A program made the position numbers and the translations under genes. Below, piece after piece: positions 1 through 57,860 of a DNA stretch of 57,860 bases. The DNA comes from a virus (taxonomy: Duplodnaviria; Caudoviricetes). The stretch covers positions 1 through 57,860 of IMG/VR virus record IMGVR_UViG_3300028920_002366; one strand, written 5' to 3'. A model generated the notes under the pieces. That model worked only from the letters and a program-made list of their open reading frames with translations, ran no database searches and was not told where the DNA came from. Within the stretch, counting starts at the first letter, position 1. Each line of letters starts with the position of its first letter.

Positions 1-185
1 TTAATCTCAATTGTTCTTTTTTTTGTTTAGATATTTTCTTCATAAGTAATTGGTTTAATTAAAAATAAGAAATAAGTGTTGAAAGTTTCGTAAAAAAGTG
101 TTACAATTATAATATAAGATAAAACACGCAAAAAAGGAGAAAAAAATGAAAACACTCGAACAAGAACTCAAAGAAATGCAAACAC
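1..185. repeat. Near-identical copy of 13237-13422 (HNH 5' end, promoter, RBS, first 13 codons of ORF 13383)
   Basis: Direct comparison shows 3 substitutions and 8 vs 9 T in the T-run. Confidence 0.95.
79..107 (+). promoter_or_regulatory. sigma70-type promoter
   Basis: TTGAAA-17 nt-TACAAT with TG extension; AAGGAG RBS precedes ATG 146. Confidence 0.7.
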
Positions 186-1444
186 TATATCGCACAGACG
201 GAACAACAATAGATAGCTCTAACAAGTTGTCACTCACAGAGTTAGTATTGAAGAACAAAGATAATCTTTCGGAAGCCAATCTCCGAAAAGCCAATATCAG
301 TTGCGTTGATCTCAGTAGCGTTGATCTTAGTTTCGCCGATCTACGGGAAGCCAATCTCCGAAAAGCCAATCTCCGAAAAGCCAATCTCAGTTACGCCAAT
401 CTCCGGGGAGCCGATTTCCGGGAAGCAAATCTCCGAAAAGCCAATCTCAATTACGCCAATCTCCGGGGAGCCGATTTCCGGGAAGCAAATCTCCGGGGAG
501 CCGATTTCCGGGAAGCAGATCTCAGTTTCGCCAATCTCCGGAAATTCGATCTCAGTTTCACAGATCTCAGTTACGCCAATCTCCGGGGAGCCGATCTACG
601 GGAAGCCAATCTCCGAAAAGCCAATCTCCGAAAAGCCAATCTCCGAAAAGCCAATCTCAGTTACGCCAATCTCCGGGGAGCTGATTTCCGGGAAGCAAAT
701 CTCCAGGGAGCCGATTTCCGGGAAGCCAATCTCAGTTTCGCCAATCTCCGGAAATTCGATCTCAGTTTCACAGATCTCAGTTTCGCCGATCTCCGGGAAG
801 CAGATCTCCAGAAAGCCGATCTCCGAGAAGCCAATCTTCGAAAAGCAAATCTCAGTTTAGCCGATCTCAGTTACGCCAATCTCCGGAAATCCAATCTCAG
901 TTTCGCTGATCTCCGGGAAGCCGATCTCCGGGAAGCAGATCTCCAGAAAGCCGATCTCCGAGAAGCCAATCTTCGAAAAGCAAATCTCAGTTTCGCCGAT
1001 CTCAGTTTCACAGATCTCAGTAGCGTTGATCTCAGTTTCGCCAATCTCAGTTTCGCTGATCTCCGGAAAGCCGATCTCAGGAAAGTCAATCTCCAGGGAG
1101 CCGATCTCCGAGAAGTCGATTTCCGCTGGTCGATAATCGATGATGCAGATCTCCGCAACGCGAAATATGACTACAAAACCCTGATGCTTCAAGTTAATTG
1201 GGGAGAACTTTCTGACAAACTCACACTTGAACTCATGCGCCAGGACACGCAGCTAATCGGTGAGGATCTGATAACAGCCTGGGCTAATGGCGGCGAATGT
1301 CCTTACGAAGTTTTGAATAGGGATCGAGATTACAAATTCAATGTAAAAAAACACCTCTGGAAACCAGGAAAGCCGAAGTACAGAAAAGATCAGATGTGGG
1401 ATCTTTTTGAGGCGCTTTGTAAGGAAAAAGGAGTGAAGATCTGA
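146..1444 (+). CDS. Pentapeptide repeat protein, copy A (chimeric N-terminus)
   Basis: A(D/N)Lxx repeats and the conserved C-cap (WGELSD..LELMRQD..WANGGECPY..LWKPGKP). The N-terminal MKTLEQELKEMQT is identical to ORF 13383. Confidence 0.9.
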   Translation: MKTLEQELKEMQTLYRTDGTTIDSSNKLSLTELVLKNKDNLSEANLRKANISCVDLSSVDLSFADLREANLRKANLRKANLSYANLRGADFREANLRKANLNYANLRGADFREANLRGADFREADLSFANLRKFDLSFTDLSYANLRGADLREANLRKANLRKANLRKANLSYANLRGADFREANLQGADFREANLSFANLRKFDLSFTDLSFADLREADLQKADLREANLRKANLSLADLSYANLRKSNLSFADLREADLREADLQKADLREANLRKANLSFADLSFTDLSSVDLSFANLSFADLRKADLRKVNLQGADLREVDFRWSIIDDADLRNAKYDYKTLMLQVNWGELSDKLTLELMRQDTQLIGEDLITAWANGGECPYEVLNRDRDYKFNVKKHLWKPGKPKYRKDQMWDLFEALCKEKGVKI

Positions 1445-1494
1445 TGTTAAGCAAAACAGCAAAAATTATTAACATTGTAACACAAAGGAGTTGA
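1444..1494 (+). other. Linker mini-ORF MLSKTAKIINIVTQRS, a truncated copy of the recT 5' end
   Basis: Matches the recT start (MSSKTEKII...IVTQ) with an internal deletion. Repeated at 57297-57347. Confidence 0.7.
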
Positions 1495-1496
1495 AA

Positions 1497-2180
1497 ATGC
1501 CAACACTATATCGCACAGACGGAATAATAATAAATAGATCTAACAAGTTGTAACTCACAGAGTTAGTAAGGAAGAACAAGGATAAACTTTTGGAAGCCGA
1601 TCTCAAAAAAGCTAATCTTTGGGGAGTTAATCTCCTGGGAGCCAATCTCCGAAAAGCCAATATCAGTTACGCCAATCTCAGATTCGCCGATCTCCGTTAC
1701 GCCAATCTCCAGGGATCCGATCTCAGTTTCGCCAATCTCCGAAAAGCCAATCTCAGTTTCGCCGATCTCAGTTACGCCAATCTCCAGAAAGCAGATCTCC
1801 AGAAAGCCAATCTCCGGGAAGCCAATCTCCGGGAAGCCGATCTCCGAGAAGCCGATCTAAACTGGACGATAATAGCAGGAACCGACCTTCGAGGAGCGAA
1901 ATACGACTACAAAACTCTCATGCTTCAAGTTGATTGGGGAGAACTTTCCGACGAACTCACACTCGAACTCATGCGCCAGGACACGCAGCTAATCGGTGAG
2001 GATCTGATAACAGCCTGGGCTAATGGCGGCGAATGTCCTTACGAAGTTTTGAATAGGGATCGAGATTACAAATTCAATGTAAAAAAACACCTCTGGAAAC
2101 CAGGAAAACCGAAGTACAGAAAAGATCAGATGTGGGATCTTTTTGAGGCGCTTTGTGAGGAGAAAGGGGTGGTGATATAA
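1497..2180 (+). pseudogene. Pentapeptide repeat protein, copy B, with in-frame TAA at 1551-1553
   Basis: RBS followed by ATG CCA ACA CTA TAT CGC as in the paralogs. The consensus TCA codon is TAA here; the frame stays open downstream (ORF 1590-2180). Confidence 0.8.
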
Positions 2181-2968
2181 TGTCAAGCAAAACAGAAAAA
2201 ATTATACAAGAGCTTGAAAATAATAGCATTGTAACACAAAATTCACAACTGTCTTTTGCCGATTATATTGAACAAAACAAAGACGAATTTGCAAAAGTTA
2301 TTCCTTCTAATATGAAACTTGACAAAATACTAAGGCTTGGTATAGCAGCTTACAAAAGGAAACCTCAATTAATGGCTTGTACTCAGGATTCTGTGGCTAT
2401 GGCTATTATGGAAGCTACATCACTAGGTCTTGAGATAGATACTCCAATGCACCAGTGTACTATAGTTCCAGTCAATGATTACAAAAACAAATGCAAATCA
2501 GCAGAGTTATGGATCGAATACGAAGGGTATGTAGCTCTTATGTATCGGCACCAGAAAGTAATATCTATATTTGCCAGTGAGGTATATATGGATGATGAGT
2601 TTGATTTTCAGTATGGGACTGATAGTTTTCTTAAGCACAAACCAAACGGAAATAGTATAAGTGAAAAAATATCCTTTTTTTACTGTTGTGTCAAGCTTGT
2701 AGGTGGTCATATTTTTAGGGTTATGACAAAAAAACAAGTTGATAATGTTCGTGATAGCTATTCAAAAGCTTATAACTATAATCAATCAGACAAGAATACT
2801 CCGTGGAATCAGGATTATATAGCTATGGGAAAAAAAACTGTAATAAGGGCAATAAATAAATTTGTACCGAAAACAACAGAAGTTTCAATGGCTTATGATA
2901 CTGATATTGCTTCAGTTTGGGTAAAAGGGGAAGAAAAACATAAAAATATTATTAAAGGAGAAAGTTAA
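2180..2968 (+). CDS. recT: RecT-family single-strand annealing recombinase
   Basis: PQLMACTQDSVAMAIMEATSLGLE, IEYEGYVAL, EVYMDDEF, PW..DY.AMGKKTVIR motifs. Confidence 0.9.
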   Translation: MSSKTEKIIQELENNSIVTQNSQLSFADYIEQNKDEFAKVIPSNMKLDKILRLGIAAYKRKPQLMACTQDSVAMAIMEATSLGLEIDTPMHQCTIVPVNDYKNKCKSAELWIEYEGYVALMYRHQKVISIFASEVYMDDEFDFQYGTDSFLKHKPNGNSISEKISFFYCCVKLVGGHIFRVMTKKQVDNVRDSYSKAYNYNQSDKNTPWNQDYIAMGKKTVIRAINKFVPKTTEVSMAYDTDIASVWVKGEEKHKNIIKGES

Positions 2969-3541
2969 ATGCAAATATTATATCGCACAAACGGAATAAT
3001 AATCGATAGCTCTAACGAACTGTCAATTAAGGAGTTAGTTATAAAAAACAAACATAACCTTTTGGATGCCGATCTCAAAAAAGCCGATCTTCGAGAAATC
3101 AATTTGCAAGGAGGCGATCTCCGGGAAGCCAATCTCAGTTTCGCTGATCTCCGGGAAGCCGATCTCTGGAACATAGATTTCCAGGATGCTAATCTCCGGG
3201 AGGCAGATCTCCGGAAAGCATTACTTGAGGATGTTAATTTTCAAGGTACAGATCTCCGAGAAGCAAATCTACAGGATGCTAATCTCAAAGGAACCTATCT
3301 CAAGGAAACAGACCTCAGAGGAGCAAAATACGATTACAAAAAACTCATGTTTCAAGTGGATTGGGATGAACTTTCCGAAGGCCTCACCCTCGAACTCATG
3401 CGCCAGGATGCTGATTTGAGTGGAAAACTAAGTTTTAGATATAAAAGATTATGGAAACCCGGAAAACCAAAATACGGAAAAGATCAGATGTGGGATCTTT
3501 TTAAGGCGCTTTGTGAGGAGAAGGGGGTGAAAATAAAATGA
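2969..3541 (+). CDS. Pentapeptide repeat protein, copy C (C-cap lacks the GGECPY segment)
   Basis: Same N-cap and repeats as the paralogs; the C-cap is shortened. Confidence 0.88.
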   Translation: MQILYRTNGIIIDSSNELSIKELVIKNKHNLLDADLKKADLREINLQGGDLREANLSFADLREADLWNIDFQDANLREADLRKALLEDVNFQGTDLREANLQDANLKGTYLKETDLRGAKYDYKKLMFQVDWDELSEGLTLELMRQDADLSGKLSFRYKRLWKPGKPKYGKDQMWDLFKALCEEKGVKIK

Positions 3542-4092
3542 TTAAAAAAAATAAAAACTATATGATTGATATAAAAGTACTTAATGATAGTGGTTATAAC
3601 GAAGCAATGTTAGGAATATCGCTAAACAAGAAAAAAAATATTGACACGGCAAAAAAAGTATCGTATAATTTGTATAACAAAGATTTTGGACATAATAAGT
3701 TTCTTGAGCATATGTACCTTTGGTTGTTGGTGAAAGCCCCAAGGTATTGGTGGCAAGAGGCTGATACTTATAGGTTGTCGTCAAAAAATAGCGAATCAAC
3801 AATGCACACTATTTTGAAAAGAAAACTAACTTTTGCAGATTTCGAACCTGATGGAGTTTCAGAAAGAAAACTAAAAGAACTTAATCAATATGTAAAAAAC
3901 AAAAATTTTTTAATTCTTAAAAAAAGATTAAATGAATCTTTTTTGCAGCAAAGAATGTGGGTAATAAGCTATAAAACTATGAGAAATATAATAATACAAA
4001 GATATAATCATAGGTTACCACACTGGAAAGATTTTTGTGACAAAATAGTAAATAATTGTAAAAATCCAAGCTATCTCAACATAAAACAATAA
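3538..4092 (+). CDS. Divergent ThyX-like protein
   Basis: HNKFL, APRYWWQEADTYR, NSESTMH and R.NHRLPHW..FC are typical of phage ThyX-like proteins. The canonical RHR motif is absent. Confidence 0.6.
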   Translation: MIKKNKNYMIDIKVLNDSGYNEAMLGISLNKKKNIDTAKKVSYNLYNKDFGHNKFLEHMYLWLLVKAPRYWWQEADTYRLSSKNSESTMHTILKRKLTFADFEPDGVSERKLKELNQYVKNKNFLILKKRLNESFLQQRMWVISYKTMRNIIIQRYNHRLPHWKDFCDKIVNNCKNPSYLNIKQ

Positions 4093-4101
4093 GGAGGAAT
4101 T

Positions 4102-4233
4102 ATGTATAGAATATTAATCGATAATAGGTATTATTTTGGAAATATTTTTTGGAAAGAAGAAGATGTTAAAAAAATATTTCCAAAATTACAAAATCTTGGA
4201 ATAAGTTTTTGTATTGAAAGGATAAATAAATGA
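4102..4233 (+). CDS. Small hypothetical protein (43 aa)
   Basis: AAGGAGG RBS; its stop overlaps the next start. Not in the ORF track. Confidence 0.5.
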   Translation: MYRILIDNRYYFGNIFWKEEDVKKIFPKLQNLGISFCIERINK

Positions 4234-4406
4234 TGGATAAAGAATTAGAAAAAAAAGAAGTTGATGGCTATAAAGAATTAGGCAAATCCTTTATAGATTT
4301 AGGCAATGTCCTTTTAAAGGAAGATTTCACGGTGGATGAACTAAGAAGAGCCGCATCAAACTGTAATATGTCTGTTAATTTAGTTTTAAGTTTCGCAAAA
4401 AAATAG
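4230..4406 (+). CDS. Small hypothetical protein (58 aa)
   Basis: ATGA overlap with the previous ORF; open frame MMDKELEKKE... Confidence 0.5.
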   Translation: MMDKELEKKEVDGYKELGKSFIDLGNVLLKEDFTVDELRRAASNCNMSVNLVLSFAKK

Positions 4407-4424
4407 TCTTTTCGCAAAAAAATA
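4391..4424. repeat. 15-bp direct repeat TTTCGCAAAAAAATA upstream of terS
   Basis: Copies at 4391-4405 and 4410-4424. Confidence 0.8.
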
Positions 4425-4439
4425 CTTATATTATAATAT

Positions 4440-4946
4440 ATGAAAAAAATAAATTACAACAAAGTCGAATGGTATTATAATATTGGTCTTTCCACTACAG
4501 AGGTTATTAAGCTTTTGGGTATTAGTCTTTGTGCTTTTCGGCAAAGAATTAGAAACAAATATAATGTATCAATTGAAGATTATATTAAAAGCATTAATAG
4601 CGATAAAAAAGATGGAAGACCTAAAATAGAGATTGACTATGATCAAGTTAAAAGATTATGCCAAATTTTTTGTACACAGGAAGAAATTTGCAATTTTTTT
4701 GGAATTTCAGTAGATACTATAGAGAGAAGGTTTCAGGAAAGATATGGCAAAACTTTCCAAGAAAAATACAAACAATTTTCTGTTGACGGAAAGATATCAC
4801 TAAGAAGAAAACAGTTCAAAAGATGCGAAGAGGGTAGTGATACTATGCTTGTATGGATGGGCAAAAATCACCTTGGACAAAAAGACAAAAATGAACAAGA
4901 AATACTTGATCATGAAATTAAAATAACATACGAAGAAGATAATTAA
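4440..4946 (+). CDS. terS: Terminase small subunit with two HTH-like segments
   Basis: GRPKIEID..CTQEEI..FFGISVDTI..R, SLRRKQF, MLVWMGKNHLGQKD; lies directly upstream of terL. Confidence 0.75.
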   Translation: MKKINYNKVEWYYNIGLSTTEVIKLLGISLCAFRQRIRNKYNVSIEDYIKSINSDKKDGRPKIEIDYDQVKRLCQIFCTQEEICNFFGISVDTIERRFQERYGKTFQEKYKQFSVDGKISLRRKQFKRCEEGSDTMLVWMGKNHLGQKDKNEQEILDHEIKITYEEDN

Positions 4947-4982
4947 TATACCTTCCTTTTTGAGTGTTTTTCGTATTATTGG

Positions 4983-5015
4983 AATAGCCTGTGTAATGCG
5001 GGCTATTTTTATTTT
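4983..5015 (+). terminator. Intrinsic terminator between terS and terL
   Basis: AATAGCCTGT-loop-GCGGGCTATT followed by a T-rich tract. Confidence 0.6.
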
Positions 5016-5081
5016 CGAAAGGTTACAAATGTGGCAAAAACAAATAAAAGAAGATTTTTATTTGTTTAAAAAAGAATTTCG

Positions 5082-6407
5082 GTGGATTACAAGATAAAAA
5101 TTAAAAGACTTCCTCACCAAAAAGAGTTTATGTCGTCAAAAGCTCTTACAAAAGCTCTTGTAACAGGCTATGGTGGAGGAAAAACATTTTGTATGGTTCA
5201 AGAGGGAATTAAGCACAGCTTCTTAGATCCAGGGATTCCTCACATGCTTGTGTCTCCAACGTATCCTATGGCTGAACAAACTATAATACCAACTATAATT
5301 GAAATATTAGAAGATTATTTTGAACCTTCTTTACAGGAGGGAAGGGATTATTTTTATAATCGCAGTAAACATAATTTTTACATCAAAAAATGGAATGGTA
5401 TAATCTGGGTAAGGAGTGCTGATAAACCTAGCTCGCTGAAAGGTCCAAACTTGGGGAGTTTTGGGATAGATGAACCTGGGCTTATCAAAGATAGTAATGT
5501 ATACAAAATAATGATATCCAGGAGAAGGCACCCAAGAGCAAAATATCCACAAGGATACCTATCAGGTACACCAGAAGGCCTAAATTGGTTTTTTGATCTC
5601 TGTGAAGGCGATAAAATACCTAAAGATTTTTGTCTTGTCAAAGGGAAAACAACAGATAATACACATTTGTCTATAGATTACATTAATGACCTATATGACC
5701 AATATGACGAGCAGTTGGTACAAGCGTATATAAATGGCGAGTTTGTCAACCTTGAGGGTGGTTCTGCTTATTATTCTTTTTCAAATAGTTTGTATCCAAA
5801 AGGTAATTTAATTGATGATTTTGAGATAAACCCTTCAAGACCTTTAGTTCTTGGTATGGATTTTAATTATAATCCAATGACACTTGTAATAGGCCAGGAG
5901 GTTATGGTTAACAAAGAGGTAAAATTTATTGTTTTTGACGAGTTGTTTCGAAAAAATTGTGACACAGATATGGCCATAGAACAAGTTTTGGAAAAATATG
6001 GGAAGTATAAGTTTAATGTCTATCCAGACATGAGTGCATATTCAGACAGTGCTCATGGAAGTGCTAAGTCTGATATAACACTTATAAAAAATACTTTCGA
6101 AAGATATAAAAAAAGACCAATAAACGATTATATAATTAAAGGCAAATCTGCAAACCCACCTCGGAAAGACCGCCTCAATTCTGTCAATACATTACTTAGA
6201 AATGCAAAAGGCGAAATAAAATTACTTATCCAGAAAAAATGTAAATTTTTGCTGGAAGACTTGAAAAAATGCCTAATGGAAGAGTATATTAATGGAAGAT
6301 ATGTTGATCCAGAAAGGGGTCATATTACTGATGCATTAGGATATGCTGTACACGCTAGATACCCAGTCAGAATAGACAGATATTACAATAATTTAATTAT
6401 TCATTAA
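5082..6407 (+). CDS. terL: Terminase large subunit
   Basis: Walker A GYGGGKT, Walker B FGIDEP, GTPEGLNW, nuclease LGMDFN and HITDALGY. Confidence 0.95.
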   Translation: MDYKIKIKRLPHQKEFMSSKALTKALVTGYGGGKTFCMVQEGIKHSFLDPGIPHMLVSPTYPMAEQTIIPTIIEILEDYFEPSLQEGRDYFYNRSKHNFYIKKWNGIIWVRSADKPSSLKGPNLGSFGIDEPGLIKDSNVYKIMISRRRHPRAKYPQGYLSGTPEGLNWFFDLCEGDKIPKDFCLVKGKTTDNTHLSIDYINDLYDQYDEQLVQAYINGEFVNLEGGSAYYSFSNSLYPKGNLIDDFEINPSRPLVLGMDFNYNPMTLVIGQEVMVNKEVKFIVFDELFRKNCDTDMAIEQVLEKYGKYKFNVYPDMSAYSDSAHGSAKSDITLIKNTFERYKKRPINDYIIKGKSANPPRKDRLNSVNTLLRNAKGEIKLLIQKKCKFLLEDLKKCLMEEYINGRYVDPERGHITDALGYAVHARYPVRIDRYYNNLIIH

Positions 6408-6418
6408 AAGGATCTATT

Positions 6419-7882
6419 ATGGAAAATACAATCCCAATAAACGAAGAGATATCATCAAGGTTAGATACTTGGAATAGAATCGAAGCTCTTCTAACGCGAG
6501 ATGAAAATTATACCAAAAATAAACTATGTATACAGTTCCCAAACGAAAGCCAATCCGCTTACGAAGAACGAAAGAAATATTTTAATAGAACTTTTGTTAA
6601 CATAACTCAAGACCTTGTAAATGCCCCAGTTAATACTATATTTCGTCAAGGATTAAAAGATGAGTTTCGGCAAGATAATACTACATTGGAAAAATTTCAT
6701 AATAATGTTAATATTGGCGAAAATGAGATATCTCTTAGTGATTATATCCAAACTTATGTTGCTCCATCATTTAGGAGCTATGGTAATATTTGTTCACTTA
6801 TCGAGTTACCTGGAATTACGGTTAACAATAGACAGCAACAACAAGATCTAATTAAGCCGTATATTACAAATATAAAACTTCAAGATATTATCAATTGGCA
6901 GTATTATAATGATCAACTAATTTGGTTTGCTTACAAGGGCGCTTATTCAAAATTATGGCAGGACCCTATCAGTGAGCCTACCCCAGAGTCTCAGGGAGTT
7001 ACAATTTTGTGGACATTAGAAAAAGTATACATAATAGGTGATAATCAAAAAATAATTGACAGTTGGGATAATAAATATGGTATAATTCCAATTGTAATGA
7101 TGGGTACTTTTTATATTTCGCCTGAAAATCGTATTGGTAATGCTGCTATGTTTCAATCTTCACAGTCTATAGTAATAATGAATAACCTATTAAATCAAGG
7201 AGTATACGAGTTATTCAAACACGGAGGGTCATTATTACTTATGCACGAAGATTCTATGTTGGCCACAAACTTGACAACCGATAATGATGGTGAATCAAAA
7301 ATTAAAAGGCTTGATTATAATGGGATGCTTACAATGTCTGGAGAGGTGGAACCAAAATATTTAGTCAAAGAGCTAAAAACTGAAGATATTATGGAATGGG
7401 CAATGTATTACAAAAAAGAAGCTATAGAAAACGAAAGAGATCTTAGGAGTGTAGCAAATAAAGGGGTTAAAGGCAAAACAGTACAAGAGTCAGGGTTTGC
7501 TAAAGTAATTGACAGAGAGCCACTTGAAACAAACCTTATAGCTCTATCTAATAGTTGTGAGTTGTATACAAAAAAAATAAACAAAATTGTCAACACATTA
7601 ACAAATGAAAAAACAGAAAATATATTTGAATTCGATAAAGATTATGATATGAGAACCCTAAAACAAAAATACGAAGACATGCAGATAGCGATAAAAAACA
7701 GAGTAAACGATATTTCTCCTACTTTGTATAAAGAACTTTGGAAAAATATAGCACCAGAAAATGTTAAGGATCATGAAACACTTGATAAAATATTTGAAGA
7801 AATCGAAAGTTATAAAGATGATGATTTTGATGATGAAAATAATGAAATTATAGATCAATTTAATAATCTACAAAAAAAATAA
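6419..7882 (+). CDS. Portal protein
   Basis: 487 aa, directly after terL. FPNES..AYEER, N.YGIIPIV and ESG.A motifs. Confidence 0.85.
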   Translation: MENTIPINEEISSRLDTWNRIEALLTRDENYTKNKLCIQFPNESQSAYEERKKYFNRTFVNITQDLVNAPVNTIFRQGLKDEFRQDNTTLEKFHNNVNIGENEISLSDYIQTYVAPSFRSYGNICSLIELPGITVNNRQQQQDLIKPYITNIKLQDIINWQYYNDQLIWFAYKGAYSKLWQDPISEPTPESQGVTILWTLEKVYIIGDNQKIIDSWDNKYGIIPIVMMGTFYISPENRIGNAAMFQSSQSIVIMNNLLNQGVYELFKHGGSLLLMHEDSMLATNLTTDNDGESKIKRLDYNGMLTMSGEVEPKYLVKELKTEDIMEWAMYYKKEAIENERDLRSVANKGVKGKTVQESGFAKVIDREPLETNLIALSNSCELYTKKINKIVNTLTNEKTENIFEFDKDYDMRTLKQKYEDMQIAIKNRVNDISPTLYKELWKNIAPENVKDHETLDKIFEEIESYKDDDFDDENNEIIDQFNNLQKK

Positions 7883-7883
7883 C

Positions 7884-7912
7884 TTGAAAGATGATAAAAA
7901 TGGTGATAAAAT
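7884..7912 (+). promoter_or_regulatory. sigma70-type promoter, probably for a leaderless transcript
   Basis: TTGAAA-17-TAAAAT with TG extension; ATG at 7919 has no RBS. Confidence 0.55.
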
Positions 7913-7918
7913 TAAGTA

Positions 7919-8098
7919 ATGAGAAAAAAGTACAAAAATTATAAAAAAGCAACTGAAGAAAGTTTGTCGAAAATATTAGAAGAGTATATTTCTGCGATGA
8001 ATACTAGAAAATTAGAAGGCATACCTTATGATAGTATTATTACGCAAATTATAAAAATACAGCATCAAATTATATATTTAAAAAAAGGAAAAAAATGA
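7919..8098 (+). CDS. Hypothetical protein (59 aa)
   Basis: Open frame MRKKYKNY... ending in an ATGA overlap with ORF 8095. Confidence 0.55.
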   Translation: MRKKYKNYKKATEESLSKILEEYISAMNTRKLEGIPYDSIITQIIKIQHQIIYLKKGKK

Positions 8099-9036
8099 AT
8101 ATATTGTTTAACGGCCATAAATCTGGCCTTGGGAATAATGGTGGAACAAAAACTATTGTTAATTCGATTAATGTGATAAATAGATTAAGTGACAACAAAG
8201 CATATGTTATCGGAAAAAATTATTATACATGGAATAATATTAATCATATTATATTACAAGACATAACAAGAATATATGATAATTATTTTGATTATATTAT
8301 AAACGTATCTATAATTGACGTAGAACAAACAATTAGTATTAACGAAAAAACAAAAATACCCATTGTATGGTGGCTCCGTGGTTGGGAAAAATGGGTATAT
8401 GGTGAAGAAGAGCTAATAAGAAAAATTAAGAAATTCGCAAAATATGGAAAAATATTAGCAAATTCATCATGGCTTGTTGACCACGTCAAAGAAAAATGTG
8501 GTGTTGATTGTGTGTTGTGTTTCGCTGGGGTTGATATAGATTTTTGGCAAGATAGATATTACAATCTTAAGTGTGAAAAAAATAAGCTATCATATGGTGC
8601 AACTATATACGAAAGACATCCTACAAAAAATTCTAATATATTATATTTTCTTCAAGATGATTATGTAAAAAACAAAAAAATAAATTTTCGCTACATAAAT
8701 ATTAAAGATGGGCTTAATGACGATGCTCTAAAGTATTACTACTATAGCCTGAATGGATACGTAGCACCAACTGAACTTGAAGGGTTCCACAACTCAGCAG
8801 CAGAGGCAGCACTTTGTGGTTGTCTTGTATTTTGCAACAGAAAAAAAGAAAACGGTATGGGTGATTATGCAAACGAATTAACAGCGGAAAGGTTTTCGTC
8901 TGTCAATGAATTGAAACACAAACTAGAAAACCCGAATTTTGACAAAATTACAAAAATGATGGAACAAATTATAAAGAAAGTTGGTACAAGAGAAGAAAAT
9001 ATGAAAAAGTTTATCAATATTTTAAAAGGATCCTAA
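8095..9036 (+). CDS. GT-B (GT4-like) glycosyltransferase
   Basis: N-terminal GG motif, ANSSW, and EGFHNSAAEAALCG (Ex7E). Confidence 0.75.
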   Translation: MNILFNGHKSGLGNNGGTKTIVNSINVINRLSDNKAYVIGKNYYTWNNINHIILQDITRIYDNYFDYIINVSIIDVEQTISINEKTKIPIVWWLRGWEKWVYGEEELIRKIKKFAKYGKILANSSWLVDHVKEKCGVDCVLCFAGVDIDFWQDRYYNLKCEKNKLSYGATIYERHPTKNSNILYFLQDDYVKNKKINFRYINIKDGLNDDALKYYYYSLNGYVAPTELEGFHNSAAEAALCGCLVFCNRKKENGMGDYANELTAERFSSVNELKHKLENPNFDKITKMMEQIIKKVGTREENMKKFINILKGS

Positions 9037-9915
9037 ATGCCGACACTATATCGCACAGACGGAACAATAATCGATAGCTCTAACAAGTTGTCGCTCACAG
9101 AGTTAGTAAGGAATAACAAAGATAAACTTTCGGAAGGTGATCTCCGGAAGGCCGATCTCCGTGGAGTCTATATCCGGAAGGCCAATCTCAGTTTCGCCGA
9201 TCTCCGGGAATCCGATCTCCGGGAATCCGATCTCCGGGAATCCGATCTCCAGGGAGCCGATTTCCGGAAAGTCGATTTCAGAAAAGCCAATCTCAGTTTC
9301 GCCGATCTCCGGGAAGTTAATTTCAGTTTCGCCAATCTCAGTTTCGCCGATCTCCAGAAAGCCGATCTCCTGGAATCCGATCTCCGGGAATCCGATCTCC
9401 AGGGAGCCGATTTCCGGAAAGTCGATTTCAGAAAAGCCGATCTCCGTTACGCCAATCTCCGGGAAGCCTATATCAGAAAAGCCAATCTCAGTTTCGCCAA
9501 TCTCCGGGAAGCCAATCTCAGTTTCGCAGATCTCAGTTTCGCCGATCTCCGAAAAGCCGATCTCCGAAAAGCCGATCTCCGAAAAGCAAATCTCCGCTGG
9601 TCTATAATCGACGAGGCAGACCTCCGCAACGCAAAATACGACTATGAGACAGTAATGCTTCAAGTTAATTGGGAAAAACTCTCCGACGAACTCACCTTAG
9701 AACTCATGCGCCAGGACGCGCAGCTTATCGGAGAAGAAATGATAACCAATTGGTCTAATGGCGGCGAATGTCCTTATGTATTTTTGGTAAGAAAACGAGA
9801 TTTCATATTCAAAGAAAGAAAGAAGCTCTGGAAAACCGGAAAACCAAAATACGGAAAAGATCAGACACGTGAGCTGTTTGAAGCTCTTTGTGAGGAGAAA
9901 GGGGTGAAGGTCTGA
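9037..9915 (+). CDS. Pentapeptide repeat protein, copy D
   Basis: Conserved caps and repeats. Confidence 0.9.
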   Translation: MPTLYRTDGTIIDSSNKLSLTELVRNNKDKLSEGDLRKADLRGVYIRKANLSFADLRESDLRESDLRESDLQGADFRKVDFRKANLSFADLREVNFSFANLSFADLQKADLLESDLRESDLQGADFRKVDFRKADLRYANLREAYIRKANLSFANLREANLSFADLSFADLRKADLRKADLRKANLRWSIIDEADLRNAKYDYETVMLQVNWEKLSDELTLELMRQDAQLIGEEMITNWSNGGECPYVFLVRKRDFIFKERKKLWKTGKPKYGKDQTRELFEALCEEKGVKV

Positions 9916-10103
9916 TGTCAGTGATATTATGTATAGTAATAATACTATATTCTGTATTTACGCAACTTTCTATAGTGTTATTTAGACTGTTTTTAGAAGA
10001 TTTTTATGAAAACAACAAAACACTATGTGTTGTATTATCAACGTTTTGGGTGATAACGGTACCAGTTATATTAATTAAGTGGGTTTTCGAGGAGATATTT
10101 TAA
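9915..10103 (+). CDS. Small membrane protein
   Basis: Two hydrophobic segments; TGATG and TAATG overlaps with its neighbours. Confidence 0.6.
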   Translation: MSVILCIVIILYSVFTQLSIVLFRLFLEDFYENNKTLCVVLSTFWVITVPVILIKWVFEEIF

Positions 10104-10936
10104 TGAAAAAAATAAGCATTTACACATTCTTAACGTCAAATTCAAAGCTATACGCGGAATTACTTTATGCAACTATGATTAAATTTTGGTCTTATGAGAC
10201 TAATCTAAAATTTTTTTGTGTTGAGTCTAATAATTGCGATGGTTCGCCAAATTTTTGGGAGACAATCAAAAAGACAAAAAATAATAAAGGTCACAATTGC
10301 TATAACCATGCTCATGCTATGCATATAGCACAAACTCACGCAAAGTCAAGTAATTGCGACTATTGTATATTCGTTGATTGTGACATAGCTATATTGTACC
10401 CAAGCTGGGACCTTGTAGTATGTAGCGAATTAGAGTGTAATGATATATTTGGAACTGCATTTGGTGATGATAGTGTACAATATAATAGATTTCCTAATGT
10501 GTTCTTTTTTTGTTTTAGGAAGGATGTTTTTGGTGGTGATTTTGAATTTGATTTTAGCCCTGATATTGACAAAAACGGATCGCCAAAAAGAATACGATTA
10601 ACTGATATAGACAGGGCGTACCTCAAAGACCAAGACAAAAAAATATTAAAATGTGATACAGGTTGGAAAATTCCCTTTTTGGCACATTTCTACAGCATGA
10701 AGGGTAGTTATATGCCGAGGGTTTTGGGTAGCGACAAAAATTCAAAATTACCTTATTCTGGCCAAGAACAAAAAATAAAATGTATAGAAAAACCATTACA
10801 CATGGCGGAGTGGCATTATAAAAACGAACTTTACCTCACACACAAACAAGCATCAAGAAACCATCCTCTCAATGGTGTTTGGGGGTCGATCTGGAAAGCT
10901 CGAATTGATACATATATAAAATTAACTGGATTTTAG
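10103..10936 (+). CDS. Putative GT-A glycosyltransferase-like protein
   Basis: CIFVDCDI (DxD) and DTGW motifs. Start moved to ATG 10103. Confidence 0.5.
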   Translation: MKKISIYTFLTSNSKLYAELLYATMIKFWSYETNLKFFCVESNNCDGSPNFWETIKKTKNNKGHNCYNHAHAMHIAQTHAKSSNCDYCIFVDCDIAILYPSWDLVVCSELECNDIFGTAFGDDSVQYNRFPNVFFFCFRKDVFGGDFEFDFSPDIDKNGSPKRIRLTDIDRAYLKDQDKKILKCDTGWKIPFLAHFYSMKGSYMPRVLGSDKNSKLPYSGQEQKIKCIEKPLHMAEWHYKNELYLTHKQASRNHPLNGVWGSIWKARIDTYIKLTGF

Positions 10937-11003
10937 GGGTTTCTTGTGGTAATATTACTAATGTTTGTTTATTTTACAAAGACAAAGACGAGGAGGAATA
11001 AAT

Positions 11004-12002
11004 ATGACAGTTGACCCAATTATGGCGAATTATATACATGGATCAAGCAAAAAAGAAAACATAAACAACTGGCTAGAAACCAGAAAAAAAGGTATAGGTG
11101 GTAGTGATATAGCATCTATTGCGGGCCTAAACCCATGGAGAAATTCAACAGACGTATACCTTGACAAATTGGGTCTTATAAAAACAGAGGCTAATGAACA
11201 AATGAAAATTGGTCTAGTCCTTGAAGATCCTATAGCAATTATATATTCTGGGCAAAAAAAAGTGTTGCTTGAAGAAATTGATTATGTATTACAACACGAT
11301 GAATATGAATTTTGTCTTGCTAATATAGATCGATTAATAAAAAAAACAATAATTGATGATATAGATAATGACACAACAGAAGCTTTGAAAAAATATGGGG
11401 AAGGTATCTTAGAGATTAAAAATACCAGAAGAGGCGAAGATTGGGTAGATGGAAAAGTGCCGAATTATTATATGTGCCAACTACAGTGGTATCTCGGCAT
11501 AACTGGGCTTCAATGGGGGCAATTCGCTGTGTTGATCAATGGTAGCAATTTTGTCACTTCTGAAATTATTATGTTTGATGAAAATTTGTTTCAGAAACTT
11601 GTTGAAATTGCTAATAATTTTTGGTATAATCATGTTAAGAAAAATATTCCACCATCACAAAATTTGGATATTAATCAGTTGTCAAAAATATACAAAACGA
11701 AAGATAATACAATAGTATTAGAAAACAATAAAACTGTTAATGAGATTTTAGATGAGAGAGAAAAAATATTGACCACTATCAATAAGTTAGAAAAAAGGAA
11801 AAAAGAAATAGATACAGAAATATATAACAATATTAAGGAAAACAAAAGTGGTTGTACTGACAAGTGGAGTATAACGAAAATAACAAGAAATAGTGTTAAT
11901 TTAGACTATAAAAGACTAAAAGAAGAACATTATGATATCTACCAAAAATTTAGCAAAAAAAGCGAATCAGTATATTTTATATATAAAAAAATAGGAGATT
12001 AA
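11004..12002 (+). CDS. yqaJ: YqaJ / lambda-exonuclease family recombination nuclease
   Basis: WLETRKKGIGGSD..I.GLNPW, ANIDR, LEIK, VPNYY.CQLQWY. AGGAGG RBS before ATG 11004. Confidence 0.92.
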   Translation: MTVDPIMANYIHGSSKKENINNWLETRKKGIGGSDIASIAGLNPWRNSTDVYLDKLGLIKTEANEQMKIGLVLEDPIAIIYSGQKKVLLEEIDYVLQHDEYEFCLANIDRLIKKTIIDDIDNDTTEALKKYGEGILEIKNTRRGEDWVDGKVPNYYMCQLQWYLGITGLQWGQFAVLINGSNFVTSEIIMFDENLFQKLVEIANNFWYNHVKKNIPPSQNLDINQLSKIYKTKDNTIVLENNKTVNEILDEREKILTTINKLEKRKKEIDTEIYNNIKENKSGCTDKWSITKITRNSVNLDYKRLKEEHYDIYQKFSKKSESVYFIYKKIGD

Positions 12003-12003
12003 A

Positions 12004-12897
12004 ATGCCAACACTATATCGCGCAGACGGAACAACAATAGATAGCTCTAACAAGTTGTCACTCACAGAGTTAGTAAGGAAGAACAAGGATAAACTTTCGG
12101 AAGCCGATCTCAGGAAAGTCAATCTCCAGGGAGCCGATCTAAGTTTCGCCAATCTTAGTTTTGCTGATCTCCGGAAAGCCAATCTACAGGGAGTCGATCT
12201 CCAGAGAGCCGATTTCAGAAAAGCCAATCTCAGTTACGCAAATCTCCGGGAAGCCGATCTCCGAAAAGCCAATCTCCAGGGAGCCGATTTCCGGGAAGTA
12301 GATCCCAGTTTCGCCAATCTCCGAAAAGCCGATCTCCGAAAAGCCAATCTCAGTTACGCAAATCTCCGGGAAGCCAATATCAGTTGCGTTGATCTCAGTA
12401 GCGTTGATCTTAGTTATGCCAATCTCAGTTTCGCCAATCTCCGGAAATCCGATCTCAGTTTCGCCAATCTCAGTTTCGCCGATCTCCAGAAAGCCAATCT
12501 CCAGGGGTCCGATCTCAGTTTCGCCAATCTCCGGAAAGCCAATCTCAGTTTCGCCGATCTCCAGGAAGTAGATTTTCGCGGGTCGATAATCGATGATGCA
12601 GATCTCCGCAACGCGAAATATGACTACAAAACCCTAATGCTTCAAGTGAATTGGGAAAAACTTTCCGACGAACTCACACTCGAACTCATGCGCCAGGACG
12701 CGCAATTAATTGGAGAAGACATGATAACAGCCTGGGCTAATGGCGGCGAATGTCCTTACGAAGTTCTGTACAGAGATCGAGATTTCAAATTCAATGTAAA
12801 AAAACACCTCTGGAAAACCGGAAAACCGAAATACGGGGAAAATCAAATGAGACAACTTTTTGATGCGCTTTGTGAGGAGAAGGGTGTGAAAATATAA
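12004..12897 (+). CDS. Pentapeptide repeat protein, copy E
   Basis: Conserved caps and repeats. Confidence 0.9.
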   Translation: MPTLYRADGTTIDSSNKLSLTELVRKNKDKLSEADLRKVNLQGADLSFANLSFADLRKANLQGVDLQRADFRKANLSYANLREADLRKANLQGADFREVDPSFANLRKADLRKANLSYANLREANISCVDLSSVDLSYANLSFANLRKSDLSFANLSFADLQKANLQGSDLSFANLRKANLSFADLQEVDFRGSIIDDADLRNAKYDYKTLMLQVNWEKLSDELTLELMRQDAQLIGEDMITAWANGGECPYEVLYRDRDFKFNVKKHLWKTGKPKYGENQMRQLFDALCEEKGVKI

Positions 12898-13280
12898 TGG
12901 AAAGAGTTGAGATAATATCTGATTAATGCTAAATCATCATTTCTAAGTTTTGAGGTTACTTGATACATTTTTTTCATATCAAAATAATTAAGATTTTTTG
13001 ACTTTAAATAATCATCTCGTGTTTTGATATATTCGTCAACATCTGATTTAATCCGAAACATATGACACTTATAACACAATGTCATTCCATTTTCAATAAG
13101 AAACCAAGAATGTTTGTTGTTTTTTGTAATACCCCTAGATACAATATGGTGAGCTTGAAGACGGTCAGTAGCACCACACCATACACAATAAGGAGTGTTT
13201 TTTCTAATAATTTTTGACCATAATCCAAGTAATTTATTGATCTCAATTGTTCTTTTTTTTTGTTTAGATATTTTCTTCAT
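12843..13280 (-). CDS. HNH endonuclease (NinG-like)
   Basis: CVWCG..LQAHHI...NGMTLCYKCH. It is the only credible minus-strand gene. Confidence 0.8.
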   Translation of the reverse strand: MKKISKQKKRTIEINKLLGLWSKIIRKNTPYCVWCGATDRLQAHHIVSRGITKNNKHSWFLIENGMTLCYKCHMFRIKSDVDEYIKTRDDYLKSKNLNYFDMKKMYQVTSKLRNDDLALIRYYLNSFHYIFTPFSSQSASKSCLI

Positions 13281-13315
13281 AAGTAATTGATTTAATTTAA
13301 AATAAGAAATAAGTG

Positions 13316-13344
13316 TTGAAAGTTTCGTAAAAAAGTGTTACAAT
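13316..13344 (+). promoter_or_regulatory. sigma70-type promoter
   Basis: TTGAAA-17-TACAAT; same sequence as 79-107. Confidence 0.7.
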
Positions 13345-13382
13345 TATAATATAAGATAAAACACGCAAAAAAGGAGAAAAAA

Positions 13383-13580
13383 ATGAAAACACTCGAACAA
13401 GAACTCAAAGAAATGCAAACACATCATGAAGATGAAATTGCTAAACACATAGAAGAAGAATCTAAAAGAATTAAAGAAATAGAAAATGTGGTTAAAAAAG
13501 CTTACGAATTAGTTGATTATCTAAATCGCATCTCTGAAGAAAATAATGTTGAAGAATTAAGAAAATATATCTATAATTAG
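13383..13580 (+). CDS. Small coiled-coil hypothetical protein
   Basis: Preceded by a promoter and an AAGGAG RBS. Confidence 0.7.
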   Translation: MKTLEQELKEMQTHHEDEIAKHIEEESKRIKEIENVVKKAYELVDYLNRISEENNVEELRKYIYN

Positions 13581-13592
13581 AAAGAGGACATA

Positions 13593-13868
13593 ATGTATAA
13601 TATTAGAGTAATTATTGTTGTAATCATTATATTTTGCCCTTTGATTGTGAGTGCTGGTAATTTTGATACTGCAACAATCAAAATAGTTGAAATAGAAAGG
13701 ACTTACGAATTTGGTCTTCCGAAAAAAGATACAGTAATGTGTACTGTTTTCTATCTAAAAAATTCAGTTTATCATCCTAACGGAAAACATTGGTATTTGA
13801 AAGGATTACATGGACAAGATTTTATTTCAGAAAAACAACCAAAAATATTAAGAATTGTTGAAAAATAA
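13593..13868 (+). CDS. Hypothetical protein with signal peptide
   Basis: Hydrophobic N-terminus ending in VSA; RBS present. Confidence 0.6.
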   Translation: MYNIRVIIVVIIIFCPLIVSAGNFDTATIKIVEIERTYEFGLPKKDTVMCTVFYLKNSVYHPNGKHWYLKGLHGQDFISEKQPKILRIVEK

Positions 13869-13881
13869 CAAAGGAGGAAGT

Positions 13882-14274
13882 ATGAAAATAACACCAGAAA
13901 TGAGAGAAAAGGTCCGATCGATAATTAGAGATGATGTTTCAGAAATAAAAAAGTGTCATATTGTTGAAGAGATTATGTCTATATTAGTAGAAAAAGGGTT
14001 AGATATTTGCTCAATAGGTAAGATTGTTCATAAATTCAAATATTATGTAAAATCTGGGTTTTCGGTTGAGCTTTTAAGACTGAGGGATGATTGCAAAAAA
14101 ATAACACCAGAATTTATTACGAAAACACCTAAATCAAATCATTACTCTATACACAAAGACAACTACAGTAATACACGTTCTGAAAAATCTAGTATTAACC
14201 AGGATGACGTAATTAATCTAAAAATAACCCTTGAAACATGTGAATCAATAGAAAAATTTTTGGAGGCAATATAG
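13882..14274 (+). CDS. Hypothetical protein
   Basis: AAGGAGG RBS before ATG 13882. Confidence 0.6.
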   Translation: MKITPEMREKVRSIIRDDVSEIKKCHIVEEIMSILVEKGLDICSIGKIVHKFKYYVKSGFSVELLRLRDDCKKITPEFITKTPKSNHYSIHKDNYSNTRSEKSSINQDDVINLKITLETCESIEKFLEAI

Positions 14275-15234
14275 TTGAAATATCCTTATTTAGTAATACT
14301 TTACGGTAAGTTTTCAAACAAGTTTAACGAAAAACAACAAAAAATGATAGACGGTAACTCTGTGTGTGGTTACCGTCCGTACGCAAAAGAATTTGGGGAA
14401 ATAATATATCTATCAAAGCAAAATATATCAGAATCGTGGGAAAAATGGATTACCAAGAAAGATTTTTTGATTGATTATCTAAGAATGAAAAAAAAGAAAA
14501 ACCCTGATATGGTAATTTGGTCTATTAAGCACGATGTAAAGAAAGACGAGGTATTAGCTGAATTCGATAACACAGTATATTATTCGTGTTGTGCATATCA
14601 TACAAACAACAAAGCTGCAAAAATATCTCTGGTTGATACTGTCGAAAGGAAAAAATCTCCAAACCAAAAATTATGGGTGAAAGGTAAGGACCCTATATTT
14701 TGGGTGCCTGATTACAAATTTAGAAAAGAATATGATTTCCTTCTTATTGGTAGGCGTGGAGACAAAAACGAGCTGTTTTTTATTGACAAAATGAAAAATA
14801 AAAAAGTAAAAATTCTTTGGATAGGCGGGCAAAAATTCAGTTCTCAGATAAAAAAAATAATAATAAACAAACCAATTCAAGTTGTTACCACAAAGTTTTT
14901 AGGCCTTGACGAAATCGTAAAAGAAATAAACAAAGCTAAAATAGGTATAATTCTTTCAGAAATACCAGCAGAGGGATTCCCACAAACATTTCTTGAAATG
15001 AATATGTGTGGTCTCCCTGTGATAATGCTAGAAAAATTCAAAATACAAAAATGTTATAAACAAAACTGCTTGACAATCTATGATAAAAACGATATAATGA
15101 AAAAGGCTGAAGAATTTATTTTGATATATAACAAAAATGGTAAACATCTGATGGTTTGTACAATTAGGGCACATGCAAAAGACGATTACTCTCTCAAAAA
15201 AAGTTACAAAAGCATATTGGACGGGCTAAAATGA
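14275..15234 (+). CDS. GT-B glycosyltransferase (paralog of 27125)
   Basis: KEYD..IG and EGFPQTFLEMNMCGLPV motifs. Confidence 0.75.
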   Translation: MKYPYLVILYGKFSNKFNEKQQKMIDGNSVCGYRPYAKEFGEIIYLSKQNISESWEKWITKKDFLIDYLRMKKKKNPDMVIWSIKHDVKKDEVLAEFDNTVYYSCCAYHTNNKAAKISLVDTVERKKSPNQKLWVKGKDPIFWVPDYKFRKEYDFLLIGRRGDKNELFFIDKMKNKKVKILWIGGQKFSSQIKKIIINKPIQVVTTKFLGLDEIVKEINKAKIGIILSEIPAEGFPQTFLEMNMCGLPVIMLEKFKIQKCYKQNCLTIYDKNDIMKKAEEFILIYNKNGKHLMVCTIRAHAKDDYSLKKSYKSILDGLK

Positions 15235-15437
15235 ACGAAATAACAAAAGCTACACTAAAGAACTTGTGTATAGATATAACAACTCTTAATTTGAAAATCA
15301 CAAAAGGATTGATAAGTATTAATCAGTATGAAGATATAGTTGATATATATATTGATAACACAATTAATGAATTAGAAATATTGAGAGTAACGCCTCGAAT
15401 TATTTATAAGGATAATTTTTTTGAAAGGTATAACTAA
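15231..15437 (+). CDS. Hypothetical protein
   Basis: Overlap-coupled to both neighbours. Confidence 0.55.
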   Translation: MNEITKATLKNLCIDITTLNLKITKGLISINQYEDIVDIYIDNTINELEILRVTPRIIYKDNFFERYN

Positions 15438-16213
15438 TGTCTGGTCTAGTAATAACAATGTCTGACAAAGATTATTTCCATAATGGAGAATTATTCCTAG
15501 AAACGAGGGGAAAAATAGACGCAGATTTTGTTTTATACACCCCAAATCTAACTGATGGGCAAATCAAAATATGTTGGAAAAAAGATATTGAAGTTAAAAA
15601 AGTTGATCAACAGATATGGGATATAAGAATGCAAACTTTGAAGTTCTGTTTTTTGTTAGAGTATGTTAATAGTTCTATCTTTGGAAAAAAAACAAAATTA
15701 ATAACTTTTTGTGATTTTGATACATTTTTTGTTAACCAATTTGAGGATGTAATTATAAAAAAATATAAAAAATTATTTGAAAACAATTGTAATGCTATAC
15801 CTGTTGGCACTACAATTACAGAAGGTTTTCCACAATACAATTATGATAGGTCGAAAGTGAACGCTGGTGTTATTTTTGTTTTGCCTTGTGAAACATCTGC
15901 TGTTTTTTTGCAGTTTGCGACTAAATGTGTTAATTACGGAGGAATGAAATCATTACCTGAGTACGACAAAATATTTAGAACTTTAGAACAAGGAAGATCT
16001 ATCAAAAAAACACATACAAGATGGAATCAAAGATGGTGGTGTGACCAAGTGTTCCTGTCTGCCATATATCTTAATCCAAACTACGTAACATTAGATTTAC
16101 CGTGTCAAAAATTTAACTTTTTGGATTCAGAACCAAAGCTAAAAGAAGAAGAAGATGTTTACATAAGGCACCTAAAGTCAAAAGGAAGAAAAAGTTTAAA
16201 AAAAGGGGAATAA
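15437..16213 (+). CDS. GT-A nucleotide-sugar transferase-like protein
   Basis: DFDTFF (DxD), NAGV, DQ..L and LPC..FN motifs. Confidence 0.65.
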   Translation: MSGLVITMSDKDYFHNGELFLETRGKIDADFVLYTPNLTDGQIKICWKKDIEVKKVDQQIWDIRMQTLKFCFLLEYVNSSIFGKKTKLITFCDFDTFFVNQFEDVIIKKYKKLFENNCNAIPVGTTITEGFPQYNYDRSKVNAGVIFVLPCETSAVFLQFATKCVNYGGMKSLPEYDKIFRTLEQGRSIKKTHTRWNQRWWCDQVFLSAIYLNPNYVTLDLPCQKFNFLDSEPKLKEEEDVYIRHLKSKGRKSLKKGE

Positions 16214-16214
16214 C

Positions 16215-16901
16215 ATGGTTGATATTTGTATAACAGCCACACTAAGACCAGAAATATTAAAAAGAACATTAGTTAGTTTTCGTATAGCAAATTCATTTGA
16301 TTTGTCGAAATATAAAGCAATATTAAATATTGATTGCTCACCAAAAAAAAGATTAGATTGTGATGCTGATGTTGTTGAAATTTTAGACTTGACAAAATAT
16401 TACTTTAAAATAAGAAAATATCGAATAGTTCCATACAACCAAGCGTCTTTTTCGCTTGCTACGAAATGGTGTTGGGAAAATACTGTGTCAAAGTATGTAT
16501 ATAATATAGAAGATGATTGGTATTTCGTAAAAAAATTTAGCATTGACAGGTGTATTAAATTAATTAATTCAGAATATGATATGGTTAGACTAAGCCAAAA
16601 AAAGAAACCTTTTTTGACAAAAGAAGAGAGAAACAAAATAACTCTTGCACCATCACTTTGGAGGGGTGATATATTAAGAAATTTTGCAAAAAAAATAAAT
16701 AAGCATTATTGACCAGAAGCACAGCTGAGACGTGGTTTCGGTAATTTTAAAAATATTGACAAAATAAAAATAAAAGAATACGGGAACAATCAATATATTA
16801 GTAATATAGGTTTACAATGGAGAAAAGAAAATAATATAACAAGATGGAGCGACAAAAAAAAAGAGGAAAAAATTACATGGAAAGAAAACAACCACAAATA
16901 G
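16215..16901 (+). pseudogene. GT2-like glycosyltransferase interrupted by in-frame TGA at 16710-16712
   Basis: TAT.RP.IL.RT, NID and EDDW motifs. The frame continues PEAQLR...NIGLQW to TAG 16899-16901 and aligns with paralog 17096 (NPETQ...DIGRDW). Confidence 0.65.
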
Positions 16902-17095
16902 TTGCATTGAAAATAATAGCACAGTGCCCCTATTGTTTACGGGATCAGTACAAAAACTATACTATCGCAGGAGGTGCCTACCATACCAAAGTCAGTAATA
17001 TTGACAAAATTATTGATAATGTTTTTTGTGTTTTTTGTGGCAAAAAATTTGTGTTAGATATGGTAAAAAAACAAACCAGAAACAAAGGAAATTAA
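16877..17095 (+). CDS. Zn-ribbon-like small protein
   Basis: CPYC and CVFC motifs. Confidence 0.55.
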   Translation: MERKQPQIVALKIIAQCPYCLRDQYKNYTIAGGAYHTKVSNIDKIIDNVFCVFCGKKFVLDMVKKQTRNKGN

Positions 17096-17839
17096 ATGGA
17101 TATAAATAATATCGATTTCACCACAACAGCTATGCCGAGACCAAAAATTTTGCGAAGGACATATAGATCTTTTGCGCAAAAAATGAAAGGCCTCAAACTT
17201 AATCAAAACACTCTGTATATTAATATAGACCCTTTTCCATATGACAGCGATGATGAGTATATTGATATATGTAATATAAGAGAGCAATGCATTGATGTTG
17301 CAAAATCATTTTTTCAAAAAGTTGTAAGCAGGCAGCCAAAAAAGCCTAATTATACATCTGCATATGATTGGTTGTGGCACAGTGCAAAAAGCGAAATAAT
17401 ATTCAATCTGGAGGATGATTGGGAGCTTAATACAGCTATTGATGTTAATCAATTGCTTCAATTTTTTCGTAATTCAAAAACATTATACCAAGTTGTATTA
17501 AGAGCTTATCCTTACAAATATCCTTGTACATGTACTTCGCCTGGGTTTCTCCATAGGAGATATTATTCTAGATTGGGTGGGAAAATGGATAGTAATCGCA
17601 ATCCAGAAACCCAAACACATTCAAGGACTGATTTTGGGATATTTATTCCAAACAAAAAAAACTGTAAGAATCCAGAAAAATACGTAATAGCTTATCCCAC
17701 CCTAAGGTCAAAAATAATTGTAGATGATATTGGTAGGGATTGGTTAGCGAAATCACCATACACAAGACCCCAAATGTTACCTGCAGATGATCCAAGGTAT
17801 AAGAAAAAAGATAAATTTTTAGCATGGCTGAAAAAATAG
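17096..17839 (+). CDS. GT2-like glycosyltransferase
   Basis: TTAMPRP, INIDP and FNLEDDW motifs. Confidence 0.7.
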   Translation: MDINNIDFTTTAMPRPKILRRTYRSFAQKMKGLKLNQNTLYINIDPFPYDSDDEYIDICNIREQCIDVAKSFFQKVVSRQPKKPNYTSAYDWLWHSAKSEIIFNLEDDWELNTAIDVNQLLQFFRNSKTLYQVVLRAYPYKYPCTCTSPGFLHRRYYSRLGGKMDSNRNPETQTHSRTDFGIFIPNKKNCKNPEKYVIAYPTLRSKIIVDDIGRDWLAKSPYTRPQMLPADDPRYKKKDKFLAWLKK

Positions 17840-17848
17840 GAGATTAAA

Positions 17849-18577
17849 ATGCCAACACTATATCGCACAGACGGAGCAACAATAGATAGCTCTAACAAGT
17901 TATCACTCAAAGAGTTAGTAATGAAGAATAAAGATAAACTTACGGAAGTCGATCTCCGGAAGACCAATCTTCGGGGAGTCGATCTCAGTTTCGTCAATCT
18001 CAGTTTTGCTGATCTCCAGGGAGCAGATCTCCGTTTCGCTAATCTCCGAGAAGCCAATCTCCGGAAAGCCGATCTCCTGGGAGCCAATCTCCGAAAAGCC
18101 AATCTCAGTTACGCCAATCTCCGGGGAGCCGATTTCCGGGAAGCAAATCTCAAATCAACCAACCTCAAATCGGTCAACCTTTTCGGGGCAGATTGCAGTT
18201 TTGCTAATGCCCAAAAAACTAACCTTCGAGACATTGATTTGCGAGGAGTTGATTTGTGTCTGTTAAAAATAGCAGAGGCAGACCTCCGCAACGCAAAATA
18301 CGATTACAAAACCCTAATGCTTCAAGTGGATTGGGAAAAACTCTCCGATGAACTCACCTTAGAACTCATGCGCCAGGACGCGCAATTAATCGGAGAAGAA
18401 CTGATAACCGATTGGTCTAATGGCGGCGAATGTCCTTATGTAGTTTTAGATAAGTATCGAGACTTCAAATTCAAAGAAAAAATGAAACTCTGGAAACCCG
18501 GAAAACCAAAATACGGAAAAGATCAGATGCGGGATCTTTTTAAGGCTCTTTGTGAGGAGAAAGGGGTGAAGATCTGA
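17849..18577 (+). CDS. Pentapeptide repeat protein, copy F
   Basis: Conserved caps and repeats. Confidence 0.9.
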   Translation: MPTLYRTDGATIDSSNKLSLKELVMKNKDKLTEVDLRKTNLRGVDLSFVNLSFADLQGADLRFANLREANLRKADLLGANLRKANLSYANLRGADFREANLKSTNLKSVNLFGADCSFANAQKTNLRDIDLRGVDLCLLKIAEADLRNAKYDYKTLMLQVDWEKLSDELTLELMRQDAQLIGEELITDWSNGGECPYVVLDKYRDFKFKEKMKLWKPGKPKYGKDQMRDLFKALCEEKGVKI

Positions 18578-18867
18578 AAACAAAAGTATTAAAAATATTA
18601 ATTATAATATATGTAATTACTTGTTTTGTGTATGTTGGTATAAGTATAACTCATATATATTTTCTGTTTTTTCAAAACAATTCAATTTGGTTAGAGAAAA
18701 TAAGGTTATTATTGCTTTCTGTACTTAGTACAATAATGTTACAGACAGTAATAATTTATTTTTATAATATATTTTTAGCAAAAGCAAAAGCAAAAGCAAA
18801 AGCAAAAGCAAAAGCAAAAGCAAAAGCAAAAGCAATAAAGGAGTTAAAAGATGTTTTCAAAAACTGA
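18574..18867 (+). CDS. Small membrane protein with an (AK)9 tail; apparent start codon is CTG
   Basis: The frame is open from CTG AAA ACA AAA GTA (xKTKVLKILII...), overlapping the copy F stop. Two hydrophobic segments. Confidence 0.45.
   Translation: MKTKVLKILIIIYVITCFVYVGISITHIYFLFFQNNSIWLEKIRLLLLSVLSTIMLQTVIIYFYNIFLAKAKAKAKAKAKAKAKAKAIKELKDVFKN
18778..18834. repeat. (GCAAAA)9 microsatellite
   Basis: Perfect hexamer tandem repeat. Confidence 0.95.
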
Positions 18868-19366
18868 TCATGTTAGAATTATCGAAGAAATAGCTCGTGG
18901 TATGGCATTAGCAGGCATAGCTAATAGATACCTTGAGCTAGGTATTGCTAAGTGCAAGTGTTTTAACAAAATAGCAAAATATTTTAAGGTGGTTGAATCT
19001 GTGGATATAAATAATTGCATAGGGTATATTGACGATGTTATATTTGAAGAAAAACATTGTTATAATTATGTATCAACAACTGACGAGTATTTCGCAAGGT
19101 TTTATGTCGATGACTTTGTTTTTAATTTAGTTTTCATTGATGCATCACACAAATTTGAAAATGTTAAAAAAGATTTTGAAAACTCATTGAAATGTCTTGC
19201 AAAAAATGGTATAATAATAATACATGATACTCACAGTCCAAGCAAAGAATGGGACCAGCACTGTGAGGATGCTCATAAAATAGAGCCTTACATCAAAAAA
19301 AAATACCCTGAGTTATCAGTATTCACGATACCACTTTTTTTTGGTCTTACTTTAGTTAGATATTAA
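18851..19366 (+). CDS. Class I SAM-dependent methyltransferase (Methyltransf_24-like)
   Basis: YLELG, LVFIDASH.FE.VKKD and GIIIIHD motifs. Confidence 0.85.
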   Translation: MFSKTDHVRIIEEIARGMALAGIANRYLELGIAKCKCFNKIAKYFKVVESVDINNCIGYIDDVIFEEKHCYNYVSTTDEYFARFYVDDFVFNLVFIDASHKFENVKKDFENSLKCLAKNGIIIIHDTHSPSKEWDQHCEDAHKIEPYIKKKYPELSVFTIPLFFGLTLVRY

Positions 19367-19367
19367 T

Positions 19368-19628
19368 ATGGAGGCTGCTGTGCAAAAAATAATAAAAAAA
19401 AGACAAGTCGTATTAGAGGATAATTTTTTAGGCAATATAAAGCTTCTAAAGTCAATTGCAAACATGTGGACGGTGAATGGTAAGTTATCTCTTAGGAAAT
19501 TACTAAAATTTGCAATGGACGGAAGGAGTGTGGATACGTTGTTTAAAACATTAATGCAAATTAAGTGTCATACAATTGAAATGCACGCACTTGAGAATAC
19601 TCTCAAAAGAATCGGGGTAGAGGAATGA
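19368..19628 (+). CDS. Hypothetical protein
   Basis: Fits the operon spacing. Confidence 0.5.
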   Translation: MEAAVQKIIKKRQVVLEDNFLGNIKLLKSIANMWTVNGKLSLRKLLKFAMDGRSVDTLFKTLMQIKCHTIEMHALENTLKRIGVEE

Positions 19629-19650
19629 GGAAGTTAACGAATATAGTTTT

Positions 19651-19887
19651 TTGGAGAATGGTATAAATTACATTTTGATGGAGTTGATTGGTATGAAAAA
19701 AGATCCTAAATGTTACAACACAAACTGTTTTGGCAGAAAAGTAAGAGTATATATAAACGGCGGTGAATACGACGGTATATTTTTAAAATTTGCTGGATTA
19801 ATGACTGATACATATAGTTGTGTCATAGAAAACGAAGAAGGAGATGTTAATCTTGAAGACGTTAAAAATATTAAATTCATGGACTAA
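19651..19887 (+). CDS. Hypothetical protein (start uncertain)
   Basis: Small beta-rich phage-type ORF (G.FL.F...VIENEEG.V). Confidence 0.5.
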   Translation: MENGINYILMELIGMKKDPKCYNTNCFGRKVRVYINGGEYDGIFLKFAGLMTDTYSCVIENEEGDVNLEDVKNIKFMD

Positions 19888-19937
19888 AGATGTACAAAAC
19901 AAAAACAACATATACAGACAAAAAAAAGATAATAAAA

Positions 19938-21119
19938 ATGAGTAGAAAAATATTTCTTGATTGTGGAGCATGGAAAGGTAACTCAGTCTCAAAATTCATA
20001 GAAATTTTCGAAGACGCAGATAAATATAAGATATATTGTTTCGAGCCTGATCCAAATTGCATCAAAATTCTTAATCAAATTCAGGATTTTCGATTATATG
20101 ATATAGAAGTAATTAATGCTGCTTGTTGGATATCAGATTGTCAAAAAACTTTGAGGGTAGGCAGAAGTTCTGAATCTAATAGTCTTGTTAAGACAAAAAC
20201 AATCAAAGGGTACCAAAAAAGTAACAATATCTTAGTTGATTGTATAGATTTGCCAAAATTGATTCGGGAAAAGTTCGATATTGGTGATTATATTGTGCTG
20301 AAAATGAATATTGAAGGAGCTGAGTACGAAATTCTAGACAAAATGATATCTGACGGCAGTATATATTATATCGATGAATTGTATGTAGATTTTCATTATG
20401 GCAAAATCAAGAACTTTGACAATGCTAAGCATTATCAAATTATCGACAAGCTTGAGAGATTGGGATTATATCCCAAAAAATGGTCATTAGACCATAAGAA
20501 AAAAGTAGTATATTCAGTAATCACAGGAAAAGATAGTGTATATCAACTCAATGAGCCAAAAATAGTTACACCTGGATGGGATTATATATGTTTCACCGAC
20601 AAAAAAATTAATTCAGATATTTGGGAAATTGTCAAAATTCAAAAGTATAGTATATCCCCACAAAAAATGTCCCGCAAAATTAAAATATTGTCAACAACTT
20701 TCCTTTCAGAATATGATTTTTCCTTATATATAGACAGTAGATTTACCATACAATGCAATCTTGACAAATTTCTCAAATCATCTGATGCAAAAAATAATGA
20801 TATTGTTGTGATGCGGCACAATAAAAGAAAATGTGCTTATAAGGAGGCACTAAAACTAAAAATATATACTTCAAAACAAATCAACAGATATGCAAAAGAA
20901 AATTTTCCTAATAATTTTGGCCTATTTGCACCGGGAATAATGATAAGAAACCACAAATCAAAAAATCTTAGCAATATGCTAAGATGTTGGTGGAACGAGG
21001 TATTACTTGGATCACACAGAGACCAAATAAGTCTTGCATATTCAATTTGGAAACATCCAAAAATTAAAATTAATTTGTTAGATTTCAATAAAACTTATAC
21101 AAAGTTCATGGCTAGGTAG
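19938..21119 (+). CDS. FkbM-family methyltransferase fused to a DUF616-like glycosyltransferase domain
   Basis: N-terminal IFLDCGA.KG, FEP, LKMNIEGAEY. C-terminal VVYS.ITG, DYICFTD, SLYID, RH..R.C.Y.E, RDQISL. Confidence 0.8.
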   Translation: MSRKIFLDCGAWKGNSVSKFIEIFEDADKYKIYCFEPDPNCIKILNQIQDFRLYDIEVINAACWISDCQKTLRVGRSSESNSLVKTKTIKGYQKSNNILVDCIDLPKLIREKFDIGDYIVLKMNIEGAEYEILDKMISDGSIYYIDELYVDFHYGKIKNFDNAKHYQIIDKLERLGLYPKKWSLDHKKKVVYSVITGKDSVYQLNEPKIVTPGWDYICFTDKKINSDIWEIVKIQKYSISPQKMSRKIKILSTTFLSEYDFSLYIDSRFTIQCNLDKFLKSSDAKNNDIVVMRHNKRKCAYKEALKLKIYTSKQINRYAKENFPNNFGLFAPGIMIRNHKSKNLSNMLRCWWNEVLLGSHRDQISLAYSIWKHPKIKINLLDFNKTYTKFMAR

Positions 21120-21128
21120 TATTAACAA

Positions 21129-21584
21129 ATGGGAAACAAAAGTAGTTGTTTTGCGGATATATTAAAAAAGACTAGGCTACAACTTGTTGAAATTAAACAA
21201 ATTCCAGTGGCTAACATAAAGTGTCAGTATAACCCAGATAGATTCAAATTTTGGGAAAAAGTTTGTGGTAGTTCGCTTAATATTAATACTGGACCTTTTT
21301 GGTATTATCTTGAAACTGGTAATACTTGCAAATATTTTGAAGTTTTTCGAGGATATGGTAGATCGAATAAATGGATTATTAGAAATATAATTGATTTTAA
21401 TAGCCTTATTAAAGACGTTAAAAAAAATGGAATCAGAGAACTCCCTCTTGTTTTGAAAAAGCCTCTTGTGAAAAATGATTATAATGACGGGTATGAAATA
21501 TTTGAAGGTCACAGGAGGCTTTCTATTGCATTGCACTTCAACATTCGTCAAAAAATTAAATTATGTGAGGTAGTTAATGAATAA
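21129..21584 (+). CDS. ParB/sulfiredoxin-like domain protein
   Basis: SLIKDVKKNG..P..YEIFEGHRRLSIA. Confidence 0.7.
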   Translation: MGNKSSCFADILKKTRLQLVEIKQIPVANIKCQYNPDRFKFWEKVCGSSLNINTGPFWYYLETGNTCKYFEVFRGYGRSNKWIIRNIIDFNSLIKDVKKNGIRELPLVLKKPLVKNDYNDGYEIFEGHRRLSIALHFNIRQKIKLCEVVNE

Positions 21585-22245
21585 TAATTTAGGTGATATC
21601 TTAGATAAAAAAGATACTTCGGCAAATTTTCTGGTACTCGGGTCTGGTACAACAGTGGGTAAATATATTGAAAACTTAAAAAAGTTTATCGTAAAACAAA
21701 ACTGCCTTGTTATTGGGATAAATAATGTTCATCCAGATATTTTTCCACATTTTCATTTTTTTACTAATACTAAGAGATTTCAAAAGTATTATAAAAATGT
21801 TAAGGATGAATCGGCTCTTATTATAAGTAATAATATAAATGTGGAGTATGATTTTTTGGACGATTATATCCAGCTTAACAGACCTTATTACCGAATTCAA
21901 TATCATGACTTTGTTTTTGATGGAGTATACAAAAAACCGAGTATTGTCACTGACACTATTATGGGATCATTTCGGACTGCTGGTGTACTTGCTATATATT
22001 TGTGTAAGTTACTCGGTGGCATTGAAATATATGTTGCAGGTATGGACGGATATGGGTATAATATTAACCAACAACATTATTATGTCGACAAAGATGATGA
22101 TGATACAGAGCAATCGGCCAAAGAAAAAGATATAGTGATTAATAGATGTCTGGATTTAGTTGCCGAAAAGGTTAATTTTGGGATAATAACCCCTACTATA
22201 TACAAAAAACATAAAAACTATCATTATTGGAAAGATTTTAGGTGA
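21577..22245 (+). CDS. DUF115/Maf-like Rossmann protein (sugar-transferase or aldolase-associated domain)
   Basis: LVLGSG.T, VIGINN, FTN.KRF, A..LG..EIYVAGMDGY motifs. Confidence 0.6.
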   Translation: MNNNLGDILDKKDTSANFLVLGSGTTVGKYIENLKKFIVKQNCLVIGINNVHPDIFPHFHFFTNTKRFQKYYKNVKDESALIISNNINVEYDFLDDYIQLNRPYYRIQYHDFVFDGVYKKPSIVTDTIMGSFRTAGVLAIYLCKLLGGIEIYVAGMDGYGYNINQQHYYVDKDDDDTEQSAKEKDIVINRCLDLVAEKVNFGIITPTIYKKHKNYHYWKDFR

Positions 22246-22257
22246 AAGGAATCAAAA

Positions 22258-22428
22258 ATGTTCAAACTAACTGAAGCAGAAATAATATTTTTAAAATCTC
22301 TTAAAAATAGGTGTTCGGGACTATCTGGGTGTAATATGTGTAGATTTAACGTAAATAACAAATGTTATCTTGCGGTATTGCCTCTAAACTTAAAAATAGA
22401 AGAGATTATTGAGATTAATAAGGAGTAA
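22258..22428 (+). CDS. Small Cys-rich protein
   Basis: AAAGGA RBS; C-x5-CNMCRF..C pattern, similar to ORF 34123. Confidence 0.5.
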   Translation: MFKLTEAEIIFLKSLKNRCSGLSGCNMCRFNVNNKCYLAVLPLNLKIEEIIEINKE

Positions 22429-22429
22429 T

Positions 22430-23089
22430 ATGAAAAAAATAAATATAATAGCAAGTAGAGATATAAATATTAATATATGCGGCATAGAATATTCTTGGCC
22501 GAAAGGAAATGTTTTAAATGTTTTGTGTTTTAATGGAGATATTTCTATGTCATCAGCCAATGGCGAAGATTTTTACGATTTAGACACAAAAGTATTCTAT
22601 TTTTGTTTTGGCTATATGGCGTATGAAAAGATATACGGTTTTGAGGAGTTTCAAAAAAAGAAAAATAAAAAAAACAAAAAGAAAGATTGTACAATAAATA
22701 AACACCTGAAAAGGATAACAGAACTATATAACAAAACAACGTGCTTTGGTGAGTCTTATGATGACTATAGGATATATTTGTCTTGGAAATTTATATTAGC
22801 AGAAATCCAAAAATATGATATAGATAGTTATAATTATGAACACATAATTAATAATTTGAAATATTATATAGAATCATATGAAATGTCATGGCGCGAATTA
22901 GAAGATTGGAGATTCCATCCAACTGTTGAGAATGTTCTTCTCTATGAAAAAGCTATAATAGGCCATATTGCAACAACTACAAAAGAAGATTTTGAAGAAA
23001 TATATGAAGGTATTGAAAAAACACGCGAATGGTTATACAATTTCTGGGAAGAAAAATTAGAACAAAAAAGAATAGATTACCGTTATTAA
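22430..23089 (+). CDS. Hypothetical protein
   Basis: AGGAG RBS and a long ORF. Confidence 0.6.
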   Translation: MKKINIIASRDININICGIEYSWPKGNVLNVLCFNGDISMSSANGEDFYDLDTKVFYFCFGYMAYEKIYGFEEFQKKKNKKNKKKDCTINKHLKRITELYNKTTCFGESYDDYRIYLSWKFILAEIQKYDIDSYNYEHIINNLKYYIESYEMSWRELEDWRFHPTVENVLLYEKAIIGHIATTTKEDFEEIYEGIEKTREWLYNFWEEKLEQKRIDYRY

Positions 23090-23106
23090 TACTAAGAAAG
23101 GAATAG

Positions 23107-24126
23107 ATGAAACTACTAGACTGTACTCTTAGAGATGGAGGATACCTTACAAATTGGGATTGGAAAATAAGCCTGGTGAAAAAATACCTTGAAGTAATGT
23201 CAAAATATGTGGATATAATTGAGCTTGGGTATAGATCACCGAAAAATGAGAAATTTCATAAATATGGTGATTATAGATTTTGTGATGATGCTATATTAGG
23301 AAAAATATTTAGCTTTGCTGATATTAATCCAAGAGCTGAATTTGGCGTAATGGTAGACCTTAAAGATTATGTTGAAAACGGATATTTGGATTGGGGATTA
23401 TTGGAAAATAATTTCTATCCCAATACATGTGATATCGTATTCGATTGGGTTCGTATTGCTATATCTGCAGACCAATGGGATCAGTGTAAGCCAGCTATTG
23501 CGATATTGAAAGATCTCGGATACAAGATAATTGTTTCAGTGATGAAATGCAGCACTGTAGAAAAACAGATATTGCAAACAAAAGAAGACTTTGAATTAGC
23601 TTATGACATAGATGTAATGTATATAGCTGATTCTTTTGGTGCTTGTTACGGCGATATAATGAATCAGAGACTAGACCAGATATGGGCAAGAAAGATTATC
23701 GATACAGAGGTAGGAAACAATCTCTACGGGATACATTGCCACAATCATCTTAATATGGCTTTTGCTAATTGTATTAATACAAGGGTACATTATTGTGACG
23801 GGACTATATGTGGGTTAGGTCGAGGTCCTGGTAATTGTGACATTGAAGATATTATAGCCTATAGAGACTGTGTTGTTCCAGAAGACATTGAAAATCTAAG
23901 AAAGGAACATTTCGAAAAACTCAAATTATTATGTGATTGTCACACAAATAATGCCTACAGGTACAGTGCTATCAACAACATACACCCTAGATATGTCGAT
24001 CATATCAAAAACAAGTTGAATATTGAATCAGAGTTTGGTACAATTAAGATATTGGAAAAATTATCTTATGATGATTATGAAAACTTTAATTCGAACTACA
24101 AAAAAAAGGGGGGCTGTGATGATTAA
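23107..24126 (+). CDS. DRE-TIM (HMGL-like) aldolase
   Basis: LLDCTLRDGGY, IELG, IADSFG, GIHCHN..MA.AN and DGT..GLGRGPGN motifs. Confidence 0.85.
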   Translation: MKLLDCTLRDGGYLTNWDWKISLVKKYLEVMSKYVDIIELGYRSPKNEKFHKYGDYRFCDDAILGKIFSFADINPRAEFGVMVDLKDYVENGYLDWGLLENNFYPNTCDIVFDWVRIAISADQWDQCKPAIAILKDLGYKIIVSVMKCSTVEKQILQTKEDFELAYDIDVMYIADSFGACYGDIMNQRLDQIWARKIIDTEVGNNLYGIHCHNHLNMAFANCINTRVHYCDGTICGLGRGPGNCDIEDIIAYRDCVVPEDIENLRKEHFEKLKLLCDCHTNNAYRYSAINNIHPRYVDHIKNKLNIESEFGTIKILEKLSYDDYENFNSNYKKKGGCDD

Positions 24127-24832
24127 AATACTAATTCCAGTGAGAATGGGATCTACTAGATTCCCAGGAAAATGCTTCAAAAAAATAAAAGGAAAAACAA
24201 TACTACAAAGAGTATACGAAACTTGCAGAAATTATTATCTTAATACAGAAGTAATAGCAGATTTTCCTTGGTGTCAAGCATCTTATATTAATAAGTCTGA
24301 TTTTAGTAATATTAATAACGAATGCTGTACTGGTACTGACAGAGTGCGCATGTATATCGAAAGTAGTAATGGATATAATGACAGTGATACTATAATAATA
24401 GTTCAGGCGGATGAACCTATGATCAAAATAGAGGATGTCCAAAAAATATATTATGCGAAACTAGCTAATCCTGATTCTATTTTTGGTATGTGTTGTGGTT
24501 TTTTCGCAGAAGAAGACAATGTGCACACGCCAAAAGTGATATTAAGAAATCATAACGATATTTCTGATCTTATCTATATATCGCGGACGATTAAGCCTAC
24601 TATACAGATGTGCTATAAGCAAATTGGGGTATATGCTTACACAGTAAGGCAATTGATAGATATATACGATAATAATGAAAGAGGCCTACTTGAGTCTATC
24701 GAAGATGTGGAATTACTTAGATGTATAGACAAAGGGTATGATGTTAAGATGATATATACCAGTAATAGTTATCAGGCAGTTGATGTACCGTCAGATATAC
24801 AAAAAGTAGAAAGGTTAATGAAAAATGGTTAG
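24119..24832 (+). CDS. kdsB: CMP-Kdo synthetase-like cytidylyltransferase
   Basis: IP.RMGSTRFPGK, TGTDRV, VQADEP, YISR, IGVYAY, LESIEDVELLR and VDVPSD motifs. Confidence 0.8.
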   Translation: MIKILIPVRMGSTRFPGKCFKKIKGKTILQRVYETCRNYYLNTEVIADFPWCQASYINKSDFSNINNECCTGTDRVRMYIESSNGYNDSDTIIIVQADEPMIKIEDVQKIYYAKLANPDSIFGMCCGFFAEEDNVHTPKVILRNHNDISDLIYISRTIKPTIQMCYKQIGVYAYTVRQLIDIYDNNERGLLESIEDVELLRCIDKGYDVKMIYTSNSYQAVDVPSDIQKVERLMKNG

Positions 24833-25415
24833 AAATCATATATTCGTAACAGGTTTCGAATCGTCTGGCACTACTATGTTAAGGCGAATAATATCTATGC
24901 ATCCATGCCTGCAAAAAGACCTTATTCATGAAGGGAAAAAACTTTTTTCATATAGCGATAGAAATGATGCTGATATGCGGTATGGAGATAAGTATACAAG
25001 TGTAGTAAGTGGTGAAAAAATACCTTATTTTTGTAATCATGAGTATGTAGTGCAATATATTAGGCGATGGAAACAGTATTGGCCTAATGCTCCAATCTTC
25101 CATATAATACGCAATCAAGCCAAAATTGCTGCGTCATCAGCCAGAAGGTTTGGTAGGTCTTATGATTACACTATGGATACATACAAAAAAAACGAGAATT
25201 ATATGCGTGCTTTCCTACAGGATATATCTGATGTACAACATGTTTTCTATGAGCTATTTGTTGTAGAGCCAATCAGGACCGTGAAAAGTATATATGATTA
25301 TATTGGTGGTGATGTTAGCTACCAATACATCAGAAAAGTTATATCTACTAGAGACCCATGGTATTATGGGAAGAAGCGGTGTTGTGGTTTGAGATACAAA
25401 GAAACAGTTAAGTAA
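24825..25415 (+). CDS. Sulfotransferase-family protein
   Basis: IFVTG..SGTTMLRRI..HP, GEK.P, HIIR and YE..V.EP motifs. Confidence 0.75.
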   Translation: MVRNHIFVTGFESSGTTMLRRIISMHPCLQKDLIHEGKKLFSYSDRNDADMRYGDKYTSVVSGEKIPYFCNHEYVVQYIRRWKQYWPNAPIFHIIRNQAKIAASSARRFGRSYDYTMDTYKKNENYMRAFLQDISDVQHVFYELFVVEPIRTVKSIYDYIGGDVSYQYIRKVISTRDPWYYGKKRCCGLRYKETVK

Positions 25416-25433
25416 TACTATATAGGAGGAATT

Positions 25434-25649
25434 ATGGGTATCTTAAAAGATTTATTTAAAACAATGCTTAAAACAAAAAAAACTACCACTGTGATAGAAG
25501 AACAGCTGGTTATCGGGTTTGTAGAGTGTAACGAATGTGGTATACAGTGGGAAGCTCTTACATATAATAGTTGTGTCGAACGATTACAGTGTCCAAAATG
25601 TTGTAAACAAAATTCTAAAGTTATTGGTGCAACATCAAACGGGAGGTAA
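25434..25649 (+). CDS. Zn-ribbon protein
   Basis: CNECG..W and CPKC motifs; strong RBS. Confidence 0.65.
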   Translation: MGILKDLFKTMLKTKKTTTVIEEQLVIGFVECNECGIQWEALTYNSCVERLQCPKCCKQNSKVIGATSNGR

Positions 25650-25650
25650 A

Positions 25651-25908
25651 ATGAAAAAAGAAAAAAGAGAAATTTGGGTAGATATTAATGGTGGAATACA
25701 TTTAACAGCACTAGAATGTATAGAAAAGGATAAGTTAATATATCAGTGTAAAATTGATGAAATTATCTATAAAATAAAAGACCATGTAAATTATGGAACA
25801 ACTTTGTTAGATGATATAGAGAAACTCAAAAAAATAAAAGATGAATATAGGGATATACTAATGACTTACGAAGAATTAAAGACACAAATAAAAGGAATTA
25901 GAAAATGA
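25651..25908 (+). CDS. Hypothetical protein
   Basis: GGAGG RBS before ATG 25651. Confidence 0.6.
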   Translation: MKKEKREIWVDINGGIHLTALECIEKDKLIYQCKIDEIIYKIKDHVNYGTTLLDDIEKLKKIKDEYRDILMTYEELKTQIKGIRK

Positions 25909-26189
25909 ATAAAATAAAAATATCCTCAACCTGCTATGTAGTTGTATTAATAATAGCTATAATGTGCAATTGTATTAGTGTAGAGAAACAACAAGCGATC
26001 CTTAATCATGAGTTTGGCGATGGTTTTGTAATTAAACCAATGAAAAGTTTCAAAATTGAAGATAAATATAGTAATGCTCACGTAAAATACGTTGCTATTA
26101 ATTGTTCTACTGTGTTAATTATTAACATAGATGCAATTAATGGTGAATTTTGGATAACTCACAAAATACCAATTGAATGCGAGGAATAG
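25905..26189 (+). CDS. Possible lipoprotein or secreted protein
   Basis: Signal-like N-terminus followed by Cys. Confidence 0.5.
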   Translation: MNKIKISSTCYVVVLIIAIMCNCISVEKQQAILNHEFGDGFVIKPMKSFKIEDKYSNAHVKYVAINCSTVLIINIDAINGEFWITHKIPIECEE

Positions 26190-26588
26190 ATGAAAAATAG
26201 TTTTGACTTGTACATACAAATATATACAGGTATATACAGTAAACAAGTAATGAAAGAAAGATGGGAGGAAATAGCAGGGAAAAAATTTATTGATAAGCAC
26301 AAATTGCTCAAAAATCAAATAAAAAAAGCTTTTCAATTATGTAGGCAACTACAAGATAACAGAAACTTTATAGGTCATTATAGATACGGAGCACTTAATC
26401 CAAAGAAACACAAAACATTTAGTCTTTTATCTGAGGCAAAAAAAAGAATAGACAAATTCGATCAAACAAAAAATTTAGAACATATTATAGATGCTATTAA
26501 TATGCTTAATATTAGATTCTATTGCGGCGTGAAAAATGGCGAAAAATTAGAACCTATAGACGATGGTGAACATGCAGCAAGAAAATAA
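26190..26588 (+). CDS. Hypothetical phage protein
   Basis: GHYRYG...NLEHIIDA.N...DDGEH, a nucleotide-pyrophosphatase-like helical pattern (weak). Confidence 0.6.
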   Translation: MKNSFDLYIQIYTGIYSKQVMKERWEEIAGKKFIDKHKLLKNQIKKAFQLCRQLQDNRNFIGHYRYGALNPKKHKTFSLLSEAKKRIDKFDQTKNLEHIIDAINMLNIRFYCGVKNGEKLEPIDDGEHAARK

Positions 26589-26638
26589 ATTTTAAGATAG
26601 TATAACTAAATGATTTTAAACATGTTAAGAAATAGTTC

Positions 26639-26667
26639 TTGATCTTTTTTCTTTTTGGGGGTATCAT
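26639..26667 (+). promoter_or_regulatory. sigma70-type promoter
   Basis: TTGATC-17-TATCAT in an intergenic gap. Confidence 0.55.
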
Positions 26668-26711
26668 TAAGTATAAGGAAAAATAAACAAAAACACAAAA
26701 AAGGGTATATC

Positions 26712-27104
26712 ATGGCAGCAATAGACACAATCAAAAAAACAATCGAAGATCAAAAAAATTACATCAAAAGATTTAAAAGTTCTTATGAAAAAAAATTAGC
26801 TAAAGTTGAAAAGATTGAAAAATTAGCATTAGCTCACCCTGAATACTGGGATTGTCGTGGTGACGATTTGACAAATTATGAAAAAGTCGAAGATATTACA
26901 CTCAGTAATTTTGATGTACCGGAAGAAAAAGCAACAGAAAATAACATAATTGGAAAATTGATTGCTATTGGTGGCAAAGAATGGAAGGGCGGAGCAAATC
27001 ACAGAGTATATTTTAAAAATAAAGTATTTTTTGATATGAAAACTGAAAAAATTATTGGCTCTGATTCTATCGAAATAGAAAAAATTCAAAAAGCTATAGC
27101 GTAA
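26712..27104 (+). CDS. Hypothetical phage protein
   Basis: Start moved to ATG 26712. C-terminal GGKEWKGG..HRVYF motif. Confidence 0.65.
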   Translation: MAAIDTIKKTIEDQKNYIKRFKSSYEKKLAKVEKIEKLALAHPEYWDCRGDDLTNYEKVEDITLSNFDVPEEKATENNIIGKLIAIGGKEWKGGANHRVYFKNKVFFDMKTEKIIGSDSIEIEKIQKAIA

Positions 27105-27124
27105 AATATATTACAGGGGGTTTA

Positions 27125-28072
27125 ATGGTTTGGTTACTGTTACGAGGTGAATGGGACGAAAGAACAGCGTTATCAATCAAAACAGATGATGATTTGTATA
27201 TTCAGTTGTTTTCAGAATTGTTGAATAATGATGATACTGGAGTGGTATTTTTCAAATCAAACAAAAAACGAAAAATACGGTATAACGATAAAATAACAAT
27301 ATATAGTGACTACGAAAAAAACGCAGACAACCGTTATGCCGTATTTTCTTCTGCTAACATCGTTATGTCTAGGGGTGGGTTTCAGTGGCAAGTAGACGTG
27401 TTAAACAGTCTACCGGACAAAACGATTAAGATACGTTATGGTGCTGGCAGAAGGTTTCTGCCAGAGAATGAACAATATCACCTGGTATTAGTCGATACTG
27501 AAAAACAAAAAGAACAAGTAGAGGCCGTATATCCAAATATTAATACAGCCATCTTTTTAAAACCAGCAGCAAGACAGTTCCAACCAGACAATGCCGTAAA
27601 AAAAGAATACGATGTGTGCTACATTGCTAATTCACAACAAGCCCGGTGGAAGGGGCTTGAGTGGGTCTATGCAACAGCTCCGAAGGACCTTAAAATATTA
27701 CATCTTGGTTATCCTCCGAAACAGAAAGGTCCTCAAAACATAACAAATAAAAGAATAAATCGCATTGATATGCCAGGTATGATTAATAAGTGCAAGGTTG
27801 GTATAGTACCTTATTGGAATGGTATTGATAGTTGTCCACGAGCTTTGATCGAAATGATATCTTGTGGCTTACCTGTTGCAATGTCTAATGATACAAATAT
27901 AGACTTGCAAAGTTATGATAGATATGGTACAATTATACCACTAGCAAAAGATGAATTTTGGTTAGGCGTACAAAGGATGGCAATCCGCTATGAGTGGTTT
28001 TTCCCTTATAATATAGAAAAATTAGATATCAATGTAGCTGCAAAATCACTCAAACAACAATTGTGGGGGTAA
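27125..28072 (+). CDS. GT-B glycosyltransferase
   Basis: KEYDVCYIA and DSCPRALIEMISCGLPV motifs. Confidence 0.75.
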   Translation: MVWLLLRGEWDERTALSIKTDDDLYIQLFSELLNNDDTGVVFFKSNKKRKIRYNDKITIYSDYEKNADNRYAVFSSANIVMSRGGFQWQVDVLNSLPDKTIKIRYGAGRRFLPENEQYHLVLVDTEKQKEQVEAVYPNINTAIFLKPAARQFQPDNAVKKEYDVCYIANSQQARWKGLEWVYATAPKDLKILHLGYPPKQKGPQNITNKRINRIDMPGMINKCKVGIVPYWNGIDSCPRALIEMISCGLPVAMSNDTNIDLQSYDRYGTIIPLAKDEFWLGVQRMAIRYEWFFPYNIEKLDINVAAKSLKQQLWG

Positions 28073-28073
28073 T

Positions 28074-28403
28074 ATGAAAAAAGACAGTTTTTTAAAATTC
28101 TTGCAAGATTCTGAAAAATTTTGGGATAAAATGAATAAGTTCAAATTTTTTGGGACTAGCTATAGCCCCGAGTTTGAAGATCAAGATGAAATACATTTCG
28201 TTTGTTACGCAAAAAAACTTGATCCAGTTGTTTTAGAAACAATTATGTCAGGTAAAAAAACAAAAACATGTCATTACGGCGGAAATTACGAAGAAAAGGT
28301 TTGTAGTCCTGAATCTGAGTCATATACCAACACTCTTGAAGTTTATAAAATTGAAAGGTTCTGTTTTTTTGTATATTCAGACAAAAGGATGAAAAATGGA
28401 TAA
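28074..28403 (+). CDS. Hypothetical protein
   Basis: Overlap-coupled ORF. Confidence 0.55.
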   Translation: MKKDSFLKFLQDSEKFWDKMNKFKFFGTSYSPEFEDQDEIHFVCYAKKLDPVVLETIMSGKKTKTCHYGGNYEEKVCSPESESYTNTLEVYKIERFCFFVYSDKRMKNG

Positions 28404-29187
28404 ACCAAAACTATATGCTGGCTTTTTCGTTGGCGAATTCGGTTGGGAGTTGATGCGATGGCAAGGGTTTCTTAGGCACATGTCTTGTTCATATGATATT
28501 GTAGTTGGCTGTGAGAAAGACAAAACATTTCTGTATCAAGACTTTGCCCACAGTTTTGTCATATATCCAGGCAAGGTTAATACTAGGAATATGTGGCTTT
28601 GTAACGGCAAAGTATTTCCACTATATAGCCAAATAGAAAAAACTGACGTAGAATATTATGTACCATCGAAAGATATATGTCTTAATGATAATCTTAATCA
28701 AGATTTTATCAGGTATGGGCAAAAAGCTGAAGAAAATAAATACGATATAATATTACACGCCAGATCTACTGGTAATATTAAGTCAAGCTACCGCAATTGG
28801 CCAATATCGAAATGGGATCAACTTATTGAGCTGTTGAAAAAGAAATATAACTTGAGAATAGCTTGTATGGGATCGAAGGCAGGGGCTGATTACATTAATG
28901 GTACGACGAACCTGATAGGAAAACCATTAGAACAGATAGCGAATGACATATGCCGTTCCAGGGTGTTTGTGTCTCCATCATCTGGTCCTGTACATTTTGC
29001 ATCTTTGTGCGGCAAACAGCATATTGTATGGTCGGACAAAAAAGACAGAGGAATATACAAAAACAAAGAAAGATATCTTGATACTTGGAATCCATTGAAA
29101 ACAAAGTGTAAATTCATTCCAAAATGGCAACCATCAATATACACAGTATATGAGGCTATAGAAGAAACCCTTAACCTGAGAGGATAA
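28396..29187 (+). CDS. GT9-like glycosyltransferase
   Basis: GEFGWE, RNWP..KW, NLIG..L and SSGPVHFASLCG motifs. Confidence 0.75.
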   Translation: MDKPKLYAGFFVGEFGWELMRWQGFLRHMSCSYDIVVGCEKDKTFLYQDFAHSFVIYPGKVNTRNMWLCNGKVFPLYSQIEKTDVEYYVPSKDICLNDNLNQDFIRYGQKAEENKYDIILHARSTGNIKSSYRNWPISKWDQLIELLKKKYNLRIACMGSKAGADYINGTTNLIGKPLEQIANDICRSRVFVSPSSGPVHFASLCGKQHIVWSDKKDRGIYKNKERYLDTWNPLKTKCKFIPKWQPSIYTVYEAIEETLNLRG

Positions 29188-29188
29188 T

Positions 29189-29947
29189 ATGGGAAAAGAA
29201 GTGTTACCAATATTAATTACAACCTATAATCGTTACGAATATTTTCAGAAAATGTATGTAAGCTTGTATAATTCATTGGATTATAATAATATATACTACA
29301 AGAAAAAAATAATTAATATATATGACGATTGCAGTACAGAAAAAAATATTACAAGCGCATTAAAAATGTTAAACGAATGTCACAAGGTTAATTTCCGGGA
29401 AAAAAATGTAGGTACAACACTCAACACCCTTCAGGCTATAGATCAATGTTTCGAATATTATAGTACAGATTATGTTGTTGCTCTACAAAGTGACATAATA
29501 TTTTGTGAAACATGGTTAGATCGTGGTATGACTATCTTTGAAAAAATTATAGAAAGATACAAAGATATTAATATTGGGTTTTTGGGTCTGTTCAATAGAA
29601 GCAATAAGGAAAATAGACATTATTATATACTGAAAACTGGTCACCCTGGCGGTTGTGCTTGGATAGTAAGGCGAAAGTTTTGGGATAATTATAAAAATAA
29701 ATTTGCTATAAATGACGACATTACAGATATTTTGACATACTGCGATATCTCGAAAGGGCCTAAAAATGCAATGACTCGTCATAAAATTAAGAACCTAGTT
29801 GATTACAAACTTGCTCACAGGGCTCATTCCATCAACTGGCACTGTGCTAAGGTTGGTGACTCTCTTGTACAGCATATTGGACACAAAAGTAGTGTAAGTG
29901 ATCGAGACATGTCCGAATTCGATTCTACTTGTTTTATTCGAAATTAA
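29189..29947 (+). CDS. GT2-family glycosyltransferase
   Basis: ILITTYNR, IYDDCS, N.G, QSD and SLVQHIG motifs. Confidence 0.8.
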   Translation: MGKEVLPILITTYNRYEYFQKMYVSLYNSLDYNNIYYKKKIINIYDDCSTEKNITSALKMLNECHKVNFREKNVGTTLNTLQAIDQCFEYYSTDYVVALQSDIIFCETWLDRGMTIFEKIIERYKDINIGFLGLFNRSNKENRHYYILKTGHPGGCAWIVRRKFWDNYKNKFAINDDITDILTYCDISKGPKNAMTRHKIKNLVDYKLAHRAHSINWHCAKVGDSLVQHIGHKSSVSDRDMSEFDSTCFIRN

Positions 29948-29957
29948 TTGGTATAAT
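29929..29957 (+). promoter_or_regulatory. sigma70-type promoter
   Basis: TTGTTT-17-TATAAT with TG extension. Confidence 0.5.
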
Positions 29958-29975
29958 ATTAAAAAGGGAGGTAGT

Positions 29976-30263
29976 ATGAATAAAGAAACAATAGAATTAA
30001 TTATTGATGATATAAAACAAAAATGGGGTAATTTAGATGTATGTGATAAATCTTTTGACATGTTTGTTATAGTGATAGTACAACTTTTTATGACTTGTAT
30101 TATAGGTGCTGCTTTTCGAAGTGGAACAATAGTATCTATTGGTTTTGGTATAGCTACTTTCGAAGGAATATGTATAGGGGTGTATATACTAAAAAATATT
30201 TATTTTAACTATATAAACGGTTTAAAAAAGAAAAAAAATGAACATTACACGATGGTGAAATAA
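29976..30263 (+). CDS. Membrane protein (2 TM)
   Basis: GGGAGG RBS and two hydrophobic segments. Confidence 0.6.
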   Translation: MNKETIELIIDDIKQKWGNLDVCDKSFDMFVIVIVQLFMTCIIGAAFRSGTIVSIGFGIATFEGICIGVYILKNIYFNYINGLKKKKNEHYTMVK

Positions 30264-30305
30264 AAAACAACAATATTATTGCTATTTTTGAAAAAAGGAG
30301 CTTAA

Positions 30306-30842
30306 ATGCCACCAACACTTAAAATTAAAAGAGTAGACAAAAATGTAAAAATGCCAGTGCGGAAAACTTCTGCTAGTTCAGGAGTAGATGTTTATGGCTG
30401 GAAATTTTTGATGCACTACAAAAAACATACAGTTGTCCATACATGGTCAGATCGTTTAGGTTTCCAAATACAAAAAGAGGATATTAGTAATAACGATGAA
30501 AGTATAATTGATATAGAGCCTGGTGAAAGAGTGCTTATTGACACAGGGATAATAGCAACTGTTGGCCCAGGTCACGAGATACAAGTGCGCCCACGGTCTG
30601 GAATATCACTCGAGAAAGGCTTGTTATTAATTAACACACCAGCAACTATTGACGAGGATTATCGTGGAACCATTAAAATAATGTTCGCAAATTACACAAT
30701 CGAAAAAGTTAGTATCAATCTTGATGTTCGGTTAGCTCAATTGGTAGTTTGTCCTGTTGTGATATCTGATATTGTTGAGGTTGATAGTTTTGATGCCACA
30801 AGTCGTGGAAATAGCGGAATTGGTTCAACGGGGATTAAATAA
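30306..30842 (+). CDS. dut: Trimeric dUTPase
   Basis: SGVD, QVRPRSG, TIDEDYRG.I, RLAQLV and RGNSGIGSTG motifs. Confidence 0.92.
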   Translation: MPPTLKIKRVDKNVKMPVRKTSASSGVDVYGWKFLMHYKKHTVVHTWSDRLGFQIQKEDISNNDESIIDIEPGERVLIDTGIIATVGPGHEIQVRPRSGISLEKGLLLINTPATIDEDYRGTIKIMFANYTIEKVSINLDVRLAQLVVCPVVISDIVEVDSFDATSRGNSGIGSTGIK

Positions 30843-30843
30843 T

Positions 30844-31032
30844 ATGGTTTCTGGTATAATAATAATTGTATTACTAATAGCTTGTATACTTTCTACTTTT
30901 GTTTCCATTCGAGAGTACAAAAAAAAAGACTCAAAAGAATTATTAATATTAATATCACGTATAAGTGTTTTGTGGACAGCCTATTATATGATAATGCTGC
31001 TTTTTGTAATAAAAATAATGAATTTATACTAA
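30844..31032 (+). CDS. Small membrane protein
   Basis: Two hydrophobic segments. Confidence 0.55.
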   Translation: MVSGIIIIVLLIACILSTFVSIREYKKKDSKELLILISRISVLWTAYYMIMLLFVIKIMNLY

Positions 31033-31087
31033 AATAGGTGTACAATTAAAGGGTAACAAAAATACTCAACTTTCATCGGGAGGAATC

Positions 31088-31273
31088 ATGGAAAACGCAA
31101 TTATCAGTTCTTTTTTCTTGTTCTTTTGCATTATAGTCCAAAGCGTGTATTTGGCAATAGTATACCCAAAAACTACCATAGGATTTGTCTTACAAAACAC
31201 TGTACTATTGATTACCTGGATGTGTTTTTTGTATTGTTTTTTGCCTTACTTAATTAAAATAACTGTTTTATGA
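31088..31273 (+). CDS. Small membrane protein
   Basis: GGAGG RBS and two hydrophobic segments. Confidence 0.55.
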   Translation: MENAIISSFFLFFCIIVQSVYLAIVYPKTTIGFVLQNTVLLITWMCFLYCFLPYLIKITVL

Positions 31274-31306
31274 TTATTTTTGGGAAAATATATTATATTA
31301 ATACAT

Positions 31307-31573
31307 ATGAATTCCCAAGAAAAAATAATCGACCTAGAGGTAAGAATATCTATGCTAGAAAAAACGGTTAGCAAAATCGAAACCACTATAACAACCTTTA
31401 CCGAAAAAACACAAAAAATAATCAGAAACTTTATATACGTAATAATAGGTACAATATTTATGTCGCTTTTTACTGGTTTATCACTTCAATACAAGTCATT
31501 TCACGAGGTGCATAGCAAAATATACGCAGTAGAAGGTAAGGTAGATAGTCTACGTATTATTACAGGGAAATAG
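31307..31573 (+). CDS. Coiled-coil plus TM protein (XhlA-like, possibly lysis-related)
   Basis: DLEVRISMLEK coiled coil followed by one TM segment. Confidence 0.5.
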   Translation: MNSQEKIIDLEVRISMLEKTVSKIETTITTFTEKTQKIIRNFIYVIIGTIFMSLFTGLSLQYKSFHEVHSKIYAVEGKVDSLRIITGK

Positions 31574-31574
31574 T

Positions 31575-32279
31575 ATGTATACATTAATTATATCAATACT
31601 GATATTATTCTCGTTATATTTATACTTTACTTATCACAAAAAATATGATTGCAAGGCGTTTTATTACTGGTTTTTTACGTCATGTATGGTTGGGTGGGTA
31701 GAATTTGTATGTTTTTTACGACACGACGCATGGTTGTTTGATCATAAACATGTGATTGGGTTGAGAATACTAGATGTTACTATTGAGGATTATATATTTT
31801 GTCCTTGTTTTTCAATAATATTCTGGTGGTTATATGATTTAACTAAGAAAAAATTTAAGCAAAGAGTATTTAATCCTGATGATAAATTACTTTTCACTAT
31901 AGGGGTTTTTCTAATAGCGTTAATATATTACGACATAGGATCACAGTTTTCGAAATATATGGCTTTACGAGCTTCGATAGGCTTTGTTGGGCTTATATAT
32001 TGCTGGAATTGGGCATCTTTTCGACATTGTGGTATATTTTTAATAATTGTATATATAATTGGTTTTGGATGGGATCTGCCAAGTGTAGTAACAAAGATAT
32101 GGACTTATATAGATTGTACAACCGGAGTACCATCAAAGATATACGATGGCAAGGTTTTTGCTATTCTTGGAGCAAAATTTCCGATAGAACTTTTTGGTTA
32201 CTATTTTACGGGAGGTTTTTTCTCTTTTTGGACTATTAGCTTTTTTAGGTGCTATTTTGAAAGGAGTTATAGGAAATGA
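31575..32279 (+). CDS. Membrane protein with two lycopene-cyclase-like domains
   Basis: Repeated pattern W.F...IG.RI.DV.IED..F and WD...IWTY...LG..FPIE..Y. Confidence 0.5.
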   Translation: MYTLIISILILFSLYLYFTYHKKYDCKAFYYWFFTSCMVGWVEFVCFLRHDAWLFDHKHVIGLRILDVTIEDYIFCPCFSIIFWWLYDLTKKKFKQRVFNPDDKLLFTIGVFLIALIYYDIGSQFSKYMALRASIGFVGLIYCWNWASFRHCGIFLIIVYIIGFGWDLPSVVTKIWTYIDCTTGVPSKIYDGKVFAILGAKFPIELFGYYFTGGFFSFWTISFFRCYFERSYRK

Positions 32280-32629
32280 AGGAAAAACTCAAAAGAATAT
32301 ATAGGTGTGATTATTGTAATAAGCTTTATTTTAAAAAACTTTTTTGCCTTAATCATGAGGAGCGATGTAAAGGAAATCCAAAAAATTTTAGAGTTTGTAA
32401 CCGATGTCCTTATCTCGAAAAGGTAGAAGCGATGCATTATGTTGATACCTATGTGGGAGGAGAAGATCACAAAGTTAATGTTTTTTATTGCGAAAAATTA
32501 GACGTATATGTTTACCCTTTTAGTGTAGAAAGAAAGAAAAACTGGTTTGAGTTTGATAATAAGAACAATATTCCTATGAAAAAAGAATGTGTGCATTATG
32601 ATAAATTTGTTAATTATAGGGAGTTATAG
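32276..32629 (+). CDS. Cys-rich hypothetical protein
   Basis: YRCDYC..C..HE..C..NP...C..C, a common phage Zn-finger pattern. Confidence 0.65.
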   Translation: MKEKLKRIYRCDYCNKLYFKKLFCLNHEERCKGNPKNFRVCNRCPYLEKVEAMHYVDTYVGGEDHKVNVFYCEKLDVYVYPFSVERKKNWFEFDNKNNIPMKKECVHYDKFVNYREL

Positions 32630-32632
32630 GAA

Positions 32633-33040
32633 ATGAGCAACTGTGGTTGTGTATATGTCAATATTGGAGAAGAATGTTTCAGTGGGAGTAATACAAAAAA
32701 GACGTTTGCAGCTCATGAAATAGAATGTTGTGAATGTGATAGGACAATAGATATTGGTGAAACTTACGCAAAAACATTAGCTTGGTATGACCCAAAGAAA
32801 CAACCAGAAAGTCCGTTAAGATACGATATGTGCTTAGATTGTGCATCAATTAGAGATGTGTTTTTTTGTGAAGGGTATCTATATCGTGGAATGTACGAAT
32901 TACTTGAAAAACACATAGAAGAAAATAACGTAGAAATAAGTTCTGATTGTTTAGCACGATTAACAAAGGATGCAAGAAACCGTGTTTGCGATATGATTGA
33001 AGAGTGGTGGGGAAAAAATTACTACGAGGAAGATGATTAG
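32633..33040 (+). CDS. Cys-rich hypothetical protein
   Basis: CCEC.R.I..GE.Y and C..C motifs. Confidence 0.65.
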   Translation: MSNCGCVYVNIGEECFSGSNTKKTFAAHEIECCECDRTIDIGETYAKTLAWYDPKKQPESPLRYDMCLDCASIRDVFFCEGYLYRGMYELLEKHIEENNVEISSDCLARLTKDARNRVCDMIEEWWGKNYYEEDD

Positions 33041-33043
33041 CCA

Positions 33044-33247
33044 ATGAAAAAATATTACAAGCACTATAAAGGTGGTGTATACAAACTAATATACGAGGGT
33101 ACACACCACATAACCCAAGAAAATTACGTTGTGTATGAAAATATAACTAACTCTACAATATACGTCACACCAAAAATAGACTTTTTCCGTTTTCTTAAAA
33201 TAAAAAATTATTACGTGCCTAAATTCGAGGAAATATTACGTGCCTGA
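33044..33247 (+). CDS. DUF1653-like protein
   Basis: YKHYKGG.Y...H..T.E..VVY...YV.P...F. Confidence 0.75.
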   Translation: MKKYYKHYKGGVYKLIYEGTHHITQENYVVYENITNSTIYVTPKIDFFRFLKIKNYYVPKFEEILRA

Positions 33248-34133
33248 CAGAAAACTTGATACAGATGAATATCAATCAATCAAATCTCTGGAAGAAGAGT
33301 TAATATCGTCACAGATATTAGACCTTAGAATCAAATCTGATGATGGTAGAAACCCTATTAATAGAATAATAGAAAAATATGCGGTCACATCTTCTTTTTA
33401 CACGAAACCCGAGGTACTAGAAATTGTAATCAAAAAACTTGAAAAAGTATTAGAGAAGTATATAGAACAAGCAGGTATACGAGGGAAAATATTAGGTAAG
33501 AAAGCTTTAAATAAATATCTTGAAAAATCTGAAATAGCTGACAGAACTCAGAGACAATTGAGAGCAATAGATCTATCCAACGAATCGAAAGCAAGGCGAA
33601 GGTTGGGGGTTGTGTTGTTAAAACTAAAGCGTGAAAAAAATCTATTACAAGCTGATCTTAATATATTTAAAAAAACAGCCAAATTAGCAGGTTTTACGGA
33701 CAAACAAATTACAAGACAACTTATTTTGATAGGGAAAGAGAAAGCAGGTGTTGTAAAAAGATTTCAAGATAATATGAAAAAAGTAGCTGCTGCTGCTGTT
33801 CGGAACGAAACTAATTCAAGAGAGATAGATGAGTATCTTAAAAAATACCCAAAAAACAAATATTGGCAATGGATTGCAATATCGGCAAATCCTTGTCCTG
33901 ATTGTACTTATAGGGCTGGGAAATCGCTTCAATATAGTGAGTGGCTTAAGATAGGATTGCCAAACACAGGTAGAACTATATGTAATAGGTGGGGTGCATA
34001 TTGTAGGTGTAAGCTTATTCCAGACCCTATTGCCAACAAAAGGTTCCCTACACTGAAGGAGTTCAAATTCAACAAAAAAAATCTAGTATTAACCACAACA
34101 AAAGAAGAAAGGATAATAGACCGTGCAAAATAG
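33240..34133 (+). CDS. Head morphogenesis / minor capsid protein
   Basis: W..IS..PCPDC..R.G...W...GLP..G.T.C...CRC.L.P; lies upstream of the scaffold gene. Confidence 0.7.
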   Translation: MPDRKLDTDEYQSIKSLEEELISSQILDLRIKSDDGRNPINRIIEKYAVTSSFYTKPEVLEIVIKKLEKVLEKYIEQAGIRGKILGKKALNKYLEKSEIADRTQRQLRAIDLSNESKARRRLGVVLLKLKREKNLLQADLNIFKKTAKLAGFTDKQITRQLILIGKEKAGVVKRFQDNMKKVAAAAVRNETNSREIDEYLKKYPKNKYWQWIAISANPCPDCTYRAGKSLQYSEWLKIGLPNTGRTICNRWGAYCRCKLIPDPIANKRFPTLKEFKFNKKNLVLTTTKEERIIDRAK

Positions 34134-34350
34134 GGAAAATATATTAAATTATACAATTGGAGAGGTAATGGAGATGTGTAACAAACAGTTTAGCTGTAAC
34201 TATTGTATTTTTTACAAAAAACAAATAGACATAAACAATCCGAATGTCTCTAATTATAAATTTTGCAGTTTTTTTGGGTACAACCCATCAGACTGGCCAA
34301 TTAACAACAGGAAAGGTAGTTATGTCCAAGGAAGAAAAGAGCAAAAATAG
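34123..34350 (+). CDS. Small Cys-rich protein
   Basis: C...SCNYCIF...C...P.DW pattern. Confidence 0.5.
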   Translation: MQNRENILNYTIGEVMEMCNKQFSCNYCIFYKKQIDINNPNVSNYKFCSFFGYNPSDWPINNRKGSYVQGRKEQK

Positions 34351-34462
34351 AAAAGAGTACAAAAAAACAATAGACGATATTACTGAGTTCAAAAAAATTA
34401 AGCCTGGAAAGCCATTCGGGATATTAAGGAAAAGAGAGCAAAAAATAAAAAGTTTAGAATAA
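34322..34462 (+). CDS. Small basic hypothetical protein
   Basis: AAAGG RBS before ATG 34322. Confidence 0.4.
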   Translation: MSKEEKSKNRKEYKKTIDDITEFKKIKPGKPFGILRKREQKIKSLE

Positions 34463-34468
34463 TTTTTT

Positions 34469-34497
34469 TTGCTTTTTCAATTTTTTTGAGTTATATT
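34469..34497 (+). promoter_or_regulatory. sigma70-type promoter, probably for a leaderless transcript
   Basis: TTGCTT-17-TATATT; ATG at 34504 has no RBS. Confidence 0.55.
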
Positions 34498-34503
34498 ATT
34501 AAC

Positions 34504-34674
34504 ATGGTTCACCAGGGTAGACAAAAAACAGTCGAAGAGAAACTATTGATAATCCAAAAGATATCTTCAGCCAACACAGAAAGGGTAAGAAGGAAATTCA
34601 CCGGAAAAACAACACTTAATTGGAAAGATGGTGAGGTTAAAAACGAGGAAATTATACTAAAAAAAGAATATTAA
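34504..34674 (+). CDS. Small DUF2292/YezD-like protein
   Basis: FTGKTTLNWKDGEV resembles the F/YG.I.I...DG.V motif. Confidence 0.45.
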   Translation: MVHQGRQKTVEEKLLIIQKISSANTERVRRKFTGKTTLNWKDGEVKNEEIILKKEY

Positions 34675-34707
34675 TTTTTGTCATTACGTTTGTGCGGTAG
34701 AGTAAAT

Positions 34708-34740
34708 GGTCTGCAACTTAGGTTGTGGACCTTTTTTTTT
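34708..34740 (+). terminator. Intrinsic terminator upstream of the scaffold gene
   Basis: GGTCTGCAAC-TTAG-GTTGTGGACC followed by T9. Confidence 0.75.
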
Positions 34741-34816
34741 ATAATGAAACATGATAAGCTAATAAGGGAATTTTAGCGACTTTTGACAAGGGAATTTCAA
34801 AAGAAGGAGATTGTAA

Positions 34817-35593
34817 TTGGCTATGAAAGCAGATCTAAAAAAGCTTTTGGCAGAAAAACTTAAAGATGTTAGCTATGACGGCAAACCTGTTACCGATTTG
34901 ATTTTTGGGTATTATGATGGTTTTGAGGCAAAAAACAAAGTTCAACAAGCAAATGAGGAGATTACAAAAGAAAGAGAGCTTCTCAAAGCTAGTGTTAAAG
35001 AGATTAAAAATAATCTTGAAAAAAAAGAAAGCGAACTTAAATTATTGTCTGAAAATCAAATAACCGATGAAATTAAAAAGAAACTAGAATCTATTCAAGA
35101 AGATGGTATGACAGAGGAGTCAAAGTTGAAACATAATCAAGTATTAGATCAGTTCAATTCAATTCAAACTGAAATGGATGAGATCAAGAAACAGCTAGAA
35201 GCAGAAAGAGAAGAAAAAATAGCACTAAAATTGCAAGGAAAACAAAAAGAACTTGAAACGAAAATTTCTAAAGCTCTTGCTAATTCTGAGAAAGGGAAAG
35301 TTGAGGGAAACAATATTGATATAGCATTGACTTATCTAATGGCGAAAGGTTTTGCGAAAATTGACAAAGATGAAAACGGTAATTTCAAAGAAATAATATC
35401 TATCGAAAAAGATGGGCAAATGCAAGCATCTAATATTCAAGAGATGGTAGATAATTTTGTTGAAAATAACAAAACTTATGCGCCTCCAACAATAAACCAA
35501 AATCAACCTCAATATAGGTCAAGTGGACAAGGTAATCACCCTCAGCCACAAAATCTTACTCAGTTTCGAGAGAGCGCGAGGAAAAATTTATAA
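34817..35593 (+). CDS. Capsid scaffolding protein
   Basis: Coiled coil with a flexible Q/P/G tail, directly before the major capsid gene. AAGGAG RBS. Confidence 0.75.
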   Translation: MAMKADLKKLLAEKLKDVSYDGKPVTDLIFGYYDGFEAKNKVQQANEEITKERELLKASVKEIKNNLEKKESELKLLSENQITDEIKKKLESIQEDGMTEESKLKHNQVLDQFNSIQTEMDEIKKQLEAEREEKIALKLQGKQKELETKISKALANSEKGKVEGNNIDIALTYLMAKGFAKIDKDENGNFKEIISIEKDGQMQASNIQEMVDNFVENNKTYAPPTINQNQPQYRSSGQGNHPQPQNLTQFRESARKNL

Positions 35594-35604
35594 AGGAGTA
35601 GAAT

Positions 35605-36537
35605 ATGCCTTCAGGTGCAATGACTCTTATCGAGTCTGCAAAGACTATGGATAGCCCCGAGAAAGAAGCTATAATTAATACTTATGCAGCTTCGTATCAT
35701 CCTATGATGAAAATGCAATTTCTCCCTGCACCAGCTGGAAGTATTAGTTGGACAATTAGGAATACTCTAGCCTATACATCTGGTGGGACAAGATTAGTGA
35801 ACGGATCTTGGACGGCTACCAGAGGTAACAAATCACCATTCACAGAAACTTTTAAAATCTATGGGGGTGAAATTAAAATTGACAGAGCAATAATTGCTAC
35901 AAATCCAGGAATTGTTGCAGAGGAAAAGGAAGACCAAATACAAGCCAAAGCCCTTAATTTCACGAAACATATATTTGAGGGTGTTGGTGGTCAATATCTT
36001 CGCGGCATTAAAGACTTGCTTGACAACGAGCAAATATTTACGAACCAAACTGTAGATGTAGGTACCGCAAGTGGCGGATCTATGTTGCAAACAGATCATC
36101 TTGACCAACTGCTTAATGTTATGAATGTAGAGATGGGTAATACTGTCATATATTGTACTGACAACATAGGTCTTAGGTCTAGAAAATTAGCAAGAGGTAA
36201 TAGCGCAAGTGGTGATACTGGTTACAATCTCAACTTTTCTCCTTTAGAATGGGGATTTTTTGCAGGATATTATAACGGAGTACCTATTATCCCGCTGAAA
36301 GACGGGCAAGGTACTGACCTATTGTCAACAGACGAAGGTGATGGGTCAAGTTGTTCTGTTTACGCAGTAACTTTTGGTACCAAGAATTTTACAGGATTTC
36401 AAGTGCAGCCACCTACTGTCACACCTCTTAATCAAGCAGATGTATATGATTATTTTGATTTTGAACACTATGTAGGTACTGCGGCAAAATCTATAAAATG
36501 TATTGGTCGATTACGTTACGTGACTGATGCTCAATAA
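35605..36537 (+). CDS. Major capsid protein (HK97 fold)
   Basis: AMTLIE.AK, IYGGEIKIDRA, D.LD.L, YNGVPI, SVYAV.FG and GRL motifs. Confidence 0.88.
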   Translation: MPSGAMTLIESAKTMDSPEKEAIINTYAASYHPMMKMQFLPAPAGSISWTIRNTLAYTSGGTRLVNGSWTATRGNKSPFTETFKIYGGEIKIDRAIIATNPGIVAEEKEDQIQAKALNFTKHIFEGVGGQYLRGIKDLLDNEQIFTNQTVDVGTASGGSMLQTDHLDQLLNVMNVEMGNTVIYCTDNIGLRSRKLARGNSASGDTGYNLNFSPLEWGFFAGYYNGVPIIPLKDGQGTDLLSTDEGDGSSCSVYAVTFGTKNFTGFQVQPPTVTPLNQADVYDYFDFEHYVGTAAKSIKCIGRLRYVTDAQ

Positions 36538-36551
36538 TATATGAGGTAAAA

Positions 36552-36956
36552 ATGTCTATAAAAGAAGAAATAGCAGAACTTAAAAGAGAAATAAAAGAAT
36601 TAAAAGAAAACCAAAATCTTAAATGTTCTGTTGTAAATTGTAATAAAACGATTAAAGATACATCTACGTTAAAACCAATGACAGTTGAAGAGGCTATAAT
36701 GCCGCTTCCTCCTCAACCATTGATGGAAGGAATTGTTGGTATTGATTATCATGGTAGAATAATAGAACCTGCGATATTTGACGAGAATGGTTTTGTGAAA
36801 GTACCAGGATGGATATTGAACGAAAAACAAAAACGATATGAATACATTGATTCAGAATGTAATGTGCTCAAAACTGAATTGGCAGAGATTGTAGATGGTA
36901 ATATTAGTCGAATGAAAGAATGGCACGTTAAAAAGAAAAAATTATCGGAAAAATAA
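36552..36956 (+). CDS. Hypothetical head-module protein
   Basis: RBS and position in the head module. Confidence 0.6.
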   Translation: MSIKEEIAELKREIKELKENQNLKCSVVNCNKTIKDTSTLKPMTVEEAIMPLPPQPLMEGIVGIDYHGRIIEPAIFDENGFVKVPGWILNEKQKRYEYIDSECNVLKTELAEIVDGNISRMKEWHVKKKKLSEK

Positions 36957-36968
36957 AGGAGAAATTGT

Positions 36969-37379
36969 ATGGCATGGCAAACTCAATATATTTCCTTTCA
37001 GTGTGATGGGGAATCATTAGCATCTGCGGTATCTGTAAATACTGATGGTACAGTAGGTTCTGCTGTTGAAACCGGTAGAGGTAGTTTTGATATTGATTTT
37101 ACGGTCTCTGGTTATTCTGGGGGTACAGGGTTCGACAGTATACTAATTGTAGTACAATCTAACTCACAAGCAGCGGCTACAACTTGGACTGAGATAGGTA
37201 ATGTAGTAATAGGCGATGCAGATGGTCGTGGTACATCTTTAACATCATTGACAAACGCTATTGTTGGCGTAACAAATCAAAGCGACTACCAAATTAGGTT
37301 ATATGCGTATGTCAATGGATCTGCTACGGCTGCTACTGTAACAGCGAAAATATATCCAAGATCATCCAGAAAAATATAG
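36969..37379 (+). CDS. Probable capsid decoration/cement protein
   Basis: Ser/Thr-rich beta-sandwich pattern ending in YQIRLY; follows the capsid gene. Confidence 0.55.
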   Translation: MAWQTQYISFQCDGESLASAVSVNTDGTVGSAVETGRGSFDIDFTVSGYSGGTGFDSILIVVQSNSQAAATTWTEIGNVVIGDADGRGTSLTSLTNAIVGVTNQSDYQIRLYAYVNGSATAATVTAKIYPRSSRKI

Positions 37380-37406
37380 CCCCTTTTGTTGAATAGCTGG
37401 TAACCG

Positions 37407-37436
37407 AAAAGCTCCGGGTGTATCCTGGGGCTTTTT
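37407..37436 (+). terminator. Intrinsic terminator
   Basis: AAAAGCTCCGGG-loop-CCTGGGGCTTTTT. Confidence 0.7.
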
Positions 37437-37451
37437 AATTAAGGAGGAAAA

Positions 37452-37730
37452 ATGGCATTTGGAATAAACCCATATCCCGAGATGAAACATGTGACACCAA
37501 CAGATAATGACTACTTCACAAACGCAGCAGGCCAAAAAGTATCGGCTAGAGGATTACTAATTGGTACTACTGGTGATATTAGTATTAGAATGGCTTCCGG
37601 AGTAATAAAAACGATACCATCTGGAGTACTTGCTACTGGTATTATACATCCTATGGAATTCGTAGAGATAAGGTATACCGGAACAAGCGCGACAAATATA
37701 TATGCTTTTTTTGACCAAAAAGTGATGTAA
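37452..37730 (+). CDS. Head-spike base protein (RcGTA Rcc01079-like)
   Basis: VTP.D...RGLLIGT.GDI..RM.SG...G..HP.....I..TGT.AT.I.A. Confidence 0.7.
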   Translation: MAFGINPYPEMKHVTPTDNDYFTNAAGQKVSARGLLIGTTGDISIRMASGVIKTIPSGVLATGIIHPMEFVEIRYTGTSATNIYAFFDQKVM

Positions 37731-37731
37731 T

Positions 37732-38349
37732 ATGAGCATAATACCATTAGTACTACTGCAAAATGAATTACCATCTGATGCTGTCAACTCAAATAATGAG
37801 CTTACTTATGCAATAGCACAAGCAACAAATTTCTGTAATAATTGGGCATACAAATATGACCCTTTTGATGATTATGATACTGATGACGATACAACTAGAG
37901 CTCCAGACCAAATAGTAAGAATATGTCTTGAAATGGCAAAAATATACTACTGGGAAACTGTTGGTGAGGTAACAAGAGATGGTGATAATTACCAAATTAT
38001 GCAAAACGAAATTGAAAATTATCAAAAAAAATTGCAAGAAATACAAATTTCACCATCATGGGAAGAACAAGCTATATCTCTTGATACTAATTATTGTATG
38101 CTAGTAGGTAGTAGGACTAATACTGGGGGTATGTGGCCAAGAGTAATTCCCCAAACGGCTCAAGTAATAGATGGGTATAATGTATGGGTAAGGCCAGATC
38201 ATTGGACAATAAGAAAAGGTGGAACGTATTCTGGAGAATATCCTGACGCCTGGTATCTTGAAGTTAGTTCAAGTTATTCTGTAGCAGGAACATTGAGATA
38301 TATGAGGACATATAGAAATGATTCTATCGATTACGCGAGGTATCAATAA
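37732..38349 (+). CDS. Head-tail adaptor-like protein
   Basis: AIAQAT..., P.QIVRICLE.A..Y motifs and position. Confidence 0.55.
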   Translation: MSIIPLVLLQNELPSDAVNSNNELTYAIAQATNFCNNWAYKYDPFDDYDTDDDTTRAPDQIVRICLEMAKIYYWETVGEVTRDGDNYQIMQNEIENYQKKLQEIQISPSWEEQAISLDTNYCMLVGSRTNTGGMWPRVIPQTAQVIDGYNVWVRPDHWTIRKGGTYSGEYPDAWYLEVSSSYSVAGTLRYMRTYRNDSIDYARYQ

Positions 38350-38747
38350 TGGCTATAATTGACAAAGAGACAGATGATTTTATTTTGCACAAAAAAAATA
38401 ACCATAACACTAGAGTTAACAACAAATTAATTAAACATACTTATAGTGATTACAAAGTAAAAAATAAAAATAAAGATATTTTTTGGGAGGTTGATAAAAA
38501 TATTGTAGAAGAAGATTGGGACACTTTGGTGGGTTGGGCGAACAAAAACCATATACAAGGTATAGAACCAAAGTTAGACGAAAGCGGGGATCCTATACCA
38601 GATACATACCAAAATCCTCACGACTCAGTATATATTGTGACAAATGGGAAATGGCTTTTTTCAAGACAATACCTTATTGATGATATTGAAGAGACAGAAA
38701 AATTCTTAATTAGACAATACAATAAACATGTTCGAACAAAAAGATAA
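38349..38747 (+). CDS. Hypothetical virion-module protein
   Basis: TAATG coupling to the previous gene. Confidence 0.55.
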   Translation: MAIIDKETDDFILHKKNNHNTRVNNKLIKHTYSDYKVKNKNKDIFWEVDKNIVEEDWDTLVGWANKNHIQGIEPKLDESGDPIPDTYQNPHDSVYIVTNGKWLFSRQYLIDDIEETEKFLIRQYNKHVRTKR

Positions 38748-38752
38748 TTAAT

Positions 38753-41128
38753 ATGAGTATTAGAAACTGGAACACAAATAATCTTAAATATTCTATATCT
38801 CCTGTAGGGCTATATCTTGGAGACAATCCGTCTTCTTATAACTCAGGTACATTTCCGATATATCAAGGACCATCAGCAGGAAGCAAGATTACAGGAACAC
38901 TCACAAACATGCTCACTAATTTTGGATATATTGATTTTGGGAGAGTGTTGTTTGACGGCACTAATGATCATATTGTAATTAATACTTATACAGCATGGAG
39001 CAATACAAACAATTTTACTTTTGAGAACTATATTCAATATTTTCAAAATTCAACAGAGCATTGTCTGTTCTCTGAAGGGACTGACTCGTCTAATTATTTC
39101 CAAATATCAATTACAGCAGCTTACAAAATTAAGGTATTATACAAAGTTGGTGGAGTATCAAAAGAAACAATAAGTACTGATACATTATCTTCTGGTGTGA
39201 AATACATAGCTGTTAGGAAAACAGGTGCAACAACGAAAATATATGTTGACGGCAGCGAGGTGAGTGCATATGATTCACAAGATTCTTATAATCTTGGTTC
39301 AATTACTCATACTTATTGTTGTTATGGGGGTTTGTTGCATAGCTTGGGTTTTATGTTACCTAGTGTGTATGATCTTTATGTCGCGAGTATATATGACGAA
39401 GATATTGGCGAAAACAGAATAAGTGCAAATTATAATTTTGGAAGATATTGGGATGGTTTGCGAGGCTCTGATAATGGTGATGATACAATGTCTCTTGTTG
39501 ACCCTGGTAGTGTAAGTGTAACTGGCACAGTAAAAAATTATAAAGACCTTCAGTATTGTAAGATATGTGAGATTAGGTCAGAAATGATTGATTCTGATGA
39601 TACTTATGTACCAATCAATATTACAGAACATCATTTCGATGATGAGGATTTGTTTTTTCAAAATGTTCAAAATAATAATGGATCTGATATAGTAGCTACT
39701 GATATTAACAACAACGAAATACCCTTTAAACTCAATTCTTTTGACAAATCGGCAAAAACAATAGACGGTATATTGCGAGCACCTAATATTAGTACTACGA
39801 CAAACCAACAAGTAATAATACATTATGGTGGGACAACAACAAGATCTATTGATAGTGATCTTGTATATGAGTATCCAAAGCCAAATGGTGTAACCTGGAC
39901 AACTCAAACAAGTGCTGCTGATAATAATTGGCTCGGGTTGGCTACTAATGGAGAAATATTTGTGGCTGTATCATGGACTGGCACTGGAAACAGGGTGATG
40001 ACATCTCCTGATGGCAAAATATGGACGATAAGGAGCACCCCGCAAAATAACTTTTGGAGCAGCGTAGCTTGGGGCAATGGAAAATTTGTGGCGGTGGCAC
40101 AAACTGGTACTAATCGAGTGATTACATCACCTGATGGTGTTAACTGGACGTTGAGAAATGCATCAGTGAATAATGCGTGGGTAAGTGTGATATATAACAA
40201 CCAATTTGTGGCGGTAGCGGCAACAGGTACTGGAGATCGTGTAATGACATCACCTGATGGTATTACATGGACCACCCGTACTAGTGCAGCGGACAATGAT
40301 TGGTATGATGTAGCTTGGAGTGGAACTATATATGCTGCAGTAGCAGCAACAGGTACTGGAAATCGTGTGATGACTTCCCCTGATGGGATAACTTGGACTA
40401 CTAGAACTAGTGCTGCTGATAATGATTGGGTAGCAATATATTGGGATAGTTATAATAGCCTTTTTGTTGCAACAGCTCAATCCGGCACAGGCAATCGTGT
40501 AATGACTTCTCCAGATGGTATTACATGGACATTAAGGACAAGTGCGGCTGATAATAGTTGGTATGATATATTGTCTAATAATGGTATTAATATTGCCTGT
40601 AGTTACAATGGGACAAACAACAGGATACAGACATCGCAAGACGGTATTACATGGACCACCCGTACTAGTGCAGCAAATAATAGCTGGCGAAAAATAAGAT
40701 ATGCAAAAGGAACCTATGTAGTAATTGGTGATTCTGGAACGGGTGACAGGGTAATGACAAACATACACACTTTTGTCAAGAATAACGAAATAACTCAAAC
40801 AGTTAATGGCGCTCTTAGCTTTAGCCTTCAGTTTTCATTTTTTAAGAAAATGTATTACCCAAAAATACTGTTACCTGAAACAAAACATGTTACCCCGACA
40901 GATGGATCTAGATTTGTCAATAATTCTGGACAAGCTATTTCTGCGAGGGGTATACTAATTGGTACTGACGGCGATATATGTATCAGAATGGCATCAGGAA
41001 AAGTGGTTAATATTAGTTCAGGCACTTTTTTGACCGGAGTTATCCATTATATTGAATTTGTTGAAGTTAGATATACTGGAACTACAGCTGAAAACATCTA
41101 CGCTTTTTTTCGGGAAAAGGTACAGTAA
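38753..41128 (+). CDS. Multidomain virion fibre: LamG-like, DUF2341-like, BNR-type beta-propeller and C-terminal spike-base domains
   Basis: FDGTND..IYVDG (LamG); NGSDI...PF (DUF2341); about 7 repeats of VMTSPDGITWT.RTSAADN.W; the last ~85 aa are a paralog of ORF 37452. Confidence 0.75.
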   Translation: MSIRNWNTNNLKYSISPVGLYLGDNPSSYNSGTFPIYQGPSAGSKITGTLTNMLTNFGYIDFGRVLFDGTNDHIVINTYTAWSNTNNFTFENYIQYFQNSTEHCLFSEGTDSSNYFQISITAAYKIKVLYKVGGVSKETISTDTLSSGVKYIAVRKTGATTKIYVDGSEVSAYDSQDSYNLGSITHTYCCYGGLLHSLGFMLPSVYDLYVASIYDEDIGENRISANYNFGRYWDGLRGSDNGDDTMSLVDPGSVSVTGTVKNYKDLQYCKICEIRSEMIDSDDTYVPINITEHHFDDEDLFFQNVQNNNGSDIVATDINNNEIPFKLNSFDKSAKTIDGILRAPNISTTTNQQVIIHYGGTTTRSIDSDLVYEYPKPNGVTWTTQTSAADNNWLGLATNGEIFVAVSWTGTGNRVMTSPDGKIWTIRSTPQNNFWSSVAWGNGKFVAVAQTGTNRVITSPDGVNWTLRNASVNNAWVSVIYNNQFVAVAATGTGDRVMTSPDGITWTTRTSAADNDWYDVAWSGTIYAAVAATGTGNRVMTSPDGITWTTRTSAADNDWVAIYWDSYNSLFVATAQSGTGNRVMTSPDGITWTLRTSAADNSWYDILSNNGINIACSYNGTNNRIQTSQDGITWTTRTSAANNSWRKIRYAKGTYVVIGDSGTGDRVMTNIHTFVKNNEITQTVNGALSFSLQFSFFKKMYYPKILLPETKHVTPTDGSRFVNNSGQAISARGILIGTDGDICIRMASGKVVNISSGTFLTGVIHYIEFVEVRYTGTTAENIYAFFREKVQ

Positions 41129-41130
41129 TA

Positions 41131-41631
41131 ATGGCCGATAGTTTTGAAATCACAATGGAAACAAAAGAAGTAGAAAAACTAATATCTAATCTTTTGAAGA
41201 GAATAAAAAACCCAAAAAAATTAATGAAAACATTAGAGCGTTGGGTACACGCACAAACTATGCTAATGTTTCGTGGGAAAAGACCTGATAATACAGCTGT
41301 GAGGGGAATGAAGTGGCCAAAATTAGCCAAAAGTACAATTAAGCAGAAAAAGGCTAGAGTGGCAAGAGGTGTTGGTATTGTTGCAAATAGGCCTATGGTA
41401 GACACTGGGAAATTAAGAGATAGTTTGAAGGTTCTAAAAAGGTCGCATAAAGGTTTTGTATATGGGACAAAAGTAAAAAGCAAGAAAGGTTTCCATTATC
41501 CTGGTTACTGGAATAATTCAAAATTTGTTTTTCTTTTTTTTAACAAAATAGATTTTGCTCAAATAAGTAGAATGACAGTTGATTTTTTAAATGATAGATT
41601 GGAAAGGTTTTCGAAATATAAAACAGGGTAA
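41131..41631 (+). CDS. Virion morphogenesis protein (Mu gpG / tail completion-like)
   Basis: KWPKLAKSTIKQK...PMVDTGKLRDSL. Confidence 0.8.
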   Translation: MADSFEITMETKEVEKLISNLLKRIKNPKKLMKTLERWVHAQTMLMFRGKRPDNTAVRGMKWPKLAKSTIKQKKARVARGVGIVANRPMVDTGKLRDSLKVLKRSHKGFVYGTKVKSKKGFHYPGYWNNSKFVFLFFNKIDFAQISRMTVDFLNDRLERFSKYKTG

Positions 41632-41633
41632 TT

Positions 41634-42125
41634 ATGGCATTAGATAGAAAAGGTATTGTTAAAGCATTTGTAGACCTACTAAAGTCTGACACAAGTGTAT
41701 TATACGGGTCTGGAAAGCTTCTTAATATCATTAACGATAAATCAATTAAGTTTGCTAAGTCAAGAGTAAACAACAAAAAACCTTTTGGACTATACGTATG
41801 GTGTGTTGATGAAACTATTAGTATGTACAGAATGCAAAATAACGACGAAATATACGAACTTAATTTTCGTTACGAAGCTATTGCAGCAGACCCAGAAACT
41901 GCGGTACAACAAATAGATGACGCCAATGAAAGAGTTAAGTTATTAGCCAATCTGCAAATGTACAATGGTCAAATGATGTCAGCTTATTATACTGATTCTA
42001 ATGCACAAGTAATAAATATCAATCCAATTAATTCTTCTTTGCCCGCACCAGAAAGCACAGAAGAAAAGAAAACTATAATAGAAATAGAGAGTGCTATTGA
42101 AATAGAAATCAATCGATATAGATAG
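41634..42125 (+). CDS. Probable tail terminator
   Basis: Size and position before the tail tube gene. Confidence 0.5.
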   Translation: MALDRKGIVKAFVDLLKSDTSVLYGSGKLLNIINDKSIKFAKSRVNNKKPFGLYVWCVDETISMYRMQNNDEIYELNFRYEAIAADPETAVQQIDDANERVKLLANLQMYNGQMMSAYYTDSNAQVININPINSSLPAPESTEEKKTIIEIESAIEIEINRYR

Positions 42126-42133
42126 GAGGTTGT

Positions 42134-43231
42134 ATGGCAATTGAAAGCCAAAGAGCGAAAAAATGTTTCTTTTCATACAAAGAATCAACACCAGGAACAC
42201 CAAACACTACTGCATTTTTTGAAGGTCGAGGGATGATGGCTTTGCCATCAACAGAACCACAACTTGAATCAGACAAAATGAAACTAGGGAGTGGAGAACA
42301 TGGAACAAAAAGTGAAATCCAAGCTATATGGACACCTTTTTCGTATACTTGCGACAGGATGTCTGAGCTTGCTTATTTTCTTTCTTATTTTCAAGGCAGA
42401 CCTTACACAGTTTCTCCGTCGGGAAGCCTTGAAAGACATGAATTATTTCATTTCGGCACTGAGGAAATGACTTTGCCTTCTTTCACTATAGAGTATGGTC
42501 TAGGGGGAACTGGGAATAACTCTGTAATAGCAGGATGCACCGTCAATGAATTTTCAATCACTTTCTCTTCTGGTGGAAATGGCAGGGTAGAAGCTACGTT
42601 TTCTGGTTGGGGGAACAGACATTATTGGAATGCAGGAGCTATAACAGAAAGACCAGCTGGAAATATGAATACAGGTGATAATAACTTGTTTGATTTTGGG
42701 TCAGAGCCTATTGTCAACTACAAGTGTTGCAATTTATGGGTTGCTGACACAGCAGACCATGTTAAGGGTGATTCTGTAGATTTTACTGGCGAAAACTTAG
42801 GTGCAAATTTGATTAATCTTACTACCCTACTGAACAGTATTACTCTAAGTGGCAACAATGGCGCTACAGTAGCAGATAAGGCGAGAGCTGGAGGGTATGG
42901 TATAGTCAACGATTTTGTGAGAGGTGACAGATCTTATAATCTGGAAATTAATCTCAGAAAAAACCTTAGTACTCTCGATACAGATGCAGCAATTATTGCT
43001 AACACGCAGAGAGCAGTTGAATTACTTTTTAATGGGAAATATATTTCTGGTACAGATCCATATGCCATAGATTTTTTTTGGCCGAAGGTACAATTCATCG
43101 GAGATGCTCAAGATGATGCAAGCCCAATTAGTATTACTCTCCCTTGTGAAGTTTTTGAAGACACAACAAATAGTGCTTTTGAAGTTTTTGTGCAAAGCCA
43201 GATAGGAACTGCTTATAATGCAACTATTTAA
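42134..43231 (+). CDS. Major tail tube protein
   Basis: KESTPGT, LPSFTIE and GCTVNEFSITF motifs; position. Confidence 0.75.
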   Translation: MAIESQRAKKCFFSYKESTPGTPNTTAFFEGRGMMALPSTEPQLESDKMKLGSGEHGTKSEIQAIWTPFSYTCDRMSELAYFLSYFQGRPYTVSPSGSLERHELFHFGTEEMTLPSFTIEYGLGGTGNNSVIAGCTVNEFSITFSSGGNGRVEATFSGWGNRHYWNAGAITERPAGNMNTGDNNLFDFGSEPIVNYKCCNLWVADTADHVKGDSVDFTGENLGANLINLTTLLNSITLSGNNGATVADKARAGGYGIVNDFVRGDRSYNLEINLRKNLSTLDTDAAIIANTQRAVELLFNGKYISGTDPYAIDFFWPKVQFIGDAQDDASPISITLPCEVFEDTTNSAFEVFVQSQIGTAYNATI

Positions 43232-43625
43232 TTTTTTTCAAAAAAAAGAGAAAAGATTTTCTTGTGGTGGAGAGAGATGTATTGAGTTTTGGGACAAAAA
43301 TCACTGTAGATCTAAGATATGGTACCGGAAACCCAATGGTGACGAAATGCTTAATTTTGCCCATACTACATTAGCCACCGAAGAAAGTGAATTAAGGGAA
43401 TTATCCTCTGTAAAATTAACTCCACACAAAATGCAGGAACTACTTAGAAAAAAGAAGCTAATCCCTTTTGGAGTTAAAATAATTACGAAATTCGAAGGAT
43501 ACGAGGATAAGGATGGCAAGGTTGTCACATCAATAGATAATATTATTGAATATTATCCTCATCATATTGAAAGTGTAGTAATGGAAGCTTATAATATGAG
43601 CGATAAATATAAAAAAAAAATTTAA
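43218..43625 (+). CDS. Tail assembly chaperone (G)
   Basis: Lies between tube and tape measure and ends in an A10 slippery run. Confidence 0.65.
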   Translation: MQLFNFFQKKEKRFSCGGERCIEFWDKNHCRSKIWYRKPNGDEMLNFAHTTLATEESELRELSSVKLTPHKMQELLRKKKLIPFGVKIITKFEGYEDKDGKVVTSIDNIIEYYPHHIESVVMEAYNMSDKYKKKI

Positions 43626-43915
43626 CATTTGAGGAATTCAATGAAGTGCTTAAATCAATGTTTGTTGTTACAGAAAAACAGGGTGAAAGAATTTGTGAAA
43701 TTAAATTTCCATCTGGGTGTGAGTCTTGTGATTGTGATGACGATTGGCAATGTACAGAAGGTTGTCTCTGGAGAGAAAACTCTTGGAAATATGATGAGAT
43801 GTATTATTATATGACACTAGCAAGGTGGGCGAATGCTGGAATTGATCTTAACAGGATTGATGATTTAGCGCCAAATGATTTTCTAAAAATTTCTATCTTA
43901 AAGAAAGTGTTATAA
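43611..43915 (+). CDS. -1 frameshift extension of the tail chaperone (T of G-T)
   Basis: The -1 frame is open from the A-run (KKNLTFEEFNEVLKSM...) to TAA 43915. There is no clear RBS for GTG 43646. Confidence 0.65.
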
Positions 43916-45933
43916 TGGGACTATTTGGGTTTGGAAAAGTTAGCGAAGCAACTGTTAGGGTAAACTATGATGGGAAAAATGCAGAAAAAGGTCTTGGTGG
44001 CCTTAAAAAAGCAGTTGCAGGAGTAATTACAGCAGCTATAATGAAAGAGACTATTCAGTATACTTATGAACTAGGAAAACTTGGTGCACAAGCTAATTCT
44101 GTACAAAAAAACTTTGAAAATTTTGCAAAAAGATCCGGCAAATCCACAGATGAGATGATGCAAAAATTAAGAACAGCTACTCTTGGTATGGTCAACGACA
44201 TGGAATTACAACAAAGAGCCATGCAAGCAATGGTAGCTGGTGTTAAGTTTGATGATATTATTACATCTATGGAATATGTGACAAAATTTGCTTCTGCTAC
44301 AGGAACTGATGTTTCCCAAAAAATGATGACGGTGATGACAGGTCTTGCACGTGGTAGTGCTCAATTTCTTGATGACGTTGGTATACAAGTAATTGGGTCA
44401 AAAGATGTAGTTAATGATGCAATGATACAGATGAAAGAAAAGATGGGTCAATTTACTACTTCGGAAGAAGATGCTGCTGTACAAGCAGAACAGTTGAAAG
44501 CAGAAATGCAAAACCTTAAGATAGAATTAGGACAAAAAGTTCAACCTGTTTTTGTTGGTTTTCTTAATATAGCAAATAGGGCATTGACAGAATGGAAACA
44601 GATATTTTCTGATATTGGCGACTTTATGAGCAAGGTAGGTTTGATCCAGAAAAAGACTCAACAAGAAAGAATTAATACTACAATTCAAGAAGTACAAGAG
44701 CTACAGAAATTAAGAAAAGAACAAGAAATGATAAGAGATACCCAACTTGCTATGCAAGCACAGGGTGGTATATACTTTTCTCAAGAAGCTCTTGACCAAG
44801 CACTTTCAAATATTGAGGCAATTAACGAAGAGATTAAGTCTGTAGACAAAAATTTTCGAAAAGTAGGTTCTGGGACAGGTCTTCCAATACCAGGAACAAC
44901 TATGGCAAAAAAAGAGAGCGATAGTGGTGGCAAGAAAAGAGCACAAGCAGAACGCAATGCTATGCAAAAAATTAGAGAACAAATGGCTCAAGACGCACAA
45001 GCGCATTGGGAATTTGAAGAAAAAAGAAGAGAAGAAGTTCTGGCTGATATAGAAAATAATTATGTATTATTGACAGATGCACAAAAAATATACGAGGGAT
45101 CAAGAATAGAACTTATGGAAGATAGTGCTGAAAAAGAAAAAGCAACAATTAAGGCAAGGTTTGACGAGTTACACATGGTATATGCTGGTAATTCTGATGC
45201 CCTGAAATTGATAAAAGAAGCAGAAATTAATGAAATAAAATTAATGGAACAACAAAGAAGAGAAGAAGATATTCAAGAAGAAAGAAAATTAAAAGAAGAA
45301 AAAACAAAGCTTGCTCAAGAAGGATTGTCATCATACTCAAGTATTAATCAAGGAATAATGAGCATTATTAATATAAGGACATCAAAAGAGATAGCAAACC
45401 TTAAGAAACTTGGGCTCGAAGAAGAGGAGTTTGCAAAAAGAAAAGAAGAAATAATGCAAGCCAGCGCTCAAAAACAAAGAACATTTGCCAGAATACAACA
45501 AGGTATTGCTATTGCAGAAGCTACAGTTAATGTATATAAAGCTGCTTCTGGTGTTTTTTCACAAACATTTGGCGGGGTAATATCACGGTCATTAGCTATG
45601 GCGGCAGCAATAGGACAAGGCCTTGTAACAGTGTCGCAAATACAAGCACAACATTTTGAGACTGGAAGGATAGGAGATGTAAGCAGGGATAGGAAAAGAG
45701 ACTCTGTTTTTGCAATGCTAGGTCCTGGTGAAAGTGTAATCTCTGCGCCACAGACGGCAATCCATGAAGACACATTGAGAGCAATACAAGACAATACAGC
45801 TAATACAGCAGCAGGTATGGCGAATATGCCAGGTGGCAACATAGTTAATAATTTTTACGGTATTTCAACAGAACAAATGTTGGAAGCACAGGTCAATATT
45901 CACAGAAAAAACAGAGTAGGTAGAAGAATATGA
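43915..45933 (+). CDS. Tape measure protein
   Basis: Helical Ala/Gln/Glu-rich 672-aa protein; R.SAQFLDDVGI and AML.PGE.V motifs. Confidence 0.88.
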   Translation: MGLFGFGKVSEATVRVNYDGKNAEKGLGGLKKAVAGVITAAIMKETIQYTYELGKLGAQANSVQKNFENFAKRSGKSTDEMMQKLRTATLGMVNDMELQQRAMQAMVAGVKFDDIITSMEYVTKFASATGTDVSQKMMTVMTGLARGSAQFLDDVGIQVIGSKDVVNDAMIQMKEKMGQFTTSEEDAAVQAEQLKAEMQNLKIELGQKVQPVFVGFLNIANRALTEWKQIFSDIGDFMSKVGLIQKKTQQERINTTIQEVQELQKLRKEQEMIRDTQLAMQAQGGIYFSQEALDQALSNIEAINEEIKSVDKNFRKVGSGTGLPIPGTTMAKKESDSGGKKRAQAERNAMQKIREQMAQDAQAHWEFEEKRREEVLADIENNYVLLTDAQKIYEGSRIELMEDSAEKEKATIKARFDELHMVYAGNSDALKLIKEAEINEIKLMEQQRREEDIQEERKLKEEKTKLAQEGLSSYSSINQGIMSIINIRTSKEIANLKKLGLEEEEFAKRKEEIMQASAQKQRTFARIQQGIAIAEATVNVYKAASGVFSQTFGGVISRSLAMAAAIGQGLVTVSQIQAQHFETGRIGDVSRDRKRDSVFAMLGPGESVISAPQTAIHEDTLRAIQDNTANTAAGMANMPGGNIVNNFYGISTEQMLEAQVNIHRKNRVGRRI

Positions 45934-46499
45934 GCTGGAGTATAAGACCGAAATTTCCTACGGGTACAACATTCGATGGTGAAATTACGTGGACATCCAC
46001 AGATATAGAAATACCTGATAATATTTATTTACAATTAGAAAGCACAAATATTGTAATTGGTTCGCAATTTGTAAATAAAAATACTGGTTTTGAAAAGAAA
46101 AAGTACAAAAAACATGATAATAGTTATGTTGAATATAGTATAATGCTTGTTGGAAACCTGCCATATTATCTGAAAGAATTATTACTAAGACTTGCTGCTG
46201 CTGTAAATGGCGCTGGAATGATACTAGAATTCAAGGATAATTGGTGTATGGGAACAATTAATTCTCCTATACAATATGAATGTAGATGGACCAACGCTGG
46301 TGATTTTGTAGAAAATAGTGAATTATTATGTGGTGGTAGCATTAAACTATTATGTTTTCGGAGTGTCGAAAATGAAGGTAGTGGCGATCCATCGGGTGGG
46401 GTATATGAAAAAACAATAGATGCGCCTCTTAGTGGGTTTGAATGGGATTTAAAAATAGACGATTCGGACGCAGACTATATATATGTGAGATTGCCGTAA
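45930..46499 (+). CDS. Tail tip protein (distal-tail-like)
   Basis: Position after the tape measure gene. Confidence 0.5.
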   Translation: MSWSIRPKFPTGTTFDGEITWTSTDIEIPDNIYLQLESTNIVIGSQFVNKNTGFEKKKYKKHDNSYVEYSIMLVGNLPYYLKELLLRLAAAVNGAGMILEFKDNWCMGTINSPIQYECRWTNAGDFVENSELLCGGSIKLLCFRSVENEGSGDPSGGVYEKTIDAPLSGFEWDLKIDDSDADYIYVRLP

Positions 46500-46511
46500 G
46501 AAAGGAAAATT

Positions 46512-48287
46512 ATGGCTGCAGATGTAAGAGTATATGAGATATCAACAAGTTCAGTTAGTAATCTTAACAATAGAGAATTTTGTTTTGAGACATCAAATGA
46601 TACTGATCTTGGATGGAAGATGGCAGGGGGGAAAAATCAAGATGGTGATGTAATGCTTTTCCTTGCAAAAGATAGACCAGCACAAGTTACAACTCTTACT
46701 GTAAGTGGGTCTGTATCAATAAGTGCTGGTAGTATTACGATAGATACCCTTTCTCTTTCAACAGCAAGTTCGTATCAGGTTATGTATGGCGATTTTCAAC
46801 AGTCTTCAACTTTTTTTTGGAAAAACAGTAAGTTAAAAATTGGCGCGACAAGTGACCCAGAATATAAGGTTGATATAGAAAGTTCATCTCAAGACCAGAT
46901 GAGATTAATTAACAATAACACTGACTCAAATCCCGCCACATTAGTATTGGAAAAAAATTCAGACACTCCTGTTGATGATGATGAGATTGGTAGAATTAAG
47001 GCAACAGGAAATGACGACGATCTATCTGTCCAAGGATATGTTGACTATAGCGATATAACTTTTATCGCCTCTGATGTTAGTAGTGATAACCCAAACGGCC
47101 AAACTGTATTTTATAACATGGTTGCTGGTACACGTACAGAGTCTATAAGGCTTAATGCTAATGGAGATAACGAAATAACAGTAAAAAATGCAGCTTCTTT
47201 GAAAAATAATTTGAATATTAAAGCTACTCTTAATTACACCATAGGCAGGCCTAGGGTCCTTGACCTAACCTCTACTGACGCAGATCTCAAGGGTTTTGCT
47301 GGTGGATTTACGGACGGGAGATATATATATCTAGTTCCAGAGTCTAATGGTGACTATTTTGGGAAAGTAGCAAAAATAGATATACATGACTTTGCTACAG
47401 TCTCAGTTCTTGATCTAACCTCTACAAACGCAGAACTAAAAGGTTTTACGGGCGGTTTTACAGATGGTAAATATGGTTATTTTATACCATCAAGAAGCAC
47501 ACAAGGAAAAGTTGGTCGGGTAGATTTATCAGATTTTGCTACAGTGTCAATGCTTGACCTAACCTCTACTGACGCAGATCTCAAGGGGTTTTTTGGTGGG
47601 TTTACTTGGGGTAATTATGGTTATTTAATGCCATATTATAATGGTCAATATTTTGGAAAAATTGCAAGGATTCACTTAGATGACTTTGCCACAGTTTCAG
47701 TTCTTGACCTAACCTCTACTGACGCAGATCTCAAGGGGTTTTTTGGTGGCTTTACGGATGGTGTATATGGTTATTGTGTACCAAATGACAATGGTTCATG
47801 GTTTGGAAAATTCACTAGGTTTAAGCTAGAGGATTTTAGTAGTGTAGATACTATTGATCTAACACTGAGGAACTCTGAGTTAAAAGGGTTTCGTGGCGGT
47901 TTTACCGACGGCAGATACGCTTATCTTGTCCCTGCTACCTATGGAAAATTTACAAGGATTGATTTAACAGATTTTAACACAGTTGATTACATAGACTTAA
48001 CAGATACAAACGCTGGCCTCAAAGGTTTTATCGGCGGGTTTACCGATGGCAAATGGGCCTATATGGTCCCTTTTGGTGCATCAGAACCTAGTGGATTATT
48101 TTGTAGAATAAATCTTAACGATTTTTCCACAATTGAAACTTTTGACATCTCTGAAATTAGTTCAAATTACAAGGGCTATCGTGGTGGTATATTTGATGGT
48201 AGGTATAGTTATTTTATACCAGCCTTTCATGCGTCTTATCATGGTAATCTAATAAGGTTTCAATCTCAATTTGGCGGTAACTTATAG
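46512..48287 (+). CDS. Tail fibre / receptor-binding protein with C-terminal beta-propeller
   Basis: Fibre-like shaft (KIGATSDP..K.DI) followed by 7 repeats of LDLTSTDADLKGF.GGFTDG.Y.Y..P. Confidence 0.7.
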   Translation: MAADVRVYEISTSSVSNLNNREFCFETSNDTDLGWKMAGGKNQDGDVMLFLAKDRPAQVTTLTVSGSVSISAGSITIDTLSLSTASSYQVMYGDFQQSSTFFWKNSKLKIGATSDPEYKVDIESSSQDQMRLINNNTDSNPATLVLEKNSDTPVDDDEIGRIKATGNDDDLSVQGYVDYSDITFIASDVSSDNPNGQTVFYNMVAGTRTESIRLNANGDNEITVKNAASLKNNLNIKATLNYTIGRPRVLDLTSTDADLKGFAGGFTDGRYIYLVPESNGDYFGKVAKIDIHDFATVSVLDLTSTNAELKGFTGGFTDGKYGYFIPSRSTQGKVGRVDLSDFATVSMLDLTSTDADLKGFFGGFTWGNYGYLMPYYNGQYFGKIARIHLDDFATVSVLDLTSTDADLKGFFGGFTDGVYGYCVPNDNGSWFGKFTRFKLEDFSSVDTIDLTLRNSELKGFRGGFTDGRYAYLVPATYGKFTRIDLTDFNTVDYIDLTDTNAGLKGFIGGFTDGKWAYMVPFGASEPSGLFCRINLNDFSTIETFDISEISSNYKGYRGGIFDGRYSYFIPAFHASYHGNLIRFQSQFGGNL

Positions 48288-49417
48288 TGCTATACAATCC
48301 TTATATAAGATATGAAACTACTAGTGTCAACTTAAGTAATAATATGTTAGCACCTACATTTCCTTTACAAGCTGGCATTAGGTTTCATAGTTATCCAAAC
48401 GAAAAACCAGCATTGTTGACAACTAGTAGATTGTATGGCACAACAAAAATAAGATTAAGTATAGAGAATATAAAAGTAACAGACAAAGATACAGTATATA
48501 GTTTTTGGGATACTACTCTTTCTAATGGTTATAATGATTTTACCGTAATTGATCATCGTGGTAGGATGTTATTCGAATCAAGCTGGAACGATTGGGAAGT
48601 AAGATGGAAAAAACAAAGAGGTGGGCTATATACAATTATAATTAATATAGAATCTTCAACCCCTTGGACCCTACCTATTTTTGGATCTTATACTTTTGTA
48701 GGCAACAACCTATTAAGCCATGATCTCAATAGCCCTACGCTATCTTTTGGGACAGGAGGGTACCTTGAAGATAATAATTCGACAAACGTACTAAGGTCTA
48801 ATGGGTACGCATTAGCCTTAGAGGGATCAAGTGGGAGTGTACAGATTGCAGCAACTTCTCCAGTTGGATATAGGAGTCGTACTCATAATGGATCAATTTC
48901 AATATTTTTTCAATTTAAAGCATGCGAGATAACTGACGATTTTTATTTGTTCGAAATAAAATCTAGTGATAATACTCATATCAGAATAGTGCATGGTGAT
49001 GATAAAATATATGCAGAAATAAATAACGTTGAACTACGCAAAGGATCTGCTTCTTACACAAGTTTGACTCAACAAACATGGTATGATGTAGCATATTCTT
49101 TTGATGCAAATAATAATAATTATTATCTGTATATTACAGAGTCAGGAGTTAGTAGTTTTAATGATTTTCTTGACGGAAAAACAGATGTTGATGAAAACAT
49201 AAACACGTATATGTCAAGCTCTCAATATCCATCGCGTGTGAAATGGCAAGAAATTAATTTAATTAAAGAACTAACAACTACAGGTGTGTATGATTATGAT
49301 TATTGTTATTTACAAAATTTATTTATTTTTGATGGATTTTTAACAGCCACGGAGTTCAACACTATGCGTAGGCTGTGTTACATGTGGAATAACAAAACAA
49401 CTTATTACCCAAAGTAA
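48287..49417 (+). CDS. Tail tip protein with LamG-like C-terminal domain
   Basis: SISIFF, WYDVAYSFD..YLY and IFD..LT..E motifs. Confidence 0.55.
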   Translation: MLYNPYIRYETTSVNLSNNMLAPTFPLQAGIRFHSYPNEKPALLTTSRLYGTTKIRLSIENIKVTDKDTVYSFWDTTLSNGYNDFTVIDHRGRMLFESSWNDWEVRWKKQRGGLYTIIINIESSTPWTLPIFGSYTFVGNNLLSHDLNSPTLSFGTGGYLEDNNSTNVLRSNGYALALEGSSGSVQIAATSPVGYRSRTHNGSISIFFQFKACEITDDFYLFEIKSSDNTHIRIVHGDDKIYAEINNVELRKGSASYTSLTQQTWYDVAYSFDANNNNYYLYITESGVSSFNDFLDGKTDVDENINTYMSSSQYPSRVKWQEINLIKELTTTGVYDYDYCYLQNLFIFDGFLTATEFNTMRRLCYMWNNKTTYYPK

Positions 49418-49420
49418 ATT

Positions 49421-52400
49421 ATGATTCAAGAAAACTCATGTCTTGTTATGCAAATTACTCTTAAGAGTAATACTTATTATGTTACAGACAGGCCAGATAT
49501 AAGCCTAGACGGAAACGTATATAGAAATGTCGTGCTTAGTTGGGGAAATATAGAATTTTTTGGTAATATTGGTGATGGAGAATTTCAGACTGGAAGCACA
49601 GAAGTCGTACTAATGAATGGAGAAGAGTATATTGATGCTGGTTATAATTTTGACCCTACTGACATATGGAATAATTACACAGCAGAAATAAGAAGATATT
49701 CTTCAGGAATGTATAATTTTGTGGATTATGGTGATGGACTAGGCTGTTTGCCTGTGAAAAAAGGAAAAATCAAAAATTACCAAATTAGTAATAACCAAAT
49801 TAGTTTTTCAATCGAAGACGTTGACAGCAGAGATAGTATATTAATTCCTGGTGTTATTTGTGTAGACAATTCGTCATTAGATGAAAGTGACGCTCGAACA
49901 ACAATAACTGGCGTTATTGGTGGTTCTGGAGACACAATAAGTGTTACTGATTCTTCTATATTTTACACGGGGGAATTAGTTTTTTTAACTGAAAATACTG
50001 GTGATACTGAATACGCAAGAATATTGTCTATTGATTCGGATAATAATAGATTAACTTTTTATGAAGATGTACAAAACTCATTTTCTTCCGGAACAAATTA
50101 TATAGAAAAAGCATTTAGAGTTATCCCTAAAAAATTTATTGACCAAACTATACCTGTGTTATTTGGAGATTTAGGCGAAACTGGAAATATCTTTGCGAAA
50201 CTAATAACTACTAATGGTGGAGCCGGAACACAAAAAATAATATGTGACTATATTAAAACAACATCAATAAGTCAAGTAGGTATTTTTTTTGAAGATATGA
50301 GAGAATATCTAAAAGCAGAAGAAGACGAAGATTATACAATTAACAACAATATAATAGATTTCGAAATAGATACTGAAGCTACATTATCAGAGGATATTGT
50401 AACAATATCTGGTGGGATACAAGTTATTAAGGTTTCGTCTATTGACAATATAATATGGTATGACGAGGATACAGTAGAAAACGCAAACCCAGAAATGCTT
50501 ACTGTTAGCGTGATTAAAATAGACCAAGAATTAATGCAAGTAGTTGACAAGCCATCTAATATATATATACAAGTCGAAAGAGGTTACAATGGCACTAACA
50601 TAACAACCCATAATGCTGGTGCAAAAATATACCAAAGTTCAAAATATAGCTCAAAAAATTTAATATCATTTTTTCATCTCTTTCCTGCAGTTGCCAGTAG
50701 TAATTATTATTACAAGACTAACCCTGGTGCACCAACACTAGTAATATCTGATATAATGACTGGATGGAATAATATTATAGATGGGGACCTCAATACTTAT
50801 TATGAAATATATTACGACATAAGTGAGCAAAGTATGAGGATAATTAACTTTGACATTAAATTTGCTAATATAGAAAAATCATACAAAGTAATATATTCAT
50901 GTTTGGCTTTGAAATCATATTTGTACTTATATCTTGATGCTGATTCTAGTTTATTAATAACAAAAACCAGATACAATCACTTTAAATTTGCTCTATACGA
51001 TCCAAATCAAAAAACGGAAAGAGATGAAGATTTATTAACACAATCTGCTGGTACTGGCAATCAAGATTTTAATTATCATATACAAGGATCTATAGAATAC
51101 TCGGGATTAACGGCTCAAACAGCATCTATAGATATGTTAATTGATAATTATTCGACTTTTAGTGGAGATAACCAAACAACTGTTTATCATGACTCAGAGT
51201 TTACAAATATAATTAAATATAAACCAAATTATAATCTTGAATATCTTGAATATGATTATACAGGCAGTGAAAATTATTTGTATAGCAATAACTATAAAGA
51301 CACAGGTAGACCTTTTGTCGAGGCAGCTGAAGAAGGTCCGTATATTATTGACAAACTAACAGACCTCAACAAAAAATGGAAATTTTCTATGTTGTTTTGG
51401 TATTATACAGCGGGAATAAAATTTCGGCTTAACACAATTGGTATATGGTGCAGATTCTTAGTTGATTTTACGGAAAATGAGCTTATTTCAAAGGCTACAG
51501 GTAGACAAATTACTGAAACTGTTTCAGATATAACAAAAAGTACAGAAGGGAATCTATGTGAACACCCAAAAGATGTATGTTGTCAATTACTAACACAAGA
51601 AATGCAATATGAAGAAGATGATTTTGGGTATACTTGGAGAGAGTCAAGTTATAAATATTGCTATGTAATGAATTATAATACAACTCTTGAAATAATAGAC
51701 GTAACTATCCCTGAAAGACCTGTTCAGGTATCTACTACTGACCTAAGTAGTTCGTTTGGCGGTTATAGTTATGATTTTAAACTATACGAAGATAAAATAT
51801 ACTTAACAAACGGTACTGATAGATTAATGATTATCGATGTGAGCGATAAAATGAACCCTACTGTTGACAAACTAATACTTGACGGAGAATTAGGAGGTGT
51901 TGATCTTACTGGCGCTAAAGGGTTAGACATTGAAGGTAATTATCTTTATGTGGGTACTACAACAAAAATGGAAGTAATAGATATATCAGACACTGAAAAT
52001 CCAGTCCATGTTGGTACTGCTGAAAATGGTGTTGGTGGTGTAACTATTAATGAATCTCAAGAATTACAGTATGTTGCTGAATTTGGATATGTATTTGTGT
52101 CAATCAAGAGCGGTGTAGAAATAATAGATGTATCTACCCCATCATCTCCAACACACGTTAATCTAATATCTATTACAAATTATGTAGCATTATATCGTAG
52201 ATTAAGAATGAAAATAGTTGGAGATTATCTTTACTATTGCCAGATAGCAGCATTAGATACTTTCAACTTACTAATATATGATATAAGTGACCCAGGATCT
52301 CCTAATCTTGAGAGTACGACAAGTATTGATGATATATGGGGGCTTTGGGTCTATAACGATAAAGCATATCTTACAAATACTGTATTAGATCAATGGGATG

Positions 52401-53347
52401 TTACAAATAAGGCTGCACCATCGAAAACAAAAAGTACATACAATACAGGCAGGTATGGTGAGATTACTTTTGACACAGAAAATGACTTAGTATATTTTTT
52501 TACGGACCCGGCTTCAGGAGATGATAGTATTAATGTCTATAATGATGACGATTTGTCAAAAGTAAATATAATTAATCCTTTTGGAAATATGGAGTTTTCT
52601 GAGATAAAACAAATAGTATTAGCGTCTGAATATGATCATGTAAGAGACGTAGCGTTTTCATATGGTGGCAAAGATGATCAGATTGAAGGGTGGAAATTCA
52701 CATCAACAATAGCGTCTCATTATCTGTATCAGATAATGAAAAATTATTCAGGCAAAATAGATATAATAGATATATACCAAATTTACAACAAACCAGTAAT
52801 GGGATCTGAGATAAAAATAGAAGATATTCTTTTTGTTGCAGATTCTGGTGTAAGAAAGCTTTCTGTTTTTCATACTGGTTCAGATCTCATATGTAACGAT
52901 TTTATAGTTAAATACAAAAGAAATAATGCTACAGACGAGTTTGAGGGTGTATATGTGCTGCCAGATACATATACCATGGTTAAATCTGGCATAACTCTTC
53001 AGCAAGCCAGGATAGACTATTATGACGGTAGAAAAAAAACACTTGAAATAGAAAGTAGATTTATATACAGCGAAAATATTGCTAAGAAATTAGCTGAATG
53101 GCATGCTGATGATAAAGCAGAGGTACATTTCTATTGTGAAATTTATTTGGACTACAAACACTACTCAGACAAAAACTCACTTAATACTCAATACCAGATT
53201 GGAGATATCATATATCTTAATGGTACTGATAGCGGTATTACATTTGATTCAAGCAAGCCTTTATATATCAAAGACATATCAATATTAGATTCTGGGAGAG
53301 AAATTCTCATTAAAGCTAAAAGCCTCCATCCTATATCTTCTTTTTAA
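49421..53347 (+). CDS. Large tail hub / central fibre protein with LVIVD-like repeats
   Basis: IPVLFG, V.RGYNGT..H.AGA, P.D....L and repeated (L/V)EIIDVS.P..P motifs. Confidence 0.75.
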   Translation: MIQENSCLVMQITLKSNTYYVTDRPDISLDGNVYRNVVLSWGNIEFFGNIGDGEFQTGSTEVVLMNGEEYIDAGYNFDPTDIWNNYTAEIRRYSSGMYNFVDYGDGLGCLPVKKGKIKNYQISNNQISFSIEDVDSRDSILIPGVICVDNSSLDESDARTTITGVIGGSGDTISVTDSSIFYTGELVFLTENTGDTEYARILSIDSDNNRLTFYEDVQNSFSSGTNYIEKAFRVIPKKFIDQTIPVLFGDLGETGNIFAKLITTNGGAGTQKIICDYIKTTSISQVGIFFEDMREYLKAEEDEDYTINNNIIDFEIDTEATLSEDIVTISGGIQVIKVSSIDNIIWYDEDTVENANPEMLTVSVIKIDQELMQVVDKPSNIYIQVERGYNGTNITTHNAGAKIYQSSKYSSKNLISFFHLFPAVASSNYYYKTNPGAPTLVISDIMTGWNNIIDGDLNTYYEIYYDISEQSMRIINFDIKFANIEKSYKVIYSCLALKSYLYLYLDADSSLLITKTRYNHFKFALYDPNQKTERDEDLLTQSAGTGNQDFNYHIQGSIEYSGLTAQTASIDMLIDNYSTFSGDNQTTVYHDSEFTNIIKYKPNYNLEYLEYDYTGSENYLYSNNYKDTGRPFVEAAEEGPYIIDKLTDLNKKWKFSMLFWYYTAGIKFRLNTIGIWCRFLVDFTENELISKATGRQITETVSDITKSTEGNLCEHPKDVCCQLLTQEMQYEEDDFGYTWRESSYKYCYVMNYNTTLEIIDVTIPERPVQVSTTDLSSSFGGYSYDFKLYEDKIYLTNGTDRLMIIDVSDKMNPTVDKLILDGELGGVDLTGAKGLDIEGNYLYVGTTTKMEVIDISDTENPVHVGTAENGVGGVTINESQELQYVAEFGYVFVSIKSGVEIIDVSTPSSPTHVNLISITNYVALYRRLRMKIVGDYLYYCQIAALDTFNLLIYDISDPGSPNLESTTSIDDIWGLWVYNDKAYLTNTVLDQWDVTNKAAPSKTKSTYNTGRYGEITFDTENDLVYFFTDPASGDDSINVYNDDDLSKVNIINPFGNMEFSEIKQIVLASEYDHVRDVAFSYGGKDDQIEGWKFTSTIASHYLYQIMKNYSGKIDIIDIYQIYNKPVMGSEIKIEDILFVADSGVRKLSVFHTGSDLICNDFIVKYKRNNATDEFEGVYVLPDTYTMVKSGITLQQARIDYYDGRKKTLEIESRFIYSENIAKKLAEWHADDKAEVHFYCEIYLDYKHYSDKNSLNTQYQIGDIIYLNGTDSGITFDSSKPLYIKDISILDSGREILIKAKSLHPISSF

Positions 53348-53376
53348 TTGATTTATAGTAAATTATAAAATTATTG

Positions 53377-53405
53377 TTGATATTTAATTTTTTTTGTGGT
53401 AATAT
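53377..53405 (+). promoter_or_regulatory. sigma70-type promoter of the replication operon
   Basis: TTGATA-17-TAATAT with TG extension. TTGTGGTAATATT also occurs before yqaJ at 10944. Confidence 0.6.
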
Positions 53406-53445
53406 TTAGTTATTATTTGAATAACACAAAAATAAGGAGCTGTAT

Positions 53446-54009
53446 ATGCGAATCACAAAAAAATGGCTTATAGAAAAATATGCTTGCGAACCAGGATTAT
53501 TATGGTTTTGTAACCAGTCTGAGATAAATCCCATAAAAATAATCAAAAAGCTTATGTTAGAGGATCGTTATGAATGGGGTAGCTGGTTGATTACAAACAT
53601 TCTTACAAAGAAAGATAATATCTTATACGCGATATTCGCAGCGGAAAAAGTACTCCATATTTTCGAAGAAAAATATCCAAACGACAAAAGACCAAGGAAA
53701 GCTATCGAAGTAGCTAAAAAATATTTAAGTAATTTTTACGCATCTGCTGCTGCTGATGCTGCTGCTGCTGCTGCTGTTGATGCTTCTGATGCTGCTTATA
53801 TTGATGATGCTACGGCAGCTGCTGATGCTGCGGCAGCTGCTTATTCTACTGCTGCTGCGGTTACTTCTGACTATATTACTTCTTCTGTTTATGCTGATTC
53901 TGCTTATGCTGATTCTGCTTCTGCGGCAGCTTATAATAATAATTCAGACTATTATTTAGAAAAAAAAATAATAAATTATGGGATCGATTTACTTAAAAAA
54001 CAAGAGTAA
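53446..54009 (+). CDS. Imm5-like phage protein with Ala-rich tract
   Basis: AC..G..WF, AE.VL.IFE.KYPNDKRPRKAIE.A, then GCT-rich repeats. Confidence 0.7.
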   Translation: MRITKKWLIEKYACEPGLLWFCNQSEINPIKIIKKLMLEDRYEWGSWLITNILTKKDNILYAIFAAEKVLHIFEEKYPNDKRPRKAIEVAKKYLSNFYASAAADAAAAAAVDASDAAYIDDATAAADAAAAAYSTAAAVTSDYITSSVYADSAYADSASAAAYNNNSDYYLEKKIINYGIDLLKKQE

Positions 54010-54011
54010 AA

Positions 54012-55256
54012 ATGGATATAAATTACCTAAAAAGTAGAATAATGTCTGAGGTAAGTATTGTTTCTGTCGTAGAAAAATATACAAAGATTAAGAAAACAGG
54101 AAACCAATATATAGGTCTTTGCCCATTTCATAACGAAAAAACACCATCATTTTTTGTTAACCCTGAGAAAAATTTATTTAATTGTTTTGGATGTCATATG
54201 GGTGGGGATTTATACAAATTTGTTATGGAAATGGAAAAATTATCATTTATGGATACGGTGATAAAAATATCCCAGGATTATGGAATTATGGAAAATAATA
54301 ACCAAAATCAAAGTAAGTATAATGAATACTATTCAGCACTAAAACTAATTTCTGATTCTTATTATAACGAATTAAAAAAAAATAAAATTGCTATAAACTT
54401 TTTAAAGCAACGAAAAATTAAACCAGAAATAGTAAAAGAACTTAAAATTAGTTACGCTCCAAGCGCGATAAATTACTCAACACAAGTGCTAAAGCAAAAT
54501 ACAGATCTCATGAATAAGGTAGGGATAGTAAAAATTACCGACAATGAAATGAAAGATAGATTTAATAATAGGATAATGTTTCCAATCTTTAGCAGTAATA
54601 ATATTGTAGGTTTTTCTGGCAGGGCTGTTAGTGATAGCTTACCAAAATATCTTAATTCACCTGATACTGATATTTACAAAAAGTCAGAGGTTTTGTATGG
54701 CCTAAATTTTGCTAAAAGATATATCAAAGAGAAAGGTTGTGTAATAATTGTTGAGGGTAATTTTGACTTTGTTAAGCTTTACCAAAATGGAATAAAAAAT
54801 GTAGTAGCACTACTATGTACTAACTTTACTGACTACCAAATTAATTTACTAAAAAAAATAACCAATAATTTTATTCTTTGCCTTGATAATGATAATGCTG
54901 GTAGGAACTCAACAAAAAAAATAATTTACAATATATACGAAAAATATGACGAAATTAAAATAAATATAGTGTCACTAAAAGATACAAAAGACCCTGATAG
55001 TTTTATTGACGAATATGGCTGCGAAAAATTTTTAGTTGAGATAAAAAATAGTACTATGGGGATAAATTATTTAATTTACAATTCAAAGTTTAAGGTTGAG
55101 TTACAAAATATTATTAAAAGTATTTATAAAAAATATACTTCAAATCTAAAAACAGAAAAAGATGAAAAAAAAATAAAACAAAAAACTTGTTTTTTGAAGA
55201 AAAAAATCGTACAATTAATTAAAGTAACCGAAGAAATTATGGGAGAAACAAAATAA
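54012..55256 (+). CDS. dnaG: DnaG-type DNA primase
   Basis: CPFHNEKTPSF..CFGC zinc finger, RIMFPI, KYLNSP, TOPRIM VEG.FD, D.D.AG and KDPD. Confidence 0.95.
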   Translation: MDINYLKSRIMSEVSIVSVVEKYTKIKKTGNQYIGLCPFHNEKTPSFFVNPEKNLFNCFGCHMGGDLYKFVMEMEKLSFMDTVIKISQDYGIMENNNQNQSKYNEYYSALKLISDSYYNELKKNKIAINFLKQRKIKPEIVKELKISYAPSAINYSTQVLKQNTDLMNKVGIVKITDNEMKDRFNNRIMFPIFSSNNIVGFSGRAVSDSLPKYLNSPDTDIYKKSEVLYGLNFAKRYIKEKGCVIIVEGNFDFVKLYQNGIKNVVALLCTNFTDYQINLLKKITNNFILCLDNDNAGRNSTKKIIYNIYEKYDEIKINIVSLKDTKDPDSFIDEYGCEKFLVEIKNSTMGINYLIYNSKFKVELQNIIKSIYKKYTSNLKTEKDEKKIKQKTCFLKKKIVQLIKVTEEIMGETK

Positions 55257-55981
55257 TGGCTAAAAGATTATTTGACAACACTTTATTTAAACACAAGTTT
55301 TTTAAAAATTTACCAGAAAAATATAAATTGATGTGGATATACTTACTATGTGAATGCGATCATTCTGGTATATGGATTGTAGATTTTGATGTATTGGGTA
55401 TTTATATAAAAAACATAGGTTTAGAAGAATCAATTAAAGTCTTTGGTGATAAAATAGTAGTTTTCGACAATGAAGAGAAATGGTTTATCCCGTCTTTTAT
55501 AGAGTTCCAATATGGGTTATTAAACGAAAAAAATAGAGTACATAAATCAGTTATAGATATTTTGGATAGATTCAAACTATTAAAATATACAAAAATAATG
55601 ACCCTTGAAAGGGTCATGGAAGGGTGTAAGGATAAAGATAAAGATAAAGACAAAGACAAAGACAAGGAAAAAGAGAAAGAAAAAGAAAAAAAAGAAAAGC
55701 ATTATAAATTAGGCTCAAAAAAAAATGAAGAAGATTTTAATTTTTTTTGGCAAAAGTATCACGAAGTTGTTAAATTAAAAAAAACAGACCTGCAAGATTC
55801 AAAAAAAGCTTGGTCGAAATTAACCAGAAAGGAGAAAACCAATGCCTTGAATAATATAGAAAAATACTATTGGTCGCTCAAAAATAAGAATTATCCACAC
55901 AAAGCACGAACATATCTCTCGAAAAAACACTTTGATGACGAGTTTGAAATTAACAAAAATGACAAATGGGGAAATTGGTAA
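55256..55981 (+). CDS. Phage replication initiator-like protein
   Basis: KL.WIYLL..CDH.GIW wHTH-type N-terminus, (DK)n linker, and FW..Y..K...AW..L...TYL C-terminus. Confidence 0.7.
   Translation: MAKRLFDNTLFKHKFFKNLPEKYKLMWIYLLCECDHSGIWIVDFDVLGIYIKNIGLEESIKVFGDKIVVFDNEEKWFIPSFIEFQYGLLNEKNRVHKSVIDILDRFKLLKYTKIMTLERVMEGCKDKDKDKDKDKDKEKEKEKEKKEKHYKLGSKKNEEDFNFFWQKYHEVVKLKKTDLQDSKKAWSKLTRKEKTNALNNIEKYYWSLKNKNYPHKARTYLSKKHFDDEFEINKNDKWGNW
55598..55617. repeat. Perfect inverted repeat ATGACCCTT-GA-AAGGGTCAT, candidate origin element
   Basis: Lies in the initiator linker next to the purine-rich AAAGA(T/C) repeats. Confidence 0.5.
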
Positions 55982-56313
55982 TGACAAAAAATTTTTTTAA
56001 AAACCGAATTAAAAAGCTTGAAAAAGAGCTTCAACTCTCTGCAAATACAGAGTTTTACACCGATGTTTTGTTTGAAAAATTTAAAAATTCTGATGATAAA
56101 AATTTTAACAAAACTTGCGATATTTTAGCATCAACTTACGAAAATAAATTCAAATTTCCTGGGTTAAGTGATTTTATAAAAGTTTATAAATCAATAATTT
56201 ACCCGCCAAAAAATCTTAATTTAAGAAAAAAAAAACTAACAAACAGGGAAGTTGAGCAGGTTGGAAATATAGCCTCTGAATTAGCAAAAAAATTTTCAAA
56301 GAAAGGATCCTAA
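55981..56313 (+). CDS. Probable helicase loader/inhibitor-like protein
   Basis: Follows the initiator gene; KFP..SD motif. Confidence 0.45.
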   Translation: MTKNFFKNRIKKLEKELQLSANTEFYTDVLFEKFKNSDDKNFNKTCDILASTYENKFKFPGLSDFIKVYKSIIYPPKNLNLRKKKLTNREVEQVGNIASELAKKFSKKGS

Positions 56314-57297
56314 ATGTCTACACTATACCGCACAGACGGAACAATGATAGATAGTTCTAACAAGTTACCACTCGAAAAATTAGCAAATAAGAACAAAGAT
56401 AAGCTTTTTGGTGCCAATCTCAGTTATAAAATTCTACGTTTCGCTAATCTCCAAAAAGCTAATCTCAAAAAAGCTAATCTACAAAAAGCTAATCTAAGTT
56501 TCACCAATCTTAGTTTTGCTGATCTCCGGGAAGCCAATCTCCAAAAAGCCAATCTAAGTTGCGCCAATCTAAGTTACGCCAATCTTAGTTTTGCTGATCT
56601 CCGGAAAGCCAATCTACAGGGAGTCGATCTCCAGAGAGCCGATTTCAGAAAAGCCAATCTCCGGAAAGCAGATGTTAAGGAAGCCAATCTCAATTACGCC
56701 AATCTCCGGGGAGCCGATCTCCGGGAAGCAAATCTCCGGGGAGCCGATCTCCGGGAAGCAGATCTTCGAGAAGCCAATCTCAGTTTCGCCGATCTACGTT
56801 TCGCCGATCTACGAGAAGCCAATCTCAGTTTCGCCGATCTCAGTTTCGCCAATCTCAGTTTCGCTAATCTCAGTTTCACCGATCTCCAGAAAGCAGATCT
56901 CCAGAAAGCCGATCTCCAGAAAGCCGATCTCAGGAAAGTCAATCTCCAGAAAGCCGATCTCCGAGAAGTCGATTTCCGCTGGTCGATAATCGATGATGCA
57001 GACCTCCGCAACGCAAAATACGACTATGAGACAGTAATGCTTCAAGTTGATTGGGGAGAACTTTCCGACAAACTCACCCTCGAACTCATGCGCCAGGACG
57101 CGCAATTAATTGGAGAAGACATGATAACAGCCTGGGCTAATGGCGGCGAATGTCCTTACGAAGTTCTGTACAGAGATCGAGACTTCAAATTCAATGTTAA
57201 AAAACACCTCTGGAAACCCGGAAAACCAAAATACGGAAAAGATCAAATGAGAGAGCTGTTTGAGGCGCTTTGTAAGGAAAAAGGAGTGAAGATCTGA
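56314..57297 (+). CDS. Pentapeptide repeat protein, copy G
   Basis: Conserved caps and repeats. Confidence 0.9.
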   Translation: MSTLYRTDGTMIDSSNKLPLEKLANKNKDKLFGANLSYKILRFANLQKANLKKANLQKANLSFTNLSFADLREANLQKANLSCANLSYANLSFADLRKANLQGVDLQRADFRKANLRKADVKEANLNYANLRGADLREANLRGADLREADLREANLSFADLRFADLREANLSFADLSFANLSFANLSFTDLQKADLQKADLQKADLRKVNLQKADLREVDFRWSIIDDADLRNAKYDYETVMLQVDWGELSDKLTLELMRQDAQLIGEDMITAWANGGECPYEVLYRDRDFKFNVKKHLWKPGKPKYGKDQMRELFEALCKEKGVKI

Positions 57298-57347
57298 TGT
57301 TAAGCAAAACAGAAAAAATTATTAACATTGTAACACAAAGGAGTTGA
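57297..57347 (+). other. Linker mini-ORF MLSKTEKIINIVTQRS (recT-start remnant)
   Basis: One mismatch to 1444-1494. Confidence 0.7.
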
Positions 57348-57349
57348 AA

Positions 57350-57860
57350 ATGCCAACACTATATAGCACAGACGGAACAATGATAGATAGTTCTAACGAA
57401 TTGTCGCTCACAGAGTTAGTACGGAAGAACAAGAAGAAACTTTTGGAAGCTGATCTCCGAGTAGCAGATCTCCGAAAAATCAATTTGCAAAAAGCCGATT
57501 TCAGTTACACTGATCTCCGGGAAGCTGATCTCCGGGAAGCTGATCTCCGGGAAGCTGATCTCCGGGAAGCTGATCTCAGTTACGCTGATCTCCGAGAAGC
57601 AAATCTCAGTTACGCTGATCTCCGTGAAGCTGATCTCTGTTACGCTGATCTCCGGAAAGCAGTACTTGAGGATATTAATTTTCAAGGTACAGATCTCCGA
57701 AAAGCCAATCTTCGAAAAGCAAATCTCCGAAAAGCCAATCTTAGTTTTGCTGATCTCCGGAAAGCCAATCTACAGGGAGTCGATCTCCAGAGAGCCGATT
57801 TCAGAAAAGCCAATCTCCGGAAAGCAGATGTTAAGGAAGCCAATCTCAATTACGCCAATC
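57350..57860 (+). CDS. Pentapeptide repeat protein, copy H (runs off the window end)
   Basis: RBS followed by MPTLYSTDGTMIDSSNELSLTELV; open to the end of the window. Not in the ORF track. Confidence 0.85.
   Translation, partial: MPTLYSTDGTMIDSSNELSLTELVRKNKKKLLEADLRVADLRKINLQKADFSYTDLREADLREADLREADLREADLSYADLREANLSYADLREADLCYADLRKAVLEDINFQGTDLRKANLRKANLRKANLSFADLRKANLQGVDLQRADFRKANLRKADVKEANLNYAN

What the first reader, a model, noticed from the sequence alone, without database searches (positions are those of the whole stretch)
146..57860. Eight-copy pentapeptide-repeat cassette family: candidate RT-free diversification system in a phage
Seen: eight co-oriented paralogs start at 146, 1497, 2969, 9037, 12004, 17849, 56314 and 57350, totalling about 6.5 kb (~11% of the window). 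Each has a conserved ~30-aa N-cap (MPTLYRTDG..IDSSNKLSL.ELV) and, where visible, a conserved ~90-aa C-cap. Between them is a core of 15-nt modules GC(C/A/T)(A/G)ATCTC plus a hexamer from a small vocabulary (CGAAAA RK, CGGGAA RE, AGTTTC SF, AGTTAC SY, CAGAAA QK, CAGGGA QG, CGGGGA RG). Module number and order differ in every copy (190-432 aa). Known: pentapeptide repeats fold as quadrilateral beta-helices, and some (MfpA, Qnr) mimic DNA; the variable residues include outward-facing positions. Inference: the phage maintains a recombining library of rods with different lengths and surfaces, possibly decoys or inhibitors of host or defence proteins.
Basis: partly seen in the sequence, partly recalled or inferred. 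Interest (0 to 1): 0.88.

Follow-up and report, generated by a model that had tools for sequence, protein, structure and literature searches.

The report
Eight-copy pentapeptide-repeat gene family in phage
An uncultivated marine-sediment phage carries at least eight copies of a rod-shaped repeat protein that ends in a previously undescribed domain; the copies have swapped pieces during evolution, but nothing shows a purpose-built diversity generator.

Summary
Eight co-oriented pentapeptide-repeat (PRP) genes lie at the stated coordinates, 6,552 bp or 11.3% of a 57.9-kb IMG/VR tailed-phage contig. They share an N-cap and a ~95-aa C-cap and carry 17 to 59 repeat modules each.

New here:
- The C-cap defines an undescribed family: 366 cluster representatives, no Pfam or PHROG model, no PDB or BFVD fold match. 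It was found in 28 viral contigs, 4 MAG contigs, 2 metagenome contigs and no GenBank phage.
- Elsewhere the gene is usually single: 31 of 34 other records. Three records have 2-3 copies.
- The seven complete C-caps of this phage form one clade (100/100), so the expansion happened in this lineage.
- C-caps are under purifying selection (dN/dS 0.06-0.31, dS up to 0.9) but are mosaic, which indicates gene conversion between copies.
- Two tandem pairs are separated by a remnant of the recT 5' end. RecT-like, RecE-like and HNH genes abut copies.

- Seven copies are complete ORFs with ribosome-binding sites (an eighth is cut by the contig end), not silent cassettes.
- No population-level variation could be tested.
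- The proteins are not acidic, so DNA mimicry is unsupported.

Best reading: a lineage-specific multigene family evolving by concerted evolution. Its role is probably host interaction, but that is inferred.

The parts
146..1444 (+). c1: PRP paralog, 432 aa, 59 modules, the longest. It has a 10-aa N-terminal extension before the N-cap motif at 176. A promoter-like site lies at 79-107 and an AGGAG ribosome-binding site precedes the start.
1445..1496 (+). 52-nt spacer between c1 and c2. It differs at one base from the c7-c8 spacer. It consists of the first ~26 nt of recT plus a later recT segment, i.e. a deleted recT 5' end.
1497..2180 (+). c2: PRP paralog with an in-frame TAA at 1551-1553 (codon 19), 20 modules. 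A TTG at 1590 would give 196 aa without the N-cap. Its C-cap shares a 143-nt identical tract with c1.
2180..2968 (+). RecT-like single-strand annealing protein. Its start overlaps the c2 stop and its stop abuts the c3 start.
   Evidence: phrog_148, E 9.7e-53
2969..3541 (+). c3: the most divergent paralog, 190 aa, 17 modules. Its C-cap lacks 23 residues.
9037..9915 (+). c4: PRP paralog, 292 aa, 33 modules. The 12 nt upstream (AAAGGATCCTAA) are shared with c7.
10965..12002 (+). RecE-like recombination exonuclease, ending 1 nt before c5.
   Evidence: phrog_434, E 6e-74
12004..12897 (+). c5: PRP paralog, 297 aa, 34 modules. The ~18 nt upstream are shared with c6. It shares 104-nt and 85-nt identical tracts with c7.
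12843..13280 (-). HNH endonuclease ORF, convergent with c5 and overlapping its 3' end by 55 nt.
   Evidence: PF01844, E 9.9e-6
17849..18577 (+). c6: PRP paralog, 242 aa, 23 modules. This copy was modelled: N-cap and beta-helix have pLDDT above 90.
56314..57297 (+). c7: PRP paralog, 327 aa, 40 modules. Its C-cap is mosaic: c4-like, then c5-like, then c1-like.
57298..57349 (+). Spacer between c7 and c8, the second copy of the recT 5' remnant.
57350..57860 (+). c8: PRP paralog cut by the contig end, with at least 27 modules. Its last 126 nt are identical to c7 at 56578-56703.

Best explanation
The eight genes are a lineage-specific expansion of a phage accessory-protein family that has not been described. 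Each protein is a beta-solenoid rod, here a pentapeptide-repeat quadrilateral helix with a beta-hairpin/helix N-cap. It ends in a conserved ~95-aa helical C-terminal domain.

Shown:
- One ancestral gene was duplicated within this phage lineage.
- The caps are kept by purifying selection.
- The paralogs have exchanged tracts (gene conversion).
- The arrays consist of near-identical 15-nt modules whose number and order differ in every copy.

Inferred:
- The founder copy probably sat upstream of recT, because two tandem pairs carry a recT 5' remnant between them.
- Array turnover comes from slippage and unequal or ectopic homologous recombination, promoted by the phage's own RecT/RecE-like pair and possibly the adjacent HNH nuclease. 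It is a by-product of repeat-rich DNA rather than a dedicated mechanism.
- The proteins are stand-alone early or accessory host-interaction factors (host takeover or counter-defence). The conserved C-cap would supply a common activity or docking site, and the rod a variable length and surface, so that several paralogs cover several targets.
For: Family and fold:
- PF00805 hits in all seven proteins scanned.
- The AF2 model of c6 has pLDDT above 90 over the N-cap and helix, and Foldseek returns only PRP structures.
- A C-cap profile finds 366 cluster representatives at E<=1e-3, 91 of them at E<=1e-10. All those inspected are 64-290-aa solenoid + C-cap proteins.
- The C-cap models at pLDDT 96.2 and pTM 0.87. 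It has no match at E<=0.001 in PDB or BFVD apart from the PRP coils, no PDB sequence match and no Pfam or PHROG family.

Viral distribution:
- 28 IMG/VR loci against 4 MAG contigs. The nearest Atlas clusters are 75-96% viral.

In-lineage expansion:
- The seven own C-caps form one clade with 100/100 support among 66 sequences.
- The c1-c2 and c7-c8 spacers are a deleted recT 5' end.
- Upstream ribosome-binding-site segments are shared in pairs: c4/c7, c5/c6, c2/c8.

Maintenance:
- C-cap dN/dS is 0.06-0.31 in all 15 pairs, with dS 0.19-0.90.

Exchange and concerted evolution:
- Mosaic C-caps, with 527 of 1,225 incompatible site pairs and p=0.002.
- Identical tracts of 143, 126, 104 and 85 nt between different partners.
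- Core codons are homogeneous and rare for this genome: GCC 67% vs 8%, CTC 80% vs 6%, CGG+CGA 77% vs 11%.
- Modules encoding the same pentapeptide differ by 0.94 nt within a copy and 1.08 nt between copies.

Recombination genes beside copies:
- RecT, RecE-like and HNH.

Array instability across the family:
- 17 of 23 relatives have internal exact repeats of 40 nt or more.
- L044 and L046 are 98-98.6% identical in their flanks but have 20 and 13 modules.
- Phages L and ST64T, more than 99.9% identical, differ by a 15-bp deletion of one pentapeptide repeat in an early-left-operon gene (10.1101/2020.10.05.325894, passage read).

Accessory or early context:
- Neighbours in relatives match helicase, topoisomerase II, exonucleases, Gp2.5-like SSB, HNH and anti-repressors.
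- No neighbour recurs across independent loci.
Against: - Function is inferred from context only. There is no expression data, no partner and no hit to PADLOC.
- The rod surfaces show no face periodicity, so a defined binding face is not evident.
- Mosaic tracts could partly be assembler switches between paralogs at shared k-mers. The 143-nt c1/c2 tract is not bridged by any listed Logan contig.
- The PHI-like statistic is home-made.
- N-cap dN/dS is noisy, 0.17 to 2.6 over 33 codons.
- RecT and RecE homologues of this phage were found near the gene in none of 32 related loci, so the link to recombination genes is local, not family-wide.
- Raised GC in the array also occurs in 13 of 23 relatives and is unexplained.
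- The contig is about 76% complete, so copy number and the arrangement around the contig ends are unknown.
Confidence: 0.6

Rival explanations
1. Programmed, RT-free diversification. The phage population continuously reshuffles modules among the copies at high frequency, generating a library of rods as decoys for host or defence proteins.
For: - Module order and number differ in every copy.
- Multi-module blocks are shared between copies and C-caps are mosaic.
- The phage encodes RecT and RecE-like proteins and an HNH nuclease next to copies.
- No RT is present.
- A published precedent exists for nuclease-driven amplification of anti-defence loci in phage T6 (PMC13096335, abstract only).
Against: - There is no donor/expression-site architecture. 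Seven copies are complete ORFs with ribosome-binding sites.
- C-cap dS of 0.19-0.90 indicates old, individually maintained genes.
- No population data exist. One DNA run is available, as contigs only, and none spans an array.
- Recombination between co-oriented dispersed copies would delete essential genes such as terminase and portal (inference).
- Array-length change in single-copy relatives shows that ordinary repeat instability suffices.
Confidence: 0.1
2. Qnr/MfpA-like DNA mimics that bind host gyrase, topoisomerase or other DNA-handling enzymes such as restriction enzymes or RecBCD. The proteins would act like Gam or Ocr beside the phage recombination genes.
For: - The fold is the same as MfpA, Qnr and AlbG.
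- Copies flank recT and the recE-like gene.
- One relative lies beside phage topoisomerase II genes.
- PRPs of this class dimerise through C-terminal helices and act on gyrase (PMC10886550, passages read).
Against: - Net charge per copy is -3 to +6 and pI 5.4-9.0.
- Solenoid net charge across the family has a median of 0: 57 negative, 30 zero and 61 positive of 148.
- Identity to MfpA and Qnr chains in the Foldseek alignments is 12-24%, through the repeat only.
- The C-cap is unrelated to known PRP termini.
- McbG and QnrB did not block BREX, so mimicry alone is not a general anti-defence activity (PMC7261183, passage read).
Confidence: 0.15
3. Assembly artefact. A smaller number of real genes was multiplied or scrambled by short-read assembly of 15-nt periodic repeats.
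For: - The contig ends inside c8, directly after a 126-nt repeat.
- Arrays are not spanned by any listed Logan contig.
- Only one sample holds the sequence.
Against: - Each copy has unique flanks and diverged caps. C-cap DNA identity is 76-91%.
- Logan contigs made by another assembler join unique flanks to caps with no mismatches: 2127-3158, 3461-9226, 9751-12015 and 13393-17860. The run may be the source sample, so this is not independent data.
Confidence: 0.05
4. Structural or virion-associated rods, such as fibres or decoration proteins, or selfish moron-like cassettes that spread to gene boundaries without benefit to the phage.
For: - Copies start within 0-10 nt of the upstream gene's stop and carry their own ribosome-binding site.
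- HNH genes lie near copies here and in L067.
- Solenoids are common in phage fibres (general knowledge).
Against: - Purifying selection acts on the C-caps of all paralogs.
- In relatives the gene sits among DNA-metabolism and small early genes. None of the 25 listed neighbour families is structural.
- The proteins contain no nuclease or transposase domain.
Confidence: 0.1

Closest known systems
Pentapeptide-repeat proteins Qnr, MfpA, AlbG and McbG (topoisomerase-protecting PRPs)
   Same: Right-handed quadrilateral beta-helix built of A(D/N)LXX repeats. Small cytoplasmic proteins with a helical C-terminus.
   Different: - These proteins are not acidic.
- They have a different, larger C-terminal domain with no fold or sequence match.
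- They are phage-borne and multi-copy.
- Gyrase interaction is untested.
PRP gene orf232 in the early-left operon of P22-like phages L and ST64T
   Same: A phage-encoded PRP in an early or recombination-gene region, with a one-module (15-bp) indel between near-identical phages (10.1101/2020.10.05.325894, passage read).
   Different: That gene is single-copy. Three C-cap queries found no match in 50,697 GenBank phage records, so it does not carry this C-cap at the sensitivity of tblastn.
Viral PRPs with a C-terminal DUF5758 domain (PF19062)
   Same: A phage PRP plus a conserved C-terminal domain. It forms a large viral cluster of 1,134 members.
   Different: TM-score to this C-cap is only 0.30. 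There was no PF19062 hit in the window's proteins or in any of the 150 family members scanned.
Cassette-based variation systems (Neisseria pilE/pilS, Borrelia vlsE) and diversity-generating retroelements
   Same: Repeated, partly identical segments exchange by gene conversion.
   Different: There is no single expression site, no silent cassettes and no RT. Features of these systems are recalled from general knowledge, not from a call.
Gene amplification of counter-defence loci (phage T6 SegB-driven amplification; poxvirus gene accordions)
   Same: Copy-number expansion of an accessory gene in a virus. A homing-type nuclease gene lies beside one copy (PMC13096335, abstract only).
   Different: The copies here are old and diverged, with dS up to 0.9. 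They are dispersed over the genome rather than forming recent identical tandem amplicons. The poxvirus case is recalled, not read.

Membership tests
Pentapeptide repeat proteins (Pfam PF00805 / Rfr fold) | Tandem A(D/N)LXX pentapeptides scoring above the Pfam threshold | tested here: met
   All seven proteins scanned score 92.8-469.1 bits against a cut-off of 20.2. A single 15-nt register is kept throughout.
Pentapeptide repeat proteins (Pfam PF00805 / Rfr fold) | Right-handed quadrilateral beta-helix | tested here: met
   In the AF2 model of c6, residues 1-110 have pLDDT 85-97. Foldseek returns 57 PDB matches at E<=0.001; all those listed are PRPs or PRP-based designs, or contain a PRP domain (NleL). 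This is a prediction, not a solved structure.
Qnr/MfpA-type DNA-mimic topoisomerase protectors | Strongly electronegative, DNA-like surface | tested here: not met
   Net charge is -3 to +6 and pI 5.4-9.0 for the eight copies. The family median solenoid charge is 0. Only charge was tested, not surface maps.
Qnr/MfpA-type DNA-mimic topoisomerase protectors | Tail-to-tail homodimer through the C-terminal helix | tested here: inconclusive
   The homodimer prediction gave no verdict.
Qnr/MfpA-type DNA-mimic topoisomerase protectors | Binding to, or protection of, DNA gyrase or topoisomerase IV | not testable with these tools
   Needs biochemistry.
Cassette-type programmed variation (expression site plus silent donors) or DGR | One expressed locus plus promoterless partial donor cassettes | tested here: not met
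   Six copies are complete ORFs with ATG and an SD-like GGA(G) 7-9 nt upstream; c3 is open but lacks 23 C-cap residues and c8 is cut by the contig end. Only c2 is interrupted.
Cassette-type programmed variation (expression site plus silent donors) or DGR | Dedicated diversifying enzyme (reverse transcriptase or site-specific invertase) | tested here: not met
   There is no PF00078 match in the window. No invertase or integrase appeared among the 29 non-PRP ORFs scanned against PHROGs. Not every ORF was scanned, and about 24% of the genome is missing.
Cassette-type programmed variation (expression site plus silent donors) or DGR | Hypervariation within one population | not testable with these tools
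   Only one DNA run is available, kept as contigs that do not span the arrays.
Solenoid + C-cap phage family (defined here) | C-terminal ~95-aa domain with the motif W..LS..LTLELMR.DA ... GG.CP[YF] ... RDF.F ... LWKPGKPK ... LF.ALCKEK.I | tested here: met
   Six copies carry the full domain, c3 a shortened one, and c8 is truncated. The profile finds 366 representatives. Invariant or near-invariant columns are listed.
DUF5758-type viral PRPs (PF19062) | PF19062 domain at the C-terminus | tested here: not met
   No PF19062 hit at E<=0.01 in the 7 own proteins or in the 150 family members. Structural TM-score is 0.30.

The most novel reading that the evidence does not exclude
The phage uses its own RecT/RecE-like recombination pair, perhaps primed by the HNH nuclease next to c5, to keep shuffling 15-nt modules among at least eight expressed solenoid genes. 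A phage population would then carry a standing library of rods of different length and surface, all attached to one conserved, structurally novel C-terminal effector or docking domain. This would be a recombination-based counterpart of DGRs for counter-defence or host takeover.
Probability: 0.12. Interest if true: 0.85.

Novelty: new variant of a known kind. Interest (0 to 1): 0.55.

Why it matters
Phage-encoded pentapeptide-repeat proteins are common, but none has an assigned function.

This work adds three things:
- It defines a large, virus-restricted subfamily by a confidently modelled C-terminal domain that has no known fold. That domain is a concrete target for structural and functional study.
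- It shows that the repeat arrays of this subfamily change length quickly between near-identical phages.
- It documents the most extreme case seen here, a phage spending 11% of its genome on at least eight selectively maintained, recombining paralogs.

Holding that many copies under purifying selection in a compact genome implies a strong benefit, most plausibly in phage-host conflict. If the paralogs have distinct targets, they would form a natural panel for discovering new host or defence targets.

Tried and rejected
- Near relatives of this phage. There was no megablast match to 50,697 GenBank phages. The major head protein reaches only 25-27% identity and TerL relatives only 24-29%. The RecE-like protein gave nothing in JGI metagenomes. 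The C-cap patterns of this phage gave nothing in IMG/VR and only 42-43% relatives in metagenomes. Orthologous copies in sister genomes could therefore not be compared.\n- Word-based protein search with the c6 C-cap found only the window's own proteins.\n- Sequencing runs. One DNA holder is listed, and no RNA holder. Laying its contigs showed flank-to-cap junctions, but no contig spans an array. The 'joints' between copies are explained by c7/c8 sequence laid on c1/c5/c6. This gives no test of population variation or expression.\n- Homodimer prediction of the last coils plus C-cap gave no verdict.\n- C-cap fold searches in PDB and BFVD, the sequence search of PDB, and the Pfam, PHROG and PADLOC scans named nothing.\n- A RecT/RecE association across the family was rejected. 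There were no homologues in 32 related loci at E<1e-5, and no neighbour recurs across independent loci.\n- Face periodicity of module types along the four faces of the helix was not seen.\n- Foreign origin inferred from GC and codon bias was weakened, because raised GC in the array also occurs in 13 of 23 relatives.\n- GATC enrichment (18.7 per kb in the copies, 2.2 per kb elsewhere) follows from GAT-CTC coding for Asp-Leu.\n- tRNA scan found none.\n- Promoter and terminator scan was uninformative apart from the site upstream of c1.\n- Literature. Searches found no paper on a multi-copy PRP family in a phage or on this C-terminal domain. 'DUF5758' returned 0 papers.

Full report
**What the window is.** The 57,860-bp window is a whole IMG/VR virus record. 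It is linear and CheckV estimates it at 76% complete. It encodes:
- small and large terminase subunits (4440-4946, 5082-6407) and a portal protein (6419-7882);
- a major head protein (35605-36537) and a minor tail protein (42134-43231);
- a RecT-like annealing protein (2180-2968) and a RecE-like exonuclease (10965-12002);
- methyltransferases and a DnaG-type primase.

Nearly all long ORFs are on the + strand. GC is about 0.32 outside the repeat genes. No close relative exists in GenBank phages, and the major head protein reaches only 25-27% identity. The only public run holding the sequence is a marine-sediment metagenome.

**The observation.** They total 6,552 bp, 11.3% of the window. All seven proteins scanned are strong PF00805 matches.

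Each gene has three parts:
- a 33-aa N-cap (M-P-T-LYRTDG..IDSSNKLSL.ELV.KNKDKL);
- an uninterrupted array of 15-nt modules, numbering 59, 20, 17, 33, 34, 23, 40 and >=27;
- a ~95-aa C-cap, except in truncated c8.

The exact 15-nt pattern fits 86 of 253 modules, and all 86 lie inside the genes.

- c1 carries a 10-aa leader, so its ORF starts at 146 and its N-cap motif at 176.
- c2 has an in-frame TAA at codon 19.
- c3 lacks 23 residues of the C-cap.
- c8 ends with the contig, immediately after a 126-nt tract identical to c7. That is where a k-mer assembler would be expected to stop.

**Is the arrangement real?** Each copy has unique flanks, and the caps are diverged, with 76-91% C-cap DNA identity. 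Contigs of the one public run, built by a different assembler, join unique flanks to caps without a mismatch: 2127-3158, 3461-9226, 9751-12015 and 13393-17860. That run may be the source sample, so it is not independent data. No listed contig spans an array. Copy number is therefore credible, but the module order inside arrays is unverified.

**What the proteins are.** The AF2 model of c6 gives a beta-hairpin/helix N-cap and a regular quadrilateral helix with pLDDT above 90. Foldseek returns only PRP structures.

The C-cap is the informative part.
- *Family size.* A profile of the seven C-caps finds 366 cluster representatives at E<=1e-3 among 1.84 billion proteins, 91 of them at E<=1e-10. Two of the 366 are the window's own.
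- *Architecture.* Those inspected are 64-290-aa proteins with a repeat region followed by the same domain.
- *Names.* The ten looked up are metagenomic, and none carries an informative name.
- *Pfam content.* Of the 150 members of alignment A5 (two window sequences plus 148 relatives), 130 carry PF00805 and 3 match Hexapep. No Pfam family covers the C-terminal domain.
- *Other repeat types.* Four viral or MAG members have a six-residue CSFGxx-type repeat instead of pentapeptides. Only one gives a Hexapep score, and it is below threshold.
- *Structure.* With 150 rows the last coils plus C-cap model at pLDDT 96.2 and pTM 0.87, as a compact mainly helical domain.
- *Fold.* It has no match at E<=0.001 in PDB or BFVD beyond the PRP coils and no PDB sequence relative.
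- *Nearest Atlas clusters.* They are unnamed viral PRP clusters. The DUF5758-type viral PRPs reach only TM 0.30.

**Distribution and copy number elsewhere.** The family profile found 28 IMG/VR loci and 4 MAG contigs. The narrower profile of this phage's own C-caps found 2 metagenome loci. Three C-cap queries found nothing in 50,697 GenBank phage records.
- Whole-record searches of the 28 viral records show one C-cap gene in 27 and two in one, G025.
- In the six further loci, where only the fetched stretch was examined, L063 has three copies within 6.9 kb and L067 has two copies inside a segmental duplication.

Multi-copy states therefore recur in 3 of 34 other records, but eight copies is by far the largest number seen. 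At 432 aa, c1 exceeds every one of the 150 best hits, whose maximum is 290 aa.

**How the family arose and evolves here.**
- *Single origin.* The seven own C-caps form a single clade, 100/100, on a long stem among 66 sequences. One of the 60 best relatives was dropped for C-part length. This indicates one acquisition followed by duplication in this lineage.
- *Where the founder sat.* The 52-nt spacers c1-c2 and c7-c8 differ at one base. They consist of the first ~26 nt of recT plus a later recT segment. The duplicated unit was therefore PRP plus the start of recT, which points to the copy upstream of recT as the founder. This step is inferred.
- *Spread of the duplicated unit.* Upstream segments containing the ribosome-binding site are shared in pairs: c4/c7, c5/c6 and c2/c8.
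- *Age and selection.* C-cap dN/dS is 0.06-0.31 in all 15 pairs, and dS is 0.19-0.90. The paralogs are old and individually maintained.
- *Exchange between copies.* The C-caps are mosaic. c7 is closest to c4, then c5, then c1; c1 is closest to c5, then c2. Of 1,225 informative site pairs, 527 fail the four-gamete test, and incompatibility is clustered (p=0.002, home-made PHI-like permutation). Identical tracts of 143, 126, 104 and 85 nt link different partners.
- *Concerted evolution in the arrays.* The arrays use codons that are rare in this genome: GCC 67% vs 8%, CTC 80% vs 6%, CGG+CGA 77% vs 11%. Modules encoding the same pentapeptide are as alike between copies (1.08 nt different) as within copies (0.94).

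Together these results show concerted evolution, meaning slippage, unequal exchange and gene conversion. The phage's RecT-like and RecE-like proteins abut c2/c3 and c5. An HNH endonuclease ORF overlaps the 3' end of c5 on the other strand. That these enzymes drive the exchange is inference.

Array instability is a property of the whole family:
- 17 of 23 relatives have internal exact repeats of at least 40 nt.
- L044 and L046 are 98-98.6% identical in their flanks but have 20 and 13 modules.
- Two other near-identical groups with short arrays are unchanged.
- A published example is the 15-bp loss of one pentapeptide repeat between phages L and ST64T (10.1101/2020.10.05.325894, passage read).

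**What it is not, on present evidence.**
- *Not a cassette system.* Seven copies are complete, translatable ORFs (an eighth is cut by the contig end). No RT was found. No invertase appeared among the 29 non-PRP ORFs scanned against PHROGs.
- *Population variation is untested.* It could not be examined with the available data.
- *DNA mimicry is not supported by charge.* The copies have net charge -3 to +6 and pI 5.4-9.0. Across 148 relatives the solenoid charge has a median of 0. Module types show no periodicity along the four faces.
- *Not a known defence component.* PADLOC gives no hit.
- *No conserved partner gene.* None recurs across independent loci. Neighbours in relatives are DNA-metabolism and anti-repressor-type genes and many small ORFs. 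RecT and RecE homologues of this phage are absent from 32 related loci.

**Most likely mechanism.** The most likely reading is a stand-alone accessory protein in which the conserved C-cap supplies a common activity or docking site. The solenoid supplies a rod of rapidly evolving length and surface. In this lineage the gene has expanded into a panel of paralogs, most plausibly for interaction with host factors or defences. The evolutionary part is shown; the functional part is inferred from context and selection.

**Caveats.**
- Only one sample and one short-read assembly support the sequence.
- Some mosaic tracts could be assembler switches. The 143-nt c1/c2 tract is not bridged by any listed contig.
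- N-cap dN/dS is noisy.
- Raised GC in the arrays is unexplained and also occurs in 13 of 23 relatives.
- About 24% of the genome is missing.

**Novelty.** Four literature searches found no description of a multi-copy PRP family in a phage or of this C-terminal domain. 'DUF5758' returned no paper. Supplements were not consulted. I rate this a new variant of a known kind: phage PRPs are known, while this subfamily, its domain and the eight-fold expansion are not.

Noticed in passing
window 53446-54009 (+): A 187-aa ORF matches Imm5 / Imm5-like polymorphic-toxin immunity proteins (PF21805, E 4.9e-10). This is an unusual accessory gene for a phage. It sits just upstream of the primase.
   Followed up: no
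window 54012-55256 (+): A DnaG-type primase with zinc ribbon, catalytic core and Toprim domains. It also hits PADLOC RT_UG29 and RTasDnaG-like models. The RT_UG29 match covers positions 6-408 of a 2,280-position profile, which I read as its primase-like N-terminal part, so it is not an RT.
   Followed up: partly
window 12843-13280 (-): An HNH endonuclease ORF, one of few minus-strand ORFs with a domain hit (most minus-strand ORFs were not scanned). It overlaps the 3' end of PRP copy c5 by 55 nt. HNH-like ORFs also lie near the two PRP copies of L067, judged from their translations only.
   Followed up: partly
window 4440-7882 and 35605-36537: Terminase and portal genes lie about 28 kb from the major head protein gene, with many unannotated ORFs between them. 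This is an unusual layout for a tailed phage. Large ORFs of 791, 672, 591 and 1,308 aa (38753-53347) have no informative PHROG hit.
   Followed up: no
L063 1-6869 (contig titled as an Omnitrophica MAG): Three C-cap-bearing PRP genes or fragments lie within 6.9 kb, at about 1107-1355, 2186-2764 and 5965-6867. They sit beside a YdcK-type beta-solenoid repeat protein (23-625; PF18836, E 2.3e-32). This is a second solenoid-rich multi-copy locus.
   Followed up: partly
L067 4633-5283 and 13214-13891: Two co-oriented PRP + C-cap paralogs have near-identical N-caps but different arrays. Similar-looking 162- and 167-aa ORFs lie upstream of each copy (judged from their translations; not aligned), which suggests a segmental duplication in a GC-rich metagenome contig.
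   Followed up: partly
L057 4485-5132, L060 9680-10261, L061 9848-10267, L066 1594-2127: The same C-cap is fused to a six-residue CSFGxx-type repeat and a different N-terminus (FTQEEFD...CP.G.Y) instead of pentapeptide repeats. The domain therefore combines with more than one repeat type. Pfam Hexapep is below threshold in one of the four and absent in the other three.
   Followed up: partly
window, PRP arrays; relatives L040-L066: The arrays are much more GC-rich than their genomes: 0.46-0.53 against 0.32 here. The excess is at least 0.08 in 13 of 23 relatives. They also use codons that are rare in the host phage. The cause is unexplained.
   Followed up: partly
window 3538-4092 (+): A 184-aa ORF directly after c3, overlapping its stop by 4 nt. 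It matches phrog_6721 (unknown function, E 1.6e-22) and gives a weak PADLOC hit to a CRISPR-associated 2OG model (E 6.4e-4).
   Followed up: no

Follow-up and report, generated by a model that had tools for sequence, protein, structure and literature searches.

How does a single gene come to occupy at least eight positions in one phage genome? Phage genomes are size-limited and rarely tolerate bursts of paralogues. In a 57,860-nt phage contig from marine sediment (the whole of which is referred to here as the window; 76% complete by CheckV), eight paralogous pentapeptide-repeat protein (PRP) genes, copies A to H, make up 11% of the sequence, and the junctions of this gene are a record of how it spread. 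A first-pass annotation had described these copies as cassettes placed precisely at gene junctions, apparently bringing their own ribosome-binding site (RBS) and spreading non-autonomously. The placement at gene junctions was confirmed; the copies did move with a short RBS-bearing leader, but they form no fixed unit. The copies and the features around them are as follows.

1..185, unstranded: HNH/promoter duplicate, ~98% identical to 13237-13422 (124 nt exact), in which lie a second HNH gene (minus strand; only its 5' end, as the contig stops there), a promoter-like region at 79-107 (TTGAAA-17-TACAAT) and codons 1-10 of ORF13383, joined to copy A at ATGCAAACAC
146..1444, plus strand: PRP copy A (432 aa; PRP proper from 176; PF00805 E 1.6e-144), whose repeat array, the largest of all, shows higher-order periods of 210 and 135 nt
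1445..1496, plus strand: A-B spacer, made of a recT 5'-end remnant (nt 1-25 of the gene, a deletion of 15-18 nt, then CATTGTAACACAAA) with the leader GGAGTTGAAA after it
1497..2180, plus strand: PRP copy B, its stop overlapping the recT start (TAATG), with an in-frame TAA at codon 19 (1551-1553) and the remaining frame open
2180..2968, plus strand: RecT-like ssDNA annealing protein gene (phrog_148, E 9.7e-53)
2969..3541, plus strand: PRP copy C (190 aa), without ~21 residues of the C-terminal domain, the invariant W-x-NGGECP motif included
8095..9036, plus strand: glycosyltransferase-like gene whose native tail, ..ILKGS-stop (AAAGGATCCTAA, 9025-9036), is the leader of D
9037..9915, plus strand: PRP copy D (292 aa), its ATG abutting the glycosyltransferase stop
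9915..12002, plus strand: segment between D and E, comprising ORF 9915-10103, gene 10079-10936 and, last, the exonuclease gene
10965..12002, plus strand: RecE-like exonuclease gene (phrog_434, E 6e-74), its end ..KKIGD-stop lying inside the leader of E
11986..12003, plus strand: leader of E, AAAAAATAGGAGATTAAA, identical to 17831-17848
12004..12897, plus strand: PRP copy E (297 aa)
12843..13280, minus strand: HNH endonuclease gene (PF01844, E 9.9e-6), the one clear gene on the minus strand, running towards E and sharing the final 55 nt of that copy
13237..13422, unstranded: twin or source of window positions 1-185 (HNH 5' end, divergent promoter region, ORF13383 start)
17096..17839, plus strand: backbone gene 17096, whose native tail ..WLKK-stop (AAAAAATAG) is the 5' half of the F/E leader
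17849..18577, plus strand: PRP copy F (242 aa), at the place of the 10079 homologue in relatives
55966..56313, plus strand: gene 55966, its end KGS-stop coming from the 12 nt common to the glycosyltransferase tail
56314..57297, plus strand: PRP copy G (327 aa), with a D-like leader and with its last 39 nt and downstream spacer A-like
57298..57349, plus strand: G-H spacer, a recT-remnant scar identical in kind to 1445-1496
57350..57860, plus strand: PRP copy H, cut by the contig end

Each PRP gene (0.6-1.3 kb) consists of a conserved N-terminus, a variable array of 15-nt units (10 to 56 pentapeptides across copies) and a helical C-terminal domain of ~97 aa. All six copies tested matched PF00805, the family of tandem A(D/N)LXX pentapeptides (Pfam, E 8.7e-27 to 1.6e-144; cutoff, 20.2 bits). 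An AlphaFold2 model of copy F (pLDDT 82) has one strand per 5 residues, as in a right-handed quadrilateral beta-helix, and Foldseek placed it closest to Np275/276 (9.7e-8, rmsd of 0.9 over 115 columns), with HetL, MfpA, and QnrB1 also among the matches. The copies have the domain and the fold of the family, together with the duplication and gene-conversion pattern of paralogues. Qnr, MfpA, and AlbG are acidic DNA mimics that bind DNA gyrase. The PRP copies share their repeat family and fold, and in one other phage (locus L027) topoisomerase II subunit genes flank the gene of this family on both sides. Unlike Qnr, MfpA, and AlbG, however, the copies carry the extra 97-aa C-terminal domain and are about neutral to basic in net charge (pI 5.4-9.0); by sequence count only, K+R equalled or exceeded D+E in 5 of 7 copies, which gives no sign of a strongly negative surface of the Qnr/MfpA type.

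The C-terminal domain had no family match in Pfam, PHROGs or PADLOC and no fold match (Foldseek against PDB, best E 1.1; the best VIA-align wide Z of 3.3 and the best ESM Atlas score of 0.81 do not amount to one). A profile search with it returned 401 cluster representatives, and PRP repeats were present in 33 of the 35 that were sampled. In other phages the single PRP copy is placed among DNA replication and recombination genes. The domain thus represents an uncharacterised family, common in phages and encoded amid genes of replication and recombination, which makes it a candidate for functional work.

The burst is lineage-specific: among other viral records with the family, 28 of 29 hold one copy and the remaining one holds two. 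The N- and C-terminal regions are 75-88% identical in amino acid sequence among the copies and at most 57% identical to any outside sequence, and no report of amplified PRP genes in phages was found in the literature searched. The family is absent from the distant syntenic relatives found here, including a complete one (G031) that has 35 other ORFs in the same order and is without the PRP family, recT, and the exonuclease. The first-pass annotation had proposed looking for empty sites in related phages and had counted a copy at every site in relatives as evidence against it. These relatives are indeed PRP-free at the junctions, but their proteins are only 27-62% identical to those of the window, and because of this distance their junctions are not allelic empty sites. 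Searches for closer relatives found none, whether by blastn "distant" against INPHARED, by the glycosyltransferase protein and an alignment of the PRP C-terminal domain against viral contigs, by the exonuclease protein against metagenome contigs, or by a degenerate PRP 5' DNA pattern against viral and metagenome contigs. One unrelated MAG contig (L030) is an independent genome with the same behaviour: its tandem PRP copies have the leader GGATG[A/G]AGATAA in common, and another gene is fused there to an exact PRP 3' end of 103 nt.

The sequences directly upstream of the copies hold the clearest traces of movement. In the window, AAAGGATCCTAA-ATG occurs exactly twice, at 9025 (D) and 56302 (G); AAAAAATAGGAGATTAAA-ATG exactly twice, at 11986 (E) and 17831 (F); and AAAGGAGTTGAAA-ATG exactly twice, at 1484 (B) and 57337 (H). 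These shared leaders had been reported in the first reading of the sequence, as had the KGS-stop ending of both genes upstream of D and G, and both observations held. Exact identity of at least 12 nt upstream of the ATG was seen in 3 of 28 PRP pairs (12, 18, and 36+ nt) versus 1 of 2,701 other gene pairs; leader sharing among PRP pairs exceeds chance. The sole non-PRP pair comprises the unrelated neighbours 32276 and 32633, with a 13-nt leader. The concern that such leaders might be common before other genes was not borne out: allowing up to 3 mismatches, two leaders gave no extra copy beyond shuffle expectation. One sequence with 1 mismatch, AAAAGATCCTAAATG at 19698, lies inside a coding frame and was taken as chance. 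The D-G leader had no significant extension beyond 12 nt. The 65 nt upstream of F scored 18.5 as a diverged recT-scar spacer (99th percentile of the null, 16.5), and this was rejected because the sequence is the native C-terminal coding region of 17096.

Homologues in PRP-free relatives reveal that the glycosyltransferase and 17096 end in their native tails; the 12 nt before G and the 18 nt before E therefore came from donor sites. This comparison shows the direction of two transfers, D to G and F to E. The claim that copies bring their own RBS consequently holds for G and E, which carried donor leaders, but not for D and F, which use the site's own sequence. The carried bases remodelled the C-terminus of the unrelated recipient gene upstream of E and would likewise have remodelled that of 55966, upstream of G, whose protein had no homologues; the small ORFs adjoining PRP copies had no homologues in the relatives. 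Copies thus carry the last 12-18 nt of their previous site, so that homologues of the genes next to them reveal which way a copy moved, in a case of mosaicism made at the scale of an RBS.

Next to these leaders, the ends of the copies proved inconstant. On the left, shared sequence begins at -12, -18 or about -13, or by fusion inside an ORF; on the right, it ends from 0 to about +58 nt into recT, a remnant of whose 5' end is present in both the A-B and the G-H spacers. A spreading unit with defined ends was not supported. Nor were the hallmarks of a transposon, insertion sequence or MITE found: the longest inverted matches at the ends were 7-10 nt (null mean, 7.1; maximum, 11), there were no target-site duplications (the flanks match directly over 5-9 nt, where the sequence is A-rich), and no transposase or integrase was detected among 73 ORFs compared with PHROGs and 16 compared with Pfam, in a contig that is three-quarters complete, in agreement with the first reading. 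Microhomology recombination at start signals, as first proposed, fits the fusion of copy A to the promoter and first 10 codons of ORF13383, where 5-10 nt of microhomology lie on the PRP start codon. No tRNA genes were found in the window.

The preservation of translational coupling had been put forward as a property of the cassettes. Copies C to G begin 0-9 nt after the upstream stop, and overlaps of a PRP stop with the next start do exist; however, the "next start" after A and G belongs to a 16-codon recT remnant and that after E to a 9-codon ORF, and these are not real genes. Moreover, tight stop/start packing is a genome-wide habit: gaps of -8 to +3 occur at 37 of 81 junctions overall and at 30 of the 69 PRP-free ones, and overlaps of -1 or -4 at 10 of these 69.

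Among the PRP copies only A has a promoter-like site, and terminator-like sites number 7 (11.0 expected). Morons of lambdoid phages are accessory genes with their own promoter and terminator. The PRP genes resemble them in lying between two backbone genes, in being absent from relatives and in being compositionally distinct, but they are multicopy, C to G start only 0-9 nt after the upstream stop, and a promoter-terminator pair of their own was not found at any copy. Arbiol et al. (2010, PMC2839356) describe the PeSL (promoter-early stem-loop) cassettes of T4-type phages as dispersed repeats at gene boundaries that allow modular shuffling. The PRP copies are alike in being dispersed gene-boundary repeats, and the segment from D to E is what intercassette exchange would move; in contrast, PeSLs are described there as short noncoding promoter/terminator motifs, whereas the PRP repeat is a 0.6-1.3 kb coding gene without its own promoter or terminator, except at A. 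No conserved promoter plus stem-loop motif of the PeSL type was found at gene boundaries in the window.

Divergence among the copies was considerable (dS of 0.22-0.84), and they are old; with dN/dS of 0.06-0.32, they are also functional genes under purifying selection. Significantly long shared runs were found in 5 of 15 PRP pairs (permutation test, P ≤ 0.0032), and the nearest-neighbour copy differs between thirds of the domain, a mosaicism beyond chance that points to gene conversion. Given this age and this mosaicism, there is no sign that the copies are still mobile. The contig has a single recent duplication, and it concerns the HNH/promoter segment of 185 nt, not a PRP; outside the PRPs and their flanks, this segment is also the only long noncoding repeat (2 copies). 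The 10079 homologue sits after the 17096 homologue in three relatives; here it lies between D and E, and copy F occupies its position. By this comparison, PRP copies stand at all three breakpoints (D, E, and F) of a gene translocation, in which a repeated coding gene would have acted as homology for module shuffling.

We consider it probable, though well short of certain, that these genes result from a lineage-specific, recombination-driven gene-family burst and not from a defined mobile element, with the RecT/RecE-like pair of the phage itself as its probable means. We infer the enzymes involved, the sequence of events and the part played by selection as follows. A phage PRP gene would have been copied repeatedly to new gene junctions via very short homologies near translation starts and stops, and daughter copies would have taken along whatever flanked their donor: 12 nt of glycosyltransferase tail from D to G, and 18 nt of the 17096 tail and spacer from F to E. 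A tandem duplication carrying ~58 nt of recT would have given A-B and would later have been copied to G-H, and copy A would have acquired the promoter and 10 codons of ORF13383. Survival would have been limited to insertions respecting the tight stop/start packing. Later, patches would have been exchanged between copies by gene conversion, while the 15-nt arrays grew and shrank, and the dispersed copies would have served as portable homology for the rearrangement that put 10079 and the exonuclease gene between D and E and F at the old 10079 site. The most likely catalyst would be the RecT-like annealing protein with the RecE-like exonuclease; the neighbouring HNH endonuclease may have helped by making double-strand breaks.

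Passages of De Paepe et al. (2014, PMC3945230) deal with the relaxed homologous recombination that Rad52-like recombinases of phages, among them Red-beta and RecT, carry out; according to these passages, RecT/RecE pairs recombine 78%-identical and short-homology substrates efficiently. The likeness here lies in the phage RecT-like and RecE-like pair and in junctions and mosaics at diverged or very short homologies, although the exchange in those passages is between phage and prophage and here it is the intragenomic amplification of one gene. If this reading is correct, short-homology recombination can reshape a tightly packed viral genome. Against it, all three mapped left ends lie 10-18 nt from the ATG, which a start-signal-directed process would fit better than breakpoints at random followed by selection; the high GC3 of the PRP genes is at odds with dS values up to 0.8; and the role of RecT/RecE in any event is predicted from sequence.

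A discrete, non-autonomous and still mobile RBS-plus-ORF cassette that targets Shine-Dalgarno and start signals by microhomology, a strong form of the first-pass annotation's model, is unlikely but has several observations in its favour: the left ends at 10-18 nt throughout, the microhomology of the A junction that includes the PRP start codon, the scarless abutment of the D start on the native glycosyltransferase stop, and the 13-nt leader common to the non-PRP pair 32276/32633. The copies are also compositional islands, with GC3 of 0.39-0.51 versus 0.251 ± 0.030 (maximum, 0.333) in 41 other genes. This high GC3, at such dS, is hard to square with long residence here; in other phages the family's GC3 tracks that of its host phage. 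Inconstant ends on both sides, the use of the sites' own sequence as leaders at D and F, and the age of the copies speak against such a cassette, as does the lack of an allelic empty site or a recent identical copy pair, the recent 185-nt duplication being HNH/promoter. One apparent joint from 2953 to 3536, which skips 582 nt (approximately copy C), had a depth of 7.6 and a side of 21 nt, too little for it to be accepted as an empty site.

More doubtful is a bolder form in which RecT/RecE and HNH cuts paste PRP genes onto translation starts without promoter, terminator or element ends, yielding a graded-length repertoire and portable homology. If true, this would be the equivalent of PeSL shuffling with a translated repeat the size of a gene; the high GC3 would reflect constant conversion among copies, which would form a beta-helix repertoire of 10 to 56 pentapeptides and would move 10079 and the exonuclease gene around the genome.

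Homing, with HNH cleavage inside or close to PRP genes and a repair from paralogues that co-converts flanks and spreads copies, seems improbable. As with free-standing phage homing endonuclease genes, an HNH gene is wedged between genes at two copies, one directly after E and overlapping its 3' end and a second, partial one before A, and these surroundings are the most recently duplicated in the contig; in 3 of 26 other loci (L001, L010, and L027), too, an HNH gene is found no more than 2.6 kb from the single PRP. However, only 2 of 8 copies have an HNH neighbour, PRPs encode no nuclease, the target site is putative, and homing accounts for spread between genomes at one site, not for unrelated junctions. 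Still less probable is that PRP genes which had diverged beforehand, or an array, were acquired several times over from a donor richer in GC: every copy has a high GC3 in spite of the divergence and tandem arrays exist elsewhere (L030), but the carried flanks are this genome's own (glycosyltransferase tail, 17096 tail, recT, and ORF13383), and the copies resemble each other far more than any outside sequence. Least credible is an artefact of metagenome misassembly across repeats or of leaders converging under selection for a good RBS, since, although the E/F repeat of 36 nt is longer than the word length of the assembler and the bodies of E and F could thus be swapped, and Shine-Dalgarno-like AGGA/GGAG is found in all leaders, a swap would remove neither junction, exact identities of 12-18 nt that include GGATCC and stop codons recur in only 1 of 2,701 control pairs, and Logan contigs, an independent assembly, of X1, the one run in which the stretch occurs and perhaps the very sample from which the window was assembled, bridge 2127-3158, 3461-9226, 9751-12015, and 13393-17860 with no mismatch.

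Those contigs span the recT-C, C-D, and D-exonuclease junctions. The part of the genome missing from the contig may hold a dedicated enzyme or further copies, and further PRP copies there may account for the joints between PRP arrays seen in positions 1-20000 (853 to 12148, 9089 to 18028, 18061 to 12137, and 12231 to 438, with sides of 30-44 nt).

All-against-all BLASTP, together with a search of the window's own record, yielded eight paralogous pentapeptide-repeat protein (PRP) genes, copies A to H, with a combined length of 6,553 nt (11.3% of the contig). The window spans an entire IMG/VR viral contig, which is linear, 57,860 bp long and 76% complete (CheckV); its clear genes all lie on the plus strand with one exception, and PHROGs matches include small and large terminases, a portal protein, major head and tail proteins, a dUTPase and a primase.

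PRP copies, annealing protein and nuclease genes of the window
146/176-1444, PRP copy A
1497-2180, PRP copy B
2180-2968, RecT-like annealing protein (PHROGs phrog_148, E = 9.7e-53)
2969-3541, PRP copy C
9037-9915, PRP copy D
10965-12002, RecE-like exonuclease (PHROGs phrog_434, E = 6e-74)
12004-12897, PRP copy E
12843-13280, minus strand, HNH endonuclease gene (Pfam HNH, E = 9.9e-6; PHROG HNH families)
17849-18577, PRP copy F
56314-57297, PRP copy G
57350 to contig end, PRP copy H

Six copies were tested against Pfam, and all matched PF00805 (E values from 8.7e-27 to 1.6e-144). The proteins begin with a conserved N terminus (some 35 aa), continue with an array of about 10 to 56 pentapeptides (15-nt units, with higher-order periods of 135 to 210 nt) and end in a conserved C-terminal domain (about 97 aa; window 12604-12894 in E) that carries a W-x-NGGECP motif and is 75 to 88% identical among copies. 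The model of F (pLDDT 82) has one strand per five residues and then a helical domain, and its Foldseek matches were the PRP structures Np275/276, HetL, MfpA and QnrB1. Modelled alone (pLDDT 90), the C-terminal domain had no match in Pfam, PHROG or PADLOC and no convincing fold match (Foldseek against the PDB, best E = 1.1; VIA-align, best Z = 3.3). Copy B is damaged by an in-frame TAA at codon 19, and copy C has lost about 21 residues, the otherwise invariant W-x-NGGECP motif among them. The calculated charge of the copies is about neutral to basic (pI 5.4 to 9.0), which makes a classical acidic DNA mimic of the MfpA type less likely. PRPs usually dimerize via C-terminal helices, according to a review (PMC10886550), and the extra C-terminal domain could dimerize the PRP or bind a partner.

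The first-pass annotation had proposed an RBS-plus-ORF unit that spreads nonautonomously by microhomology at start signals, and had pointed to short RBS-bearing leaders shared by the copies. The three leaders have exactly two occurrences each in the window, always before PRP copies. As a control, we compared all pairs of genes for the length of exact identity running upstream from the start codon: runs of at least 12 nt were found in 3 of 28 PRP pairs (D/G, 12 nt; E/F, 18 nt; B/H, 36 nt) versus 1 of 2,701 other pairs (32276/32633, 13 nt), which confirms the sharing. The two genes of that other pair, named by their start coordinates, are adjacent and unrelated (BLASTP E = 0.13) and have in common a 17-nt stretch, GGAGTTATAGGAA-ATGA, at 32263-32279 and 32620-32636. 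Neither inverted terminal repeats nor target duplications were found around the PRP copies, and no transposase was found among the window ORFs scanned against PHROGs or Pfam. The stop/start overlap, by contrast, does not mark the copies: a gap of -8 to +3 is present at 37 of 81 gene junctions, 30 of them among the 69 PRP-free junctions, and 10 of those 69 have a -1 or -4 overlap. Precise junctions and coupling are thus a feature of the whole genome and not special to PRP copies.

The origin of the leaders was read from syntenic phages. The glycosyltransferase-like gene 8095 (genes are named by start coordinate) had 82 homologue matches, which led to five viral loci, L033 to L037, with the backbone order terminase, portal, 8095, variable region, 14275, 15437, 17096, 10079, 18851, 19890 and onward. 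Two of the syntenic viral records were compared whole. One of them, G031, is complete with direct terminal repeats and has 35 non-PRP ORFs in common with the window at 27 to 62% identity, in the same order. It lacks recT, the RecE-like exonuclease and any PRP with the C-terminal domain (the profile used matched 29 of 29 other records); its sole PRP, at 18320-18625 of its locus L044, is an unrelated protein of 101 aa without the C-terminal domain in a nonhomologous early region. The gene content of G031 and the other relatives therefore indicates that the backbone junctions holding D and F are PRP-free in relatives. PRP-free junctions, though not allelic empty sites, were thus found in distant relatives; close relatives were not found by blastn against INPHARED or by protein, domain-alignment and DNA-pattern searches of viral and metagenome contigs.

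In protein alignments, the glycosyltransferase tail (..KKFINILKGS*) stops where its homologues stop (..FINILEG, ..FIEILEKG*), with the DNA reading AAAGGATCCTAA versus AAAGGGTAA in L037, and the tail of 17096 (..FLAWLKK*) ends exactly at the L035 end (..FTKWVKK*), with AAAAAATAG versus AAAAAATGA. Since these upstream tails are native, the leaders of D and F are the own sequence of their sites. Copy G, 3' of the orphan gene 55966, took over D's 12 nt, and E, 3' of the exonuclease gene, took over F's 18 nt, with the exonuclease now ending ..KKIGD* inside the leader. With leaders inherited in this way, the cassette has no RBS of its "own", and the RBS of the previous site travels along (sequence display, REARRANGEMENT). 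The proposed RBS-plus-ORF unit is thus partly supported: copies did move with RBS-bearing leaders, but the RBS belongs to the previous site and the ends are not constant.

Junction scars inside the window record further events. The A-B and G-H spacers, 52 nt each and nearly identical, match the start of the recT gene located directly 3' of B: recT nt 1 to 25, a gap of 15 to 18 nt, CATTGTAACACAAA and then the leader GGAGTTGAAA. This recT remnant indicates a tandem duplication that took in the PRP gene with about 13 nt of leader on one side and about 58 nt of recT on the other; the scar would later have been copied to the G-H pair. In addition, 13237-13422 is duplicated at window 1-185 (124 nt exact), carrying the 5' end of the HNH gene, a promoter-like region and the first 10 codons of ORF13383. 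The duplicate's identity ends at ATGCAAACAC, from which the PRP reads MQTLYR, and the fusion point at A lies within 5 to 10 nt common to both partners, the PRP start codon included. Microhomology at start signals is accordingly supported at one junction at least, that of A, to which this evidence applies.

A translocation also involves the copies. In L033, L034 and L035 the 10079 homologue comes after the 17096 homologue; in the window F occupies that place, and 10079, ORF 9915 and the exonuclease gene are bracketed by D and E within the variable region 3' of the glycosyltransferase. Compared with the relatives, PRP copies thus sit at all three breakpoints, the outcome expected of exchange between dispersed repeats, through steps that we infer. 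Such exchange is likewise described for PeSL cassettes (PMC2839356).

The C-terminal domain has dN/dS of 0.06 to 0.32 and dS of 0.22 to 0.84 among copies, values that mark them as old genes under purifying selection. The events are therefore old, which speaks against a spreading mobile unit. The nearest neighbor shifts along the PRP gene (in the middle third, A/B are 100% identical and E/G 98%), 5 of 15 pairs have significantly long shared runs (permutation test), and G is a clear mosaic with a D-like leader and an A-like last 39 nt and spacer. Much of the pattern is accounted for by gene conversion and by rearrangement between repeats, and it is best read as a burst of a single accessory gene family driven by recombination. 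This burst was probably catalyzed by the phage's own RecT/RecE-like pair; such pairs efficiently recombine diverged and short homologies (PMC3945230). In the literature searched, amplification of a PRP family in a phage was not reported, and the window provides a phage case with a readable junction history.

GC3 of the PRP genes is 0.39 to 0.51, versus 0.251 ± 0.030 (maximum, 0.333) in 41 other genes, even though dS between copies reaches 0.8; the HNH gene has 0.23. In 29 other phage loci the domain's GC3 tracks that of the host phage, so the anomaly is specific to the window genome, and either foreign origin or conversion bias may be its source.

The window sequence is present in one public run, a marine sediment metagenome that may be its own source sample and so gives no independent support. 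Logan contigs of that run match the window with zero mismatches across recT-C (2127-3158), C to D (3461-9226), D to the E leader (9751-12015) and 13393-17860. One assembler alone thus did not create these junctions, but both assemblies may rest on the same reads, and a 36-nt E/F repeat keeps the contigs from assigning the bodies of E and F to leaders.

Across other genomes, the C-terminal domain profile matched 401 cluster representatives at E ≤ 1e-3, 110 of them at E ≤ 1e-10. PRP repeats were present in 33 of 35 sampled representatives (one being the window's copy C), and 10 of 10 looked up were metagenome singletons. Twenty-nine IMG/VR records carry the domain, 28 with one copy and 1 with two, and none shares a gene with the window besides the PRP. 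A neighborhood survey (130 ORFs of at least 105 aa within 2.6 kb, 26 loci) placed PRPs beside Sak4-like and gp2.5-like annealing proteins, exonucleases, SSB with RusA, helicases, primases and ParB, which points to a possible role in DNA transactions. HNH genes are close to the PRP in L001, L010 and L027; in L027 (7838-12320, a larger phage contig) a single PRP gene is flanked by two DNA topoisomerase II subunit genes, with the HNH gene just upstream. An unrelated MAG contig, L030 (1-6869), carries three or more PRP copies or fragments in tandem, with a common leader GGATG[A/G]AGATAA at the tandem junctions and a 103-nt stretch of the PRP 3' end, repeated exactly (1246 and 2655), fused to a gene of 'YGN' repeats, indicating that the PRP family acts alike in a second genome.

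The window holds other repeats as well. ORF 18628-18867, directly 3' of F, contains a perfect tandem repeat of the hexanucleotide AGCAAA (9.8 copies, 18777-18835). The tail-region gene 46512-48287 contains 3.5 copies of a 150-nt tandem repeat (47259-47837; exact cores of 35 to 47 nt), and gene 53446-54009 a CTG/GCT triplet run (53744-53858; 38 copies, 72% matches). A 92-aa ORF (37452-37730) shares 65% identity with the C-terminal 84 residues of a 791-aa protein encoded two genes downstream (38753-41128), which looks like a duplicated tail-fiber-like C-terminal module.
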